From positions 1 to 54,120 of the forward strand of contig CANQTR010000003.1 in assembly GCA_947626805.1 (NCBI GenBank): 54,120 bases of DNA. Reading direction: 5' to 3'. How positions within the stretch are numbered: position 1 is the stretch's first letter; every line of letters begins with the position of its first letter. Source of the DNA: an uncultured Clostridia bacterium. GTDB lineage: Bacteria > Bacillota > Clostridia > Oscillospirales > CAG-382. Below, piece by piece: positions 1 through 54,120 of the stretch. The translations under genes were made by a program, and so were the position numbers. The notes under the pieces were generated by a model. The model worked only from the letters and a program-made list of their open reading frames with translations, searched no databases and had not been told where the DNA came from.

Positions 1-73
1 GCGGAATTGTGTAATGGCAGCACGACAGACTCTGACTCTGTTTGTGAGGGTTCAAATCCTTCTTCCGCAGCCA
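1..73 (+). tRNA. tRNA-Gln (anticodon CUG), 5' end clipped by about 1 nt at the window edge
   Basis: Cloverleaf readable by eye: acceptor GCGGAA/TTCCGC, anticodon stem ACAGA/TCTGT with loop CT-CTG-AC, T-loop GGTTCAAATCC, encoded CCA at 71-73. Confidence 0.85.
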
Positions 74-78
74 AAAAA

Positions 79-117
79 AGCACCGTACTTTTGACACACA
101 AAAATACGGTGCTTTTT
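79..117 (+). terminator. Rho-independent terminator after the tRNA
   Basis: Stem AGCACCGTA (79-87) / TACGGTGCT (105-113) followed by TTTTT; A-run upstream. Confidence 0.6.
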
Positions 118-136
118 CCACGAAGGAGGGCAAGAA

Positions 137-811
137 ATGGGCAGGAAATATTACGAAGCCTATGACGACCGGTTCAGGCAAATCCATGAACAAAACCTGA
201 AATGGTTCGGCGAAGGTCCCTCCCCCATCGTAGCGGAAACGATTCGCACCTTTTCCGTTTCCCCGGACAGCAAGCTGTTAGAGGTCGGTTGCGGCGAGGG
301 GCGCGACGCGCACCCGCTTCTCTTGCGGGGATTTGACCTTTTGGCGACCGATGTATCGCCGGAAGCAATCGCCTTTTGCAGGAAAGCGTTCCCCGCATTT
401 GCGGCGCGTTTTCAAGTCGTCGATTGCGTCGCCGGAGAGATGGACGGTCAATTCGACTTCATTTACGCCGTGGCTGTTCTTCATATGCTCGTTTTGGACG
501 ACGACCGAAACGCGTTTTATCGCTTCCTCCACACGCATTTAACCCCCTCCGGAATCGCCTTGATTTGCACGATGGGCGACGGCACCTATGAGCGGCAAAC
601 CGATATTCGCACGGCGTTCGACCTCAACGAACGAATCCATGAACCCTCCGGAAAAACCGTACGGATTGCCGGAACGTCCTGCAGAATTGTCAATTTCCAA
701 ACCTTTGAAGCGGAACTGACGCAAAACGGTCTCGCGGCGGTCGAAAAAGGCGTGACCGCGGTCGAGCCGGATTTCCCGCAAATGATGTTCGCGGTCGTCA
801 AAAAGCAGTAA
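137..811 (+). CDS. Class I SAM-dependent methyltransferase
   Basis: Motif I LLEVGCGEGRD, later DFIYAVAVLHM; RBS GAAGGAGGG 6 nt upstream of the ATG. Confidence 0.85.
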   Translation: MGRKYYEAYDDRFRQIHEQNLKWFGEGPSPIVAETIRTFSVSPDSKLLEVGCGEGRDAHPLLLRGFDLLATDVSPEAIAFCRKAFPAFAARFQVVDCVAGEMDGQFDFIYAVAVLHMLVLDDDRNAFYRFLHTHLTPSGIALICTMGDGTYERQTDIRTAFDLNERIHEPSGKTVRIAGTSCRIVNFQTFEAELTQNGLAAVEKGVTAVEPDFPQMMFAVVKKQ

Positions 812-891
812 GCGCCCCCCGCCCGGCAATCGCGTCAAACGGACGACATTTCCCGCGTCGCGGGCTCGCGCGACTCCGCCCTTCCAAATAC

Positions 892-930
892 GAACCCTGC
901 CTGATACCAAACGTATCGAAGGCAGGGTTC
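892..930. terminator. Hairpin between convergent genes (possible bidirectional terminator)
   Basis: GAACCCTGCCT (892-902) / AGGCAGGGTTC (920-930); T-runs on both sides are weak. Confidence 0.4.
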
Positions 931-937
931 CTGCTTT

Positions 938-2083
938 CTAATACTCCCTATCCAAGAGTTCCAAGCCGTAGGTCCGAACGTCCCCGTTTATCGCGTCGGT
1001 TATCCACGCCGCAACGCTTTTTTCCCCGTTCAGCTTTTCAAACACCTGACTTGAAAGAATCGTGTGTTGGGTGTTTTTCGTCGTATCGTCAAGGGCATAT
1101 TCCCAGATATAAATGCCTACGCCCTCGATATTTTCCCGCAACCCTTCGACCATTTCTTTCAGGTCTTTCTGGAAAAGGTCGCCGTTTTCCTTTGTTTTGC
1201 TCATTTTCCCTTCGCGGATATACGCCTGATACTGCAGTAACGTGTCGTCGCGCACCGAGCAATCGAACAGGATTTTCACACGGTCCCCGCGTTTGTCGTG
1301 CAAGGCGGTTAAACTGTCCAGCACGAGATTGTTGCCCGTCAGTCTTTCCGCAATTTCGGCGGGCGATTTCCAAAGATTTTGCGCCGTTTCGTGCCACCCG
1401 TCGTAGAGCAAAAGCGAGCTGTCCACGCAAACGGTGATGTTTTCGGCGGAAGGGAATCGGTCGATGACGTCATCGGCAAGCAAACTCGTCGCAAAACCGC
1501 CCGCCGAAAAGCCGGTAATCAGCAGGGTGTCGGGGCTCCCGACGTATTGTTTTGCTTCTTCGACAAAGGCGGAATAGTTGGTGTAGCCCTGATGATAAAC
1601 GACCTTTTCTTTTCCGTTTTCCGTATAGCGGTATTCGCCCGTGCCGCTATGGAAATCGCCGCTTGCGTAGGGAATCACCAGAAACGACCAATCCCGAAAC
1701 GGGTTCGCCGCGTCGTCGCTTCCGATTCCCCAAGTGGCTACAAAATCCTGCCCCGTCATATCTTCGGCAAAAAATTCTTTTCCGCCCCTGCTTGTCTCTT
1801 CGGTAATGCTGACGCCCCCGCCGAAAAAGTAAACGACCAGTTTATTTTCGGAGCCTTTTCTCAAGATTCCGTGCCATTCCGTACCGTCGGACGATTTTGC
1901 GTTTTCGGGCGTTACCCGATACCACTTGCCGATTTCCGGTTCGCCGTTTAATTCGGGGTGCCGCATCAAAAATGTTTTCGATAAAAAGACGTATATCCCG
2001 ATTGCCAATACGACGATGACCGCTAAAACAGCAAGCAGGATAATCCGACCCGTATGCTTTTTCTTTGTCTTTGTTTCACGCAT
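938..2083 (-). CDS. Membrane-anchored alpha/beta hydrolase, pectin-acetylesterase/Notum-like
   Basis: N-terminal TM helix; FFGGGVS, NPFRDWSFLVIPYASGDFHSG and nucleophile elbow GFSAGG resemble the PAE family; RBS AAAGGAG. Confidence 0.65.
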   Translation of the reverse strand: MRETKTKKKHTGRIILLAVLAVIVVLAIGIYVFLSKTFLMRHPELNGEPEIGKWYRVTPENAKSSDGTEWHGILRKGSENKLVVYFFGGGVSITEETSRGGKEFFAEDMTGQDFVATWGIGSDDAANPFRDWSFLVIPYASGDFHSGTGEYRYTENGKEKVVYHQGYTNYSAFVEEAKQYVGSPDTLLITGFSAGGFATSLLADDVIDRFPSAENITVCVDSSLLLYDGWHETAQNLWKSPAEIAERLTGNNLVLDSLTALHDKRGDRVKILFDCSVRDDTLLQYQAYIREGKMSKTKENGDLFQKDLKEMVEGLRENIEGVGIYIWEYALDDTTKNTQHTILSSQVFEKLNGEKSVAAWITDAINGDVRTYGLELLDREY

Positions 2084-2190
2084 AGCGAACTCCTTTTCCT
2101 TTATGAAATTCCTTTTCCGGCATTTTTTTGCGAGGCGTTCAAAATCTCCTCCGGTTAAAACTTCGCCTTTCCGTGTTTTTTCGTAATCGC

Positions 2191-2219
2191 TTGACTTTCT
2201 TCGAAGGATTTGCTATCAT
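2191..2219 (+). promoter_or_regulatory. Sigma-A type promoter upstream of the TetR gene
   Basis: TTGACT (2191-2196), 17-nt spacer, TATCAT (2214-2219); direct repeat ATACAATCG at 2218 and 2251 may be an operator. Confidence 0.5.
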
Positions 2220-2355
2220 ACAATCGAACGGATACGATGAACCGCAAATGATACAATCGTATCTTCATTATACGGATTTCGCGCTTTTTTTCAAGGGGTC
2301 GCGGCTGATTTGAGACAAATCGGCGGGAAAAGTATCTTTCTTTTTTGGAGGAAAC

Positions 2356-2868
2356 ATGGCAAGAGGCAGCAAAACAACAGAATTCCTAAAGGAATGCTTA
2401 TCGGATGCGCTCATCCGGTTACTTCGCGAAAAGAAAATCGAAAGAATATCCGTAAAAGAAATTGCGGAAACGGCGGGCGTAGGTCGTGCGACCTGGTTCC
2501 GTAACTATACCGGCAAAAGCGAAGCGCTGACGTTTAAGCTTGTACAGGTTTGGAATCGATGGGCAGACGAACATGCGATTGCCGTTCGCGACAGATTTGC
2601 GCTTGCAAATGCGAAGGACTTCTTTCGGTTCAACTATGAGATCAAGCATATCCTGCAGGTCGTTTACGATGCCAAAATGCAATCGGCTGTTTACGACGCT
2701 TTTTATCAGGTCATGATGCCACCGCACGGCGCAAACGCGGAAGCGTGCTATCAGGCGCGCTTCTATTCTTACGCACTTTTCGGGCTGCTGGATGCGTGGA
2801 TAAAACGCGGATTTCGGGAATCGCCCGATGAAATGGTGCGGATTTTCAATCGGATTATGCAGGGGTGA
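2356..2868 (+). CDS. TetR/AcrR family transcriptional regulator
   Basis: N-terminal HTH ISVKEIAETAGVGRATWFRNY; RBS GGAGG. Confidence 0.9.
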   Translation: MARGSKTTEFLKECLSDALIRLLREKKIERISVKEIAETAGVGRATWFRNYTGKSEALTFKLVQVWNRWADEHAIAVRDRFALANAKDFFRFNYEIKHILQVVYDAKMQSAVYDAFYQVMMPPHGANAEACYQARFYSYALFGLLDAWIKRGFRESPDEMVRIFNRIMQG

Positions 2869-2974
2869 AAGGGAATCTCCCCTTCCGAAACCCGCCCGTC
2901 GCAAATCGGCAGGACTCCCCAAACCCCTGCCCGAAAACATGCCTTCGCGCGCCCCGTTCGTCCCCCGCCCGAAC

Positions 2975-3002
2975 CGCCCCTGCCGAAACGGGGGCGTTTT
3001 TT
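2975..3002 (+). terminator. Rho-independent terminator
   Basis: CGCCCC / GGGGCG stem with 9-10 nt loop followed by TTTTTT. Confidence 0.55.
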
Positions 3003-3038
3003 CGTTTCGGCGGTTTTCCGGCGGGCGCAAAACCCGTC

Positions 3039-3067
3039 TTGACAAACGAAAAATTCTATGGTATAAG
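3039..3067 (+). promoter_or_regulatory. Sigma-A type promoter with extended -10
   Basis: TTGACA (3039-3044), 17-nt spacer, TGgTATAAG (-10 at 3062-3067). Confidence 0.55.
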
Positions 3068-3135
3068 TAAAATGGTAAGGAAACGGTGCCGATTTGCCGG
3101 AGAATCCCACCCCCTTACCGTCACGGAGGTCCCCT

Positions 3136-3828
3136 ATGCAGGAATTCGAAACCTACATCACGAACGGCGAATACCGCGTCGGGTGCACCGGGCAGACGGT
3201 GTACCTTTTCGGGCGGGACGGCGCCGTGCTCGCGAAATTCCGCGACCTGAAATACGCGTACCAAGCCTATTTTTCGCCGAACGGCAAGGTGTTCGCGGTC
3301 AAATCCAACGAGGGGCGGCTGGCGATATACCACCTCGCGGAGCGAAGGCTCCTGTCGAAATTCCGCTACGCGACGGGCGCGGACGGCGAGCAGCCCCAGG
3401 ACACAATCGGCTGCTTCTCCCCCGACGGCGAGCGGTTTTTCGTCCCGCTCTACCGCGCGGACCTCTGCTCCTCGCTCCTCGTGTACCGCATGAGCGACTT
3501 TTCGCTCGAAGAGCGGCTTTTTGACGGCGGCAATCAGGTGCTCGACTGCATCGAATCCGACGCGGCGACCGAAACCTACTATCTGCTCGGATTTTTCCGG
3601 AACCCGTCGCCCGAAAGCAACGCTTACTTCGTCGCGCGGCTGAACGGGGATTCGCTCGCGGACGCCGCGCCCCTCTCGGAACGCGAATACGACTTCTACC
3701 GGCAGTACAAGGATTTCGAGGCGACGGGTTTCACGTCGACGTCCGCCTGCCTGACGCCCGCCGAAGCCGAACGCCTCAAAGCGCGCAAACACACGCTCGC
3801 GCGGCTGTGGAAGAACAAACAGCAATGA
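3136..3828 (+). CDS. Hypothetical protein, possibly beta-propeller-like
   Basis: ATG at 3136 preceded by ACGGAGGT; repeated FSPNG/FSPDG strand-like motifs; no family recognised. Confidence 0.55.
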   Translation: MQEFETYITNGEYRVGCTGQTVYLFGRDGAVLAKFRDLKYAYQAYFSPNGKVFAVKSNEGRLAIYHLAERRLLSKFRYATGADGEQPQDTIGCFSPDGERFFVPLYRADLCSSLLVYRMSDFSLEERLFDGGNQVLDCIESDAATETYYLLGFFRNPSPESNAYFVARLNGDSLADAAPLSEREYDFYRQYKDFEATGFTSTSACLTPAEAERLKARKHTLARLWKNKQQ

Positions 3829-4015
3829 CCCCCGCCATTCAGGGGACTTTGCGGGGTTTCACCCGCGCCGCCCTTCCGCCGCGCGTTGCCCCCATTCGCG
3901 GGGCTTCACCCCCCTTTCACGCGGCTTTGCGGGGTTTTGCCCCGCCCCCATTCAGGGGGTCTTTTTGAAAAAAGCCCCCCTGAAAACCCCCAAAAACTTT
4001 TCTGTTTGGTGTATA
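3829..4015 (+). repeat. Modular interspersed repeat, copy a (several A units, then B and C)
   Basis: Starts right after the stop codon. Core is TTGCGGGGTTTTGCCCCGCCCCCATTCAGGGGGTCTTTTTGAAAAAAGCCCCCCTGAAAACCCCCAAAAACTTTTCTGTTTGGTG; extra partial A/B units at 3829-3928. Confidence 0.85.
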
Positions 4016-4236
4016 AAATAAACGCCCCCCACATACGTCTTATTTATCCCCCCGCTTGCGCCCCCATTTGCACACCCTTTTTCCCCATCTCGCGCCCCCT
4101 CTCGCGTCCGCCCGCAATTTTTCCCCCCGCGCAAATTCCACACGGATTCCAAACGGACCACACGCGCATTCCGCATTCCCGGTGTATGCTGAAAATACCG
4201 ACGAAGGTCGGAATACGGAAAGGTGGTCAAAAAACC

Positions 4237-4977
4237 ATGAAAAAATCCAAATGGCTCTGTGGAATCGCCGTAACGGCGCTGGTGGTGCTGTCCATCGGGT
4301 GCTTCACCGCTTTTGCGGCGGGTGCCGACGCGGAACGGGACATCGTCGAGCTGATTTCCCGCTTTGCGGAGCACGAAGGACACACGGTCGACACGGCGAG
4401 CAACGGCAAGGAGGCCGTTCGCTTATGCGGCGAAAACGCCTACGACCTGATTATTCTCGACATCATGATGCCGGAAATGGACGGGTTCACCGCCTGCAAG
4501 GAGATACGCAAGCAAAAGCAAACGCCAATCATTCTGCTTTCCGCATTGGGCGCCGAGTACGACAAGCTGATGGGCTTCGAACTGGGCGTCGACGACTACG
4601 TGGTCAAGCCGTTTTCCCCGCGGGAACTGATGGCACGGGTCAAGGCAATCCTCGCAAGGCGGACCGACGGAAAACCGACGCGGGAAATCGCAATACAGGG
4701 GCTTCGCATCGACACGCTTTCCCACGAGGTTTTCGTGGACGGCGGGAAAACCGAACTGACCGCGAAGGAATACGAACTGCTCCTTTTCCTCGTGCGGAAC
4801 AAGGGCATCGCCCTGACGCGGGAGAAGATACTGAACGCCGTATGGGGCTACGACTACTACGGCGACGACCGCACGGTGGATTGGCAGATAAAGCTCCTAC
4901 GCGGCAAGCTGGGACCCTATCGGAAATGTATCGTCACGTTGCGCGGAACGGGGTATCGGTTCGATGAAAAAGCGTAA
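4237..4977 (+). CDS. OmpR/PhoB-family response regulator with atypical hydrophobic N-terminus
   Basis: Receiver motifs DLIILDIMMPEMDG and DDYVVKPF plus winged-helix LTAKEYELLLFL...RGTGYRF; ATG 4237 after GGAAAGGTGG; the upstream part of the 3886 ORF lies in repeat DNA. Confidence 0.8.
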   Translation: MKKSKWLCGIAVTALVVLSIGCFTAFAAGADAERDIVELISRFAEHEGHTVDTASNGKEAVRLCGENAYDLIILDIMMPEMDGFTACKEIRKQKQTPIILLSALGAEYDKLMGFELGVDDYVVKPFSPRELMARVKAILARRTDGKPTREIAIQGLRIDTLSHEVFVDGGKTELTAKEYELLLFLVRNKGIALTREKILNAVWGYDYYGDDRTVDWQIKLLRGKLGPYRKCIVTLRGTGYRFDEKA

Positions 4978-6448
4978 ATCCTTCGGCGTCAAGCTGTGGC
5001 TGTGGTTCCTTTTGTTTTCCGCCGCGATTTTCACCGCGCTGTGGCTGTTGCAGACGGTTTTCCTGCAAAATTTCTACGACGGAATGGCGATTCGAAACGT
5101 CGAACGCGCGGTCGACGAGCTGACGGCGCGCGCCGCGGAACCGGATTTCTTCGACAGAATCGACGAAACCGCTGTCTCCGGTTCGCTTCTCGTGTTCGTC
5201 ACGGACGAAAACGGCGACGTCCTGTACAGCGCCGACGAATATCGCCGCCTTTACGGGGACGCGGACGGCGCGGACAACCCGTATCACGCGGACGGCACGC
5301 TGAACTGGGAAAAAGGCGCGCTCCGCAACCTGCCCTACAGCTACCGAACGCTTGCGGAAAAGCTGGACGGCGCGGAAACCGACCGGGTCGGCTTTGTCAC
5401 GGAGGACGGAGCGGCATATGTGGCGGGCGTCCGGCTGAACGACGGCAGGACCCTGTCGGTCAGCCTCCCCCTCGGCGCGGTGGGCGGTACCGTCGGCATC
5501 TTGCGCGTGCAGTTGCTGTGGGTGTCGGCGCTGTCGTTGGCGCTCGGCTTTCTGCTCGCGTGGCGTATCTCCAAACGGTTCGAAAAACCCATCGCACAGC
5601 TCTCCCGTTCGGCAAAACAGGTGGCGGAAGGGAACTTCCGTCCGGCATTTCCGAAGGGTTTTTGTGCCGAGCTTGACGAACTGTCCGACACCCTGGAAGA
5701 AACGGCGTCGCGCCTGGAAAAGGCAGGGAACGCACAGCGGGAATTTCTCGCCAACATCTCCCACGACCTCCGCACGCCGCTCACCATGATAAAGGGCTAC
5801 GCGGAAATGGTTAAGGAGATTTCCTGGAGCGACAGGGAGGCGCGGGAAAAGGATTTGGACGTCATCATGCGGGAAGCGGATCGGCTGACGGCGTTGGTCA
5901 ACGAAATTCTGGAATTTTCCGCCATGCAGGCGGACGGTTCGGCAAAGGCATACGAAAAAATCGACCTCAGCCGTGCGATTCGGGACGTCGTCGAGCAGTT
6001 TGCGCCGTTTTGCGAGCAGAACGGCTATACCGTCGAATCCGAAATCGCGGACGGCGTCGCCGCGCCCGCCGACGAGTCTCAGATTAAGCGGGTGATTTAT
6101 AATTTTATCGACAACGCGGTTAATCACACGGACGAAAGCAAAAAAGTCCGGGTGTCGCTGACCGCGGCGGGCGGCTCTGCTCGTTTCGCGGTGACCGACT
6201 ACGGAAACGGAATCGCGGACGAGGACCTCCCCTACATCTGGGACCGCTACTATACCGCTCGCAACCGAAAGAACAAGGCTGTCGTTTCCGGGCTGGGTCT
6301 GTCCGTCGCCAGGGAAATTCTGACCGCCCACCGCGCGAAATTCGGCGTCGATTCCCGCGAGCACTGCACGTTTTGGTTCGAACTGCCCGCCCTTCCCCCT
6401 CCCCCCGTTCCGCCCACGCCGCCCGCTTCGCCCGCTCCGCCAACGTGA
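4964..6448 (+). CDS. Sensor histidine kinase (two TM segments, HisKA + HATPase_c)
   Basis: H-box SHDLRTPLT, N-box IDNAVNHT, G-boxes DYGNGI and GLGLSVA; overlaps the response regulator stop by 14 nt; Pro-rich C-terminal tail. Confidence 0.9.
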   Translation: MKKRKSFGVKLWLWFLLFSAAIFTALWLLQTVFLQNFYDGMAIRNVERAVDELTARAAEPDFFDRIDETAVSGSLLVFVTDENGDVLYSADEYRRLYGDADGADNPYHADGTLNWEKGALRNLPYSYRTLAEKLDGAETDRVGFVTEDGAAYVAGVRLNDGRTLSVSLPLGAVGGTVGILRVQLLWVSALSLALGFLLAWRISKRFEKPIAQLSRSAKQVAEGNFRPAFPKGFCAELDELSDTLEETASRLEKAGNAQREFLANISHDLRTPLTMIKGYAEMVKEISWSDREAREKDLDVIMREADRLTALVNEILEFSAMQADGSAKAYEKIDLSRAIRDVVEQFAPFCEQNGYTVESEIADGVAAPADESQIKRVIYNFIDNAVNHTDESKKVRVSLTAAGGSARFAVTDYGNGIADEDLPYIWDRYYTARNRKNKAVVSGLGLSVAREILTAHRAKFGVDSREHCTFWFELPALPPPPVPPTPPASPAPPT

Positions 6449-6476
6449 CCCTCTACGCGCACCCCCGCGCCAAGCA

Positions 6477-6591
6477 TTGCGGGGTTTTACCCCCTTCACG
6501 CGGCTTTGCGGGGCTTCGCCCCGCCCCCATTCAGGGGGTCTTTTTGAAAAAATCCCCCCTGAAAACCCCCAAAAACTTTTCAAATTGGGGT
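6477..6591 (+). repeat. Modular interspersed repeat, copy b (A-A-B-C)
   Basis: TTGCGGGGTTTTACCCCC..TTTGCGGGGCTTCGCCCCGCCCCCATTCAGGGGGTCTTTTTGAAAAAATCCCCCCTGAAAACCCCCAAAAACTTTTCAAATTGGGG. Confidence 0.9.
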
Positions 6592-6658
6592 ATAGAACAA
6601 GCGCCCCCGCTCGCGCCGCCCTGCCCGGCGGGGCGCGACAGGACAAAAAATCCCCCAC

Positions 6659-6689
6659 GCGACAAGTCCCACGGACTTGCCGCTTTTTT
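6659..6689 (+). terminator. Rho-independent terminator in the tail of repeat copy b
   Basis: GCGACAAGTCC-CAC-GGACTTGCCGC followed by TTTTTT; the same hairpin recurs at 7710. Confidence 0.75.
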
Positions 6690-6790
6690 ATCCCCAAATC
6701 TCCCCGTCGACCCGCCGTGTTCAGCCAACAAAAAAAACGCCGTGCACACGCCCGACGTTTTTCCTCCCCGCAAAACCCGCGCGCGCCGCG

Positions 6791-7111
6791 CTACCGCCCG
6801 TCCGCCAAACGGCGCAAAAGCGCCACCGCAAGCGACAGGTCCTCGCCCTCCAGGCGCCGCAACAGCGCGCACGCCTCCTGCAGCTGCACCGGATCCTCCG
6901 CCTCCACGTCGAAAAACGCTTGCGGCGTGACGTCCAAATACCGGCATATCTCCAGGAACTCGCCCATCGGCGGCAGGCTCCGCCCCGACGAAATATTCTG
7001 CACGTACCCCCTGCTATGCCCGAGGTCATAGCTCATGCGGTACTCCGAAACCCCTTTTTTCATGCGTAGTGCCGTGATTCGCTCCCGAACCCAACGCTCG
7101 TCGATGTCCAT
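6791..7111 (-). CDS. XRE-family helix-turn-helix transcriptional regulator
   Basis: HTH KKGVSEYRMSYDLGHSRGYVQNISSGRSLP; ATG at 7111 preceded by GGAGGAGCGGAGG. Confidence 0.85.
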   Translation of the reverse strand: MDIDERWVRERITALRMKKGVSEYRMSYDLGHSRGYVQNISSGRSLPPMGEFLEICRYLDVTPQAFFDVEAEDPVQLQEACALLRRLEGEDLSLAVALLRRLADGR

Positions 7112-7287
7112 CGTCCTCCGCTCCTCCCTGTTTTCTTTATTGTAGTGCAAAGAGAAGCGCCTGTATGCAACGATTTTACATTATTTTAACAAAATTCACC
7201 ATGATTTTATGCTTTCAAACAAGAAATTGTGGTATACTCAAGAAAAACAGCGTTTTACCTGGTATAAGAAAAACGGAGGGACGTTTC

Positions 7288-7560
7288 ATGGTCTGTTGCT
7301 TTTTCGGACACCGCACCGTAACGCAAGCGGTCGAACCGCGCCTACGAACGGCAATCCTACAACTTCTTGACGAAGCGGGCGGCGACCTGACCTGCTACGT
7401 CGGCAACCAAGGGCAGTTCGACGCGACGGTGCACCGGGGCGTTGCGGAGTGTTGTCAGCACATCGCCGCGTATTGCGGGGCTTCGCCCCGCCCCCCATTC
7501 AAGGAACTTTTTGAAAAAAGTTCCTTGAAAATCCTCAAAAACTTTTCAAATTGGGGTTAA
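7288..7560 (+). pseudogene. Truncated DUF1273/SLOG-like (YpsA-like) gene running into repeat copy c
   Basis: MVCCFFGHR...YVGNQGQFDATV matches the N-terminal third of DUF1273 proteins. After about 62 aa the frame reads repeat DNA (GASPRPPFKELFEKSSLKILKNFSNWG) to the stop. Confidence 0.55.
7473..7556 (+). repeat. Modular interspersed repeat, copy c (A-B-C)
   Basis: TTGCGGGGCTTCGCCCCGCCCCCCATTCAAGGAACTTTTTGAAAAAAGTTCCTTGAAAATCCTCAAAAACTTTTCAAATTGGGG with a perfect B stem. Confidence 0.9.
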
Positions 7561-7709
7561 AAATGCCGCGGCTTGCGCCGACCCCGCCGCTTTTACCGCC
7601 CCCACTTGCGTCCCCTCCGCTTGCACCGACCCCGTTCGCGCGACTATTTGCATCCCCGCTCGCGCCGCCCCGCCCGACGAGGCGCGGCAGGACACACAAA
7701 AAAACCCAC

Positions 7710-7745
7710 GCGACAAGTCCCACGGACTTGCCGCGCTATTTTTTT
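7710..7745 (+). terminator. Rho-independent terminator in the tail of repeat copy c
   Basis: Same GCGACAAGTCC-CAC-GGACTTGCCGC hairpin as at 6659, followed by GCTATTTTTTT. Confidence 0.65.
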
Positions 7746-7820
7746 CCGCCCATACAAAAAAGACACGCGGAAAAGCGCCGCATACGGGTACTGAACCTAT
7801 GGGAACCGGGCGGGCGCCCC

Positions 7821-7898
7821 CTCGCACCCCCGCACACAATATAACGTCCCTCGCACCCCCGCACACGGCATAACGTCCCCCCCACAACAGAACGTCCC
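7821..7898 (+). repeat. C-rich 29-nt tandem repeat (about 2.6 units)
   Basis: CTCGCACCCCCGCACACAATATAACGTCC / CTCGCACCCCCGCACACGGCATAACGTCC / partial third unit. Confidence 0.8.
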
Positions 7899-7905
7899 GC
7901 GCGCA

Positions 7906-7941
7906 AACGAAAAAGGGCTGTCCTGACGCGGCAGCCCTTTT
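7906..7941 (-). terminator. Rho-independent terminator of the sugar ABC ATPase gene
   Basis: AAAAGGGCTG / CAGCCCTTTT stem; on the minus strand it is followed by TTTTT. Confidence 0.75.
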
Positions 7942-7962
7942 GAACGAAATGTGAACGAATGT

Positions 7963-9111
7963 TTAGTGGATGATGACCTTTTCGGTTTCCTTATCGAAGA
8001 AGTGAATCAGGGTGGTATCAATCGCGATAGCGGCGTTGTCGCCCGCCTTCGCCTCGGAACGGGAGGACACGCGGGAAATCATGTTGATTGGCTCGCCGTC
8101 CTCGTCCTCGCCGAAGTTCAGGTAGAGGTAAATCTCCGCGCCCATCAGTTCGGTGAACTCGACGTCCGCGTGAAGGATGGTATCCTTAAACTTTTCCATA
8201 TAGACCGGCTCGTCATGCAGCAATTCCGGACGGAGCGCGGCGATGACTTGCGGCGCGGGCTTGTTGGGCGTCCCGATGTACGGCTGCAAATCCTCGTCCT
8301 CCGCCTTTTCCTTCGGCAGAATCAGGCGGTTGCGACCGAATTCCATGTACACCCCGTCCTCGCGGCGGACGAGCTGACAGTTGACGAAGTTCATTTGCGG
8401 CGTGCCGATAAAGCCGGCGACGAAGATATTGCAGGGTCTGTCGTACAGGTTTTGCGGCGTATCGACCTGCTGGATAACGCCGTCCTTCATAACGACGATA
8501 CGGGTCGCCATGGTCATAGCCTCGACCTGGTCGTGGGTAACGTAGATGAAGGTGGTCTTGAGGCGGATATGCAGCTTGGTCAGCTCGGTTCTCATGGACG
8601 CGCGCAGCTTCGCGTCGAGGTTGGACAACGGCTCGTCGAGCAGGAACACCTTCGGTTCGCGAACGATGGCGCGACCGAGCGCGACACGCTGTTTCTGACC
8701 GCCGGACAACGCCTTCGGCTTGCGGTCGAGCAGGTGGGAAATGTCGAGGATTTTCGCGGCTTCTTCGACGCGCTTCTTGATTTCTTCCTTGCGGACCTTG
8801 CGCAATTTCAGACCGAACGCCATGTTATCGAACACGGTCATATGCGGATACAGCGCGTAGTTCTGGAACACCATGGCGATATCGCGGTCCTTCGGCGCGA
8901 CGTCGTTGACGCGCTTGTCGTCGATGAACAGCTCGCCTTCCGTGATTTCCTCAAGCCCCGCGATCATACGCAGGGTCGTGGTCTTTCCGCAGCCGGACGG
9001 ACCGACGAGGATGATGAATTCCTTATCCTTAATCTCCAGGTTGAAGTCGGAGACAGCGGTGACCCCGCCCGGGAACCGCTTATACATATGCTTGAAAAGT
9101 ACGCTTGCCAT
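7963..9111 (-). CDS. Sugar ABC transporter ATP-binding protein (MsmX/MalK/UgpC family)
   Basis: Walker A GPSGCGKTT, signature LSGGQKQR, Walker B VFLLDEPLS, C-terminal TOBE-like region; AGGAGG 7 nt before the ATG at 9111. Confidence 0.9.
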   Translation of the reverse strand: MASVLFKHMYKRFPGGVTAVSDFNLEIKDKEFIILVGPSGCGKTTTLRMIAGLEEITEGELFIDDKRVNDVAPKDRDIAMVFQNYALYPHMTVFDNMAFGLKLRKVRKEEIKKRVEEAAKILDISHLLDRKPKALSGGQKQRVALGRAIVREPKVFLLDEPLSNLDAKLRASMRTELTKLHIRLKTTFIYVTHDQVEAMTMATRIVVMKDGVIQQVDTPQNLYDRPCNIFVAGFIGTPQMNFVNCQLVRREDGVYMEFGRNRLILPKEKAEDEDLQPYIGTPNKPAPQVIAALRPELLHDEPVYMEKFKDTILHADVEFTELMGAEIYLYLNFGEDEDGEPINMISRVSSRSEAKAGDNAAIAIDTTLIHFFDKETEKVIIH

Positions 9112-9171
9112 TTCCTGACCTCCTGATGAGGCGTTGAGCCACCCCAACATCTCACAAAATTCGTTATTCCT

Positions 9172-9200
9172 ATCATAGCAAAAAATCGCGCAGAATGTAA
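9172..9200 (-). promoter_or_regulatory. Sigma-A type promoter for the ABC ATPase gene
   Basis: Minus strand TTACAT, 17-nt spacer, TGcTATGAT. Confidence 0.5.
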
Positions 9201-9273
9201 GTACCTAACTACCCAAAATTTAGCTTTTTGTTTTAGTAAAAATGCACAAGTGCCGAGCGGTAAGGTCCCCCGT

Positions 9274-9780
9274 TTACGCCCCGGCGGACCCCTTCGCCGC
9301 CTCCACGCGGTCGACGCGCCCGTTCGGACCGGTCGTCGTCACGTCGCCGCCGATGATGCGGTCCTTATAAATCAGGAGGGTCGCGTAGCGCGTTTCGCCG
9401 ACCTCGCCGTCCGCCCCGTCGGACGTGTCGGACAGCGCGTAGGTGTAGCGCTGAACGGTCTTGCCCTTGTACTTTTCGAGGTTGAGCCCCTGGGATTTCT
9501 GCAGCTGGTTGTAGGTTTCGTAGACGCTGTCGAACACTTCCGGGATGACGACTTCCCCCGCGTAGACCGGGTTCGGGTCGGGGGTGTGACCGAGCTCGCG
9601 CAAAAATTCGAGCTGCTCCTCGACCGTGTCGACGCCCTTGTAATCCAGCGCCGCGACCGCGGTCTCCCCGGACGGGTCGATGACCGGCAGCAGCGCGACA
9701 ATGCCCACGAGCACCGCCGCGGAAAACAGGATTGCGGTGAAAAACTTGATGCTGGACGCTTTGACCGTACATACAAACAT
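9274..9780 (-). CDS. Membrane-anchored hypothetical protein (DUF4830-like)
   Basis: N-terminal TM helix; IPEVFDSVYETYNQLQKSQGLNLEKYKGKTVQRYTY pattern recalled from DUF4830; GGAAAGGG 10 nt before the ATG at 9780. Confidence 0.55.
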   Translation of the reverse strand: MFVCTVKASSIKFFTAILFSAAVLVGIVALLPVIDPSGETAVAALDYKGVDTVEEQLEFLRELGHTPDPNPVYAGEVVIPEVFDSVYETYNQLQKSQGLNLEKYKGKTVQRYTYALSDTSDGADGEVGETRYATLLIYKDRIIGGDVTTTGPNGRVDRVEAAKGSAGA

Positions 9781-9883
9781 ACTTGACAAACCCTTTCCGA
9801 ACGTTTTCGTTGTATCGTTGTATGTATATGGCGCACATCCGCCGGTTTATGCGAAAAACCCGCGTTAGGGACGCCTTGCGGCG

Positions 9884-10035
9884 TTGCGGGGTTTCACCCC
9901 GCGCCCCATTCAAGGGACTTTTTGAAAAAAGTCCCTTGAAAATTCCCAAAAACTTTTCTGTTTGGGGGTAAACAAAAATGTGTCGGCTCGTCGGCGGATA
10001 TGCCGCAACGTCGACTTTTCCCCGTCGTTTGAGCA
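9884..10035 (+). repeat. Modular interspersed repeat, copy d (A-B-C plus tail type 1)
   Basis: TTGCGGGGTTTCACCCCGCGCCCCATTCAAGGGACTTTTTGAAAAAAGTCCCTTGAAAATTCCCAAAAACTTTTCTGTTTGGGGG; the tail ATGTGTCGGCTCGTCGGCGGATATGCCGCAACGTCG is shared, inverted, with copy f. Confidence 0.9.
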
Positions 10036-10084
10036 ACGACTCGGCTCGCACCGATACGAATTTGCACACGGTCGTTTTCGGCGC

Positions 10085-10295
10085 GGGCACCTGTCCGCCT
10101 ACGGGACAAATTTTGCTTGTATTTCCTTCGGGGCGTGACGGCAACGGCGGACTTTTTGGAAAGCAACGGGTGCGGGCGCATTTTAAACCCCTAAGCCGAA
10201 AAGTTTTTGAGGGATTTTTGGGAACTTTTTTAAAAGTTCCCGGACTTTTTTTCAAAAAGTCCCTTAAATGGGGCTTGGGACAAAGCCCCGGCGGC
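10085..10295 (-). repeat. Modular interspersed repeat, copy e (A, two B hairpins, C, tail type 2)
   Basis: Reverse complement reads ..CCCCATTTAAGGGACTTTTTGAAAAAAAGTCCGGGAACTTTTAAAAAAGTTCCCAAAAATCCCTCAAAAACTTTTCGGCTTAGGGG; the tail is shared with copy l and with 12730-12785. Confidence 0.85.
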
Positions 10296-10334
10296 GCAAC
10301 CCCGTCCGTTGCCTGCACGTCCCGAAAGGGGGGG

Positions 10335-10487
10335 ATTCAAACGCCGGAAAAAGCCGACGTTTCGGCATATTTGCCGACGAACCGACACATCTTATTTAAC
10401 CCCTAAGCCGAAAAGTTTTTGAGGATTTTTAAGGGACTTTTTTCAAAAAGTCCCTTAAATGGGGTTTGGGGCAAAGCCCCGGCGGCG
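10335..10487 (-). repeat. Modular interspersed repeat, copy f (A-B-C plus tail type 1)
   Basis: Perfect B palindrome TTAAGGGACTTTTTTCAAAAAGTCCCTTAA; the tail at 10335-10395 is the inverse of the copy d tail. Confidence 0.9.
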
Positions 10488-10532
10488 TAACCCCGGCGTC
10501 GTGACACGACGCCGGGGATTCGCCCCCCGAAA

Positions 10533-12431
10533 TTACCCGTGCAGCTCCGCGTCGAGCGACTCGTACTCGGCGTAGAGCGCGTCGAGCGCCTTTTCGAGCG
10601 CCTCCGCGCGCTCGTAGAGGCTGCCGAGCAAGGCGTAGTCCGGGCTTGCGGTCTGCTTTTCCTGTTCGGCGCGGACGTCCGAAAGTTCGCGCTCGGCGGT
10701 TTCGATTTCCGTTTCGACCGCGCGGAAGCGCGCCTCCGCCGTACGCTGACGGTTCTTCTGCCGCTTTGCGTCCTCGTAGGACTGCCGACCGGCGCCCGGC
10801 TCGACCCGTTCCGCCGGCGCGGCGGGTTCGACCGTCGGCGCGCGCAAAACGTCCGTACCGCGGGTCAACCGGTATCCGTCGGGCAGTGCGGGGTCCAACG
10901 TGAGCAAATCCGTCGCGAGCGCGCGAAGGAACGCGCGGTCATGCGAAACCGCGAGGACCGTGCCGTCGTACTGCCGCAAAGCGTCCTCCAGCGTTTCGCG
11001 GGAAGCGATGTCGAGGTGGTTCGTCGGCTCGTCCAGCACCAGCAAACTGACCCCGCACGACACCATCTTCGCGATAGACAGCCGCGCGCGTTCCCCGCCG
11101 GACAGCACCGCGACCTGCTTGAACACGTCCTCCCCACAAAACCCGAACCGTGCGAGCATCCCCCGCACCTCCGACAGCTTGCGGTCGGCGTAAACGCTCC
11201 ACAGCTCGTCGAGGACGGTGTTTTCCGGGTCGAGCAGCTGCTGTTCCTGGTCGTAGTAGCCGACGCTCTGGTTGTAGCCCAATTCGAACGTCCCGCCGTC
11301 CGCCGTTTCGCGCCCGGTCAGAATCTTCAGCAAGGTCGACTTCCCCGTCCCGTTCGGACCGACGACGAACAGCCGGTCCCCCCGCCGCAGCTCGAACGAC
11401 AGCCCGTCGAACAGCCGCACCCCCGGGAACCGCTTCGACAGCCCGCGCACGGACAGCACCTGCTCGGACGCGGACGAACTCTCCGCGACGCGGAACGAAA
11501 TCCCCCGCGGCGCGTCCTTCGGGCGTTCCAGCCGGACCATGCGTGCGAGCGCCTTCTCGCGACTCTCCGCCGCGATGATGTTCCGCTCGCGGTTCCAGCG
11601 GCGCTGATTGGCGATGAATTCCTCGATGCGCCGAATCTCCTTCTGCTGCTGCTCGTAGTGACGGGCGGCAGCCTCCTGCTCGCGGCGCTTTTTTTCGCGG
11701 AAAGCGGTGTAGTTGCCGGAAAACAGGCGGCTCTCCCCGTGTTCGAGTTCGAGCACGTCGGTCGCCACGGCGTCGAGGAAGGCGCGGTCGTGCGAAACAA
11801 TCAGAAAGGTTTTCGGCGAGGACTTGACGAACCCCTCCAGCCATTCGATTGCCTGCAGGTCGAGGTGGTTTGTCGGCTCGTCCAGCAGCAGGATATCCGG
11901 TTCGCGCAGCAGCAGACGGGCGAGCAGCAGTTTGGTCTTTTGCCCGCCGGAAAGCAGGTTCGCCGGTCCCCGCATCGCCTCCTCGGAGAACCCGAACCGC
12001 TTCAGCAGCGAAACGGTCCGCGCGCGGAACTCGTTCCCCCCGTCGCGCAAAAATTGCTCGTGCAGTTCGGCGAACGGGGAAATGGCGCTCTCGTCGCCGC
12101 GTTCGACGCGTTCCTGCAGCGCGCGCAAGCGGTCCTCCATGTCCAGCAACGCCGAAAACCCGCCGAGCGCCGTTTCGTAGACGGACGACGCGAGCAGTTC
12201 GTCGTCCGCGGTCTGCTGCAGGCAGCCGATTTCGGTCCCCCGCCGGAGGAACACGCCGCCGTCCGACGGTTCGAGCGCGCCGCGGAGCAGGTTCAGCAGG
12301 GTGGTCTTTCCGGCGCCGTTGACGCCGATGACCCCCACTTTCGCCCCTCGGTTGACGGAAAAGGTCACGTCGTGCAGGATTTCCCGCGCGCCGACGGAAT
12401 AGGTCAGGTGGTCGCAAGTCAGGACATACAT
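10533..12431 (-). CDS. ABC-F family ATPase (two ABC domains, C-terminal coiled coil)
   Basis: Two Walker A sites (GVNGAGKTT, GPNGTGKST), two LSGG signatures, no TM segment; start MYVLTCDHLTYSVG at 12431; upstream ORF extension lies in repeat DNA. Confidence 0.9.
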   Translation of the reverse strand: MYVLTCDHLTYSVGAREILHDVTFSVNRGAKVGVIGVNGAGKTTLLNLLRGALEPSDGGVFLRRGTEIGCLQQTADDELLASSVYETALGGFSALLDMEDRLRALQERVERGDESAISPFAELHEQFLRDGGNEFRARTVSLLKRFGFSEEAMRGPANLLSGGQKTKLLLARLLLREPDILLLDEPTNHLDLQAIEWLEGFVKSSPKTFLIVSHDRAFLDAVATDVLELEHGESRLFSGNYTAFREKKRREQEAAARHYEQQQKEIRRIEEFIANQRRWNRERNIIAAESREKALARMVRLERPKDAPRGISFRVAESSSASEQVLSVRGLSKRFPGVRLFDGLSFELRRGDRLFVVGPNGTGKSTLLKILTGRETADGGTFELGYNQSVGYYDQEQQLLDPENTVLDELWSVYADRKLSEVRGMLARFGFCGEDVFKQVAVLSGGERARLSIAKMVSCGVSLLVLDEPTNHLDIASRETLEDALRQYDGTVLAVSHDRAFLRALATDLLTLDPALPDGYRLTRGTDVLRAPTVEPAAPAERVEPGAGRQSYEDAKRQKNRQRTAEARFRAVETEIETAERELSDVRAEQEKQTASPDYALLGSLYERAEALEKALDALYAEYESLDAELHG

Positions 12432-12471
12432 GGGTTCGTCGTTTGCGCTCCTTTCGCGTTGCAGTCGGTCT

Positions 12472-12500
12472 ATTTTACCACATTCCGCGCGGTTTGTCAA
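12472..12500 (-). promoter_or_regulatory. Sigma-A type promoter for the ABC-F gene
   Basis: Minus strand TTGACA, 17-nt spacer, TGgTAAAAT. Confidence 0.6.
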
Positions 12501-12529
12501 TGCAACGCCACGCCGCGACGCGCCGAGTC

Positions 12530-12595
12530 TTTCTTCAAGGAACTTTTTGAAAAAAGTTCCTTGAAAATCCTCAAAAACTTTTCTGTTTGGGGGTT
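12530..12595 (+). repeat. Modular interspersed repeat, copy g (B-C, no clear A)
   Basis: TTCAAGGAACTTTTTGAAAAAAGTTCCTTGAAAATCCTCAAAAACTTTTCTGTTTGGGGG. Confidence 0.85.
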
Positions 12596-13015
12596 TAAAA
12601 CCACGCGCCCCGCCCGTATCGCCCTCTCCGCGTCCCCGCCCCGCCCGAACCGCAATCAAAAAAATCGCCCGCTTTCCCCTTAAGGAAAACCGACGAACGC
12701 AATTTACGCCGACGGGTGCAAACGTAAATTCCCCCGCGGACGCAAAATTACAATAAAATAATGTCCCGTAGGCGGACATGTGCCGCTGGCTACGAACACA
12801 ACTGTGTTCGTAGCATAGGGACAACCACAAGAGAAAAGCGGCGATGGCGGCGTCAGAAGTGGCGCAAGCCGAGCCGGTTTTCGGAACGTGCCGACAGTGT
12901 CGGCACGTTTGAAAAGGGGTATTCGGGGGGGAAACACAGAGCTAGACGGTGCGACGACAAAGTCGCCAGCGACGCCGCCGTGATTGTGGTTCCCACCCGA
13001 AAGAGCGTAGCGATT

Positions 13016-13231
13016 TTACGCCTCCGCCGTATTTTCAGCCTCGCGGCGACGGAACAGCAAGGAAATGCACCATGCGCCCGCCAGCGCGACCAACGTGTAG
13101 ATGATACGGCTGACGATAGCGGCCTGCCCGCCGAAAATCCACGCCACGAGGTCGAACTGGAACAGCCCGATAGCGCCCCAGTTGACCGCCCCGATGATGA
13201 CGAGGAGCAATGCGATTCTGTCTATCAACAT
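13016..13231 (-). CDS. DUF378-family small membrane protein
   Basis: LLVIIGAVNWGAIGLFQFDLVAWIFGG...RIIYTLVALAG is the typical DUF378 signature; ATG at 13231 with AAAGGAA upstream. Confidence 0.85.
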   Translation of the reverse strand: MLIDRIALLLVIIGAVNWGAIGLFQFDLVAWIFGGQAAIVSRIIYTLVALAGAWCISLLFRRREAENTAEA

Positions 13232-13319
13232 ACGTTTTGGATTCCTTTCGTACGAACTGGAGAATGTTCCTCCGTCGCTTAGTCTGCACGGCGAACGAAA
13301 AATTATGCGTCCGTCCGTC

Positions 13320-13348
13320 TTGACAAAATCCGTCCGTTCGTGTATGAT
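13320..13348 (+). promoter_or_regulatory. Sigma-A type promoter for trmB
   Basis: TTGACA (13320-13325), 17-nt spacer, TATGAT (13343-13348). Confidence 0.6.
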
Positions 13349-13385
13349 GAGCGATAGAACTTCATAGGATAGGACGGGACAAACG

Positions 13386-14042
13386 ATGCACATGCGGAAA
13401 AAAAAGCATCGCGACGAGCGATTGGAAAAAGTTTCCGGTTATTTCGCCGCGACCGGGGAACACGGGGAACTGCTCGCGGACGAAAGTTTTTCGGAACCGG
13501 GGGCGCTCTGGGTGGAGGTCGGGTGCGGAAAAGGGGCGTTCCTGACCGCCCTTGCGCTCCGCACGGACGGCAAGCGGCTCCTCGGCGTCGAAAAAATCAC
13601 GGACGCCCTGCTCATGGCGATGGAAAAATGCGCGTCGGCGGACTGCCGGAACCTGAAATTCCTCAACGCGGACGCGTCGGCGCTCCCGGACCTGCTCCCG
13701 CCGCACGGGGTGGAGCGGCTGTTCCTGAATTTCAGCGACCCGTGGCCCAAGAACCGCGACCGCGAAAAGCGCCTGACCTCCCGCACGTTCCTACAAAAAT
13801 ATAAGCATATCCTCGCCCCGGACGGGAGGATATGCTTCAAAACGGACAACCGCCCGCTCTTCGATTTTTCGCTCGACTGCCTACGGGAGGAAGGGTTCGC
13901 CGTCGAACACCTCAGCTACGACCTGCACGCCGCCCCGCCGTCCGGCACGACCGAACCGTTCGACATCCAGACCGAATACGAGCGCAAATTCAGCGCGAAG
14001 GGGTTCCCCATCAACTATCTTGAGGCATTCCTGCCGCGATGA
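13386..14042 (+). CDS. trmB: tRNA (guanine46-N7)-methyltransferase
   Basis: VEVGCGKGAFL, LLGVEK, LFLNFSDPWPKNRDREKRLTS, ICFKTDN are the typical TrmB blocks. Confidence 0.9.
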   Translation: MHMRKKKHRDERLEKVSGYFAATGEHGELLADESFSEPGALWVEVGCGKGAFLTALALRTDGKRLLGVEKITDALLMAMEKCASADCRNLKFLNADASALPDLLPPHGVERLFLNFSDPWPKNRDREKRLTSRTFLQKYKHILAPDGRICFKTDNRPLFDFSLDCLREEGFAVEHLSYDLHAAPPSGTTEPFDIQTEYERKFSAKGFPINYLEAFLPR

Positions 14043-15495
14043 AATCCAGCACGACCTGCCGCTCGTCGAACGGGGTCTTTTTGCCCCCGATGTCCTCGTA
14101 GGTCTCGTGCCCCTTGCCGATGAGCAGGACGCAATCCCCCGGTTGCGCGAGCCGCAAGGCGCGCCGTATCGCCGCCCGCCGGTCGGGGATGATTTCGTAT
14201 TTTCCCCCGGTCGGGACAAGACCGACGAGGATGTCGGCGATGATGTCCTCGGTTTTTTCGAGGCGGGAATTGTCGGACGTGACGATGGACAAATCCGAAT
14301 GCGCCCCGATGACCTCGCCCATGCCGTAGCGGCGCAACTTCGAACGGTTCCCGCCGCACCCGAACACCGAAAGGATACGGGACGGGCGGTAATGCGCGAG
14401 CGTTTCGAACAGGCTCCGGCAGCTGAATTCCTCGTGCGCCGCGTCGATGATGACGGTGAACGGCGTGTCGGTCGGCAGGATTTCCATGCGCCCGCGCACC
14501 CGCACCTCCCGCAAGCCCTCCCGCATCGCGTCCGCCGAAACCCCCATACCGCGCGCGACGGCGACCGCCGCCATCGCGTTCGACACGGAAAATGCCCCCG
14601 GCACGCCGAGCTCGACCCGGAAGGATTCCTCCCCGCAATGCGCGGTGAAGGACGTATGCAGGCGGTGATTCTCGGTCGTGAACCGCAAATCGGACGCGCG
14701 GAAGGGCGCGTCGGACGCGACGCCGAACACCGTGACCGGGCAGGCGGCGTCCCGCACGATTTCCTCGAAATGCGGGTCGTCCCCGTTGACGTAGCACCGC
14801 TTGCACTGGGAAAAAATCTGCTTCTTGCAAGCCAAATACTCCTCGACGCTCTCGTGCTCGCCCGGACCGATGTGGTCGGGGGAAAAATTGGTGAACACCC
14901 CCGCGTCGAAACGAATCCCGTAGGTGCGGTGCAGCTTGAACCCTTGCGACGCCGCCTCGATGACCGCCGCCCTGCACCCCGCATCCAGCATTTCGCGGTA
15001 GGCGCGGTGGAGCAGGTAGGATTCCGGGGTGGTGTTGCCGGTCTCCTCGAAATGCGTCCCGTAGCGGATACCCGTCGAGCCGACGACCCCGGTCGGTATC
15101 CCCGCCGCCTCCAGCACGCGCTGTATCATGAAGGACGTGCTCGTTTTTCCCTTCGTCCCCGTGACGGCGACCGTGAACAGCTTTTCCGCGGGTCGCCCGA
15201 ACAGGTTCGCGGACGCGAGCGCGAGGAATTTTCGGGTGTTTTCGGTGTAGAACACCGTCGCGTCGGCGGGCAGGGACAGCGGTTTCTCCGCCGCGAACAG
15301 GCGCGCGCCCTTCTCGTACGCCTCCGCCGCGCGGTCGTGTCCGTCGGCGCGGAACCCGGCGATACAGACGAACAGGACCCCCTCCCCGAACGGGGAACGG
15401 GTGTCGTACACGAGGTCGGACACCTCGGTTTCCGGCGTCAGAGCGCACCCTTCCGCGCGGCAGGGCACGCCGTCGAGCAGTTTTTGCAGTTCCAT
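14011..15495 (-). CDS. murE: UDP-N-acetylmuramoyl-L-alanyl-D-glutamate--2,6-diaminopimelate ligase
   Basis: VTGTKGKTSTS P-loop, DHIGPGEH, C-terminal TSDNSR (DNPR-like) block; start MELQKLLDG at 15495. Confidence 0.85.
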   Translation of the reverse strand: MELQKLLDGVPCRAEGCALTPETEVSDLVYDTRSPFGEGVLFVCIAGFRADGHDRAAEAYEKGARLFAAEKPLSLPADATVFYTENTRKFLALASANLFGRPAEKLFTVAVTGTKGKTSTSFMIQRVLEAAGIPTGVVGSTGIRYGTHFEETGNTTPESYLLHRAYREMLDAGCRAAVIEAASQGFKLHRTYGIRFDAGVFTNFSPDHIGPGEHESVEEYLACKKQIFSQCKRCYVNGDDPHFEEIVRDAACPVTVFGVASDAPFRASDLRFTTENHRLHTSFTAHCGEESFRVELGVPGAFSVSNAMAAVAVARGMGVSADAMREGLREVRVRGRMEILPTDTPFTVIIDAAHEEFSCRSLFETLAHYRPSRILSVFGCGGNRSKLRRYGMGEVIGAHSDLSIVTSDNSRLEKTEDIIADILVGLVPTGGKYEIIPDRRAAIRRALRLAQPGDCVLLIGKGHETYEDIGGKKTPFDERQVVLDFIAAGMPQDS

Positions 15496-15646
15496 AAGGA
15501 TTTTCCGTTCCTTTCTTCCGTCATAAAAGCGGTTCAACACGCGCCGCCCGGGCATTTTTCGGGTTTTTCGGTCCGAAACGGATTTTTCGATTCCGTTCCT
15601 CAATCTAAACGCGGTTCAATACGCGCCGCCCGGGCATTTTTCGGGT

Positions 15647-15895
15647 TTACGGTTCGATGATTTCCAGCGGGTTTTCGTCGATAAGAATCCGGTGTCGCTC
15701 GACGCGCGGGTTGCCCAATTTGAGGGATTGCGCGTCTTTTATCGCGTTCGCGAGCCTGGTGTAGCAATGCGCCTCTTGAATGTCGGGGACGCCGCGGTGG
15801 CTCGGCGACGTCTGCAGGTAGATGCGCTGCCCCGGGTTGTACTTCGAATCATACGAAATGACGTAGACTTGATTGACTTGCAAGACTCTTGCCAT
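15647..15895 (-). CDS. Hypothetical small protein (82 aa)
   Basis: Single clean ORF with AGGAAAGGA upstream; GC lower than flanks; no family recognised. Confidence 0.45.
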   Translation of the reverse strand: MARVLQVNQVYVISYDSKYNPGQRIYLQTSPSHRGVPDIQEAHCYTRLANAIKDAQSLKLGNPRVERHRILIDENPLEIIEP

Positions 15896-16035
15896 CGTTC
15901 TTTCTTTCCTTTCCTATTTTTAGACTTCCCCGGCTTTCCCGTTTCCGATTGAAACGCGGTTCGGCACGCGTCGTCCGAAACGGATTTTCCGTTCCGTTTT
16001 TCTATACCCGACCCTTCGGGCGCGGTTTTTCCGGT

Positions 16036-16383
16036 TCAAAAAACTTTATACAGTGCATCGATTACGACATCGAATACTTTTTCCGCGCAATACCAGGATA
16101 CAAAACCAATCAAAACCGTCGTACAAGCCTGCCCAATCAAACCAATCATACACGCTTTCATGCTGTCCAAGTCCATAAAGAACCAAATATCCGCAAGTAC
16201 CATCACGAGGACGACCAGCGCGGAAACGACGGCATTGAACCCGAAAAAAGCGAGAAATTGATAGGGGTGCAAAGCGGCAAAAGGCGACATGACGATGGAA
16301 AGACCGCACAAAAGGCTTTCGATAAACCAGCCGCCGAAGAACCCGGCTATGACCGAAAAAAGAAAGGGAATGATTTTTTTCAT
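16036..16383 (-). CDS. Hypothetical small polytopic membrane protein (115 aa)
   Basis: Three to four hydrophobic helices; roughly 40-45% GC by hand count versus about 65% in neighbours. Confidence 0.55.
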   Translation of the reverse strand: MKKIIPFLFSVIAGFFGGWFIESLLCGLSIVMSPFAALHPYQFLAFFGFNAVVSALVVLVMVLADIWFFMDLDSMKACMIGLIGQACTTVLIGFVSWYCAEKVFDVVIDALYKVF

Positions 16384-16478
16384 CAAACGTACCTGATTTC
16401 TTTTGTTTTGCGTTTCTATCCTATCCTATACGCTTACCCGTTTGTGCCTTTTTTGCGGTCGCGCCGCCGCATAACGAT

Positions 16479-17285
16479 TCAACACCGTTCGTCCGGGATT
16501 TCCCCGGTAAAGACCGCCTGTGTCTTTCCGTAAATCGTCACGTCCGACCGCGCCCTGTCCCAGCGCGCGCGGATGTTCCCGCCGCGCTGCCGCACGGCCC
16601 CGTCGCCGTCCAGAACCCCCGCGAGCGTCAGCGAAACCACGGCGGCGGCGCTCCCGGTCGCACAGGAATACGTTTCCCCGCACCCGCGCTCCCACGTCCG
16701 CATACGGATTCCCCCGTCCGGCTCCACCCGAACGAATTCCACGTTCGTCCGTTCCGGGAACAGCGAATGCCGCTCCAGCGCGGGACCGAGCGAAAAGAAC
16801 GCCTCGTCCGAAAGGTCCTCCGTCGGGACGACGCAATGCGGGTTCCCGAAGGAGAGGGCGGTCAGGCGCACCTCCCGCCCGCAAACGACCTCCGTCCGCC
16901 CGGAAAACCGCACGCGCGGCGACCCGATTCCGGCGGACACCGAAACCCCGTCCGCGCCGACCGGACCGACGAACACCTGCCGGATCCCCGCGCGGGTCGC
17001 GACCGTCAGACGGTCCTTGCGGGTGCGCCCGGAACGCGCAAACAGCGCGCCGGCGCTCATGAGCGCGTTGCCGCACATTTCCGCCTCGGTCCCGTCCGGG
17101 TCGAAGATACGCATACGGAAGTCCGCGAACGCGCACGGGCAGAGCAAAACCAGCCCGTCCCCGCCCACGCCGGTCCGCCGGTCGGACAATCGCACGGCGG
17201 CGCCCGCCGGGTCGGGCAGGAACTGTTCGAACAGTTCGATGTAGATGTAGTCGTTCCCGTTTGCCTGCATTTTCGTAAAGCGCAA
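16479..17285 (-). CDS. dapF: Diaminopimelate epimerase
   Basis: N-terminal FTKMQANGNDY, FGNPHCVV, ERGCGETYSCATG (both catalytic Cys blocks); TTG start 9 nt after AAGGAGG. Confidence 0.9.
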   Translation of the reverse strand: MRFTKMQANGNDYIYIELFEQFLPDPAGAAVRLSDRRTGVGGDGLVLLCPCAFADFRMRIFDPDGTEAEMCGNALMSAGALFARSGRTRKDRLTVATRAGIRQVFVGPVGADGVSVSAGIGSPRVRFSGRTEVVCGREVRLTALSFGNPHCVVPTEDLSDEAFFSLGPALERHSLFPERTNVEFVRVEPDGGIRMRTWERGCGETYSCATGSAAAVVSLTLAGVLDGDGAVRQRGGNIRARWDRARSDVTIYGKTQAVFTGEIPDERC

Positions 17286-17386
17286 GAGGGAACGCCTCCT
17301 TTCCTTTCATTATAGTGATTTCGCGGCGGATTGCAAGGGGATGTGCAAATTTTTTCTGCTTTTTCGGTGAATTTTTGTAAAAATGG

Positions 17387-17415
17387 TTGATTTTTTGCAA
17401 AAGGTATGCTAAAAT
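17387..17415 (+). promoter_or_regulatory. Sigma-A type promoter for the HD-domain gene
   Basis: TTGATT, 17-nt spacer, TGcTAAAAT. Confidence 0.55.
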
Positions 17416-17430
17416 GGCTTCAATCGGAAG

Positions 17431-18036
17431 TTGACCGCAAGGGAGGGGTACGGCATCGACAGCTTTTTCGCCATGGCGTTCCGCATGAAGTACATTCGGC
17501 GCTGGGGATTGATGTACGCGGTGGTGCCGGAATCCCTTTCGACCCATTCGCTGGAGGTCGCCCTGTGCGCGCACGCGCTCGCGTTCATCGGCAACGCCCG
17601 TTTCGGCAGGACCTACGACGCCGACCGCGTCGCCGCGAAAGCGCTCTACCACGACCTGCCCGAAATCTTCACCGGCGATATCCCGACCCCGGTCAAGTAC
17701 TACAGCCGGGAATCGCACGAGGCGTACGCGTCGGTCGAGGAAGCCGCGCTCGCGCGCCTGTTCGCGATGTTGCCGGCGGAATTGCGCGAATCCTACGAAT
17801 CGCTGTTCCGCTATACGCCGGAGGAGCGGACGCTCATCAAGGCGGCGGATAAACTGTGCGCCCTGCTGAAGTGCCGCGAGGAGGCGCATTTCGGCAACGC
17901 GGACTTCCGCGAGGCGGAAAAGGCGCTGCTCGCGAGCTTGCGGGAGATGCGTTGCGCGGAGGCGGACTATTTTCTGGATTCGTTCGGCGAAAGTTTCGCC
18001 CAACCCATCGATACCCTGTTGAAAACACCACGATAA
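17431..18036 (+). CDS. HD-domain 5'-deoxynucleotidase (YfbR-like)
   Basis: IRRWGLM...ESLSTHSLEVALCAHALA...YHDLPEIFTGDIPTPVK; exact start uncertain (TTG at 17431 or ATG at 17473). Confidence 0.8.
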   Translation: MTAREGYGIDSFFAMAFRMKYIRRWGLMYAVVPESLSTHSLEVALCAHALAFIGNARFGRTYDADRVAAKALYHDLPEIFTGDIPTPVKYYSRESHEAYASVEEAALARLFAMLPAELRESYESLFRYTPEERTLIKAADKLCALLKCREEAHFGNADFREAEKALLASLREMRCAEADYFLDSFGESFAQPIDTLLKTPR

Positions 18037-18050
18037 GGAGTTGCATTTCT

Positions 18051-18848
18051 ATGAAAATCGGTTTGATTTCGGATTCGTTCCGTCTGGACTTCGAGGGCGG
18101 TATCCGCGCCGCGGCGGCGCTCGGCGTTTCCGGCGTGCAGAAGTACCTGACCTACGGGGACTTCTCCGCGGCGAACATGACCCCCGAACGGGTCCGCGAG
18201 GTGCGCGGCATCATGGACGCGAACGGTCTGGTTTTCTCCGCCATTTGCGGGGATTTCGGCATCGACCTCGACAACGACGAGGTCATCGACAAGTCCAAAC
18301 GCGTGCTCGACGCGGCGAAGGAGCTCGGTTGCGGCATCGTCACGACCCACATCGGGCACATCGAGGAAACGGACAGCCCGCGCATGGAAAAATTGCGCGC
18401 CCACGCGTACGAACTCGCGACCTACGCGGACAAAATGCAGGCGAAGTTCGCGTGCGAAACCGGGACGGAAAAGGCGTCCGTCATGCGCGCCTTCCTCGAC
18501 CAGCTCGGCGCGAAGGGTCTCGCCGTCAACCTCGACCCGGCGAACCTCGTCATGGTCGCCCACGACGACCCGGTCGCGGCGGTCCGCACGCTCAAGGACT
18601 ACATCGTCCATACCCACGCCAAGGACGGCATCGTCACGGACGCGGCCGCCGGACAGTTCCTCGAAGTCCCGCTCGGCACCGGCGGCGTGGATTGGGACCG
18701 CTACCTCGCGGCGTTGCGCGACATCGGCTACACCGGCTACCTGACCGTCGAGCGCGAAGTCGGCGAACAGCCTGCCGAGGACATCGGCATGGCGGTCCGG
18801 TTCTTGCGCGAAAAGCTCGCGAAACTGGGTATCCCGCTGGAGAAATAA
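18051..18848 (+). CDS. Sugar phosphate isomerase/epimerase (xylose-isomerase-like TIM barrel)
   Basis: MKIGLISDSF..., HIGHI, CETGTE, VNLDPANL, HAKD pattern; AAGGAG 10 nt upstream. Confidence 0.8.
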   Translation: MKIGLISDSFRLDFEGGIRAAAALGVSGVQKYLTYGDFSAANMTPERVREVRGIMDANGLVFSAICGDFGIDLDNDEVIDKSKRVLDAAKELGCGIVTTHIGHIEETDSPRMEKLRAHAYELATYADKMQAKFACETGTEKASVMRAFLDQLGAKGLAVNLDPANLVMVAHDDPVAAVRTLKDYIVHTHAKDGIVTDAAAGQFLEVPLGTGGVDWDRYLAALRDIGYTGYLTVEREVGEQPAEDIGMAVRFLREKLAKLGIPLEK

Positions 18849-18850
18849 CG

Positions 18851-19693
18851 ATGGTACCGTTTACCGTAGATTTGCGCGGAAAGACCGCGGTCGTGACCGG
18901 CGGCGGGGGCGTGCTCTGCTCCGCGTTCGCGAAGGCGCTCGCGGAATGCGGCGCGGCGGTCGCGGTGCTGGATTTGCGCGCGGAGGCGGCGGAAGCCGTC
19001 GCGGCGGACATCGTTTCCGCCGGCGGGAAGGCAATCGGGCTTCCCTGCAATGTCCTCGACCGTTCCGACGCGGAAACCGCGCGGGAAAAAGTGCTGGATT
19101 GGGCGGGCGGCGTGCAGATTCTGCTCAACGGCGCCGGCGGCAACCACCCGCGCGCGACGACCGACCGGGAGACCTTCTCCCCGTCCGACCTCGACGACGG
19201 CGTCCGCACCTTTTTCGACCTCAAACCGGAGGACGTGTCCTTCGTGTTCGATTTGAATTTCATCGGGACGCTCCTGCCGACGCAGGTGTTCGCCCGCGAA
19301 CTGGTCAAGGGCGGCGGGACCATTCTCAACGTGTCCTCCATGAACGCCTACCGTCCGCTGACGAAAATCCCCGCGTACTCGGCGGCGAAAAGCGCCGTTT
19401 CCAACTTCACGCAATGGCTCGCCGTGCATTTCGCGGAAGCGGGCGTGCGGGTCAACGCGATAGCGCCCGGCTTCTTTTCGACGGCGCAGAACCGTTCCCT
19501 GCTCTTCCACGACGACGGCACGCCGACCGAGCGGACCGGGAAAATCCTCGCCGCGACGCCGATGCGCCGGTTCGGACAGCCGGAGGAACTGCTCGGCGCC
19601 CTGCTCTACCTCGTCGACGAGAAGGCGAGCGGGTTCGTGACCGGCGTGGTCCTGCCGGTGGACGGCGGGTTCTCCGCGTACGCGGGCGTCTGA
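18851..19693 (+). CDS. SDR-family oxidoreductase (UxuB/YjmF-like)
   Basis: TGGGGVLC dinucleotide motif, NGAGGNHPRATT, YSAAK catalytic motif; starts 3 nt after the upstream stop. Confidence 0.8.
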   Translation: MVPFTVDLRGKTAVVTGGGGVLCSAFAKALAECGAAVAVLDLRAEAAEAVAADIVSAGGKAIGLPCNVLDRSDAETAREKVLDWAGGVQILLNGAGGNHPRATTDRETFSPSDLDDGVRTFFDLKPEDVSFVFDLNFIGTLLPTQVFARELVKGGGTILNVSSMNAYRPLTKIPAYSAAKSAVSNFTQWLAVHFAEAGVRVNAIAPGFFSTAQNRSLLFHDDGTPTERTGKILAATPMRRFGQPEELLGALLYLVDEKASGFVTGVVLPVDGGFSAYAGV

Positions 19694-19773
19694 ACTTTCC
19701 TTGACAGCATATGCGCCTTTCCCCATTTTTGCAATGAAAAAAAGATAGAAACCACCAGTAAGGAGAGAATTTC

Positions 19774-21300
19774 ATGAAAAAACACCTGAAATCGGCGCTT
19801 TGCCTCGTGCTGCTGCTCTGCATGGTCGCCGTGTTCGCCGCTTGTGAGGAAGAACCCGCGGGCACGTCCTCCGGCTCCGTCAGCACGACGTCCGACGCGG
19901 AAAAGACCAACGAGTACCTCGGCGCGGACGGCCGTTACACCCCGAAACTCGGCGTTCTTGACGAGTATCGCGACAAAACCTTCACCATTCTTTGCGTCGC
20001 CAGCACCGGCACCTACCAATCGGACGACTTCACGACCGAAGTGGGCGAAGGCGGCATCGACTACGGCGACAACTACTACGCGGCGGTCAAAGCCCGTAAC
20101 GACCTCGTCGAGCAGAACTACGGCGTGACGCTGGACATCCGCAAGGAAGAGAACGCCGCCGCCGCCGCGACGCAGGACGCCACCGCCGGCACGAACACCT
20201 ACAACGCCTACTCCCTCGAAACCGGCAGCCTCGCGACCCTCGCGTCGGACGGTCTGCTGGTCGACTTGCGGACGCTCAACAACCTGGACCTGGAAGCCCC
20301 GTGGTGGAACCAGGACGCGAACACGGCGTTCTCCATCGGCGACAAGCTGTTCTTCACGACCGGCGATTACACCATCATGAACAAAGCCAACACCTGGTGT
20401 ATCATTTTCAACAAGCAGATGGTCGAGGACAACGGTCTCGAAAGCCCCTACGACCTGTTCAAGGACGGCGCCTGGACCTTCGACAAGATGGTCGAAATGG
20501 CGAAGGCGGTCAGCAACGCGACCCCGACCTCCGCGTGGGACGACAACAACGTCATCTACGGCATGGTCACGGCGACGGTCGATATGCGCCCGTTCTACAG
20601 CGCGTCCGGCATGCTGTTCTGTGACAAGAACGCGGCGAACGAGCCGGAACTCAAGTTCGGCATGGACGAAGCGTCCGTCAACCTCGCCAAAACGATTCTC
20701 GAAACCTTCAACGGCGCCGATTGGAAGCTGTACGCGACCGAGCTGCAGGATAAGGGCAGCAAGGACATCTGGGAGGATTCCTTCGGCGTGTTCTACAACG
20801 GACGCGCGCTCTTCCGTCCGTCGGGCTTCACGGCGGTCGCGAAGATGCGTACCCGCTCCGAAATCGAGTTCGGTATCGTCCCCCTGCCGAAGATGACCGA
20901 CACGCAGGACGAGTACATCTCGGTGCCGAACAACGGCTACTCCATCGGGATCCCGAAACAGGCGAAAGCGGAAGACGAGGAGTTCTCCGCCTATATGGTC
21001 GACGCGATGGCAGCCGGCGCGAAGTACGACCGGACCGGCGGTATGACCTACGAGTACCTCGAAACCACCCTGAAGGGCAAGGGCTACATGGACGACGATT
21101 CCCGTGAATTGGTCGACTATATCTTCTCGCACCTGCACTATGACGTGGGTTGCGTCTACGGGTTCGACGGGCTGACCGGCTTGCTCAACGACCTGTCGGC
21201 GAAAGCCAGCAGCGAAGTGCAGTCCGAGTTCGAAGCCATTCGCGAAAAGGTGCAGACCGCTATCGAAAAGGTCGTCGCCGACTACGAGTCTAACACATAA
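19774..21300 (+). CDS. Extracellular solute-binding lipoprotein (ABC sugar-binding, large LplA-type)
   Basis: Signal peptide with lipobox VFAAC; size and composition typical; AAGGAGA RBS; no permease genes adjacent. Confidence 0.7.
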   Translation: MKKHLKSALCLVLLLCMVAVFAACEEEPAGTSSGSVSTTSDAEKTNEYLGADGRYTPKLGVLDEYRDKTFTILCVASTGTYQSDDFTTEVGEGGIDYGDNYYAAVKARNDLVEQNYGVTLDIRKEENAAAAATQDATAGTNTYNAYSLETGSLATLASDGLLVDLRTLNNLDLEAPWWNQDANTAFSIGDKLFFTTGDYTIMNKANTWCIIFNKQMVEDNGLESPYDLFKDGAWTFDKMVEMAKAVSNATPTSAWDDNNVIYGMVTATVDMRPFYSASGMLFCDKNAANEPELKFGMDEASVNLAKTILETFNGADWKLYATELQDKGSKDIWEDSFGVFYNGRALFRPSGFTAVAKMRTRSEIEFGIVPLPKMTDTQDEYISVPNNGYSIGIPKQAKAEDEEFSAYMVDAMAAGAKYDRTGGMTYEYLETTLKGKGYMDDDSRELVDYIFSHLHYDVGCVYGFDGLTGLLNDLSAKASSEVQSEFEAIREKVQTAIEKVVADYESNT

Positions 21301-21319
21301 GACCATTGAATGGTGAACA

Positions 21320-21410
21320 GACGACCCCGCGCAAGCGGGGTCGTTTGTCCATTCAAGGGGCTTTTTGAAAAAATCCCCTTGAAAATCCCCCAAAACGTTT
21401 CAAATAGGTG
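21320..21410 (+). repeat. Modular interspersed repeat, copy h
   Basis: GC hairpin GACGACCCCGC-GCAA-GCGGGGTCGT (also a plausible terminator of the SBP gene), then CCATTCAAGGGGCTTTTTGAAAAAATCCCCTTGAAAATCCCCCAAAACGTTTCAAATAGGTG. Confidence 0.85.
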
Positions 21411-21506
21411 TCGGGACCATGCGCCCCGCCCCAGACGTTTATCGGGTTTCGCGTCACCCCCTGATGCGCCGCCGGAATCGGGAACTATCCAAAAAATCAG
21501 CGCCAT

Positions 21507-21593
21507 TAAAACACCAAACCGAAAAATTTTTGAGGATTTTCAAGGAACTTTTTTTAAAAAGTTCCTTGAATGGGGCGTGGGGTGAAACCCCAC
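21507..21593 (-). repeat. Modular interspersed repeat, copy i
   Basis: Perfect B palindrome TCAAGGAACTTTTTTTAAAAAGTTCCTTGA; A hairpin GTGGGGT-GAA-ACCCCAC. Confidence 0.9.
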
Positions 21594-21629
21594 AAAAAAA
21601 CCCCGGTCCCGCGCGAATCGCGGGACCGG
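21594..21629 (-). terminator. Rho-independent terminator of ddl
   Basis: CCGGTCCCGCG-CGAAT-CGCGGGACCGG; the minus strand continues with TTTTTTT. Confidence 0.8.
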
Positions 21630-21673
21630 TTTGCGAGCGCGCCGACGTCGTCGGCGCGGTTGCAAAATCGCGT

Positions 21674-22870
21674 TCATCTTTTCGCGCCCTTCGCGCCCTT
21701 CGAGCCGCTCATACCGCCGCCGAGCGCAAAAACGTTCGTGTCGAAGGAGTAGGTGAGGTTCGCCTGCTTGCGGGCGCGTTTGCGGGCGATGGCAATCAGC
21801 CGGTCGAGCAGTTCGGGGTACGGCACCCCCGCCGCCTCCCAAAGGTAGAACGCCAGCGAGCCGGGAATCGTGTTGATTTCGTTCAGGTAGACCCGCCCGT
21901 CCGCCCCGTCGAGCAGGAAGTCGATACGCGCGACGCCGGAGCAGCCGAGCGCCCCGAACGCGCGGACCGCGAGCGACTGTATCTCCGCCGTGCGTTCCGG
22001 CGGCAGTTCCGCGGGAATCTTGCGCTTGAGCGACGCCATTCCGGCGGACTTCCCGCCGCCTTTCCCGCCGTCGAGGTACTTATCCTGATAGGAAAGAATC
22101 TCGTCGACGGCGAGCGGCTCCTCCAGCACCGACGCCTCCGCGCCGTCCTCGTCGCCGAGCACGGCGCAATTGACCTCGCGCAACTGCTCGACGGCGCGCT
22201 CCACCAGAACCGCGTCCGCGAACGCGAACGCCGTATCCAGCGCCGCGAGCAGGGCGTCGCGGTCCCGCGCCTTGCCGATACCGACCGACGAACCGAGGTT
22301 GACCGGCTTGACGATGACCGGATAGCCGACCTCCGCCTCGACCCGACGGACGACGCCGTCCGGGTCCGCGTAATCCCCGGCGGAAAACCGCAGCGCGGGC
22401 AAAACCGGGAACCCCAGCGACTGCCAAAGCAGCTTCATGACGTACTTGTCCATCCCCACGGCGGACGCGAGCACGTCGCACCCGACGAACGGAATCCCGA
22501 GCGTCCGCAAAAACCCCTGCAGCGCCCCGTCCTCCACGTTGGTCCCGTGCACGATGGGGAACGCCACGTCCGGCTCGGCAAGCACGCTGCTCCCGAACCG
22601 CCTGGCGGGCACCCGCTTGAGCACGACCCGCCCGTCCTCGCGCGTCATGGAAACGCGGGTCGCCTCCCGCAAAAGCGCCGGAATATCCCGGTAGCGCTTG
22701 ATGTCGCGCAGGACGTCCCCGGTGTAGAACTCGTTGTCCTTGGTCAGGTAGACCGGCAGGACGTCGTACCGCTCCGCGTCCATGCTCTCCATCGCCTGGA
22801 TCGCCGAAATGACCGAAATCTCGTGCTCGACGCTCCTGCCGCCGAACAGCACCGCAACCTGTATCTTCAT
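21674..22870 (-). CDS. ddl: D-alanine--D-alanine ligase
   Basis: MKIQVAVLFGGRSVEHEISVISA, VHGTNVEDGALQG, ATP-grasp blocks, NEINTIPG. Confidence 0.9.
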   Translation of the reverse strand: MKIQVAVLFGGRSVEHEISVISAIQAMESMDAERYDVLPVYLTKDNEFYTGDVLRDIKRYRDIPALLREATRVSMTREDGRVVLKRVPARRFGSSVLAEPDVAFPIVHGTNVEDGALQGFLRTLGIPFVGCDVLASAVGMDKYVMKLLWQSLGFPVLPALRFSAGDYADPDGVVRRVEAEVGYPVIVKPVNLGSSVGIGKARDRDALLAALDTAFAFADAVLVERAVEQLREVNCAVLGDEDGAEASVLEEPLAVDEILSYQDKYLDGGKGGGKSAGMASLKRKIPAELPPERTAEIQSLAVRAFGALGCSGVARIDFLLDGADGRVYLNEINTIPGSLAFYLWEAAGVPYPELLDRLIAIARKRARKQANLTYSFDTNVFALGGGMSGSKGAKGAKR

Positions 22871-22897
22871 GGATATGCCCCTTTCCTGTGCTTTCTC

Positions 22898-24475
22898 TCA
22901 GTATTGGTCCGGCAGGTCGTTCTCCAGCAGGACCACCTTCCGCTTCTCCGTCGGGAACGCGCGAACCGCCGCGAGCGCCTCGTCGAGCGTCCGCACGACG
23001 CGGATCCGCTCCGGCGGGTACCCCCGTTTCTCCAGCCCGCGCCGAATCGGGAGCGCCTGTTTCTCCCCGACCAGCACGCAAAAATCGCAGACTTCGGCGG
23101 CTTGTTCGCCGAACGCCTCGTTGCAGGTCTCCGTATCCGCGCCCAATTCCACCATCCCCGGCGTCACGAGAATCCGGCACGCGTCGAACCGCCCGAGCGT
23201 TTCAAGCGCCGCGCGGCAGCCGGCGGGATTGGAATTGTAGGCGTCGTCGATGTAGGTAACGTCGCCGGGCAGCAGCTGCATACGGTGCGGCACGGCGGTC
23301 AGCTTCCGCACGGCGGGCGCGAGCGACGCAAGCGGTATCCCGAACGCGTGGCAGACCGCGAGCGCGCCCGTCACGTTCAGCACGCTGTGCTCCCCCAGCA
23401 GGCGCATCCGGAAGCGCGCCGTTTCCCCGTCCGGCGCCGTCAGCGTGAACGCCGTACCGGACAGCGACACCTCGACGTCCGTCGCCCGGTAGTCGTTCCC
23501 CGCGCGCAACCCGTAAAGCAGGCGCGGGCGGTCCGGCAGGTTGTCGCGAATCAGGTCGCAGTCGCCGTTGAGGAACAGCAGACCGTCCGGCGGGAGCGCG
23601 TCGGCGAGCTCGAATTTCGTGCGGACGATGTTTTCTTGCGTGTGGAAGGTTTCCAGGTGCTGGTTGCCGATGGCGGTGATGATGCCGTGACGCGGGTGCA
23701 CCAGGTCGCAAAGTTCCTTGATGTCCCCGACGTGCCGCGCGCCCATCTCGCAGACGAACACCTCGTGCGTCGGGCGCAGATGTTCCCGCACGGTCCGCAC
23801 CACGCCCATGGGGGTGTTGAAACTTTCCGGCGTGATCAGCGTGTCGAATTTCACGTCGAGCAGGGCGCCGAGATAGGTCTTGACGCTCGTCTTGCCGTAC
23901 GACCCGGTCACGCCGACGGTCAACAGGTCCGGGCAGGCGCGGAGCCGACGCACCGCGTCGCGGCGGTACCAACGCTTGACCCACGCCTCGACCGGCGCGC
24001 ACAACGCCCACGCGACCCACGCGACCAACGGCGAGCAGACCAGCGCGACCGCCAACACGAACAGCCCCCGCCCGTACCGCACATACCGAACGACCGCGAC
24101 CCCCGCGCAAACCGCAAGCAGCACCCCGTACACGCCGCACAGCCGCTTGACCCGACCGGTAAACTTCAACGGCTTCTTCGCCCGTTCCCGCGGGCTGAAC
24201 CACCGCGCGCAAACCGCGAACAGCCCCGCGCACACGCCCCACAGCCACGCGCGCCCCGCCGTCGCCGTCGCGAAAAACGCGAACGGGAGCGAAAGCGCCG
24301 CCGGCAAAAGCCCGCCCGCCAGCTTCCGCGGCGCGCCGACCAGCCGCCGCCAGACCTCGGTCGGGCGGTAGGACTGCAATTGCAGCAGGTGCGCCCAGTG
24401 CAGGGCGGAAATCCACGCGCTCCCGCCCCAAACGAGCAGGCAGACCCCGGCGACGACCCCGAAAAACGCCGTCAT
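22898..24475 (-). CDS. MurF-type Mur ligase with N-terminal polytopic membrane region
   Basis: First ~185 aa form 5-6 hydrophobic helices. Then GVTGSYGKTS P-loop, CEMGARHVGDI, ITAIGNQHLETF and a C-terminal Mur ligase domain. ATGA overlap with the upstream hydrolase gene. Confidence 0.75.
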   Translation of the reverse strand: MTAFFGVVAGVCLLVWGGSAWISALHWAHLLQLQSYRPTEVWRRLVGAPRKLAGGLLPAALSLPFAFFATATAGRAWLWGVCAGLFAVCARWFSPRERAKKPLKFTGRVKRLCGVYGVLLAVCAGVAVVRYVRYGRGLFVLAVALVCSPLVAWVAWALCAPVEAWVKRWYRRDAVRRLRACPDLLTVGVTGSYGKTSVKTYLGALLDVKFDTLITPESFNTPMGVVRTVREHLRPTHEVFVCEMGARHVGDIKELCDLVHPRHGIITAIGNQHLETFHTQENIVRTKFELADALPPDGLLFLNGDCDLIRDNLPDRPRLLYGLRAGNDYRATDVEVSLSGTAFTLTAPDGETARFRMRLLGEHSVLNVTGALAVCHAFGIPLASLAPAVRKLTAVPHRMQLLPGDVTYIDDAYNSNPAGCRAALETLGRFDACRILVTPGMVELGADTETCNEAFGEQAAEVCDFCVLVGEKQALPIRRGLEKRGYPPERIRVVRTLDEALAAVRAFPTEKRKVVLLENDLPDQY

Positions 24476-25272
24476 TTCCGACCCCCCTCTCCGATTTGCA
24501 GGAAACTACGCACCGCGCGCTCGCAGGTGTACGGGTCCTCCGCGAAGGAGAAATGCCCGACCCCCGGCAGGCGCACCAGCCCCGCGTCCGGGATCTCGCT
24601 TTCCATGCGAAGTCCGTCGGAAAGCGGGGTGGCGGTGTCGTTTTCGCCCCAAATCAGCAGGGTGGACGGGGCGATTCTCGGCAGGAGCGGCGACAGGTCC
24701 TCGTTGACCGCCTTGACGAGGCAGGCTTTCATGACCGGCGACGCGGCGGCGTAATCGGACGACCCCTTCCCGCTCCGAAAGCGCTCCAGCGCGTTCGGGA
24801 ACAGCTTGCGCACCGGCGGGAGCGACAGCACCCGCTTGCCGAGCTTATAGGTTCCGACTTTGCACCGATAGCCAAGCCCGCGTTTCGGGCGTATCCCGGC
24901 GGCGTCGAACAGCACCATCTTCTCCACCGAAAACGGCAGATCCGTCCGCGCGCCCAGCTTCAAGCAGATTCGACCGCCGAAGGAATGCCCGAACAGCACC
25001 ACCCGTTGCGGCGCGAACGGCTCCAAAAACGCCAGCGCGAACCGCGCGAACCCGTCGACGTCCCACGGTTCGGACGGCTCCTCGCTCCCGCCGAATCCCG
25101 GCAGGTCCGGCGCAAGCACGAAATACCGCTCCCCGACGACGTCGAGCAGCCGCCCGAACAGCCCGCCGGTCGCGCCCCAGCCGTGCAGGAACAGCGCGAC
25201 GGTCGACCGATCCCGCTCTTCGCCCCGGCATTCGTACCGCACGGTTCTTCCAAAGACCTGTGTTTGCGCCAT
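24472..25272 (-). CDS. Alpha/beta hydrolase
   Basis: LHGWGATGG, LPGFGGS, nucleophile elbow GHSFGG, C-terminal GHFSF; start MAQTQVF at 25272. Confidence 0.85.
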   Translation of the reverse strand: MAQTQVFGRTVRYECRGEERDRSTVALFLHGWGATGGLFGRLLDVVGERYFVLAPDLPGFGGSEEPSEPWDVDGFARFALAFLEPFAPQRVVLFGHSFGGRICLKLGARTDLPFSVEKMVLFDAAGIRPKRGLGYRCKVGTYKLGKRVLSLPPVRKLFPNALERFRSGKGSSDYAAASPVMKACLVKAVNEDLSPLLPRIAPSTLLIWGENDTATPLSDGLRMESEIPDAGLVRLPGVGHFSFAEDPYTCERAVRSFLQIGEGGRK

Positions 25273-25445
25273 GTCCGTCCCCCGTTTGCAAAATTTTTCC
25301 GAACGCATTCCTTTTTTCAGTATAGCACGTTTTTCCGGTCCTGTCAATCCGCGTTCCCAAACTTCGCCGACTTTTTTCTGCCAGATTTTCTCGCGTAAAA
25401 AGCGTTCGTCGTTCTGTCAATACTAATCGTGAGAAAGTGACGAAT

Positions 25446-25543
25446 CGGGGCGTTGCCCCAAGCCCCATTCAGGGAACTGTTTGAAAAAAGTTCGGGAACT
25501 TTTGAAAAAAGTTCCCTAAAATCCTTCAAAAACTTTTCAAATA
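25446..25543 (+). repeat. Modular interspersed repeat, copy j (A, two B-type hairpins, C)
   Basis: GGGGCGTTGCCCCAAGCCCCATTCAGGGAACTGTTTGAAAAAAGTTCGGGAACTTTTGAAAAAAGTTCCCTAAAATCCTTCAAAAACTTTTCAAATAAGG; runs directly into the RBS of the next gene. Confidence 0.85.
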
Positions 25544-25556
25544 AGGAGATTTTACC

Positions 25557-26258
25557 ATGAAACGAACCAAAAAAGTCCTGCTCCCGACGCTCGCGGCGCT
25601 CCTTCTGCTGTCCGCGTGTTTCGCGGCGCTCCCGGCGGGCGCGTCCGGCGAACCCACGCTGCTCGGCGACGTGTCGCTCGACGGAACCGTCGATTCCGCG
25701 GATTACCTGCTCCTCAAGCGGGCGATGCTCGGCACCTTCACCCTCGACGGCATGCGGCGGCAGAACGCCGACCTGACGCAGGACGGCACCGTCGATTCGA
25801 CGGATTACCTGCTGCTCAAACGGGTCATGCTCGGCACCTTCACGCTCACCGGCGGCGGGCAATCCGCACCCGCGAAAACCGACGCGGAAGAGGTCCTTCG
25901 GCTGGTCAACGAGAACCGCGCGGCGGACGGCAAAGCCGCTCTGACCCTGTCCGACAGGCTCTGTGAACTCGCCCTGCTGAAAGCGCAGGACATGATTCTC
26001 AACGACTACTTCGACCACGTTTCCCCGACCTACGGCTCGCCGGGCGATATGCTCGAACGGTTCGGCGTACCCTACACCGCCGTCGGCGAGAACATCGCCT
26101 ACGGATTTGTCACCCCGGCGGACGTCATGGACGGCTGGATGAACTCCCCGGGGCACCGCGCCAATATCCTCGACGCGCATTTCACCGAACTCGGCGTCGC
26201 CAAAGCGGTCGCCCCGAACGGGAGATGCTACTGGGTCCAGATTTTCCGCCACCCGTGA
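25557..26258 (+). CDS. Secreted dockerin + CAP/SCP (YkwD-like) domain protein
   Basis: Signal peptide; two dockerin repeats (GDVSLDGTVDSADYLLLKR, ADLTQDGTVDSTDYLLLKR); CAP blocks HVSPTYGSPGDM, GENIAYG, GWMNSPGHRANIL. Confidence 0.85.
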   Translation: MKRTKKVLLPTLAALLLLSACFAALPAGASGEPTLLGDVSLDGTVDSADYLLLKRAMLGTFTLDGMRRQNADLTQDGTVDSTDYLLLKRVMLGTFTLTGGGQSAPAKTDAEEVLRLVNENRAADGKAALTLSDRLCELALLKAQDMILNDYFDHVSPTYGSPGDMLERFGVPYTAVGENIAYGFVTPADVMDGWMNSPGHRANILDAHFTELGVAKAVAPNGRCYWVQIFRHP

Positions 26259-26319
26259 CGCCCCGGCATTTGAAAAAACAAAAATACGGGGGAAGTCCGA
26301 AAAAAACGGGTTCCCCCCC

Positions 26320-26348
26320 TTGACAAAACCGAAAAAATAGCGTATCAT
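26320..26348 (+). promoter_or_regulatory. Sigma-A type promoter for rnj
   Basis: TTGACA, 17-nt spacer, TATCAT; leaves a 5' UTR of about 110 nt. Confidence 0.6.
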
Positions 26349-26462
26349 AGAATGGTTCGGCTTGTCGGACCGCCAAACGACGCTACATACGTTCCGTACC
26401 GCGAAAGCGCGCCTTCCGCGGAAAAAGATAAACCCAAAAACCACGCAAAGCAAAGGAGAACT

Positions 26463-28316
26463 ATGAGAAAGAAAATCGACCGGGAACCCTCGCGAACGGA
26501 AACCGCGAAGTCCCGGAAAGCACCCGCACCCAAGCCGGCGCCCGCGAAGGATTCGGCGCCCGCCAAACGCCGGAACGGCAAAGCCGCGTCCGCCGGCGAA
26601 CCCAAAACCGCCGCCCCGTCCGCGCGGCGCGGACACACCGCCCGGAGCGCGCCCGCCGCGACCGCACCCGTCAAAATCATTCCGCTCGGCGGCGTCGACG
26701 GCATCGGCATGAACATCACCGCGTTCGAATACGGGGACGACATCATCGTCGTCGATTGCGGCATTTCCTTCCCGAAGGAGGATATGCCCGGCGTCGACGT
26801 CGTCACGCCGGACTTCACCTACCTCCAGCGCAACGCGCAAAAATTGCGCGGTCTGCTGCTGACCCACGGGCACGAGGACCACATCGGCGCGGTCCCCTAC
26901 CTGCTCAAAAAAGTCAAGTGCGACGTGTACGGCACCCGCCTGACGCTCGGTATCCTCGACGGCAAGCTCAACGAGCACAACATCCGCACCGACGACCTCT
27001 ACGAGGTCCGCGCGGGCGAGGTCGTCACGCTCGGCGCGTTCGACGTCGAATTCATTCACGTCAACCATTCCATGCCCGACGCGGTCGCGCTCTGTATCAC
27101 GACCCCTTGCGGGCGTATCATCCACACCGGCGACTTCAAAATCGACTTCACCCCCATCGGCACGACGCCGATTGACCTCGGTCGTTTCGCCGAACTCGGC
27201 AAGCAGGGGGTCCGGTTGCTGCTGTGCGACTCCACGAACGCCGAACGCCCCGGCTACACGCCGAGCGAAAGCACGCTGACCGCGTCCTTCGACCGTATCT
27301 TCAACGACGACCAGCGGCGCGTCGTCATCGCCACCTTCTCCTCGAACGTCCACCGCGTCCAGCAGATTCTCGAGGCGTGCGCCCGTTGCGGACGCAAGGT
27401 CGCCCTGACCGGGCGGAGCCTGCAGAACGTCTTGCGCGCGGCACAGGAATTGGGGTATATCACGATTCCCGAAGGGCTCGTCATCGACCTCGCCGACTGC
27501 AAGCACTACCCGCCCGAAAAACTCGCCATCATCACGACCGGCAGTCAGGGCGAGCCGATGAGCGCGCTCTACCGCATGGCGTTCGGGGCGCACCCCATGG
27601 TGTCGCTCGGTCCGACCGACCTCGTCGTGCTGTCCGCGTCCTGTATTCCCGGCAACGAGAAACTGGTCACGACCATCATCAACGAGCTGTACAAGCGCAA
27701 CGTGTCCGTCATCACCGACCGCACGGACGACGTGCACGTTTCCGGTCACGCCTGCCGCGAGGAACTCAAACTCCTGCACAGCCTCGTGCACGCGGACTGC
27801 TTCGTCCCGCTGCACGGCGAATACAAGCACCTCGTCGCCCACGCGAACCTCGCCAAGGAACTCGGCATGAAACCGAAGAACGTCCTCCTGCCGGAAGCCG
27901 GTCGTATCATCGAGCTCGACCGCAACGGGATTCACGAGGCGGGCACGGTCGAAGCCGGCACGGTCATGATTGACAGCGGCGGCGGGGACGGCGTGGAATC
28001 GGCGGTCTTGCGCGACCGTACCAACCTGTCCGAAAGCGGCGTCGTGTTCCTCACGGCGGGCGTCGACCGCGCGGGCGAATTGGCGTTCGGTCCGGAAATC
28101 GTTACCCGCGGGTTCGTCTACGTCAAGGAGAGCGAGGAACTGCTCCGCTATCTCGCGGATATGGCGCGCAAACTGTTGCAGAAATCCCTCGACCGCGGCT
28201 TGACCGACCCGACCGCCCTCGGCGCGCGCCTGAAGGACGATATGTTCAATATCATCTTCCAAAAAACCCGCCGCAAGCCGGTCATCGTCACGCTGATTAC
28301 CGAGGTGGAAAGGTAA
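26463..28316 (+). CDS. rnj: Ribonuclease J with Lys/Ala/Pro-rich N-terminal extension
   Basis: VKIIPLGGVDGIGMNITAFEY, THGHEDHIG metallo-beta-lactamase motif, beta-CASP and C-terminal domain; AAAGGAGAA before the ATG at 26463. Confidence 0.9.
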   Translation: MRKKIDREPSRTETAKSRKAPAPKPAPAKDSAPAKRRNGKAASAGEPKTAAPSARRGHTARSAPAATAPVKIIPLGGVDGIGMNITAFEYGDDIIVVDCGISFPKEDMPGVDVVTPDFTYLQRNAQKLRGLLLTHGHEDHIGAVPYLLKKVKCDVYGTRLTLGILDGKLNEHNIRTDDLYEVRAGEVVTLGAFDVEFIHVNHSMPDAVALCITTPCGRIIHTGDFKIDFTPIGTTPIDLGRFAELGKQGVRLLLCDSTNAERPGYTPSESTLTASFDRIFNDDQRRVVIATFSSNVHRVQQILEACARCGRKVALTGRSLQNVLRAAQELGYITIPEGLVIDLADCKHYPPEKLAIITTGSQGEPMSALYRMAFGAHPMVSLGPTDLVVLSASCIPGNEKLVTTIINELYKRNVSVITDRTDDVHVSGHACREELKLLHSLVHADCFVPLHGEYKHLVAHANLAKELGMKPKNVLLPEAGRIIELDRNGIHEAGTVEAGTVMIDSGGGDGVESAVLRDRTNLSESGVVFLTAGVDRAGELAFGPEIVTRGFVYVKESEELLRYLADMARKLLQKSLDRGLTDPTALGARLKDDMFNIIFQKTRRKPVIVTLITEVER

Positions 28317-28321
28317 TACAA

Positions 28322-28403
28322 GTGCGGCTCCGCCGCACCATTCAAGGGGACTTTTTGAAAAAATTCCCCTTGAAAATCCCCCAAAAACTTTTCAAATGGG
28401 GGG
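28322..28403 (+). repeat. Modular interspersed repeat, copy k
   Basis: GTGCGGC-TCC-GCCGCAC, then CATTCAAGGGGACTTTTTGAAAAAATTCCCCTTGAAAATCCCCCAAAAACTTTTCAAATGGGGGG; starts 5 nt after the rnj stop. Confidence 0.9.
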
Positions 28404-28428
28404 TTCCGAACAATCCCACACACACAAA

Positions 28429-28456
28429 ACCGTCCCGCGCAACGGGGCGGTTTTCT
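28429..28456 (+). terminator. Rho-independent terminator of rnj, distal to repeat k
   Basis: ACCGTCCCG-CGCAA-CGGGGCGGT followed by TTTTCT. Confidence 0.7.
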
Positions 28457-28614
28457 CGACTTTATGCGCGGCGGCGCGGGGCTTTGCGCGACTTTGCCCC
28501 CGTGCCGCCTTGCACCGGGATTTCCCCATGCAAGGTGGGTTCCCGCTTTGCCCATCAAAAGAGGCAAACCGCTTTCCCCATCAAAAGCGGGAAACCGCTT
28601 TTGATAGTATGCGC

Positions 28615-28765
28615 ACCCCCTTCGGAACGTGACGACAACGCCGAACGATTTGAACCCGGCGGGTGCGAGCGCATTATAAACACCCAAACCGAAAAGTTTT
28701 TGAAGATTTTTAAGGGACTTTTTCAAAAAGTCCCTTAAATAGGGTTTGGGGCAACGCCCCAAGAA
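28615..28765 (-). repeat. Modular interspersed repeat, copy l (A-B-C plus tail type 2)
   Basis: Perfect B palindrome TTAAGGGACTTTTTCAAAAAGTCCCTTAA; the tail at 28615-28675 resembles the copy e tail. Confidence 0.85.
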
Positions 28766-28886
28766 ACCCACGCAACGCCCCAACAAAGCCCCCCAAAAAA
28801 CGGCGCGGAATCCGCGCCGTTTTTCCGTTCCCCCGCCGCGTCCCCTCCGTTCTCGAAAAAATTTATCGCAAAACGATAAAAAATAC

Positions 28887-28915
28887 TTGACAAACGATAA
28901 AGAACGTGCTATACT
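28887..28915 (+). promoter_or_regulatory. Sigma-A type promoter of the DUF2975-HTH operon with flanking operator-like repeats
   Basis: TTGACA, 17-nt spacer, TATACT; TTATCG-N5-CGATAA palindrome at 28863-28879 and a second AAACGATAAA at 28893. Confidence 0.6.
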
Positions 28916-28969
28916 GTCCGCAAGAAAGCAAAAAAAGCAACGCAACGAAAAGAAAGGGAAAAAACACCC

Positions 28970-29449
28970 ATGAAACAATCCACGCTTTCCGTATGGCTCA
29001 AATGCGTCCTCGCGGGGGTAGGCGTTTGCGGGCTCGCGGTGTACGCGGGCGTCATTCCGCTCCTCGCGCAAGAGGCGGTCCGCGCGTACCCGGAATTCGC
29101 GGGCTGGTTTTGGCCGTGGCTGACCCTGATTTGGGCGACCGCGCTCCCGTGCTACGCCGCGCTCGTCTTTGCGTGGCGCGTCGCCGTCAACATCGGCTAC
29201 GACCAGTCCTTCTCCGTCGCGAACGCGAAGTTGCTGCAGTGGATAGCCGTCCTTGCGGCAGTCGACGCCGCCGTCTTTTTCGTCGGGAACCTGCTGTTCC
29301 TGCTGTTCGGCGTGAACCACCCGTCCATCGTCCTGTTCTCCCTGCTGTTTTCCTTCGCCGGCGTCGCCGTTTCCGTCGCGTGCGCCGCGCTGTCGCACCT
29401 TGTCCGCAAAGCCGCCGACCTGCAAACCCAGAGCGACCTGACCATTTAA
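28970..29449 (+). CDS. DUF2975-family membrane protein
   Basis: Four hydrophobic helices, about 160 aa, immediately upstream of a YozG-like HTH gene (the usual pairing). Confidence 0.7.
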   Translation: MKQSTLSVWLKCVLAGVGVCGLAVYAGVIPLLAQEAVRAYPEFAGWFWPWLTLIWATALPCYAALVFAWRVAVNIGYDQSFSVANAKLLQWIAVLAAVDAAVFFVGNLLFLLFGVNHPSIVLFSLLFSFAGVAVSVACAALSHLVRKAADLQTQSDLTI

Positions 29450-29461
29450 GGAGGGACCACC

Positions 29462-29692
29462 ATGGAAGACGAAATCATCTTCAACATCGACGTCATGCTC
29501 GCCAAACGCAAAATGAGCGTGACCGAACTCGCGGAACGGGTCGGCATCACGATTGCAAACATCTCCATCCTGAAAAACGGCAAGGCGAAAGCGCTGAAAA
29601 TCACCACGCTCGCCAAACTTTGCGCGGCGCTCGACTGCCAACCGGGCGACCTGCTCGAATACCGTAAGCGCCAATCCGGGGGCCGCGAATGA
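29462..29692 (+). CDS. XRE-family HTH regulator (YozG-like)
   Basis: NIDVMLAKRKMSVTELAERVGITIANISILKNGKAKALKITTLAKLCAALDCQPGDLLEY; AGGAGG RBS. Confidence 0.9.
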   Translation: MEDEIIFNIDVMLAKRKMSVTELAERVGITIANISILKNGKAKALKITTLAKLCAALDCQPGDLLEYRKRQSGGRE

Positions 29693-30171
29693 AAAAATCC
29701 AAAAAAATCTTCCTGCTCGTCGGAACCGCCGTGGTCGCCGCCACCCTGCTCGCGTTTACCGTCTGGGCGGTCCGCTATGTGAGCTATGTGCAGGATTTTT
29801 GGGCGGCGAGAGCGCTGGAAGGGTCGTATTCCGGCGTGGATACCATCGGCTGGCCGCACGCGGGGGATATTCTGCTCGCGATGCTCCTCATCCTGTTCCC
29901 GATTTTGCTGACGGAACTTTCCCTGCTTCGGAACGGCCGCCTGTTCTGGGCGGAAAATCCGTCGAACTGCCGAATTTTCCTGTGTGCGCTCTCCTCCCTG
30001 CTCGCGCTGTACGTGCCGGTCATGCTGTTACTGGCGTTCGTGGTCAGCGGACCCACGGGTACGCTCGCGGGGTCCGTCCAAAATGCGGCGCGCCTCTTTT
30101 GCCTCTATTGGAGTTGGCCGACGCTCCTCGTATCGTTCCTGCTCGGCGGAACCGGCAGGCGCCGTGCATAA
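29689..30171 (+). CDS. Hypothetical polytopic membrane protein
   Basis: ATGA overlap with the HTH gene; 4-5 hydrophobic helices. Confidence 0.6.
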   Translation: MKKSKKIFLLVGTAVVAATLLAFTVWAVRYVSYVQDFWAARALEGSYSGVDTIGWPHAGDILLAMLLILFPILLTELSLLRNGRLFWAENPSNCRIFLCALSSLLALYVPVMLLLAFVVSGPTGTLAGSVQNAARLFCLYWSWPTLLVSFLLGGTGRRRA

Positions 30172-30278
30172 CGGGGCTTCTCCCCGCCCCCCATTCAAGG
30201 GGACTTTTTGAAAAAATGCCCGGGAACTTTTCATAAAAGTTCCCGAAAATCCCCCAAAAACTTTTCGGTTTAGGGTTC
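30172..30278 (+). repeat. Modular interspersed repeat, copy m (extra hairpin inserted in B)
   Basis: CGGGGCTTCTCCCCGCCCCCCATTCAAGGGGACTTTTTGAAAAAATGCCCGGGAACTTTTCATAAAAGTTCCCGAAAATCCCCCAAAAACTTTTCGGTTTAGGG; begins at the stop codon. Confidence 0.85.
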
Positions 30279-30296
30279 AAAATAAGCCCGTACACG

Positions 30297-30327
30297 CAAA
30301 AAACGCCCCGAAAACGGGACGTTTTTT
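30297..30327. terminator. Bidirectional rho-independent terminator
   Basis: AAAAAA-ACGCCCCG-AAAA-CGGGACGT-TTTTTT between convergent genes (one stem mismatch). Confidence 0.65.
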
Positions 30328-30347
30328 GCTCGTTTGAAAGCTTCGCC

Positions 30348-30665
30348 TTATTCTTGCGTTTCGGATGCAACGGACGACGTTTCGGAAGTCGTGGTATTGT
30401 TGCTCGGCAGTTTCGCAAGCGACGTAACCGTGTACAGCGCGATGACCAGCACAACGAAAACGATAGAGCAATACACCGTCCACTTTTCGAACTTCTTGCC
30501 CTTCTTCGCGGCTTCCGTCTTGTTGAGGTAGGAGTTCGTCGAGGAGTTGCCACTGATGACGTTTTCCAACCCCTTGCGCTTGCCCTGCTGACGCGTAATC
30601 ATGAAAATCAGCACCACCGCAAGCACCAAAATCACAGAACCGATGATATATTGCAGAATCGTCAT
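30348..30665 (-). CDS. secG: Preprotein translocase subunit SecG
   Basis: Two TM helices with QQGKRKGLENVISG loop (SecG LLQxGKGxGLxG pattern); Ser/Thr-rich tail; ATG at 30665. Confidence 0.7.
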   Translation of the reverse strand: MTILQYIIGSVILVLAVVLIFMITRQQGKRKGLENVISGNSSTNSYLNKTEAAKKGKKFEKWTVYCSIVFVVLVIALYTVTSLAKLPSNNTTTSETSSVASETQE

Positions 30666-30719
30666 ATCTTTTTCCATTCCTTTCCGGCATTCGCACGGTC
30701 ATACCGCGCAAGCATAAGC

Positions 30720-30748
30720 AGTATAGCACATTCGCGCGCGGATTGCAA
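30720..30748 (-). promoter_or_regulatory. Sigma-A type promoter for secG
   Basis: Minus strand TTGCAA, 17-nt spacer, TGcTATACT. Confidence 0.55.
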
Positions 30749-30775
30749 GAGGATTTTCCCTTTTTTTGCAAAAAT

Positions 30776-32224
30776 TCACGATTTGTTCACATCTTTGGGT
30801 CCACCCTTGCGCTTTCCGCCCTCCCGCCGGCGGAACCACTTCACGACGCGGACGATAAACAGCACGACCGTGATGAGAATCCACACGCCGATGATTGCGA
30901 AAACGATGCGCAGCAGTTTCCCCATCGCCCCGCCGAACAGGAAATCCCCCAGCCCGGAGACCGCGTTCTTGAGCGCGTCCGTGCCGACCGATTCCCGCGC
31001 GACCAGCTCCACCGTCGCGACCACCGCCCCGTCCTGCAGGAACGAAACGCTCCCCAGCACGTCCCCCTGCCGGACCGGCGGGTCGACCGTGTTCCAGTTC
31101 TTCCCGTTGAATTCGCTCTCGTAGACCTTTTCCGCGTCGAACGTGATTTGCTTCGTGATCGGGTGGTCGTCGCCGTTCGGGACCATCAGCTCGACCGCCT
31201 CGGCGGGAACCAGAAGCAGAAAATCCTTTTCCGCCCCGCCGCCCATACGCAATTCGGTGAGGATATCGTCCGTTTTGCAGAGCGAAACGAACCCGAAGTG
31301 CTCCAGCACATACGGGACCATTTTGAGCATATCCTCGTAGGCGTTGCCGGGGTCGAACCAGGTCTTTCCGCCGTCCACCCGAGCGCCCGGCGCGCCCATG
31401 ACGGCGAACACGTACGCGATGCCCTCCTGCTCGCAAGCGGTCAGGACGCAGTAGTTCCCCCCGTCCGTCGCCTGCCCCGCGATGAGCCCAATCGCGCCCT
31501 CCAGCAGGTAGCCGTCCACGACGAACGAGGATTTGAGGTAGTTCTTATTGTGGATTCGCCCGTAGGACTCGCAATCGGAAAGCTCCACGAGGTCGTTGTA
31601 GCGGTAGAACGCGGCGGTCAGCCGAACGGCGTCCGTGACCGTCGTCGTGCCGGTCCCGCCGTAGCCAATCGTGTCGCCGAAAACCGTATGCTCCAGCCCG
31701 AGTTCCTGTGCGCGCGCATTCATCCGCGCGAGGAAGGCGCTTTCGGCGTTCGCCGGCGGTTCGGACATCAGCGTTTCGGCGCAATAATGCACGAGGCAGG
31801 CGCACGCGTCGTTCGCGTTCGCGACCAGCGACGTAGCGAACAGGTACTCCAGCGAATAGGTTTCCCCCTCCGCCAAACCGAGGTAGGGCGAACTACGGTC
31901 GCCGACCGCATACGTCCCCTGCACCCACGTCTGCCGGACGGTCACTTCCCGGCTCAACGGCACGTCGCAGGCGGTCAGAATGTCCCGCGCCGTCATCAGC
32001 GCCGCGAGCTTTGTCAGCACGCCGGGCGCGAACGTTTCGTCCCCGCGCGTGCTTGTCAGCACCTGTTCCGTGTCGACGCAATACGCCGCCGTCGCGTTGA
32101 CCAACGTCGGCGCCGCGGGCTGTTCCCCGGTCGCGGAGACCCCCGCCGGGAGGACCGCAAGCAGGCAGACGACCAGCAGAAAAACCGCCGCCGCCCGTAT
32201 ATTTCTACGCGTTTTCGTACGCAT
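30776..32224 (-). CDS. Peptidase S11 (D-alanyl-D-alanine carboxypeptidase) homolog lacking catalytic motifs, C-terminal TM anchor
   Basis: Signal peptide and overall S11-like order, but PGVLTK replaces SxxK, VANANDA replaces SGN, GLIAGQ replaces KTG; AGGAGG 6 nt before the ATG at 32224. Confidence 0.65.
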   Translation of the reverse strand: MRTKTRRNIRAAAVFLLVVCLLAVLPAGVSATGEQPAAPTLVNATAAYCVDTEQVLTSTRGDETFAPGVLTKLAALMTARDILTACDVPLSREVTVRQTWVQGTYAVGDRSSPYLGLAEGETYSLEYLFATSLVANANDACACLVHYCAETLMSEPPANAESAFLARMNARAQELGLEHTVFGDTIGYGGTGTTTVTDAVRLTAAFYRYNDLVELSDCESYGRIHNKNYLKSSFVVDGYLLEGAIGLIAGQATDGGNYCVLTACEQEGIAYVFAVMGAPGARVDGGKTWFDPGNAYEDMLKMVPYVLEHFGFVSLCKTDDILTELRMGGGAEKDFLLLVPAEAVELMVPNGDDHPITKQITFDAEKVYESEFNGKNWNTVDPPVRQGDVLGSVSFLQDGAVVATVELVARESVGTDALKNAVSGLGDFLFGGAMGKLLRIVFAIIGVWILITVVLFIVRVVKWFRRREGGKRKGGPKDVNKS

Positions 32225-33131
32225 TCCGTTCCTCCTTCGCGGTTTCGACCGCGCGAATATCCCGCGCCATCTGCTCCCGCAGCGCGTCCACCGTCCCGAA
32301 CCGCCGCTCCTCCCGCAGCATCCGAAGGAAGGACACGCGCACGGTCTCCCCATACAGTTCGCCCCCGCCGTACCCGAGCAGGTGCGTTTCCAACAGCGGC
32401 AGACCGTCGGACGTGACCGTCGGCTTGACCCCGACGTTCGTCACCCCGCGGTACCGCCCGCCGCCGCAAAAGACTTCCGTTTCATACACCCCGAACCGGG
32501 GCAGGACCCGCCCCGCCGGCGGGATTTGATTGAGCGTCGGGAACCCCAGCGCCCGCGCGAGCGAACGCCCCCGGCAGACCGGCAGGCAGAACCCGTACGG
32601 ACGACCCAGCATCCGCCCCGCCCCTTCGACGTCCCCGCAAAGCAACCGCCGACGAATCTCCGTCGACGAGACCTTCACCCCGTCCAGCAGGACCGGCGGC
32701 AGGACCTCCGTGCGCGGGAACAGCGAGCGCATGGTCCCGCAATCCCCGGCGCGGTCCTTCCCGAACCGAAAATCGCTCCCGACCGCGACGGCGCGGCAAT
32801 CCAGCCGCTCCCGCAGGTACGTTTGCGCGAATTCCGCACAGGAAAGCCCCCGCAGCGCCCCGTAATCGGCGATATACACCCCGGCGGCGCCGAGCGACGC
32901 GAACCGTTCCAGCCGTTCGGGTTCGTCGGAGAGCGCTTGCGCCCGTTTCGGGTTTTCCGAAAACGTGAACACGACCGGCGCCGCCCCGCACTCCGCCGCG
33001 AGCGCGCAAAGCCGGCGCAGGAGCGTCTGGTGGGCGATATGGACCCCGTCGAACATCCCGATAGCGACCGCGACCGGGCGGCGCGGAAAAGCCGACCCGT
33101 CCGATTCCCGATACACCCCGACTTCTTCCAT
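32205..33131 (-). CDS. ribF: Bifunctional riboflavin kinase / FAD synthetase
   Basis: VAIGMFDGVHIAHQ, FTFSENP, riboflavin kinase block GFPTLN...GVTNVGVKPT; overlaps the next gene by 20 nt. Confidence 0.9.
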   Translation of the reverse strand: MEEVGVYRESDGSAFPRRPVAVAIGMFDGVHIAHQTLLRRLCALAAECGAAPVVFTFSENPKRAQALSDEPERLERFASLGAAGVYIADYGALRGLSCAEFAQTYLRERLDCRAVAVGSDFRFGKDRAGDCGTMRSLFPRTEVLPPVLLDGVKVSSTEIRRRLLCGDVEGAGRMLGRPYGFCLPVCRGRSLARALGFPTLNQIPPAGRVLPRFGVYETEVFCGGGRYRGVTNVGVKPTVTSDGLPLLETHLLGYGGGELYGETVRVSFLRMLREERRFGTVDALREQMARDIRAVETAKEERNAYENA

Positions 33132-33162
33132 CGCACCGTCCGCCCCTTCTGGATTTATTTCT

Positions 33163-33191
33163 ATGATACCTGTTTTTTGTCGGTTTGTCAA
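33163..33191 (-). promoter_or_regulatory. Sigma-A type promoter for ribF
   Basis: Minus strand TTGACA, 17-nt spacer, TATCAT. Confidence 0.6.
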
Positions 33192-33212
33192 GTCATTTCC
33201 CGGAAAAGTAAC

Positions 33213-33249
33213 GAAAAAAGCGGAAAGCGGACATATGCCCGCCTTCCGC
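33213..33249 (-). terminator. Rho-independent terminator
   Basis: GCGGAAGGCGGG-CATAT-GTCCGCTTTCCGC on the minus strand followed by TTTTTT. Confidence 0.7.
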
Positions 33250-33264
33250 ACGTCCGGTTTTTCG

Positions 33265-33516
33265 TCAAACGATGAACCGTTCAAACTTGTGGTAGCAGTC
33301 GAAATCCGCCTCCACATAAAGCACATCCCACGCCACGCGCGCCATATGCGCGCCAAGCAGGCTCTTCGCGTTGATTTTCATATTCTCGCCGACCAGATAG
33401 ACCTCGCCTTCGCAGGAATGGGCGATTCGGTTGAACTCGTTGACGTCGCTGACCGTATCCAGCACCACGCGGTACTGATAACTGCACGACTGCCGAATGC
33501 TCTTAACGCTTTTCAT
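33265..33516 (-). CDS. Small HPr-family-like protein
   Basis: VLDTVSDVNEFNRIA...VYLVGENMKINAKSLLG pattern recalled from short clostridial HPr-family proteins; AAGGAGG 8 nt before the ATG at 33516. Confidence 0.5.
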   Translation of the reverse strand: MKSVKSIRQSCSYQYRVVLDTVSDVNEFNRIAHSCEGEVYLVGENMKINAKSLLGAHMARVAWDVLYVEADFDCYHKFERFIV

Positions 33517-33555
33517 ACGCATTCCCTCCTTTTGCTCCCCTTTCGGAGCATCTAC

Positions 33556-33584
33556 AGGATAGCATATCCCCGCCGAAAAGTCAA
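33556..33584 (-). promoter_or_regulatory. Sigma-A type promoter
   Basis: Minus strand TTGACT, 17-nt spacer, TGcTATCCT. Confidence 0.5.
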
Positions 33585-33682
33585 GAGGGAAAGTTGACGT
33601 ATTTTACAAATTCATTTCTTTATTTTTGTACATTCTGCCTACAAATTCAGCGTACACGACAAACTCGTCCACGCGAAATTGG

Positions 33683-35134
33683 TTATTTCGACAAATTCAA
33701 AAAGGCGCGCAACTTCGGCTGGATCTGCTTCTGCAGCGCGGGGATAGACTCCCGCGTGGTCCAGCTGCACCAGTAGGTATAGCCGCCCAGCGTCAGCGAG
33801 CGCGGGGTCGCCATGTAGCTGTAATAGCCGTTGCACTGGTCGAGCGGAATGGTTTTCGACCCGGTGCAGACCGACCGCAGCCACGTCGACAGCTCCGTCA
33901 GGCTCTCGCCCGGCACCCCGACGAACAGGTAATCCGCGAACCGCACGCAAGGGATATCGACCGTGACCTCCCGTTTCGCGAGCGTTTCGTCGTCGAACCC
34001 GCAAATATCGTACGCCATCGGTCCGTTGTAAATCGCCTTGTAGTAGTCGTCTATCGTCCGCTTGACTTGCGCGGGGGTGCGCGTCGGGTCCGCCTTCGCC
34101 CGCTCGAACGCCTCGCGCGCGGCGTTCTGCAGCGCTTCCTGTCCGTTTCGCGCCTCCTCGAGCGTGCGGGGCATATCCTCCCGCATCGGCAGGACCGCCG
34201 TGAAGGTTTCGGTCCGCAAGAAGTCCGTATCCGTCAGAACCCGCTTGCTTTCGCGGTAGGAAAGTTCCAGTTTGTCGGCGAACCAGTTGCCCAGACGGCG
34301 GCACTCCGCGTCGCTCGCCTCGAAATCGTCGATACCGTCGTACCCCTTCTTCGTCGAAAGGTCCGCGCACGGACCGTTGAGGTAGACGGACATCCCGCCG
34401 AAATCCCGCTCCAGCCGCTCGGACAGGTAGCCCGGCCAATCGAAGTCGTACCGGTACATTTGCGCCTTGCCCTGCACCGGGCGAAGTTCGAACAGCACCC
34501 CCACGTCCGGGTGCGCCGCGAACCGCGACACCGTGCCGAGCGTCCGCCCGTCCTCCCCGCGAAAGACAAACAGGTAGGCGAGCGGGTCGTTCGGGTTGTC
34601 GAAGTAGACCGGCTGTTCGACGATGTGCGGGCGGTAATCCCGCAGCAGCATAATCCCCTCGTCCGCCGTGCAGGGGCGCCCGTCGCCGTCGAACCCCATG
34701 CCGGTCCAGACGGTCACGCCGCCGAGCCCCTCGACGTACTGCTCGCGGTTGAAACTGCAATCCGTGCCGAAGTACGCCTCCGTCGCCTCGCAGGTGAACG
34801 GGACCGCGTTCCGCACCATCTCCCGCACCGCCGGGATCGCCCGCTCGATGACGCCGTCCATCGCCTCGTGCATCAGCGCGGAATCCGGCGCGGCGTGACA
34901 CTGCAGCTCGTGATAAACGATGCTTTTTTCGGGGATCCCGCAAGCGGCGGACACCTCCGCGCGGAACCGCCGCGCGTCGCTCGCCCGGGTGTTCAGCGAA
35001 TCGAACGCGCAGAACAGCGCCTGCTCCTCCCCGGAACGGAGGTAAAAGAACCGACCGTACAGCTCCGTCGCGTACGGCCAGCGCGGGGTGAAACACCCGC
35101 GGAGCGGAATTTTAGCAAAACTGCAAACTGCCAT
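33683..35134 (-). CDS. Hypothetical protein, neutral-ceramidase-like fold suspected
   Basis: 483 aa, no TM; HELQCHAAP and VGVPGESLTEL...GYYSYMATP resemble ceramidase-like hydrolase blocks (weak recall); AAAGGA RBS. Confidence 0.45.
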   Translation of the reverse strand: MAVCSFAKIPLRGCFTPRWPYATELYGRFFYLRSGEEQALFCAFDSLNTRASDARRFRAEVSAACGIPEKSIVYHELQCHAAPDSALMHEAMDGVIERAIPAVREMVRNAVPFTCEATEAYFGTDCSFNREQYVEGLGGVTVWTGMGFDGDGRPCTADEGIMLLRDYRPHIVEQPVYFDNPNDPLAYLFVFRGEDGRTLGTVSRFAAHPDVGVLFELRPVQGKAQMYRYDFDWPGYLSERLERDFGGMSVYLNGPCADLSTKKGYDGIDDFEASDAECRRLGNWFADKLELSYRESKRVLTDTDFLRTETFTAVLPMREDMPRTLEEARNGQEALQNAAREAFERAKADPTRTPAQVKRTIDDYYKAIYNGPMAYDICGFDDETLAKREVTVDIPCVRFADYLFVGVPGESLTELSTWLRSVCTGSKTIPLDQCNGYYSYMATPRSLTLGGYTYWCSWTTRESIPALQKQIQPKLRAFLNLSK

Positions 35135-35148
35135 GAGGAAAATCCTTT

Positions 35149-35736
35149 CTAACCGAAAAAGTCGTAGGAGGTGATGTAGGTCCAGACGATACGGTCGCCC
35201 GGAGAAGGAAAAATATCCGCCGCCGACGCGGTCGGCTGTTCGCCGTTGACCGCAAAGGTCCAGCCGGACTCGTCCCCGCAAAGGAACGCGGTCAGCCCGT
35301 CGATCCCGACGAGGTACCCCCCGTCGAACGCGAGCAGCAGCCCCTCCTGTTCGGCGGTCCGGCGCAGCACGGAAAGCACGCTGTCGCCCTCCCGCAGCGG
35401 CACCTCGACCGCCGCAAGCAACCGCCCGTCCGCGGGGAATTCCAGCGCTTCCACCGCGTCCCCGCCGTACGCCAGCGCGGCGGACGCGTCGACGGAAACC
35501 GTCACGGACCCGACCACCGGCGGCTCCGTCGAATCCCGACCGAAAAACGCCCACCACGCGACCGTCCCGCCGCACAGCAACGCGACCGCGACTCCCGCCG
35601 CGACCGCCCGCTTGCGCCGCCCCCTGACCGCGAACACGACCGTCAGCGCCGCCAGCGCGACCGCCGCGAACAGCACCGCCGCCAGCCCGACCTGCACGCC
35701 CGCCGTAACCGAAAGCACCCGGGGAAACCATTCCAT
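35149..35736 (-). CDS. DUF4430-domain membrane-anchored protein
   Basis: Two N-terminal TM helices; C-terminal GWTFAVNGEQP...PGDRIVWTY is the DUF4430 signature. Confidence 0.7.
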   Translation of the reverse strand: MEWFPRVLSVTAGVQVGLAAVLFAAVALAALTVVFAVRGRRKRAVAAGVAVALLCGGTVAWWAFFGRDSTEPPVVGSVTVSVDASAALAYGGDAVEALEFPADGRLLAAVEVPLREGDSVLSVLRRTAEQEGLLLAFDGGYLVGIDGLTAFLCGDESGWTFAVNGEQPTASAADIFPSPGDRIVWTYITSYDFFG

Positions 35737-35804
35737 CTCTTCATCACGCCCCTTGTTTCCCCGATTTTACCATGTTTTCCCCGGTTTGTCAATCCTTTTT
35801 TCGC

Positions 35805-38435
35805 TCAAAGGTTCTCCTGCCGCAAGGTTTCGACCGGGTTATCCCGCCGCAGCCGCCGCGTCGCGTACAGCATCGTGACCGCCACCACGACGAACACGCT
35901 CACGACCGCGACCGCCACGTTCCCCCACGGCATGTAGAATTTTTCGTCCATATCGACCAGCAAATACATGCCGTAGCAGAGCGCGAACGCGAGCGGCAGC
36001 CCGTACAGCAGCCCCCGGAACCCGTAAAGCAGGCATTCGTAGTGCATCATGCGCCGGAACCCCTTCCGCGACATCCCGACCGAGCGCAGCATCGCGAATT
36101 CCCGCCGCCGCAGGGAAACGTTCGTCGACACCGTATTGAACACGTTCGCCATCGCGATGAGGGAAATCAGGATGATGAACCCGTAGGAGAACACGTTGAT
36201 GACCGTCACCAACGCCTTTTCCGCCGCCGACGACGCCGCGTGATTGCTCACATACGTCGCGATTCCCTCCGTCCGCAAAAGCTGTTCGATTTCCGCCTCC
36301 GCCCGGTCGTAGGCGGCGGCTTTGAAGTAGAAGAAGGTGTACCGTTCCGCCTCGTCCCCCAGCACCGCCGTCCGCACCGCGTTCGGGTAGAACACCGTCG
36401 GCGCCGAGCCGAAGTGCATATAGTATTCGGGTTCCTCCAGAAACGCCCCGACGGTCAGGGACGTCCGCCGTTCCGCGTCCGCCACCGGTTCCCAGACCGC
36501 CTTCGATTCGTCCAGTGCCCCGGCGCCGAACCCTTCGAGGTAGTCGGTCGGGTAATACGGGATACACCGCACCCCGTCCCGCTCCGCGATTCCCTCCGCG
36601 TAGGGGGTGTACCCCTCCTTCTCGCGGTAGCCCAGCAGCAGCGACGCGGTTTGCGGCAATGCGTCCGCCCGCAAAACCGGGACCGTTTCAAACGCGTCCG
36701 CTCCCTGCACATAGCGTTCCTGCCGGTTCCAGAGCACCCCGCGCGGGTCGTCCGCGTCGAAAAAGTCGTCCGCGTTCAGCCGATTCTTCGCGCAGAGCGC
36801 CCGGAACGCGTCGTCCGAAAGGAAATGCACCTGCACGTACAGGTCCGCGCCGTCCGTCAGATACAGCGAGCGGTTTGTCTCTCGCGTTTCGTCCGTCAGC
36901 GCGTCCGCGTCGAACCGCGCCCATTCGACCTGATAGGTGGAAAAGACGGCGTCGTCCACCGCGTCCAGTTCGCGCAGTTTGCGGAGAAGTTCCTCCTTCC
37001 CGTCCGTTTGATGGTACTGAAACGACAGGTCCGGTCCGTCCTCCGGCGCGAACGTGTCCGCCGAACCCGTCAGGTTCGCGCAGAAGGTCGTCGCGCCCAG
37101 AAACAGCACGACGCTCAGGCTCAGCGACAGGACCACCGCGCGGTACCGCTTACGGCTCCGGCGGAAGTTCTTCGCCGCGAGCATGCCTTCCAGCCCGAAC
37201 AGTTTTTCCGTCAGCGACATCGACCGCACGTCCCGCTTTTGCAATTTCACGTCGCCGGCTTGCCGTATCGCGTCGATAGCGCTCTGCTTCATCGCGCGCC
37301 GTGCGGGAATTGCCGCCGAAATCAGCGTCGTCACGACGCCCAGCCCCGCCGCGAGCAGCAGCCCGAGCGGGTGGATGACCGTTTTCATCCGCACCGACGC
37401 GTAATCCCCTAAAATCCGCGCAAAATCGTCCTGCAGAAAATGCAGCGTCAACCCGATCCCGACGCACCCGACCAGCAGACCGAGCGGAATCGCGAACGCG
37501 CACAGCAGAAACGCCTCCCACAGCACGCTCGCGCGAATCTGCCGGTTCGTCGCGCCGACCGACTTGAGGATACCGAACTGCCGCGTCCGCTCCCCGACCG
37601 AAATGGAGAACGCGTTGTAAATCAGCGAAACCGAGCCGAGCGCGACGAGGAACAGCAGAATCCCCGCGAACGAGTACAGGATTCGCGTGTAATCCGCCGT
37701 GCGGAACGAGCCGGAAAGCCGTAACAAATCCTGATGCACGACGTAATCCGCGTCGAGCGCGTGCGCCGGCATGTATTCGTAGAATTTCGACGGCTTCTCC
37801 ACCGTGAAGAACACCGCGCAGGTCCCCCGCCCGCCGCCGACCGTAAAGGCGGTGAACCCCGGCATATCGTAATCCTCGACGAGCAGATTCAGCCGCTTGT
37901 AGAACCCGACGACCGTGTAGGTTTTCTGTTCCACAACTTCCCCGTCCGGCGTTTCCCGCAAGTCCAGCGTCAGCGTGTCGCCGAGCGCGAACAGCCGCCC
38001 GCCGCCGCTTTCGACGACCGTCGGCAGAAGCAGTTCGCCGTCCGCTTGCGGCAGCCGCCCGTCGGTCAGCCGAATCGACAGCAGGTCCGGCAGATTCGGG
38101 TCCATGTCCTCCACCAGCAGGTAGGGTTTGTCCGGGTTATCCCCGCCGAACTCCGCCCAGCCGACCTCCCGCCAGCCCGCCGCCGATTCGACGCCGTCCG
38201 TCTTTTCGACCGCCGCCGCCTGTTCCGGGGTCAGGTTCGGGTAGAACGCGTGAAACGCCCCGACCGAATCGATTTCCGCGTCCCGCAGATAGCAAAGCCC
38301 GCTGTATCCCCCCACCGCCACCGCCGTGAACAGCGCCGCCGACAGCAGAATCCCCGCCACGGTCACCAGCGTCCGCACCGGGTTCCGCAGCAGGCTCTTC
38401 CAGGTAAATTTTCGCAGTACGTTCATCGCCCTCAC
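35805..38435 (-). CDS. ABC transporter permease with two FtsX domains (MacB/BceB-like, 876 aa)
   Basis: N-terminal LLRNPVRTLVTVAGI, two FtsX-type 4-helix blocks each preceded by a large extracytoplasmic region; GTGA overlap with the ATPase gene. Confidence 0.85.
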   Translation of the reverse strand: MRAMNVLRKFTWKSLLRNPVRTLVTVAGILLSAALFTAVAVGGYSGLCYLRDAEIDSVGAFHAFYPNLTPEQAAAVEKTDGVESAAGWREVGWAEFGGDNPDKPYLLVEDMDPNLPDLLSIRLTDGRLPQADGELLLPTVVESGGGRLFALGDTLTLDLRETPDGEVVEQKTYTVVGFYKRLNLLVEDYDMPGFTAFTVGGGRGTCAVFFTVEKPSKFYEYMPAHALDADYVVHQDLLRLSGSFRTADYTRILYSFAGILLFLVALGSVSLIYNAFSISVGERTRQFGILKSVGATNRQIRASVLWEAFLLCAFAIPLGLLVGCVGIGLTLHFLQDDFARILGDYASVRMKTVIHPLGLLLAAGLGVVTTLISAAIPARRAMKQSAIDAIRQAGDVKLQKRDVRSMSLTEKLFGLEGMLAAKNFRRSRKRYRAVVLSLSLSVVLFLGATTFCANLTGSADTFAPEDGPDLSFQYHQTDGKEELLRKLRELDAVDDAVFSTYQVEWARFDADALTDETRETNRSLYLTDGADLYVQVHFLSDDAFRALCAKNRLNADDFFDADDPRGVLWNRQERYVQGADAFETVPVLRADALPQTASLLLGYREKEGYTPYAEGIAERDGVRCIPYYPTDYLEGFGAGALDESKAVWEPVADAERRTSLTVGAFLEEPEYYMHFGSAPTVFYPNAVRTAVLGDEAERYTFFYFKAAAYDRAEAEIEQLLRTEGIATYVSNHAASSAAEKALVTVINVFSYGFIILISLIAMANVFNTVSTNVSLRRREFAMLRSVGMSRKGFRRMMHYECLLYGFRGLLYGLPLAFALCYGMYLLVDMDEKFYMPWGNVAVAVVSVFVVVAVTMLYATRRLRRDNPVETLRQENL

Positions 38436-39112
38436 CGCAGCCTTTCGTCCCGCACGATGCGCCCGTCCTCGAAGGACAGCACGCGGTCCGCCTGCAGGGC
38501 AATCGACTCGTCGTGCGTGATGAGCAAGAGCGTCTGCCCGTAGGCGCGATTGGAATACCGCAAGAGTTCCACGATTTCCCGGCTGTTCGCCGAATCCAAG
38601 TTCCCGGTCGGCTCGTCCGCCAGCACGATTGCCGGCGCGTTCATCAGCGCCCGCCCGATAGACACCCGCTGCTGCTGCCCGCCCGAAAGCTGATTCGGCA
38701 GGCTGTCCCGCTTGTCGGTCAGCCCGAGCGTCCGCAGCAGTTCCCGCAGCCGCTCCTCGTTGACCTTCCGCCCGTCCATCAGCACCGGCAGGGTCATATT
38801 TTCCACCACGTTCAGCACCGGAATGAGGTTATAGAACTGGTAAATCAGCCCGACCTGCCTACGCCGAAACACCGCGAGCCGGTCCTCGTCCTGTGCGTAC
38901 ACGTCCTGCCCGCCCACGAACACCTTCCCGCTCGTCGGGCGGTCCACCCCGCCGAGCAGGTGCAAAAGCGTCGACTTTCCCGACCCCGACGGTCCGATCA
39001 GCGCGGCAAACTCCCCCTTTTCCAGCGAAAACGTCAGGTCGTCCACCGCCCGCACCCGGTTTTCGCCCTCCCCGTATACCTTTGATAAATGTTCCGTCCG
39101 CAGAATCTCCAC
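38432..39112 (-). CDS. ABC transporter ATP-binding protein (MacB/LolD/BceA-like)
   Basis: GPSGSGKST, LSGGQQQRV, VLADEPTGNLD; GTG start 7 nt after AAGGAAGG. Confidence 0.9.
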   Translation of the reverse strand: MEILRTEHLSKVYGEGENRVRAVDDLTFSLEKGEFAALIGPSGSGKSTLLHLLGGVDRPTSGKVFVGGQDVYAQDEDRLAVFRRRQVGLIYQFYNLIPVLNVVENMTLPVLMDGRKVNEERLRELLRTLGLTDKRDSLPNQLSGGQQQRVSIGRALMNAPAIVLADEPTGNLDSANSREIVELLRYSNRAYGQTLLLITHDESIALQADRVLSFEDGRIVRDERLR

Positions 39113-39178
39113 CGTCGGACCTTCCTTTCCGGCGCCCTCGCGCCCGTTTTCTGCCTCCAGTTTACCGCGGAAAAGTGA

Positions 39179-39228
39179 CGCGTCGGTGACAGTTTGCTGA
39201 CGTTTCTGTCACCGACGCGCGTTTTTTT
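39179..39228. terminator. Long 14-bp hairpin between the HK gene and the ABC genes (terminator and/or operator)
   Basis: CGCGTCGGTGACAG-N13-CTGTCACCGACGCG; T7 run on the plus side, ACTTTTCC on the minus side. Confidence 0.5.
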
Positions 39229-39265
39229 CGCGTTTTTTGTCGCGGGACGTTTTCGCGGGACGTCT

Positions 39266-39345
39266 TTGCGGGGCTTTGCCCCGCCCCCCCATTTAAGGAA
39301 CTTTTTGGAAAAAGTTCCTTAAAAATCCTCAAAAACGTTTCGATT
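39266..39345 (+). repeat. Modular interspersed repeat, copy n
   Basis: TTGCGGGGCTTTGCCCCGCCCCCCCATTTAAGGAACTTTTTGGAAAAAGTTCCTTAAAAATCCTCAAAAACGTTTCGATTTT. Confidence 0.9.
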
Positions 39346-39420
39346 TTTTATGCAAAACGCGTTCCCGCTTTGGCAAAAAAACACAGCGAAAGGCGATACG
39401 TCCTCGTTTGCCGCAAAAAT

Positions 39421-40440
39421 TCAAATAACGCCCTTCGGGAACCGAATCCGGAACAGCGCGCCGCCCTCCGGCGCATTTTCCGCACGCAGGGACGCACCTT
39501 GCGCCTCCAAAACCGCCCGCGCGAACGCCAACCCGATGCCCGCGCTCCCCGCGGCGGCGTTCCTCCCGCGGTAGAACCGCTCGAACAGGCGCGGCAAATC
39601 CCGCCGGTCGAACCCCGGACCGCTATCCCGCACGGTCAGCTCGACGAACAGCGCCGTTTCCGCCGATTCGACGCGTATCTCCCCGCCCGTCGGCGTATGC
39701 TCGACGCAATTCTTCAGCAGGTTCTCCAGCGCCTCCGCGCACCAGCGCAAGTCCCCGAAAAACCGCTCCTCCCCGACCCGAACGGTCAGCTTCTGCTCCC
39801 GCAGTTCCATCGGGACCGCGAACGGCTCGACCGCGCGCCGCACCCATTCCGCGACCGTCCGTGTTTCGGGCGCAAACGTGATCGCCCCCGCGTCGATACC
39901 GGATAGCTTCAGCAGCGTTTCGACCAGCCAATCCACCCGCTCCAGCGATTCGCGCAACTCGTACGTCAGCGCCAGCCGCCGCTCGTCCGACAGGGATTCC
40001 GACGCGAGCAGGGAAAGCGTCAACTGCATGGTCGTCAGCGGCGTCCGCAACTGATGCGAAATGTCCGCCATCGCGTCCGAAAGCCGCCGTTTATCCTGCT
40101 GCAGCAGGTCCGCCGCCTCCCGCAGACGCACGGTCATCTTGCGAATCTCGCTCTTGAGAATGGAGAGTTCCCCCTCCTCGTTATCGGAAAGCAGGAAGTC
40201 CTCCTGCCCGTGCAGAACCCGGTCAATCCCCCCGCAAAGCGCCGCCAAATCCCGGTACCGCCGACGCAAAAACACCGCGTGAACGCCCCCCGCGCACACC
40301 GCGCCGCACGCCGCAAACCCGCCGCACGCCGGCGACACGAAAACCCCCGCCGCGCACACCGCCGCCGTCACGACGCCCCACGCGACCAACTCCCGCCGCA
40401 CGTCGCGGTTGCGGAGCAGCCCGCCTCTCCCCGCCTTCAT
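39421..40440 (-). CDS. Intramembrane-sensing histidine kinase (BceS-like)
   Basis: Two N-terminal TM helices with no extracytoplasmic domain, H-box SHQLRTPLT, HATPase blocks DSGPGF and GIGLAFA. Confidence 0.85.
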   Translation of the reverse strand: MKAGRGGLLRNRDVRRELVAWGVVTAAVCAAGVFVSPACGGFAACGAVCAGGVHAVFLRRRYRDLAALCGGIDRVLHGQEDFLLSDNEEGELSILKSEIRKMTVRLREAADLLQQDKRRLSDAMADISHQLRTPLTTMQLTLSLLASESLSDERRLALTYELRESLERVDWLVETLLKLSGIDAGAITFAPETRTVAEWVRRAVEPFAVPMELREQKLTVRVGEERFFGDLRWCAEALENLLKNCVEHTPTGGEIRVESAETALFVELTVRDSGPGFDRRDLPRLFERFYRGRNAAAGSAGIGLAFARAVLEAQGASLRAENAPEGGALFRIRFPKGVI

Positions 40441-41120
40441 TCCCCGCTCCGGTAGCCGATGCCCCGCACGGTGCGTATCAGCGTCGGCTCTTGCGGGTCC
40501 CGCTCGATTTTCTCCCGCAATCGTTTGATGTAGACGGTCAGGGTGTTATCGTTGACGAAATCCCCGGAAACGTCCCAAATTTCCTCCAGCAGCCGCGCGC
40601 GGGTCAGCAGCTTGCCCCGGTTATTCGCGAACACGAGAAGAATGCGGTATTCCAGCGCGGAAAGCGGCACTTCCGCCCCGTCCCGCGTCACGACCCCCTT
40701 CTCCGTGTCCACCAGCAGGTCGCCGAACGGCAAAAACCCCTTCGCGCCGTCGTACCGCCGCAGGACGCTCCGAATCCGCGAGGCGAGTTCCCGCGGGCGG
40801 AACGGTTTCGAAACGTAATCGTCCGCCCCCATGTCCAGCCCCGCGACCACGCTGCCCTCGTCCCCCGACGCCGTCAGGAAAATGACCGGCAGCCCCCGTT
40901 TCTTCGCGTCGGCGCAAGCCCCGTAGCCGCTCCCGTCCGCGAGCGCGATGTCCGCGAGCAGCAGGTCGAACCCGCCGTCCCGCAAGCGCCGTTCCGCGTC
41001 CGCCTGCCCCGCGACGGCGCACACGTCGAACCCCTCCCCCGCGAGGAATTCCCGCAACGACCGGGCGATTCCCCCGTCGTCCTCCGCGAGCAGAATGCGT
41101 TTCCGCTGTCCTTCCGGCAT
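40437..41120 (-). CDS. OmpR-family response regulator (BceR-like)
   Basis: ILLAEDD, DLLLADIALADGSG, DDYVSKPF, winged helix SALEYRILLVF...VRGIGYR; ATGA overlap with the HK gene; upstream ORF extension rejected. Confidence 0.9.
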   Translation of the reverse strand: MPEGQRKRILLAEDDGGIARSLREFLAGEGFDVCAVAGQADAERRLRDGGFDLLLADIALADGSGYGACADAKKRGLPVIFLTASGDEGSVVAGLDMGADDYVSKPFRPRELASRIRSVLRRYDGAKGFLPFGDLLVDTEKGVVTRDGAEVPLSALEYRILLVFANNRGKLLTRARLLEEIWDVSGDFVNDNTLTVYIKRLREKIERDPQEPTLIRTVRGIGYRSGE

Positions 41121-41262
41121 ACCCTTTCCCGTCCTTTCGTCCTTTTTTTGTTCCGTTTCACCGCAAAATGCGAGTCCCGGGCAGAACGCGTTTCCGCCGT
41201 CCTTCCGGCATACCCGTTCCCGCCCTTTCGTCTTTTTTTCGATTGCACCGCAAAAAGCGGAC
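41091..41262 (-). repeat. 91-nt tandem duplication of the response regulator 5' end (RBS plus first ~10 codons)
   Basis: 41091-41175 versus 41182-41262 are near-identical; the distal copy gives uORF MPEGRRKRVLPGTRILR* (41158-41211). Confidence 0.85.
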
Positions 41263-41294
41263 CCCAAAAGGAAGTTTCTCCCTCGGGGGCCCGC
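41251..41294 (-). terminator. Rho-independent terminator after the surface-protein gene
   Basis: Minus strand GCGGGCCCCC..GGGGTCCGC followed by TTTTT (large loop, one mismatch). Confidence 0.5.
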
Positions 41295-41358
41295 TCTCAC
41301 AGACCGTATGCGACCGGCGAACCGGGCTGACCGCCCCTTGCCGGGAAGGTTTGCGATT

Positions 41359-42372
41359 TTACTTCTTCTTCCGGACGACGACCACGACCACGACGATTGC
41401 GACGACCGCAACGACCGCGACGATGATGCCGACGATTGCGCCGGTACCCAGTCCGCCTCCGGAGGACACTTCACTGCTCGCCGCGCCGGACGCGACGGAG
41501 GACGCCGCACTGGACGCCGTGCTGCTCGCCGTGCTGGACGTAGCGGAGGACGCCGCGGAGGACGCTTCGCTGCTCGCCGCGCTGCTCGCCGCACTGGACG
41601 TAGACGCCGCGCTGGACGCTTCGCTGCTCGCCGCGGAGGACGTCGCGCTGGAGGTAGAAGCCGCACTGGACGTCGTGCTGATTTCCACCGGCGCCGGCTT
41701 ATTCTTGCCGAGTTCCACCTTTTCGTCGTCCACGATACCCATCGTGAAAAGGGTCAGTTCGGAACCGACGACCGAACCCTTCAGGCTCAGGTCGAGCTGG
41801 GTGAAGTGGTGCAGTTTGTCGTCATAAACCTTCTTGGTGTCGGAGCTTACATAGGTACCGAAATCCCAAACGACATAGTTGACGCTGCCGTCGGCGTACT
41901 GCTTGGTCGAACCGACGTCGGTCGCGCCGTCAAACTGTTTTCTGAATTTCACGTAATCCGCGCTGTACATGGATTCCATGTAGAGGTCGGCGACCGCGGG
42001 AGCGACCTTATCCTTACGGGTGTAGTGGAACACCATGTGGTCAATCTTGATGGAGCCGGCGGTGCCGAAGTCCAGCGCGAAGAAAGCGGGTTCGCCCACG
42101 TTGACATTCCCGCCAATCTGCATGGTGCCGCCCTTTTCAAAATCGACGACCAGCGTCGGGTTGCTGCCCGTGACCTTGATGACCAGCGAGCCGTTGTCAT
42201 CGCTACGAACCTCGCAATCGGTCGCCTTGATGACGTCTTTGTCCAATTCCGCGTCGGGCATCAAATCGACGACCATATCGTCGCCGAGGATGGATTCCGC
42301 GCCGACCGTGACAAGCGCGAACGGCAGAGCCAGCATGACGAGAACAAGCATGGCGCAAAGCAGTTTTTTCAT
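41359..42372 (-). CDS. Cell-surface protein: signal peptide, unknown ~210-aa domain, Ser/Ala-rich linker, C-terminal TM anchor
   Basis: MKKLLCAMLVLVMLALPFA signal; SSAAS-type low complexity; IVGIIVAVVAVVAIVVVVVVVRKKK anchor; AAGGAGA RBS. Confidence 0.8.
   Translation of the reverse strand: MKKLLCAMLVLVMLALPFALVTVGAESILGDDMVVDLMPDAELDKDVIKATDCEVRSDDNGSLVIKVTGSNPTLVVDFEKGGTMQIGGNVNVGEPAFFALDFGTAGSIKIDHMVFHYTRKDKVAPAVADLYMESMYSADYVKFRKQFDGATDVGSTKQYADGSVNYVVWDFGTYVSSDTKKVYDDKLHHFTQLDLSLKGSVVGSELTLFTMGIVDDEKVELGKNKPAPVEISTTSSAASTSSATSSAASSEASSAASTSSAASSAASSEASSAASSATSSTASSTASSAASSVASGAASSEVSSGGGLGTGAIVGIIVAVVAVVAIVVVVVVVRKKK
41452..41685 (-). repeat. Degenerate tandem repeats encoding the Ser/Ala-rich linker
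   Basis: Reiterated GCTCGCCGC/GCTGGACG units visible on the plus strand. Confidence 0.7.
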
Positions 42373-42530
42373 ACGTACATTCTCTCCTTGTTTTCAAAAA
42401 AATTTGGGGGAATCGATGGGGTAAACATCTGTGTAAACACATTATACAGCAAACGAACGGATTTTGCAAGGGCTTTCCGCGAAAAAATCGAATTTTTTCC
42501 GTTTCCTACAAAAATCGCCGCGAAAACCCG

Positions 42531-43574
42531 TCAATCCGGCTCCTCCGCAAGGACGATTCGCCGCCCCTCGCGAATGGCGCGGACCGCCAGCACGACCGTG
42601 CGGAACGCCTCGAACACGTCGTCGATGGGGACCATGCCCTCGCCGCCGTTCTCAATCATATCGACGAGGTCGCGGAACTGGGCGTACATATCCTTATAAA
42701 TCGACGGGTTCTCGATGATGCGGTCCGGCTTTTCCGCGTCGCCGTAATAGATGCGGATAAGGTCGCTGTCCCGCACGCCGTCGGTGCGGTTTGCCGCCAT
42801 CGTCAGGGAAATATGCCCCTTCGTGCCGATGAAATCCTTGTCGTTATTGGACGAAACGTTGCGGCTCCAGCCGACCTCGTAGTAGCCCCGGCACCCGTTC
42901 GCAAGCTCCATCGTCATGATTTGGTAGTTGTCGATGGGGGAATCCGCGTCGAGTTTGGCGGAAACGCCCCCGACGGAAACGATGGGCGACCCCGCGAACC
43001 AGCGCATCACGTCCGCGTAATGCACGCCGCAATCCACCAGCGGCGGGCAATCCTGCATGAGCCGCAAGAACCGGTCCCACGGGTGTTCCGGCTCGCCGGC
43101 GCGGTGGCTCTGGTTCATGCGCGCCATGCGCAATTCCCCGATTTCCCCGTCGTCGATGAGTTCCTTGATTTTGCGGTAGGAGCGGTTGTAGCGCAAAATA
43201 TGCGAAACGGCGACCTTGCTGTCGGACGACTTCACCAGCCGCACGAACTCCCGCGCGCCCGCCAGATCCGTCGCGACCGGCTTTTCGCAGATGACGTGTT
43301 TCCCGTGCGCGACGCAATCCCGTAAAATGGGCAGGTGCGTGTCCGTATAGGTGGCGATGATGACGATATCCACCGACGGGTCCGCAAGGTACGGGCGGTA
43401 ATCCGTCCCGAACGACGACGCCCCGTACCGGCGGGCGAACGCGCTCGCGCGGTCCGCGTCGCTGTCGACCGTCGCGACGACGCGCACTTCCTCCTTCCCG
43501 TACAGGTCCTCGATATGCTGTCTACCGATATGACCGCACCCGATTAGCAGGATTCCATAGGTTTTCTTCATCAT
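42531..43574 (-). CDS. Gfo/Idh/MocA-family oxidoreductase
   Basis: N-terminal Rossmann YGILLIGCGHIGRQH, EKP motif ICEKPVA; ATG at 43574 7 nt after AAAGGAA. Confidence 0.85.
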   Translation of the reverse strand: MMKKTYGILLIGCGHIGRQHIEDLYGKEEVRVVATVDSDADRASAFARRYGASSFGTDYRPYLADPSVDIVIIATYTDTHLPILRDCVAHGKHVICEKPVATDLAGAREFVRLVKSSDSKVAVSHILRYNRSYRKIKELIDDGEIGELRMARMNQSHRAGEPEHPWDRFLRLMQDCPPLVDCGVHYADVMRWFAGSPIVSVGGVSAKLDADSPIDNYQIMTMELANGCRGYYEVGWSRNVSSNNDKDFIGTKGHISLTMAANRTDGVRDSDLIRIYYGDAEKPDRIIENPSIYKDMYAQFRDLVDMIENGGEGMVPIDDVFEAFRTVVLAVRAIREGRRIVLAEEPD

Positions 43575-43663
43575 GTCCACGTTCCTTTTGCTTCGGCGAA
43601 ACGCATTTCACCGAACGGCGCCTTTCGCATACGGCGCGCAATCTCTTTCGCAAAAATGCCCCG

Positions 43664-44251
43664 CTATTCCGCGCCGACGCCCGTCAGAAGTGCGGACGCT
43701 TGCTCGGCAAAGCAGGCGGCGAGCTCCGTGACCTCCCCGAGCGACAGTCCCGACGGGGACTTCGACCATTCGAGGTAGAATTGCGCCGTGCCGGCAAGCA
43801 TCCCAATCACGGCGAGCCGCAAAGCGGCGGTACCCGACAGGTTCCCGTCGCGGTAAAAACCGAGCAGACGGTCCACGGCGCACTCGCCGACCGTGCGGGT
43901 GAAATACTCCCAGGTGCCCTTCAGGCAAAGCGCCCGAAAAAAATCCGGGTTCGCGGCAATGCGCTCCTGGACCTTCGCCAGAAGCGCGGCGGGCGAAAAC
44001 GCGCCGTCCGCGTTCCGGGACGAATCGATAATATCCAACGTCGCCAACCGCAGATTCCGCTGCAGTTCGGCGGCGACGTCCTTAATGCAGGTATAATGGA
44101 GGTAGAAAGTTTTTCGGTTAATATCCGCGCAAGTGGTCAACTCGGTAATGGTAATTTCCTCCGGCTCCTTGGTGTCAAGCAGTTGCAGCAGCGCAACGTT
44201 GATGGCTCGCTTGGTCTTTACGATTCGTCTGTCGATTTTCGTTCTTGGCAT
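43664..44251 (-). CDS. TetR-family transcriptional regulator (DhaS-like C-terminal domain)
   Basis: RIVKTKRAINVALLQLL...ITITELTTCADINRKTFYLHY; AAAGGAGG RBS. Confidence 0.85.
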   Translation of the reverse strand: MPRTKIDRRIVKTKRAINVALLQLLDTKEPEEITITELTTCADINRKTFYLHYTCIKDVAAELQRNLRLATLDIIDSSRNADGAFSPAALLAKVQERIAANPDFFRALCLKGTWEYFTRTVGECAVDRLLGFYRDGNLSGTAALRLAVIGMLAGTAQFYLEWSKSPSGLSLGEVTELAACFAEQASALLTGVGAE

Positions 44252-44461
44252 CTTTTTTCCTCCTTTGTTCTGACGATTCGGACGGCGCGGCGGGGAGCGG
44301 GGGCGTTCCCCGACCCTCGAACCGAAGCCGGTACCATTATAACACAGATTCCGGCAATTTGTTACCCAATCTTCAGAAAAATTTTGCGCCTGTTTTTGGC
44401 TTTTTTGACGAAAATTCAGCGTTTTTCGGCGGAATAAAGGGGAACGCGCGTTCGCCCGCCC

Positions 44462-44635
44462 TCATTCGATGGGCAGGACGCTGACCGTGAACCACGCGTC
44501 CGGGTTTTCCACGGACGTTTCCGTCAGCCAATCGGAACGGTCGTCCGACGCGTCCCCGCCGTCGTCCCCGCAGCCGCAAACGCCGGCGAGCAGCAGCCCG
44601 CAAAGCAGCACCGCGAGCAAGCGTTTCCCGTTCAT
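44462..44635 (-). CDS. Small putative lipoprotein (57 aa)
   Basis: MNGKRLLAVLLCGLLLAGVCGC signal/lipobox-like; its ATG overlaps the TGA of the upstream AKR gene (ATGA). Confidence 0.55.
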   Translation of the reverse strand: MNGKRLLAVLLCGLLLAGVCGCGDDGGDASDDRSDWLTETSVENPDAWFTVSVLPIE

Positions 44636-45714
44636 GGCGCGAACCGTTCCGCGACCGCCTGCAATTCGGCGCGGATCGGCAGCTCTTGCGGGCAGACCGC
44701 CTCGCACGCTCCGCAGCCGATACAGTCCGCGGGCGTACCGCCCTTGCCGGCGAGGGACGCGTAATCCGCCGCCGTCGCGTCGCCGCGGTTGTACAGCGCG
44801 AAGTAGTCCGGAATCGGAATCGACGCCGGACAGCCCGTCGTGCAGTAGGAACACCCCGTGCAGGGCACCGCGATACCCGAACGCACCCAGTCCGCGACCT
44901 TCCAAAGCAGTTTCCGCTCCGCCTCTCCGAGCGGCTGAAACGCCTTCATGTACGAAAGGTTGTCCCGCATTTGCGCCGAACTGCTCATGCCGGACAGCAC
45001 GACCCGCACCCCCGGCAGCCCCGCCGCGAACCGAATCGCCCAGGACGCCTCCGACCAATCCGGGTGCGCCTGCCGCAACAGCCGCGCCGCGCCGGCGGGC
45101 AGGTTCGCGAGCGTGCCGCCCTTGACCGGCTCCATGACCACGATAGGCTTGCCGTGCCGGCGGGCGACCTCACAGCACAGCCGCGACTGCACGGAATCGC
45201 TCTCCCAGTCGAGGTAATTGACCTGCAGCTGCACGAAATCCATCTCCGGGTGCTCGGTCAGCACCTTGTCGAGGAACGCGGCGTCGTCGTGGAAGGAAAA
45301 CCCGATTTCCTTCACCAGCCCTTGCGCCTTCTTTTCCCGAATCCAGGAAAAGCAGTCGAGTTCGCGGTAGATTTTTTCGTGCGCGGCGCGCATATCGTGC
45401 AGCAGGTAGTAATCGAAGTACCCCGCCCCGGTCTTTCGCAACTGCTCGTTGAAAATGCCGTCCCGGTCGTCCTTGCTTTTGAGGTACGCGGCGTGCAGTT
45501 TGTCGGCGAGCGTGAAGCTGTCCCGCGGGTGACGGTCGACCAGCGCCGCCTTCGTCGCGTCCTCGCTTCGGAAATTGCAGTACATCCACGCCGTGTCGAA
45601 ATAGGTGAACCCGTTCGCGAGGAATTCGTCGACCATGCCTTTCATCTGCTCGAGGTCAATCTCTCCGTTCCCCGCCGTCGGCAGGCGCATGAGCCCGAAA
45701 CCCAGTTTTTTCAT
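44632..45714 (-). CDS. Aldo/keto reductase with C-terminal 4Fe-4S ferredoxin-type domain
   Basis: LGFGLMRLP, FDTAWMY, AKR blocks; CTGCSYCTTGCP and CIGCGACEAVCP cysteine clusters. Confidence 0.85.
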   Translation of the reverse strand: MKKLGFGLMRLPTAGNGEIDLEQMKGMVDEFLANGFTYFDTAWMYCNFRSEDATKAALVDRHPRDSFTLADKLHAAYLKSKDDRDGIFNEQLRKTGAGYFDYYLLHDMRAAHEKIYRELDCFSWIREKKAQGLVKEIGFSFHDDAAFLDKVLTEHPEMDFVQLQVNYLDWESDSVQSRLCCEVARRHGKPIVVMEPVKGGTLANLPAGAARLLRQAHPDWSEASWAIRFAAGLPGVRVVLSGMSSSAQMRDNLSYMKAFQPLGEAERKLLWKVADWVRSGIAVPCTGCSYCTTGCPASIPIPDYFALYNRGDATAADYASLAGKGGTPADCIGCGACEAVCPQELPIRAELQAVAERFAP

Positions 45715-45744
45715 GTGAAACCCTTCCTTATTTATTATATTCCC

Positions 45745-46446
45745 TCACAGTCCGCCGTTCACGTCCAGAACCGCCCCCGTGATGTAGGACGCGTCCTCCG
45801 ACGCGAGGAACACCAGCGCCGACGCGACCTCCTCCGGCGTGCCGAACCGTTCGAGCGGAATCGAATCCGCCAATTCCTCCGCCTCCGCGACGGTCAGCCG
45901 GTCGTTCATGCGCGTCCGAATGACGCCGGGGCAGACGCAATTGACCCGCACCCCCGCCGGACCGACCTCCTTCGCGAGCGCCTTCGTGAACCCGATCAGC
46001 CCCGCTTTCGCCGCCGAATAATCCACTTCGCAACTCCCGCCGCTCTCCCCGAACACCGAGGACACGTTCAAAATGCACCCGCTCTGCCGCGAAAGCATGC
46101 CCTTCACCAGCAGCCGCGCGAGCGTCACCGGCGCGAGCAGATTCACCTCGTAAAGCGCCCGCGCCTGCTCCTCCGGCACCCAGTCGAACAGACCGAACAA
46201 ATCCACGGCGGCGTTGTTGACCAGCACGTCCGTTTCCGGGAACGCTCCGGCGAGCGCGCGCACTTGCGCCGGGTCGCGCAGGTCCGCCCGGTACACGGTC
46301 GACCCCGGCAGTTCCCGCGAAAGGCGTTCCGCCTTTTCGAATCCGGAAAAGCAGTGCAGGACCACACGATACCCGGCGCGGGCGAACGCGCGGGCGGTCG
46401 CCTCCCCGATTCCGCCGGACGCCCCGGTGATAAGCGCCGTCCTCAC
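45745..46446 (-). CDS. SDR-family oxidoreductase (FabG-like)
   Basis: ALITGASGGIG, NNAA, YSAAK; GTG start overlapping the hslO stop (GTGA). Confidence 0.8.
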   Translation of the reverse strand: MRTALITGASGGIGEATARAFARAGYRVVLHCFSGFEKAERLSRELPGSTVYRADLRDPAQVRALAGAFPETDVLVNNAAVDLFGLFDWVPEEQARALYEVNLLAPVTLARLLVKGMLSRQSGCILNVSSVFGESGGSCEVDYSAAKAGLIGFTKALAKEVGPAGVRVNCVCPGVIRTRMNDRLTVAEAEELADSIPLERFGTPEEVASALVFLASEDASYITGAVLDVNGGL

Positions 46447-47327
46447 GGCGTTTTCCGCTCCGCTTCGGCGAGCAGTTTCCGCAAATCGTCCTTCGAATAG
46501 CGGTAATCCGTCCCGCAAAACTCGCACGAGAGCACGGTCTCCTCCGGGGCGTCGAGCAGTTCCCGCAATTGCCCGCCCCCCAGCGAAAGCAGGGCGCGGT
46601 CGGTCCGTTCCCGCGAGCAGTCGCAGCGGTATTCGCAGGCAATTTCGTCGAACAGGTCGTACGGAATCCCGTCGAGGAACCCCGCGAGGAGCTGTTCGGG
46701 CGTCCCGCCGTCCAGAATCGCCGTGACGGGCGGCAGTTTCGCGGCGTTCGCCTCAAGCCGGTCGGTCACGTCCGGGTCCGCGTAGGGCAAAAGCTGTATC
46801 AGCGCGCCGCCGGCGGCTTTGCAGGAGCCGTCCGTGTCCACCAGCACCCCGAGCGCGCAAAGGGTCGGCACCTGCTCGCTCGTCGCGAAATAGTAGGCGA
46901 GGTCTTGCGCAATCTCGCCGGTCTGGATTTCCGCGACGCCCTGAAACGGCTGCCCGCCGACGGAACGCGTCACGGTCAACTGCCCCTTGCCGACGCAGCG
47001 CGCGACGTCGAGTTTGCCGTCCGATTCCCGCAAGGGGTAATCGCAGGACGGGTCGCCGATAAGCCCCCGCACGTTGCCCTTGTAATCGGCGGACGCGAGC
47101 AGGGTCCCCCCGCCGCCGTCCCCCTGAAAGCGCAAGGTCAGCAGGTCCTCCTCCTCGCCGAGCAGACTGCCCATCAGGGACGCCCCCAAAAGCACCCGCC
47201 CGAGCGCGGCGGTCGCCGTCGGGGAGGTGTGATGTATCCCGATTGCCCGGTCGACGATGCTCCGCCCGTCTATCACGACCGCGCGCGCCGAACCGTCCCG
47301 CGTCAATGCGCGAAGTATCCTTGCCAT
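46443..47327 (-). CDS. hslO: Hsp33-family redox-regulated chaperone
   Basis: N-terminal Hsp33 blocks and C-terminal zinc centre CDCS...CEFCG; GGGAGG RBS before the ATG at 47327. Confidence 0.9.
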   Translation of the reverse strand: MARILRALTRDGSARAVVIDGRSIVDRAIGIHHTSPTATAALGRVLLGASLMGSLLGEEEDLLTLRFQGDGGGGTLLASADYKGNVRGLIGDPSCDYPLRESDGKLDVARCVGKGQLTVTRSVGGQPFQGVAEIQTGEIAQDLAYYFATSEQVPTLCALGVLVDTDGSCKAAGGALIQLLPYADPDVTDRLEANAAKLPPVTAILDGGTPEQLLAGFLDGIPYDLFDEIACEYRCDCSRERTDRALLSLGGGQLRELLDAPEETVLSCEFCGTDYRYSKDDLRKLLAEAERKTP

Positions 47328-47343
47328 CTTCGTTTTCCTCCCG

Positions 47344-48633
47344 TCAGACCTTCGTCGCGTCCATCTGCCCGCCGGCAAGTTTCACCGAGAACCGCTCGCC
47401 GCTCGCGAGCGCCTCCGGGCGGCGTACCACCCCGCCCGCCGCGTCGAACACCACGGCGTACCCCCGCTCCAGCACGGCGAGGGGGTTGAGCGAGCCCAGT
47501 TTCTCCGAAAGCACCCGCAATGTTTGCGCCCGGCGCTCCAGCGCGAGGTCGACGGCGCGGTCCAACCGCTCCCCCACCTGCAATTTTTGCGCCCAGCGCT
47601 CCAGCGCGAGGTCGACGGCGCGGTCCAGACGTTCCCCCGCCCGCGCGACCATCATGCGCTTGTCGTCGAGGTAGGCTTGCGGCGACGTGAGGACCGGACG
47701 GCTCGCGACGGCGTTCAGCCGGTGGGCGAGCATTTGCAGGCGTGCGTCGACGAGGTTGTTCATGTGCGCGCGCAAATTGCCGAACTTGCGAAGCTGCTCC
47801 CTCGCGTCCGGGACCGCCAATTCCGCGGCGGCGGACGGCGTCGGCGCCCTTTGGTCGGCGACAAAATCGCAAATGGTGTAATCGATTTCGTGTCCGACGG
47901 CGGAAATGACGGGCGTGCGGCAGGCGTAGATTTCCCGCGCAAGCGCCTCGTCGTTGAAACACCACAGGTCCTCCATCGAACCGCCGCCGCGCCCGATGAT
48001 GATGACGTCGCACTTCCCGCCGTCGAGCAGACGGAGCGCCCGAATCAGTTCGGCGGGCGCCGACGGACCCTGCACGGTCGCCGGGGCGAGCAGGAGGTTC
48101 GCCGCCGGGAACCGCCGGTGGACGACGTTGCGGATATCCTGCAAAGCGGCGCCGTTTTCCGCCGTAATCACCCCGACGCGGAACGGGAACTTCGGCAGGG
48201 GCTTCTTGTGGGCGGGGTCGAACAACCCCTCCGCGCCCAGCCGTTTCTTGAGCTGTTCAAACGCCACCGCGAGCGACCCGACGCCGTCCGGCTCCATACT
48301 GCCCGCGTAGAAACGGTACTGCCCGTCCCGCACGTACACCGAAACCCGCCCGACGCACAGCACCTTCATGCCGTTCTCCGGCTGAAACGCGAGCTTGCGC
48401 GTCACGTCGAACATCGTCGCGGGCAGGCTGGATTTCTCGTCCTTGAGCGTGAAAAAAATCATGTCCTTTGCGGGGTACGTCCGCATATTGGAAATTTCCC
48501 CCCGCACGGCGACCTTCGTGAGCAGCAAATCGCCCGCGAGGTATTCGCGAATATGCTCGTTGAGCTGTTCGACCGTCAGCGGTTGTTGAATTTCCGTCGT
48601 TTGTTCGACCGTCATCTCCTGCAAAATAGCCAC
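47344..48633 (-). CDS. xseA: Exodeoxyribonuclease VII large subunit
   Basis: OB-fold N-terminus VRGEISNMRTYPAKDMIFFTLKDE, GVITAENGAALQD, IIIGRGGGSMEDLW; contains an in-frame 21-aa duplication. Confidence 0.9.
   Translation of the reverse strand: MAILQEMTVEQTTEIQQPLTVEQLNEHIREYLAGDLLLTKVAVRGEISNMRTYPAKDMIFFTLKDEKSSLPATMFDVTRKLAFQPENGMKVLCVGRVSVYVRDGQYRFYAGSMEPDGVGSLAVAFEQLKKRLGAEGLFDPAHKKPLPKFPFRVGVITAENGAALQDIRNVVHRRFPAANLLLAPATVQGPSAPAELIRALRLLDGGKCDVIIIGRGGGSMEDLWCFNDEALAREIYACRTPVISAVGHEIDYTICDFVADQRAPTPSAAAELAVPDAREQLRKFGNLRAHMNNLVDARLQMLAHRLNAVASRPVLTSPQAYLDDKRMMVARAGERLDRAVDLALERWAQKLQVGERLDRAVDLALERRAQTLRVLSEKLGSLNPLAVLERGYAVVFDAAGGVVRRPEALASGERFSVKLAGGQMDATKV
47522..47647 (-). repeat. 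63-nt in-frame tandem duplication inside xseA
   Basis: TTGCGCCCgGCGCTCCAGCGCGAGGTCGACGGCGCGGTCCA.. occurs twice (period 63), encoding ERLDRAVDLALERxAQxL twice. Confidence 0.85.
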
Positions 48634-48639
48634 GCTCCT

Positions 48640-48715
48640 CTTTTTCTGTTCTGAAAAACGCTTTTTTGAAAAAACGCTTTGGAAAGCCCGTCGAAAATCC
48701 CTCGAAAAGTCTCGG
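48640..48715 (+). repeat. Degenerate relative of the modular repeat (copy o)
   Basis: CTGAAAAACGCTTTTTTGAAAAAACGCTTTGGAAAGCCCGTCGAAAATCCCTCGAAAAGTCTC keeps the TTTTTGAAAAAA centre and GAAAATCC..AAAAGT tail but has lost the stem. Confidence 0.4.
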
Positions 48716-48730
48716 GAAAGCCGTTGAAAA

Positions 48731-49132
48731 TTACGCGCGGGACCGAATCACCTTCGCGAGCACGCCGTTGATGAACGGAACGGCTTTGTCCGTGTCGTAG
48801 GTGCGCGCGAGCTCGAGCGCCTCGTTGACCGCGATTTCGTCCGGCGTGCGCTCCGGCAGGAAGCACAGTTCGCACACCGCGACCCGCAAAATCGCAAGCG
48901 ACACCTTCCCGATGCGCCCGAACCGCCAATTGTCCGACGCGCCCGCAATCCTGCCGTCGATTTCCGGCAGGTGCGCCGCCGCCGTTTCCAGCAGTTCCAC
49001 CGCGAACGCGCTCGGCTTTTCCCCGCGCTGTTCCTCCGCGTCCTTTGCGATTTGCGCGACCGTTTTTTCCGGTTGCGCCCCGTATTCGAACAGGTAGCGG
49101 ACCGCCTGTTCCCTGGATTCCCGTCTTGTCAT
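48731..49132 (-). CDS. nusB: Transcription antitermination factor NusB
   Basis: RRESREQAVRYLFEY, ILRVAVCEL, AVNEALELARTY, FINGVLAKV. Confidence 0.9.
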   Translation of the reverse strand: MTRRESREQAVRYLFEYGAQPEKTVAQIAKDAEEQRGEKPSAFAVELLETAAAHLPEIDGRIAGASDNWRFGRIGKVSLAILRVAVCELCFLPERTPDEIAVNEALELARTYDTDKAVPFINGVLAKVIRSRA

Positions 49133-49170
49133 GTCGCCGTTCCTTCCCGTCTGGGTCTGTCGTTCTGTTA

Positions 49171-49199
49171 AGTATACCACATCTTGCGCGGCTTGTCAA
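49171..49199 (-). promoter_or_regulatory. Sigma-A type promoter for nusB
   Basis: Minus strand TTGACA, 17-nt spacer, TGgTATACT. Confidence 0.6.
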
Positions 49200-49253
49200 T
49201 CCAAAATTCCCAATCGCTTTTCCCGTTTTGCCGAAAAAAACGCAAAAAAAGAT

Positions 49254-49283
49254 TTGACAAGCACGCTGTCTTTATGGTATACT
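49254..49283 (+). promoter_or_regulatory. Sigma-A type promoter for gpmI
   Basis: TTGACA, 18-nt spacer, TGgTATACT; back-to-back with the nusB promoter. Confidence 0.6.
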
Positions 49284-49337
49284 ATGCTTTGTATAGATGC
49301 AATCGCAATTTCAAATAGGAAGAACAGGTAAACATTC

Positions 49338-50990
49338 ATGGCAGAACAAACGCAAAACCAATCCATCTTCGGCGGGACCCCCCGCCCCATCCTGACCATC
49401 GTCATGGACGGCGTCGGCTATTCGGAACGCACGGCGGGCAACGCCGTCCGCGCCGCCTACACCCCCACGCTCGACCTGCTCGAGGCGAGCTATCCCCGTT
49501 TCCTCCTGCAGGCGCACGGCACCGCCGTCGGGCTCCCGTCGGACGACGACATGGGCAACTCCGAAGTCGGTCATAACGCCCTCGGCGCGGGGCAGGTGTT
49601 CGCGCAAGGCGCAAAACTGGTCGGCAACGCCATCGAAAGCGGGCGAATCTACGAATCCGACGCGTGGAAGGCGCTGACCGGGCGGGTGAAGGAGACCGGC
49701 GGCACCCTGCATTTCCTCGGTCTGTTCTCGGACGGCAACGTCCATTCCCATATCGACCACCTCCGCGCCATGATCGGGCAGGCGAAGGCGTGCGGCGTTT
49801 CCCGCGTCCGCGTCCACATCCTGCTCGACGGGCGCGACGTCGGCGAGACTTCCGCGCTGGAGTACGTCCTGCCGTTCGAGGAATTCCTGTCCGGATTGCG
49901 CGACGGCTCGTTCGACGTGCGCGTCGCTTCCGGCGGCGGGCGTATGCAAATCACCATGGACCGCTACGAAGCGAACTGGGGCATGGTCGAACGCGGCTGG
50001 CGCACCCACGTCCTCGGCGAAGGGCGTCAATTTGCCTCCGCCGCCGAAGCAATCGAGACCCTCCGCGCGGAAACCGGCGCAATCGACCAGGACCTGCCCC
50101 CGTTCGTCATCGCCGAAAACGGCAAACCGGTCGGAACCGTCGAGGACGGCGACGCGGTCATCTTCTTCAACTTCCGCGGCGACCGCGCCATCGAAATCTC
50201 CCGCGCGTTCGAAGGCGGCGCGGACTTCGACAAATTCGACCGCGTCCGCGTCCCGGACGTGCTGTACGCCGGCATGCTCGAATACGACGGCGACGCCCAT
50301 ATCCCCTCCCGCTACCTCGTTTCGCCCCCGGAAATCACCGGCACGATGGGCGAATTCCTCGTCAAGCACGGCGTCCGGCAGCTCGCCCTCTCCGAAACCC
50401 AGAAATACGGGCACGTCACCTACTTCTGGAACGGCAACCGCTCCGGCAAATTCTCCGAGGAACTGGAGGAATATATCGAAGTCCCCTCGGACATCGTGCC
50501 GTTCGAGCAGCGCCCGTGGATGAAGTGCGCGGAAATCACGGACGTGCTGATTGAAAAATTGCGGAGCGGCAAATTCGGGTTCTTGCGGGTCAATTTCCCG
50601 AACGGGGACATGGTCGGGCACACCGGCTCCTTCGTCGCGACGCGTATCTCCATGGAAGCGCTGGACCTGTGCCTCGCGCGTATCCTGAAGGTCGTCGACG
50701 AGGTCGGCGGCGTGGCAATCATCACGGCGGACCACGGCAACGCCGACGAAATGTACGAAATCGACAAGAAAACCGGCGAACCGAAGTACTCCCCGGACGG
50801 CGTGCCGAAGGCAAAGACCAGCCACACGCTCAACCCGGTCCCCTGCTACCTCTACGACAATTTCTACCGCGACGCCTACGAATGCGTCGAGGGCAAATAC
50901 GGGCTCGCGAACATCGCCGCCACCGTCGTGACCATGATGGGGCTGGAGCCGCCCGCGAACTGGCGCCCCTCGATGATTCGCCGGAAGTGA
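49338..50990 (+). CDS. gpmI: 2,3-bisphosphoglycerate-independent phosphoglycerate mutase
   Basis: ILTIVMDGVG, MGNSEVGHNALGAG, HFLGLFSDGNVHSH, ITADHGNADEM. Confidence 0.9.
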   Translation: MAEQTQNQSIFGGTPRPILTIVMDGVGYSERTAGNAVRAAYTPTLDLLEASYPRFLLQAHGTAVGLPSDDDMGNSEVGHNALGAGQVFAQGAKLVGNAIESGRIYESDAWKALTGRVKETGGTLHFLGLFSDGNVHSHIDHLRAMIGQAKACGVSRVRVHILLDGRDVGETSALEYVLPFEEFLSGLRDGSFDVRVASGGGRMQITMDRYEANWGMVERGWRTHVLGEGRQFASAAEAIETLRAETGAIDQDLPPFVIAENGKPVGTVEDGDAVIFFNFRGDRAIEISRAFEGGADFDKFDRVRVPDVLYAGMLEYDGDAHIPSRYLVSPPEITGTMGEFLVKHGVRQLALSETQKYGHVTYFWNGNRSGKFSEELEEYIEVPSDIVPFEQRPWMKCAEITDVLIEKLRSGKFGFLRVNFPNGDMVGHTGSFVATRISMEALDLCLARILKVVDEVGGVAIITADHGNADEMYEIDKKTGEPKYSPDGVPKAKTSHTLNPVPCYLYDNFYRDAYECVEGKYGLANIAATVVTMMGLEPPANWRPSMIRRK

Positions 50991-51018
50991 CCGGCAAGCC
51001 CCGAAAGGAGACAACCCG

Positions 51019-51804
51019 ATGGTCCTCAACCTGTTTTTCAACAGCAGCAACAACTTCGCGTTCAATCTCGCCCTGCTGGTGCTGTACGTCATCTGTATCC
51101 TGCTCGCGCTAATCTGCCACGAAGTCGCGCACGGGCTGGTCGCCAATTGGCTCGGCGACCCGACGGCAAAGCAGGAGGGACGGCTGACCCTCAATCCGCT
51201 CGCCCACGTCGACCCAATCGGGTTCCTGATGATGCTGTTCGTCGGGTACGGCTGGGCGAAACCGGTCCCGGTCAACCCCCGCCGCCTTCGCAAGCCCCGC
51301 CGGGATATGGCGATTGTCTCCTTCGCGGGTCCGCTTGCGAACCTGCTGCTTGCGCTGTTCGCCGGGCTGGGGTGCTGCTTGTTCGCCGCGTTCGGCAAGT
51401 TCCCGATGGAGGCGAGCGTGGTCGAGCAAATCACGCCCGCGAGCGCGGTCAGCTACCTGCTGCTCGTCTTTATGCGGCTGAATATCGGTCTTGCGCTGTT
51501 CAACCTGATTCCGCTGCCCCCGCTGGACGGCTCGAACATCCTCGTGTCCTTCCTCCGCCCGAACGCGGCGGCGAAGTACCTGCAGTCGCGCCTGTACACC
51601 CAGTATATCTTCCTCGGCTTGATTGCGCTCAACGTGCTCTCCGGCTTTTCCACCGTCGCCGCCATGATCAATTCCCTTCTCTGGACGCCGTTCTACTACC
51701 TGACCTACTGGATTGGCAAGGGAATCCTGTTCTTCGGCTGCCTGATTTTCGGCACGCCGGGCGTGGTCCCGAATATCCTCACGGCGAACTTCATGAGCGT
51801 TTAG
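51019..51804 (+). CDS. Site-2 protease family (peptidase M50) membrane protein
   Basis: HEVAHGLVA (HExxH) in a TM helix, later NLIPLPPLDGSN. Confidence 0.85.
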   Translation: MVLNLFFNSSNNFAFNLALLVLYVICILLALICHEVAHGLVANWLGDPTAKQEGRLTLNPLAHVDPIGFLMMLFVGYGWAKPVPVNPRRLRKPRRDMAIVSFAGPLANLLLALFAGLGCCLFAAFGKFPMEASVVEQITPASAVSYLLLVFMRLNIGLALFNLIPLPPLDGSNILVSFLRPNAAAKYLQSRLYTQYIFLGLIALNVLSGFSTVAAMINSLLWTPFYYLTYWIGKGILFFGCLIFGTPGVVPNILTANFMSV

Positions 51805-51811
51805 GCGAAAC

Positions 51812-52540
51812 ATGGAACTGCAGTTGAAAATCGAGCAGTACGAGGGTCCGCTGGACCTGCTGCTCGCGTTGATTACCAAGCACAAACTGGATATTTTCGA
51901 CATCCCGATTGCCCAAATCGCCGAGCAGTACACCGCCTATCTCGACGCCATGCAGAAACTCGACATGGAAATCGCCGGGGAATTCCTGGTCATGGCGGCG
52001 GAACTGATGCTCATCAAGAGCCGTATGCTCCTGCCGCAAAAGGAGGGCGAGGAGGACCCCCGCAAGCCCCTCGTCGACGCCCTGCTCGAACACCGGCGCG
52101 CCCGCCGGCTCGCGGAATTCCTGCAGGTCCGCTCCGAGCAGTTCTACGACCGCTTCCCCAAGCCCGCCGACGAACTGACCGACCCGACCTACCACCGCGC
52201 CCACGCGGTTTCCCTGCTGACCGAGGCGTTCGAACGAATCGCCGCGCGCGTGCAGGCGGAACCCTTGCGGCAGGACGACGTCCCGCTCTTCCGCGAATTG
52301 CGCGAGGAGCGCTACTACACGGTCGAGGAGAAACTGGACTGGCTGCACGACACGCTTGCCCGGTTCCCCCGCGTCAACTTCGACAGCCTGTTTTCGGACG
52401 TGCATTCGCGCGGGGAAATCGTCGCGATTTTCCTGTCCGTGCTGGAGGCGGTCCGGTTCGGGCAGGTGGATTTGACCCGCGACGAGGGCGGTCTGCTTTG
52501 GCTCTCCCCGATACAAGAAACCGAAGAAATCGGGGTGTAA
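51812..52540 (+). CDS. scpA: Segregation and condensation protein A
   Basis: EQYEGPLDLLLALITKHKLDIFDIPIAQI and C-terminal winged helix IVAIFLSVLE. Confidence 0.9.
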   Translation: MELQLKIEQYEGPLDLLLALITKHKLDIFDIPIAQIAEQYTAYLDAMQKLDMEIAGEFLVMAAELMLIKSRMLLPQKEGEEDPRKPLVDALLEHRRARRLAEFLQVRSEQFYDRFPKPADELTDPTYHRAHAVSLLTEAFERIAARVQAEPLRQDDVPLFRELREERYYTVEEKLDWLHDTLARFPRVNFDSLFSDVHSRGEIVAIFLSVLEAVRFGQVDLTRDEGGLLWLSPIQETEEIGV

Positions 52541-52576
52541 TCCCCAAAAATCAACCCGAAAGGCGGCGAAAATCGC

Positions 52577-53344
52577 ATGGCGAACGCCATACAAATCCCC
52601 ACGGAAATCATAGCGTCCCTTGAGGCGGTGCTGTTCGCGTGCGGCGGACCGGTGGAGGGGGAACGGTTGCGGGAACTGCTTTCGCTCTCCGCCGAGGAAC
52701 TGACGGCGGCGGCGGACCGCTTGCGGGAATCGCTGGAGACCGGCGAGCGGGGGATTCAGTTGATTCGCGTGGAGACCGCGTACCAGCTCTGCACCAAGCC
52801 GTTCGTGGCGGAAACCGTCAAGAAGGCGCTGGAACTCCGCAAATCGCCGCCGCTGTCCAAAGCGTCGCTGGAGGTGCTCGCGATTGCCGCTTACCACCAG
52901 CCGGTGACCCGTTCGTTCATCGAAATGGTCCGCGGGGTGGACAGTTCGTCCATCGTCGCGTCCCTGTGCGACAAGGGGTTGCTCGCGGAGCGCGGCGTGC
53001 TGGAAGCCCCCGGTCGACCGACCCTGTTCGGCACGACGGACGCGTTCCTTCGCTGTTTCGGACTGGATTCCCTGCAGGACCTGCCGACGGCGGATCTTTC
53101 GGTTTCGACAGACGTACCCATGGAACCAGCCTCCGCTCCCGTCGACGCGTCCGCTGTGCCGCCCGACGCAAACGCGGTTTCTACTGACGTCCCCGATGAA
53201 CCAACCGACATACCCGTCGACGCGTCCGCTATACCGCCCGACGCAAACGCGGTTTCTACCGACGTTCCCATGGAACCGACCGACGCAACCGGCGACCCAT
53301 CCGGCGACTCCGGCACGTCGTCCGACCCGAAAAATCCGGCATGA
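52577..53344 (+). CDS. scpB: Segregation and condensation protein B with repetitive acidic/Pro-rich C-terminal tail
   Basis: LEAVLFACGGPV, SKASLEVLAIAAYHQPVTRSFIEMVRGV, GRPTLFGTT. Confidence 0.9.
   Translation: MANAIQIPTEIIASLEAVLFACGGPVEGERLRELLSLSAEELTAAADRLRESLETGERGIQLIRVETAYQLCTKPFVAETVKKALELRKSPPLSKASLEVLAIAAYHQPVTRSFIEMVRGVDSSSIVASLCDKGLLAERGVLEAPGRPTLFGTTDAFLRCFGLDSLQDLPTADLSVSTDVPMEPASAPVDASAVPPDANAVSTDVPDEPTDIPVDASAIPPDANAVSTDVPMEPTDATGDPSGDSGTSSDPKNPA
53102..53290 (+). repeat. 75-nt tandem repeat (about 2.5 units) in the scpB 3' end
   Basis: Units start at 53102, 53177 and 53252, encoding VSTDVPMEPASAPVDASAVPPDANA-like 25-aa repeats. Confidence 0.85.
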
Positions 53345-54015
53345 TAGCCCTGTATATCCTGCTCGGCGTTGTGGGGTTCCTGCTGTTGCTCCTCCTGCTG
53401 GTCGGCGCGCTGAACCTGTCCGTTCGCGCCGGCTACTGTCAAACGCCGCTGGTGGTCGTCGGCGTCGGACCGTTTCGCCTGACGCTGGTCGGCGGCGAAA
53501 AGCGGGAGCGCGCGGAATCCCCCGCCCCGTCCGAGAGCGAAAAACCCCGCAAAAAGAAGAAAAAAAAGCCCAAAAAGCGCAAAAAGCCCGCCCGTCCGGC
53601 GGCGGAACCCACCCTGACGGACCTGCTGACCGCCTTTCTCGACCTGCTCGGCGGGCTGTTGCGCGATTTCAAACGGCACCTGTGCGTCGACTGCTTCCGC
53701 TTGCGCGTGCTGCTTGCGTCGGACGACGCGGCGAAAACCGCGCTCGCGTACGGCGCCGTCTGCCCGCTCGTCTACGAAGCCGGCGAACTGGCGCTGCAGG
53801 CGAAACGGGTGAAACGGGAAAACGTGAACGTGTCCGTGGAATGCGATTTTTTGGCGGACAAGCCGGAAATCGACGCGGAACTTGCCCTGTCCGTGCGCGT
53901 TTGGCGGCTCGGCGTCGTCGGTTTGCGCGCCTTGCGAAAGGTCCTGCACGCCCTCTCGCTCTTGCGCGCCTATTCCGGCAGGAAACAGAAGGAATCCGAA
54001 GAAAAGAAAGGGTAG
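53341..54015 (+). CDS. DUF2953-family (YtfI-like) sporulation-associated membrane protein
   Basis: N-terminal TM helix, Lys-rich linker, C-terminal domain; ATGA overlap with scpB; followed by a YtfJ-like gene. Confidence 0.6.
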   Translation: MIALYILLGVVGFLLLLLLLVGALNLSVRAGYCQTPLVVVGVGPFRLTLVGGEKRERAESPAPSESEKPRKKKKKKPKKRKKPARPAAEPTLTDLLTAFLDLLGGLLRDFKRHLCVDCFRLRVLLASDDAAKTALAYGAVCPLVYEAGELALQAKRVKRENVNVSVECDFLADKPEIDAELALSVRVWRLGVVGLRALRKVLHALSLLRAYSGRKQKESEEKKG

Positions 54016-54022
54016 AACAGCT

Positions 54023-54120
54023 ATGGAAACTCCCATGAAACAAATCATCGAGGAAGTCATTCGCAACGCGCAATCGGTCGCGGACGTGAATACGGTCGTC
54101 GGCGAGCCGGTCACGCTGCC
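54023..54120 (+). CDS. GerW/YtfJ-family sporulation protein, 5' part only (runs off the window)
   Basis: Hand translation METPMKQIIEEVIRNAQSVADVNTVVGEPVTL fits the YtfJ N-terminus and the ytfI-ytfJ gene order. Confidence 0.55.
   Translation, partial: METPMKQIIEEVIRNAQSVADVNTVVGEPVTL

Follow-up and report, generated by a model that had tools for sequence, protein, structure and literature searches.

BOX elements, known from pneumococci and other streptococci, have the organisation boxA-boxB(n)-boxC, in which boxA pairs with boxC and the terminal inverted repeats resemble those of ISSpn2 (PMC3049150). The pneumococcal SPRITE has one 18-bp duplex with a U-rich tract after it (PMC3049150), and REPINs are mobilised by RAYTs (PMC3337134). 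We describe here an apparently undescribed family within this familiar REP/BIME/BOX/MITE class, found in a 54-kb chromosomal stretch (the window) of an uncultured gut Clostridia bacterium, in which the copies lie among housekeeping genes. Like BOX, the repeat is short, non-coding, modular and intergenic, forms predicted stem-loops, often lies in UTRs that are here predicted to be transcribed, and has neither its own transposase nor a clear target-site duplication. It differs from BOX in having no sequence similarity to it and in its host class, Clostridia instead of streptococci.

The E. coli BIMEs (REP/PU mosaics) share further features with this repeat, namely a palindromic unit set in mosaics with short repeated motifs (here T1, T2, T3 and M), alternating orientation, convergent pairs, GC-rich hairpins and an extragenic location, often in the 3' UTR (predicted here). 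In contrast to the REP of BIMEs, which measures 35-40 nt and carries a conserved 5' GTAG that this repeat does not have, the core described here is ~90 nt long and combines two different hairpins with invariant A/T tracts; the host phylum is also different. Neither the window nor the 8-20 kb loci examined showed a transposase, a RAYT or an IS element with matching ends, and the flanking RAYT gene that defines REPINs was not observed. Classical MITEs (Correia elements, RUP, ERIC) are likewise small, high-copy and intergenic, with structured transcripts (predicted here) and the potential to alter neighbouring gene expression. Unlike those elements, the repeat has an asymmetric core with GC-rich ends and yielded no definable terminal inverted repeats or target-site duplications, the flanks at 89-94% relatedness being too diverged for clean empty sites.

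A covariance model scoring every position recovered 14 copies of the ~90-base hairpin-forming repeat in the window (50-106 bits, E <= 3e-8, filters off). An nhmmer profile recovered exactly the same 14, with the coordinates and strands listed in a first-pass annotation of this DNA. That annotation had counted about 15 copies; the fifteenth, at 48640-48715, is not significant under the covariance model (11.4 bits, E 2.8 on the + strand; 18.5 bits, E 0.09 on the - strand). The remaining matches of profile and model are reverse-strand echoes of palindrome B. Motif counts in the window agree: the B palindrome occurs at nine sites with up to three mismatches (0 expected), and the C motif CCCAAAAACTTTTC at 14 sites with up to two mismatches (0.65 expected). 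All 14 copies are intergenic, outside GC3-supported and Pfam-supported genes, and no transposase domain was present among the window ORFs scanned, several of which have no Pfam match; both observations bear out the earlier reading. No Rfam family is matched by the repeat. Copies h and i, copy m, and copies j, k, l and m recur in the independent assemblies L014, L015, L102 and L104, which come from different samples, and family members are present in at least eight further MAGs. An assembly or chimera artefact limited to this contig, for which we see practically no probability, is thereby ruled out, and the picture of a dense, modular, interspersed intergenic family holds.

The core is built from a GC-rich hairpin A, a CCCCATTC linker, palindrome B, and the invariant RAAAAYCYYCAAAAACTTTTC tract followed by TTGGGG. 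Hairpin B is a 14-bp palindrome with an invariant CTTTTTGAAAAAAG top. In an alignment of 29 copies out of nine assemblies, hairpin B is 96.3% paired, and three of its positions show 9-11 double changes each and not one single change; of the eight combinations possible for the three B-stem states, seven occur. Pairing in hairpin A is 81.6%, with covariation at all seven pairs. None of 500 shuffles gave pairing as high as the observed values for A and B, and slid controls were 40-66% paired. The fold z-scores of the copies range from -1.6 to -6.0. Hairpins A and B are therefore well supported as structures, and the paired substitutions claimed earlier for both stems are real. The proposed third hairpin, C, fared less well: it is weak, with 66% of cells paired and T.G as the commonest pair at one position, and an alternative long-range helix is equally poor (65.5%). 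In contrast to boxA, module A is a self-contained GC hairpin, and end-to-end pairing is unsupported. Some of the stems quoted earlier as perfect (copies a, b, h and k) contain mismatches. Mismatches of G.T and A.C type occur equally often (5 vs 5 in B, 6 vs 10 in A) and give no indication of an RNA strand. Selection on the fold had been proposed from these stems. The structure-preserving covariation stands, but selection is not established by it, since the same pattern would result from conversion between copies or from template-switch correction of quasi-palindromes.

The core is one module of a larger mosaic, which the first-pass annotation had not recorded. Copy a (3829-4017, +, 90.1 bits) begins directly 3' of the stop codon of ORF 3094-3828 and comprises a truncated linker with a left B arm, extra A-type units, and a full A-B-C core at 3926-4017. 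Copy b (6477-6595, +, 86.7 bits), which starts 28 nt past a histidine-kinase stop codon, has an extra A unit and a core at 6505-6595. The extra A-type units, noted previously, are seen in the sequence of both copies, which are 91% identical over 119 nt (repeat family D7) and have stem defects in common. Copy b is followed by the C-rich tail T3 (6600-6690, +), which ends in an intrinsic terminator with a stem at 6663-6679 and a T run. The top-scoring copy c (7473-7561, +, 106.3 bits, fold z -5.98) is a canonical A-B-C core with a T3 tail at 7654-7745 (+) that includes a bidirectional terminator at 7708-7736. Tail T1, with a small hairpin, follows the core of copy d (9884-9972, +, 103.2 bits) at 9973-10035 (+), and also follows the core of copy f (10396-10487, -, 96.4 bits) at 10335-10395 (-), where a terminator-like hairpin lies at 10366-10353; T1 also occurs in L096, a relative of the window, and its reading frame is not conserved. 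Copy f is situated 45 nt 3' of an ABC-F stop codon, in that gene's own orientation. Tail T2 (repeat families D9 and D14) follows both copy e (10184-10295, -, 50 bits) at 10085-10183 (-) and the core of copy l (28678-28765, -, 93.6 bits) at 28615-28677 (-), and is common to the T2/M region of L096. T1, T2 and T3 are thus each common to two copies. A fragment of module M (12825-12883, -) shows 95% identity to part of this module in L096, and module M is also found in L001, L005 and L009.

Copy g (12509-12598, +, 87 bits) contains B and C without a canonical A hairpin and adjoins the -35 box of a conserved ABC-F promoter (12500-12472, - strand). Copy h (21320-21412, +, 71.2 bits), which lies 19 nt past the stop codon of ORF 19774-21300, has an A hairpin of a different kind, an 11-bp GC stem, and converges with copy i (21507-21593, -, 96.9 bits), located directly 3' of the ddl intrinsic terminator (21629-21603). 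The 3' end of copy j (25446-25549, +, 53.1 bits) extends into the AAGGAG Shine-Dalgarno of a CAP/dockerin gene starting at 25557. Copy k (28322-28405, +, 70.2 bits) is placed 5 nt past the RNase J stop codon and converges with copy l; a terminator-like hairpin downstream of it at ~28430-28455 was found on the + strand by eye, the scan having flagged only the - strand. The first base of copy m (30172-30280, +, 50.9 bits) is the next after the stop codon of ORF 29689-30171, and a terminator-like hairpin with a T run near it at ~30290-30326, found by eye, is common to the convergent secG. Copy n (39266-39347, +, 84.1 bits) is antisense to both flanking genes; its A and B are intact and its 3' end is degraded. 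The two B hairpins previously ascribed to copies e, j and m are confirmed, the second one arising from the same 21-nt internal duplication. The middle hairpin module is therefore variable in copy number (one or two B) in the manner proposed by analogy with BOX, although B is duplicated once at most here and BOX has long boxB arrays.

The window contains three convergent doublets, d/e (with d as its left end), h/i and k/l; L011 contains another. Convergent doublets, retention of the hairpin while the stem sequence varies, lineage specificity, and singlets that resemble decayed or partial units are also features of REPINs. Unlike in REPINs, the core-to-core spacers vary (94 nt for h-i, 211 nt for d-e and 272 nt for k-l) and hold unrelated modules, and the doublet arms are no more conserved than singlets.

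In 7-9 copies an ORF end in the same orientation is found no more than 60 nt from the A end, vs one copy in antisense. A position between stop codon and terminator, absent from the earlier account, is seen in several copies; copy b is followed by a terminator-like site found by scan, and copies k and m by the terminator-like hairpins seen by eye. The enrichment near CDS 3' ends is shared with SPRITE, and as there a hairpin could act in termination, but the hairpins of this repeat are not followed by U runs in sense orientation. For copies c, d, l and n, all neighbouring genes are antisense or divergent, and the flanking genes show no functional theme. The scan gave no promoter-like site within or just 5' of any core. 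Canonical sigma-70 promoters and intrinsic terminators lie outside the copies and are conserved in relatives without copies; the host thus requires the copies for neither function.

Comparison with relatives, ranked by ABC-F identity (94%, L096; 89%; 73%), reveals gain and loss of copies between species. The spacer from ABC-F to DUF4830 measures 743 nt in the window, where it holds copies f, e and d, vs 432 nt with one core in the 94% relative, and is reduced to 108 and 75 nt, both without copies, in the 89% and 73% relatives, respectively. Where the window has copy g, the 89% relative carries an ordinary terminator. L096 contains two copies in 17.6 kb vs six in the syntenic part of the window, and L097, L099 and L105 contain none in 11.6, 22 and 13.8 kb, respectively. 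The ortholog of copy d in L096 (12199-12292) differs from it at 18 of 94 positions; eight of these are in stems and make up four fully compensated pairs, with zero uncompensated changes, and the replacement A variant in this pair is common among other copies.

On balance, we consider it probable that the family is a non-autonomous selfish repeat of the BOX/BIME/REPIN kind, its hairpins kept by selection or copy conversion and its copies predicted to be transcribed, in many cases, in 3' UTRs. Within an uncultured gut Clostridia lineage (Oscillospiraceae-type), copies would have both spread and been lost in intergenic DNA. We infer that a trans-acting enzyme encoded outside the window makes or moves the copies. 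This putative enzyme may recognise the folded hairpins together with the invariant A/T tracts; by analogy, candidates are an HUH/Y1 transposase (RAYT or IS200/IS605-type) and an IS-element transposase. Recombination or conversion among copies would homogenise them and so keep the stems paired. The many copies in sense between stop codon and terminator are predicted to yield structured 3' UTR RNA, which as a side effect, possibly co-opted, could buffer mRNA decay or read-through. The near-identical L014, L015, L102 and L104 show no presence/absence difference that would attest to current mobility.

Several of these observations would also fit a host-selected cis-acting RNA element in 3' UTRs (5' UTRs for copies g and j), with repetitiveness secondary, whose hairpins are bound by an RNA-binding protein, dampen read-through, or protect against 3'-5' or RNase J-type decay. 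The stems covary without uncompensated changes, the copies fold stably, co-oriented stop codons are favoured over antisense ones, and copies b, k and m precede terminator-like hairpins. Loop and tract sequences are moreover invariant over genomes of 43-63% GC, an A/T-tract conservation that might equally reflect host function and is partly imposed by the search pattern that found those MAGs. Against this stand the four copies antisense or divergent to all their neighbours, the ordinary terminators at the same, copy-less sites of the 73-89% relatives, the balanced mismatch types with no RNA-strand signature, and the lack of a theme among flanking genes, and we regard such an element as rather unlikely.

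BIMEs are bound by gyrase and IHF, and on that model B and the phased A/T tracts could be sites in double-stranded DNA at which a dimeric regulator, a nucleoid-associated protein or a bending protein binds. The palindrome of B is nearly perfect, and its 1-2 nt centre leaves too little room for an RNA loop; a direct reading of the sequence shows A and T tracts every ~10-12 bp, and mismatch types are strand-symmetric. A sequence-specific dimer, however, would not tolerate coordinated changes at 3-4 stem positions in both half-sites; the neighbouring genes show no regulon logic, relatives do without the copies at syntenic sites, and no candidate protein was identified, which makes a binding array improbable. 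The same-strand terminator-like hairpins 20-170 nt past cores (T3 for b and c, T1 for d and f) would suit small-RNA genes, with each core and its terminator-ended T1 or T3 tail as its own transcription unit. As the scan gave no promoter-like sites for the cores, the tails are interchangeable or missing, the T1 frame is unconserved and Rfam gives no match, this appears very improbable.

The family is restricted in lineage. Zero copies were found in ~0.9 Mb of Clostridia contigs encoding other ABC-F relatives, and zero in viral contigs and a plasmid collection; a phage collection gave a single weak match. MAGs from the gut of rabbit, sheep and human, with 43-63% GC, contain the same B-C core.

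The first-pass annotation listed about 15 copies of the repeat, and 14 of them (a–n) are recovered by motif, nhmmer and covariance searches. Palindrome B, AAGGGACTTTTTNAAAAAAGTCCCTT, occurs with up to three mismatches at 9 distinct sites, compared with none expected from 100 shuffles, and the C motif, CCCAAAAACTTTTC, occurs with up to two mismatches at 14 sites against 0.65 expected, exactly at the 14 places first annotated. An nhmmer profile built from the copies recovers the identical 14 in the window and no others. R1, the covariance model of the core, applied to every position of both strands, finds 14 copies with scores of 50–106 bits (E <= 3e-8), and its other matches in the window are reverse-strand echoes of palindrome B. 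The fifteenth, a supposed degenerate copy at 48640-48715 in the nusB-xseA spacer, is unsupported, with R1 scores of 11.4 bits (E 2.8) on the plus strand and 18.5 bits (E 0.09) on the minus strand. An assembly artefact confined to the contig is ruled out by the recurrence of copies in four independent assemblies: h+i, m, and j+k+l+m are found again in L014, L015, L102 and L104, which represent near-identical strains from different samples.

The copies are situated in ordinary chromosome of 61% GC at a density of one per 3.9 kb, and the repeat-matching segments make up ~3.7 kb, or 7% of the window. All 14 lie outside GC3- and Pfam-supported genes, in agreement with the intergenic placement originally described, with the caveat that the true start of ORF 4056-4967, 3′ of copy a, is uncertain. 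The Pfam and Rfam content comprises a tRNA, ABC-F, DUF4830, DUF378, TrmB, two Mur ligases, DapF, Ddl, RNase J, SecG, PBP5, RibF, FtsX/ABC, two two-component systems, Hsp33, XseA, NusB, iPGM and ScpA/ScpB, and close homologues are labelled as Oscillospiraceae or Clostridia MAGs. A Pfam screen of the scanned ORFs of the 54-kb window, several of which have no Pfam match, agrees with the reported lack of a transposase: no Y1_Tnp, other transposase or recombinase domain was detected. The repeat matches no Rfam family, a point on which the first-pass annotation had reserved judgement. Only the tRNA at 1-70 (51.8 bits), a gene truncated by the left edge of the window, passes the Rfam threshold, and permissive E-values add only chance miRNA-like hairpin matches in the window. 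A full-text literature search did not find a description of the family. We also note that the copies are unevenly distributed: all 14 fall within 3.8-39.3 kb, and the last 15 kb (39400-54120) contains none, though it has several intergenic spacers.

When the 29 copies with one B hairpin (11 of them in the window, 18 in other MAGs) are aligned, the core consensus is [N]GGGGC-nTT-GCCCC[N] - nnCCCCATTC - AAGGAACTTTTT-G-AAAAAAGTTCCTT - GAAAATCCTCAAAAACTTTTC - nGTTTGGGG. Hairpin B reaches 14 pairs (TTCAAGG.../...CCTTGAA) and is 96.3% paired across the 29 copies. Three of its positions switch only pairwise, C-G/T-A (16:10), A-T/G-C (20:9) and A-T/G-C (17:11), without any one-sided change, and of the eight combinations that these states allow, seven are present. 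Hairpin A is 81.6% paired, with covariation at 7/7 of its pairs. None of 500 shuffles reaches the observed values, and slid controls are only 40–66% paired. The proposal of three hairpins with compensatory changes holds for A and B, which covary, but a third helix has not been established. Its local candidate, hairpin C, is 66% paired, with T.G as the most frequent pair at one position, and the alternative, linker CCCC against the 3′ GGGG, reaches 65.5%. The hairpin A motif, GGGGYNTNRCCCC, has 11 sites in the window against 0.18 expected, all 11 being extragenic and on the element strand, and it does not occur in the window apart from the element.

Comparison with relatives was based on a series of ABC-F homologues whose loci are largely syntenic with the window: L096 (94% at the amino acid level), L097 together with L098 (89%), and L099–L101 (73%). 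The spacer between the ABC-F and DUF4830 genes measures 743 nt in the window, where it holds f, e and d, 432 nt in L096, where it holds one core and T1/M/T2 (T1 and T2 being repeated tails and M a separate longer module), 108 nt in L097 and 75 nt in L099, the latter two with zero copies. Upstream of the ABC-F promoter, the window has copy g, L096 an M module, L097 a plain terminator and L099 no copy. The counts are graded accordingly, with 14 copies in 54 kb of the window (6 in the part syntenic with L096), 2 in 17.6 kb of L096, 0 in 11.6 kb of L097 and 0 in 22 kb of L099. Hence presence/absence polymorphism, which had been proposed as a check, is observed between species: f, e and g are missing in L096, and d-g are all missing in L097 and L099. 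The near-identical assemblies carry the same copies, with no presence/absence difference seen at the strain level. Among RNase J relatives, L105 (87%) has zero copies in 13.8 kb and L107 (84%) has two. Metagenome contigs coding for ABC-F relatives at greater distance, ~0.9 Mb in all, contain no copies. When species-representative genomes were scanned for a degenerate B-C pattern, the core turned up in rabbit, sheep and human gut MAGs at loci of 43-63% GC; an exact match to that pattern was demanded, so sequence conservation within it is a product of the scan itself. From the copy counts and spacers of the relatives and the MAG scan, it follows that the family is lineage-restricted and patchy, and has been gained or lost on a speciation time-scale. 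At the copy c site, synteny ends just past the ABC-gene terminator.

Copy d and the L096 copy at 12199-12292 occupy a common site and share the rare ATTCCC variant. The two differ at 18 of 94 positions, 8 of which are in stems and constitute four fully compensated pairs, with no uncompensated change. The A variant of the L096 orthologue is common among other copies, so intercopy conversion accounts for these differences no less well than compensatory mutations arising step by step. The L096 copy near ddl has the derived features of h, yet the position and orientation of i; an h-type copy at the i site points to recombination between copies.

The core is embedded in a mosaic of further modules. 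One B is present in 11 window copies and two in e, j and m, in which, as first described, the second B-type hairpin is present and arises from a common 21-nt internal duplication. Additional A-type units were likewise found in both a and b, where they had been reported. These two copies are 91% identical over 119 nt and have stem defects in common. At 3829-6595 they form direct repeats bracketing ORF 4056-4967, which has no Pfam match, and a histidine-kinase gene, an arrangement that hints at duplication in place or at joint movement as one composite unit. Tail T1 follows d and f, T2 follows e and l, and T3, with a bidirectional terminator at its end, follows b and c. Module M (~150-250 nt), a repeated intergenic module, occurs three times in the L096 locus (2150-2320, 9725-9922 and 11953-12204) and as fragments in the window (12825-12883) and in three other MAG loci, L001 (6621-6681), L005 (4765-4864) and L009 (3550-3602), beside a core in some places and solitary in others. 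M looks non-coding because its reading frames are broken between copies, and a candidate peptide in M was rejected when its frame proved broken in a second copy. A small peptide in T1 (MCRLVGG...) was also discarded, its frame differing between d and f and its start codon missing in L096. Convergent doublets are formed by d(+)/e(-), h(+)/i(-) and k(+)/l(-), with intercore gaps of 211 nt (d-e), 94 nt (h-i) and 272 nt (k-l) that differ in content; the d/e doublet has the order core, T1, spacer, T2 (reverse complement), core. The plus strand carries strongly C-rich, low-complexity tracts (4020-4150 and 7562-7700; e.g. GCGCCCCCGC...) after several cores, a, b, c and g, and partly repeated G-rich units lie on the opposite strand at ~7640-7900. 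A further small repeated terminator-like unit is the hairpin TGTCCGCCTACGGGACA followed by a T-rich run, intergenic at 10092-10108 and 12761-12779, near e and g. In L004, a human-gut MAG contig, positions 500-1160 hold three tandem ~220-nt units, each a core followed by a G-rich tract, with a C stem of CCCTC/GAGGG; the core family is thus also able to form tandem arrays.

Three less probable rival readings take the family as a host 3′ UTR element, a DNA-binding array or a set of sRNA genes. Relative to transcription signals, the A end lies within 60 nt of the end of a co-oriented ORF in 7-9 of 32 copies versus one antisense case. A scanned terminator-like site is located downstream of b, and terminator-like hairpins, read by eye in the sequence, downstream of k and m, so that sense transcription as 3′ UTR is predicted for these three. 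Copies c, d, l and n run antisense to their neighbours or diverge from them. Copy g adjoins a -35 box, and copy j extends into a Shine-Dalgarno sequence. Single-copy folds have z-scores of -1.6 to -6.0, and G.T and A.C mismatches are equally frequent in hairpins A and B, which gives no indication that the constraint acts on one RNA strand. The C tract resembles a CodY box only in low-GC members such as L003 and L010, and not in the window copies.

Other roles were tried and rejected. A promoter cassette, in which the TTGGGG-TATAAA ends of several copies would resemble -10 boxes, finds no support in a consensus scan of any core, and is also contradicted by the true promoters, which lie outside the copies and are conserved in copy-less relatives. 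TTGACA-17-TAnnnT promoters are found at 12500-12472 (-), 13320-13348 (+), 26320-26348 (+) and 28887-28915 (+), and promoter and 5′ UTR sequence beside copies is conserved in all four genomes (window, L096, L097 and L099). Intrinsic termination as a general role fails as well, since neither hairpin A nor hairpin B has a U run behind it on the sense strand. Intrinsic terminators are present outside the copies, e.g. at 21629-21603 (-) and, in conserved form, downstream of the ABC gene. A terminator-like appearance within the core is limited to the antisense strand of two-B copies, where a hairpin is followed by a T run at 25494-25516 (j), 30219-30247 (m) and 10217-10244 (e); j, m and e could therefore terminate transcription entering from the 3′ side. 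For a phage or plasmid origin, viral contigs and plasmids gave nothing, apart from one 37-nt match of 22 bits in a phage collection.

The family was compared with BOX, REPIN and MITE elements through their defining features, the class definitions being drawn from PMC3049150 and PMC3337134. The A-B(n)-C order with a variable number of middle modules is BOX-like in architecture only. This is in contrast to the complementary terminal modules that form the main stem of BOX, as A here self-folds (81.6%) and pairing of the ends is 65.5%. By eye, the invariant tracts of the core appear unlike anything known in BOX. Like REP, an imperfect GC-rich palindrome of 20-40 nt, hairpin A is repeated extragenically, but in the window it is found only within the larger core. 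The mosaic with T1, T2, T3 and M, the alternating orientation and the convergent d/e, h/i and k/l pairs are features of BIMEs. Unlike REPINs, whose doublet spacing is characteristic, the doublets here are spaced by 94, 211 and 272 nt and are not better conserved, the best-scoring copies, c and d, including a singlet; nor was the RAYT (HUH-Y1) gene that defines REPINs, single-copy and flanked by family members, seen among the scanned window ORFs. MITE-like presence/absence at orthologous sites is seen between species, whereas terminal inverted repeats are absent, the ends 5′ T(T)G(C/T)GGGG and 3′ TTTGGGG(T) being direct. No recurrent duplicated flank is visible, in a comparison that offers no clean empty site, as relatives at 89-94% are too diverged in these spacers and near-identical assemblies have the same copies. 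The family thus fails the structural definitions of BOX, REPIN and classical MITE, and functionally most resembles BOX (variable middle module, UTRs) and BIMEs (mosaics of palindromic units). It is apparently an uncatalogued, real member of a well-known bacterial repeat class, notable for its density, clean stem covariation and graded relatives, and within known kinds.

The data establish the family, two of its hairpins, its mosaicism, its lineage restriction and its turnover from species to species, whereas how copies move, by what enzyme and with what effect, if any, on RNA is inference. The family is best read as a selfish repeat, modular and non-autonomous, of the REP/BIME/BOX/REPIN kind. 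A trans-acting enzyme encoded outside the window would recognise the hairpins and the invariant A/T tracts, and the stems may stay paired via selection on recognition, intercopy conversion or template switching, or both. Transcribed copies probably affect mRNA 3′ ends incidentally, and these effects may have been co-opted. We consider it improbable, but worth stating, that the core is more than selfish and works in cis with a dedicated and perhaps domesticated protein that recognises hairpins and is conserved across Oscillospiraceae-type Clostridia, the pair forming a genome-wide system that acts on 3′ UTRs or local DNA topology, with stem integrity actively restored by conversion or template switching instead of slow compensatory mutation. 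Such a partner would explain the invariant A/T tracts at 43-63% GC, and also the four compensated and zero uncompensated stem changes in the orthologous copy.

Proteobacteria, streptococci and Neisseria have well-studied small interspersed repeats. Uncultured high-GC gut Clostridia dominate many animal gut metagenomes, and we found no description of such a repeat in them. Through the repeat, intergenic regions become up to ten-fold longer than in sister species, and housekeeping genes, RNase J, ABC-F and ddl among them, acquire predicted structured RNA in their UTRs, both 3′ and 5′. The copies are substrates for recombination and inversion, and will fragment short-read MAG assemblies. The family is also a clean natural case in which to ask whether selection, conversion or template switching keeps palindromes paired, and relatives at graded distances, some having a copy at a given site and others lacking it, are already at hand. 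R1 could serve as a lineage marker and as a way to find the mobilising enzyme.

Several minor features were noted. In L107 (JAZOKP01), the two members, at 2283-2334 and 3279-3350, flank a DnaB_2 (DnaD-like) gene that adjoins an IstB_IS21/Bac_DnaA-domain (DnaI-like) gene. The sole notable difference between the window and L104 over 5.3 kb is a 36-nt in-frame indel in the RNase J gene (window 28040-28075, L104 3051). ORF 41359-42372 (-), whose sole Pfam match is a weak one to Podoplanin, contains at 41453-41656 a 12-nt periodic repeat of at least 10 units that encodes a low-complexity Ala/Ser/Val-rich stretch. The ScpB gene (52577-53344) has three tandem 75-nt repeats at 53100-53324, in its C-terminal part.
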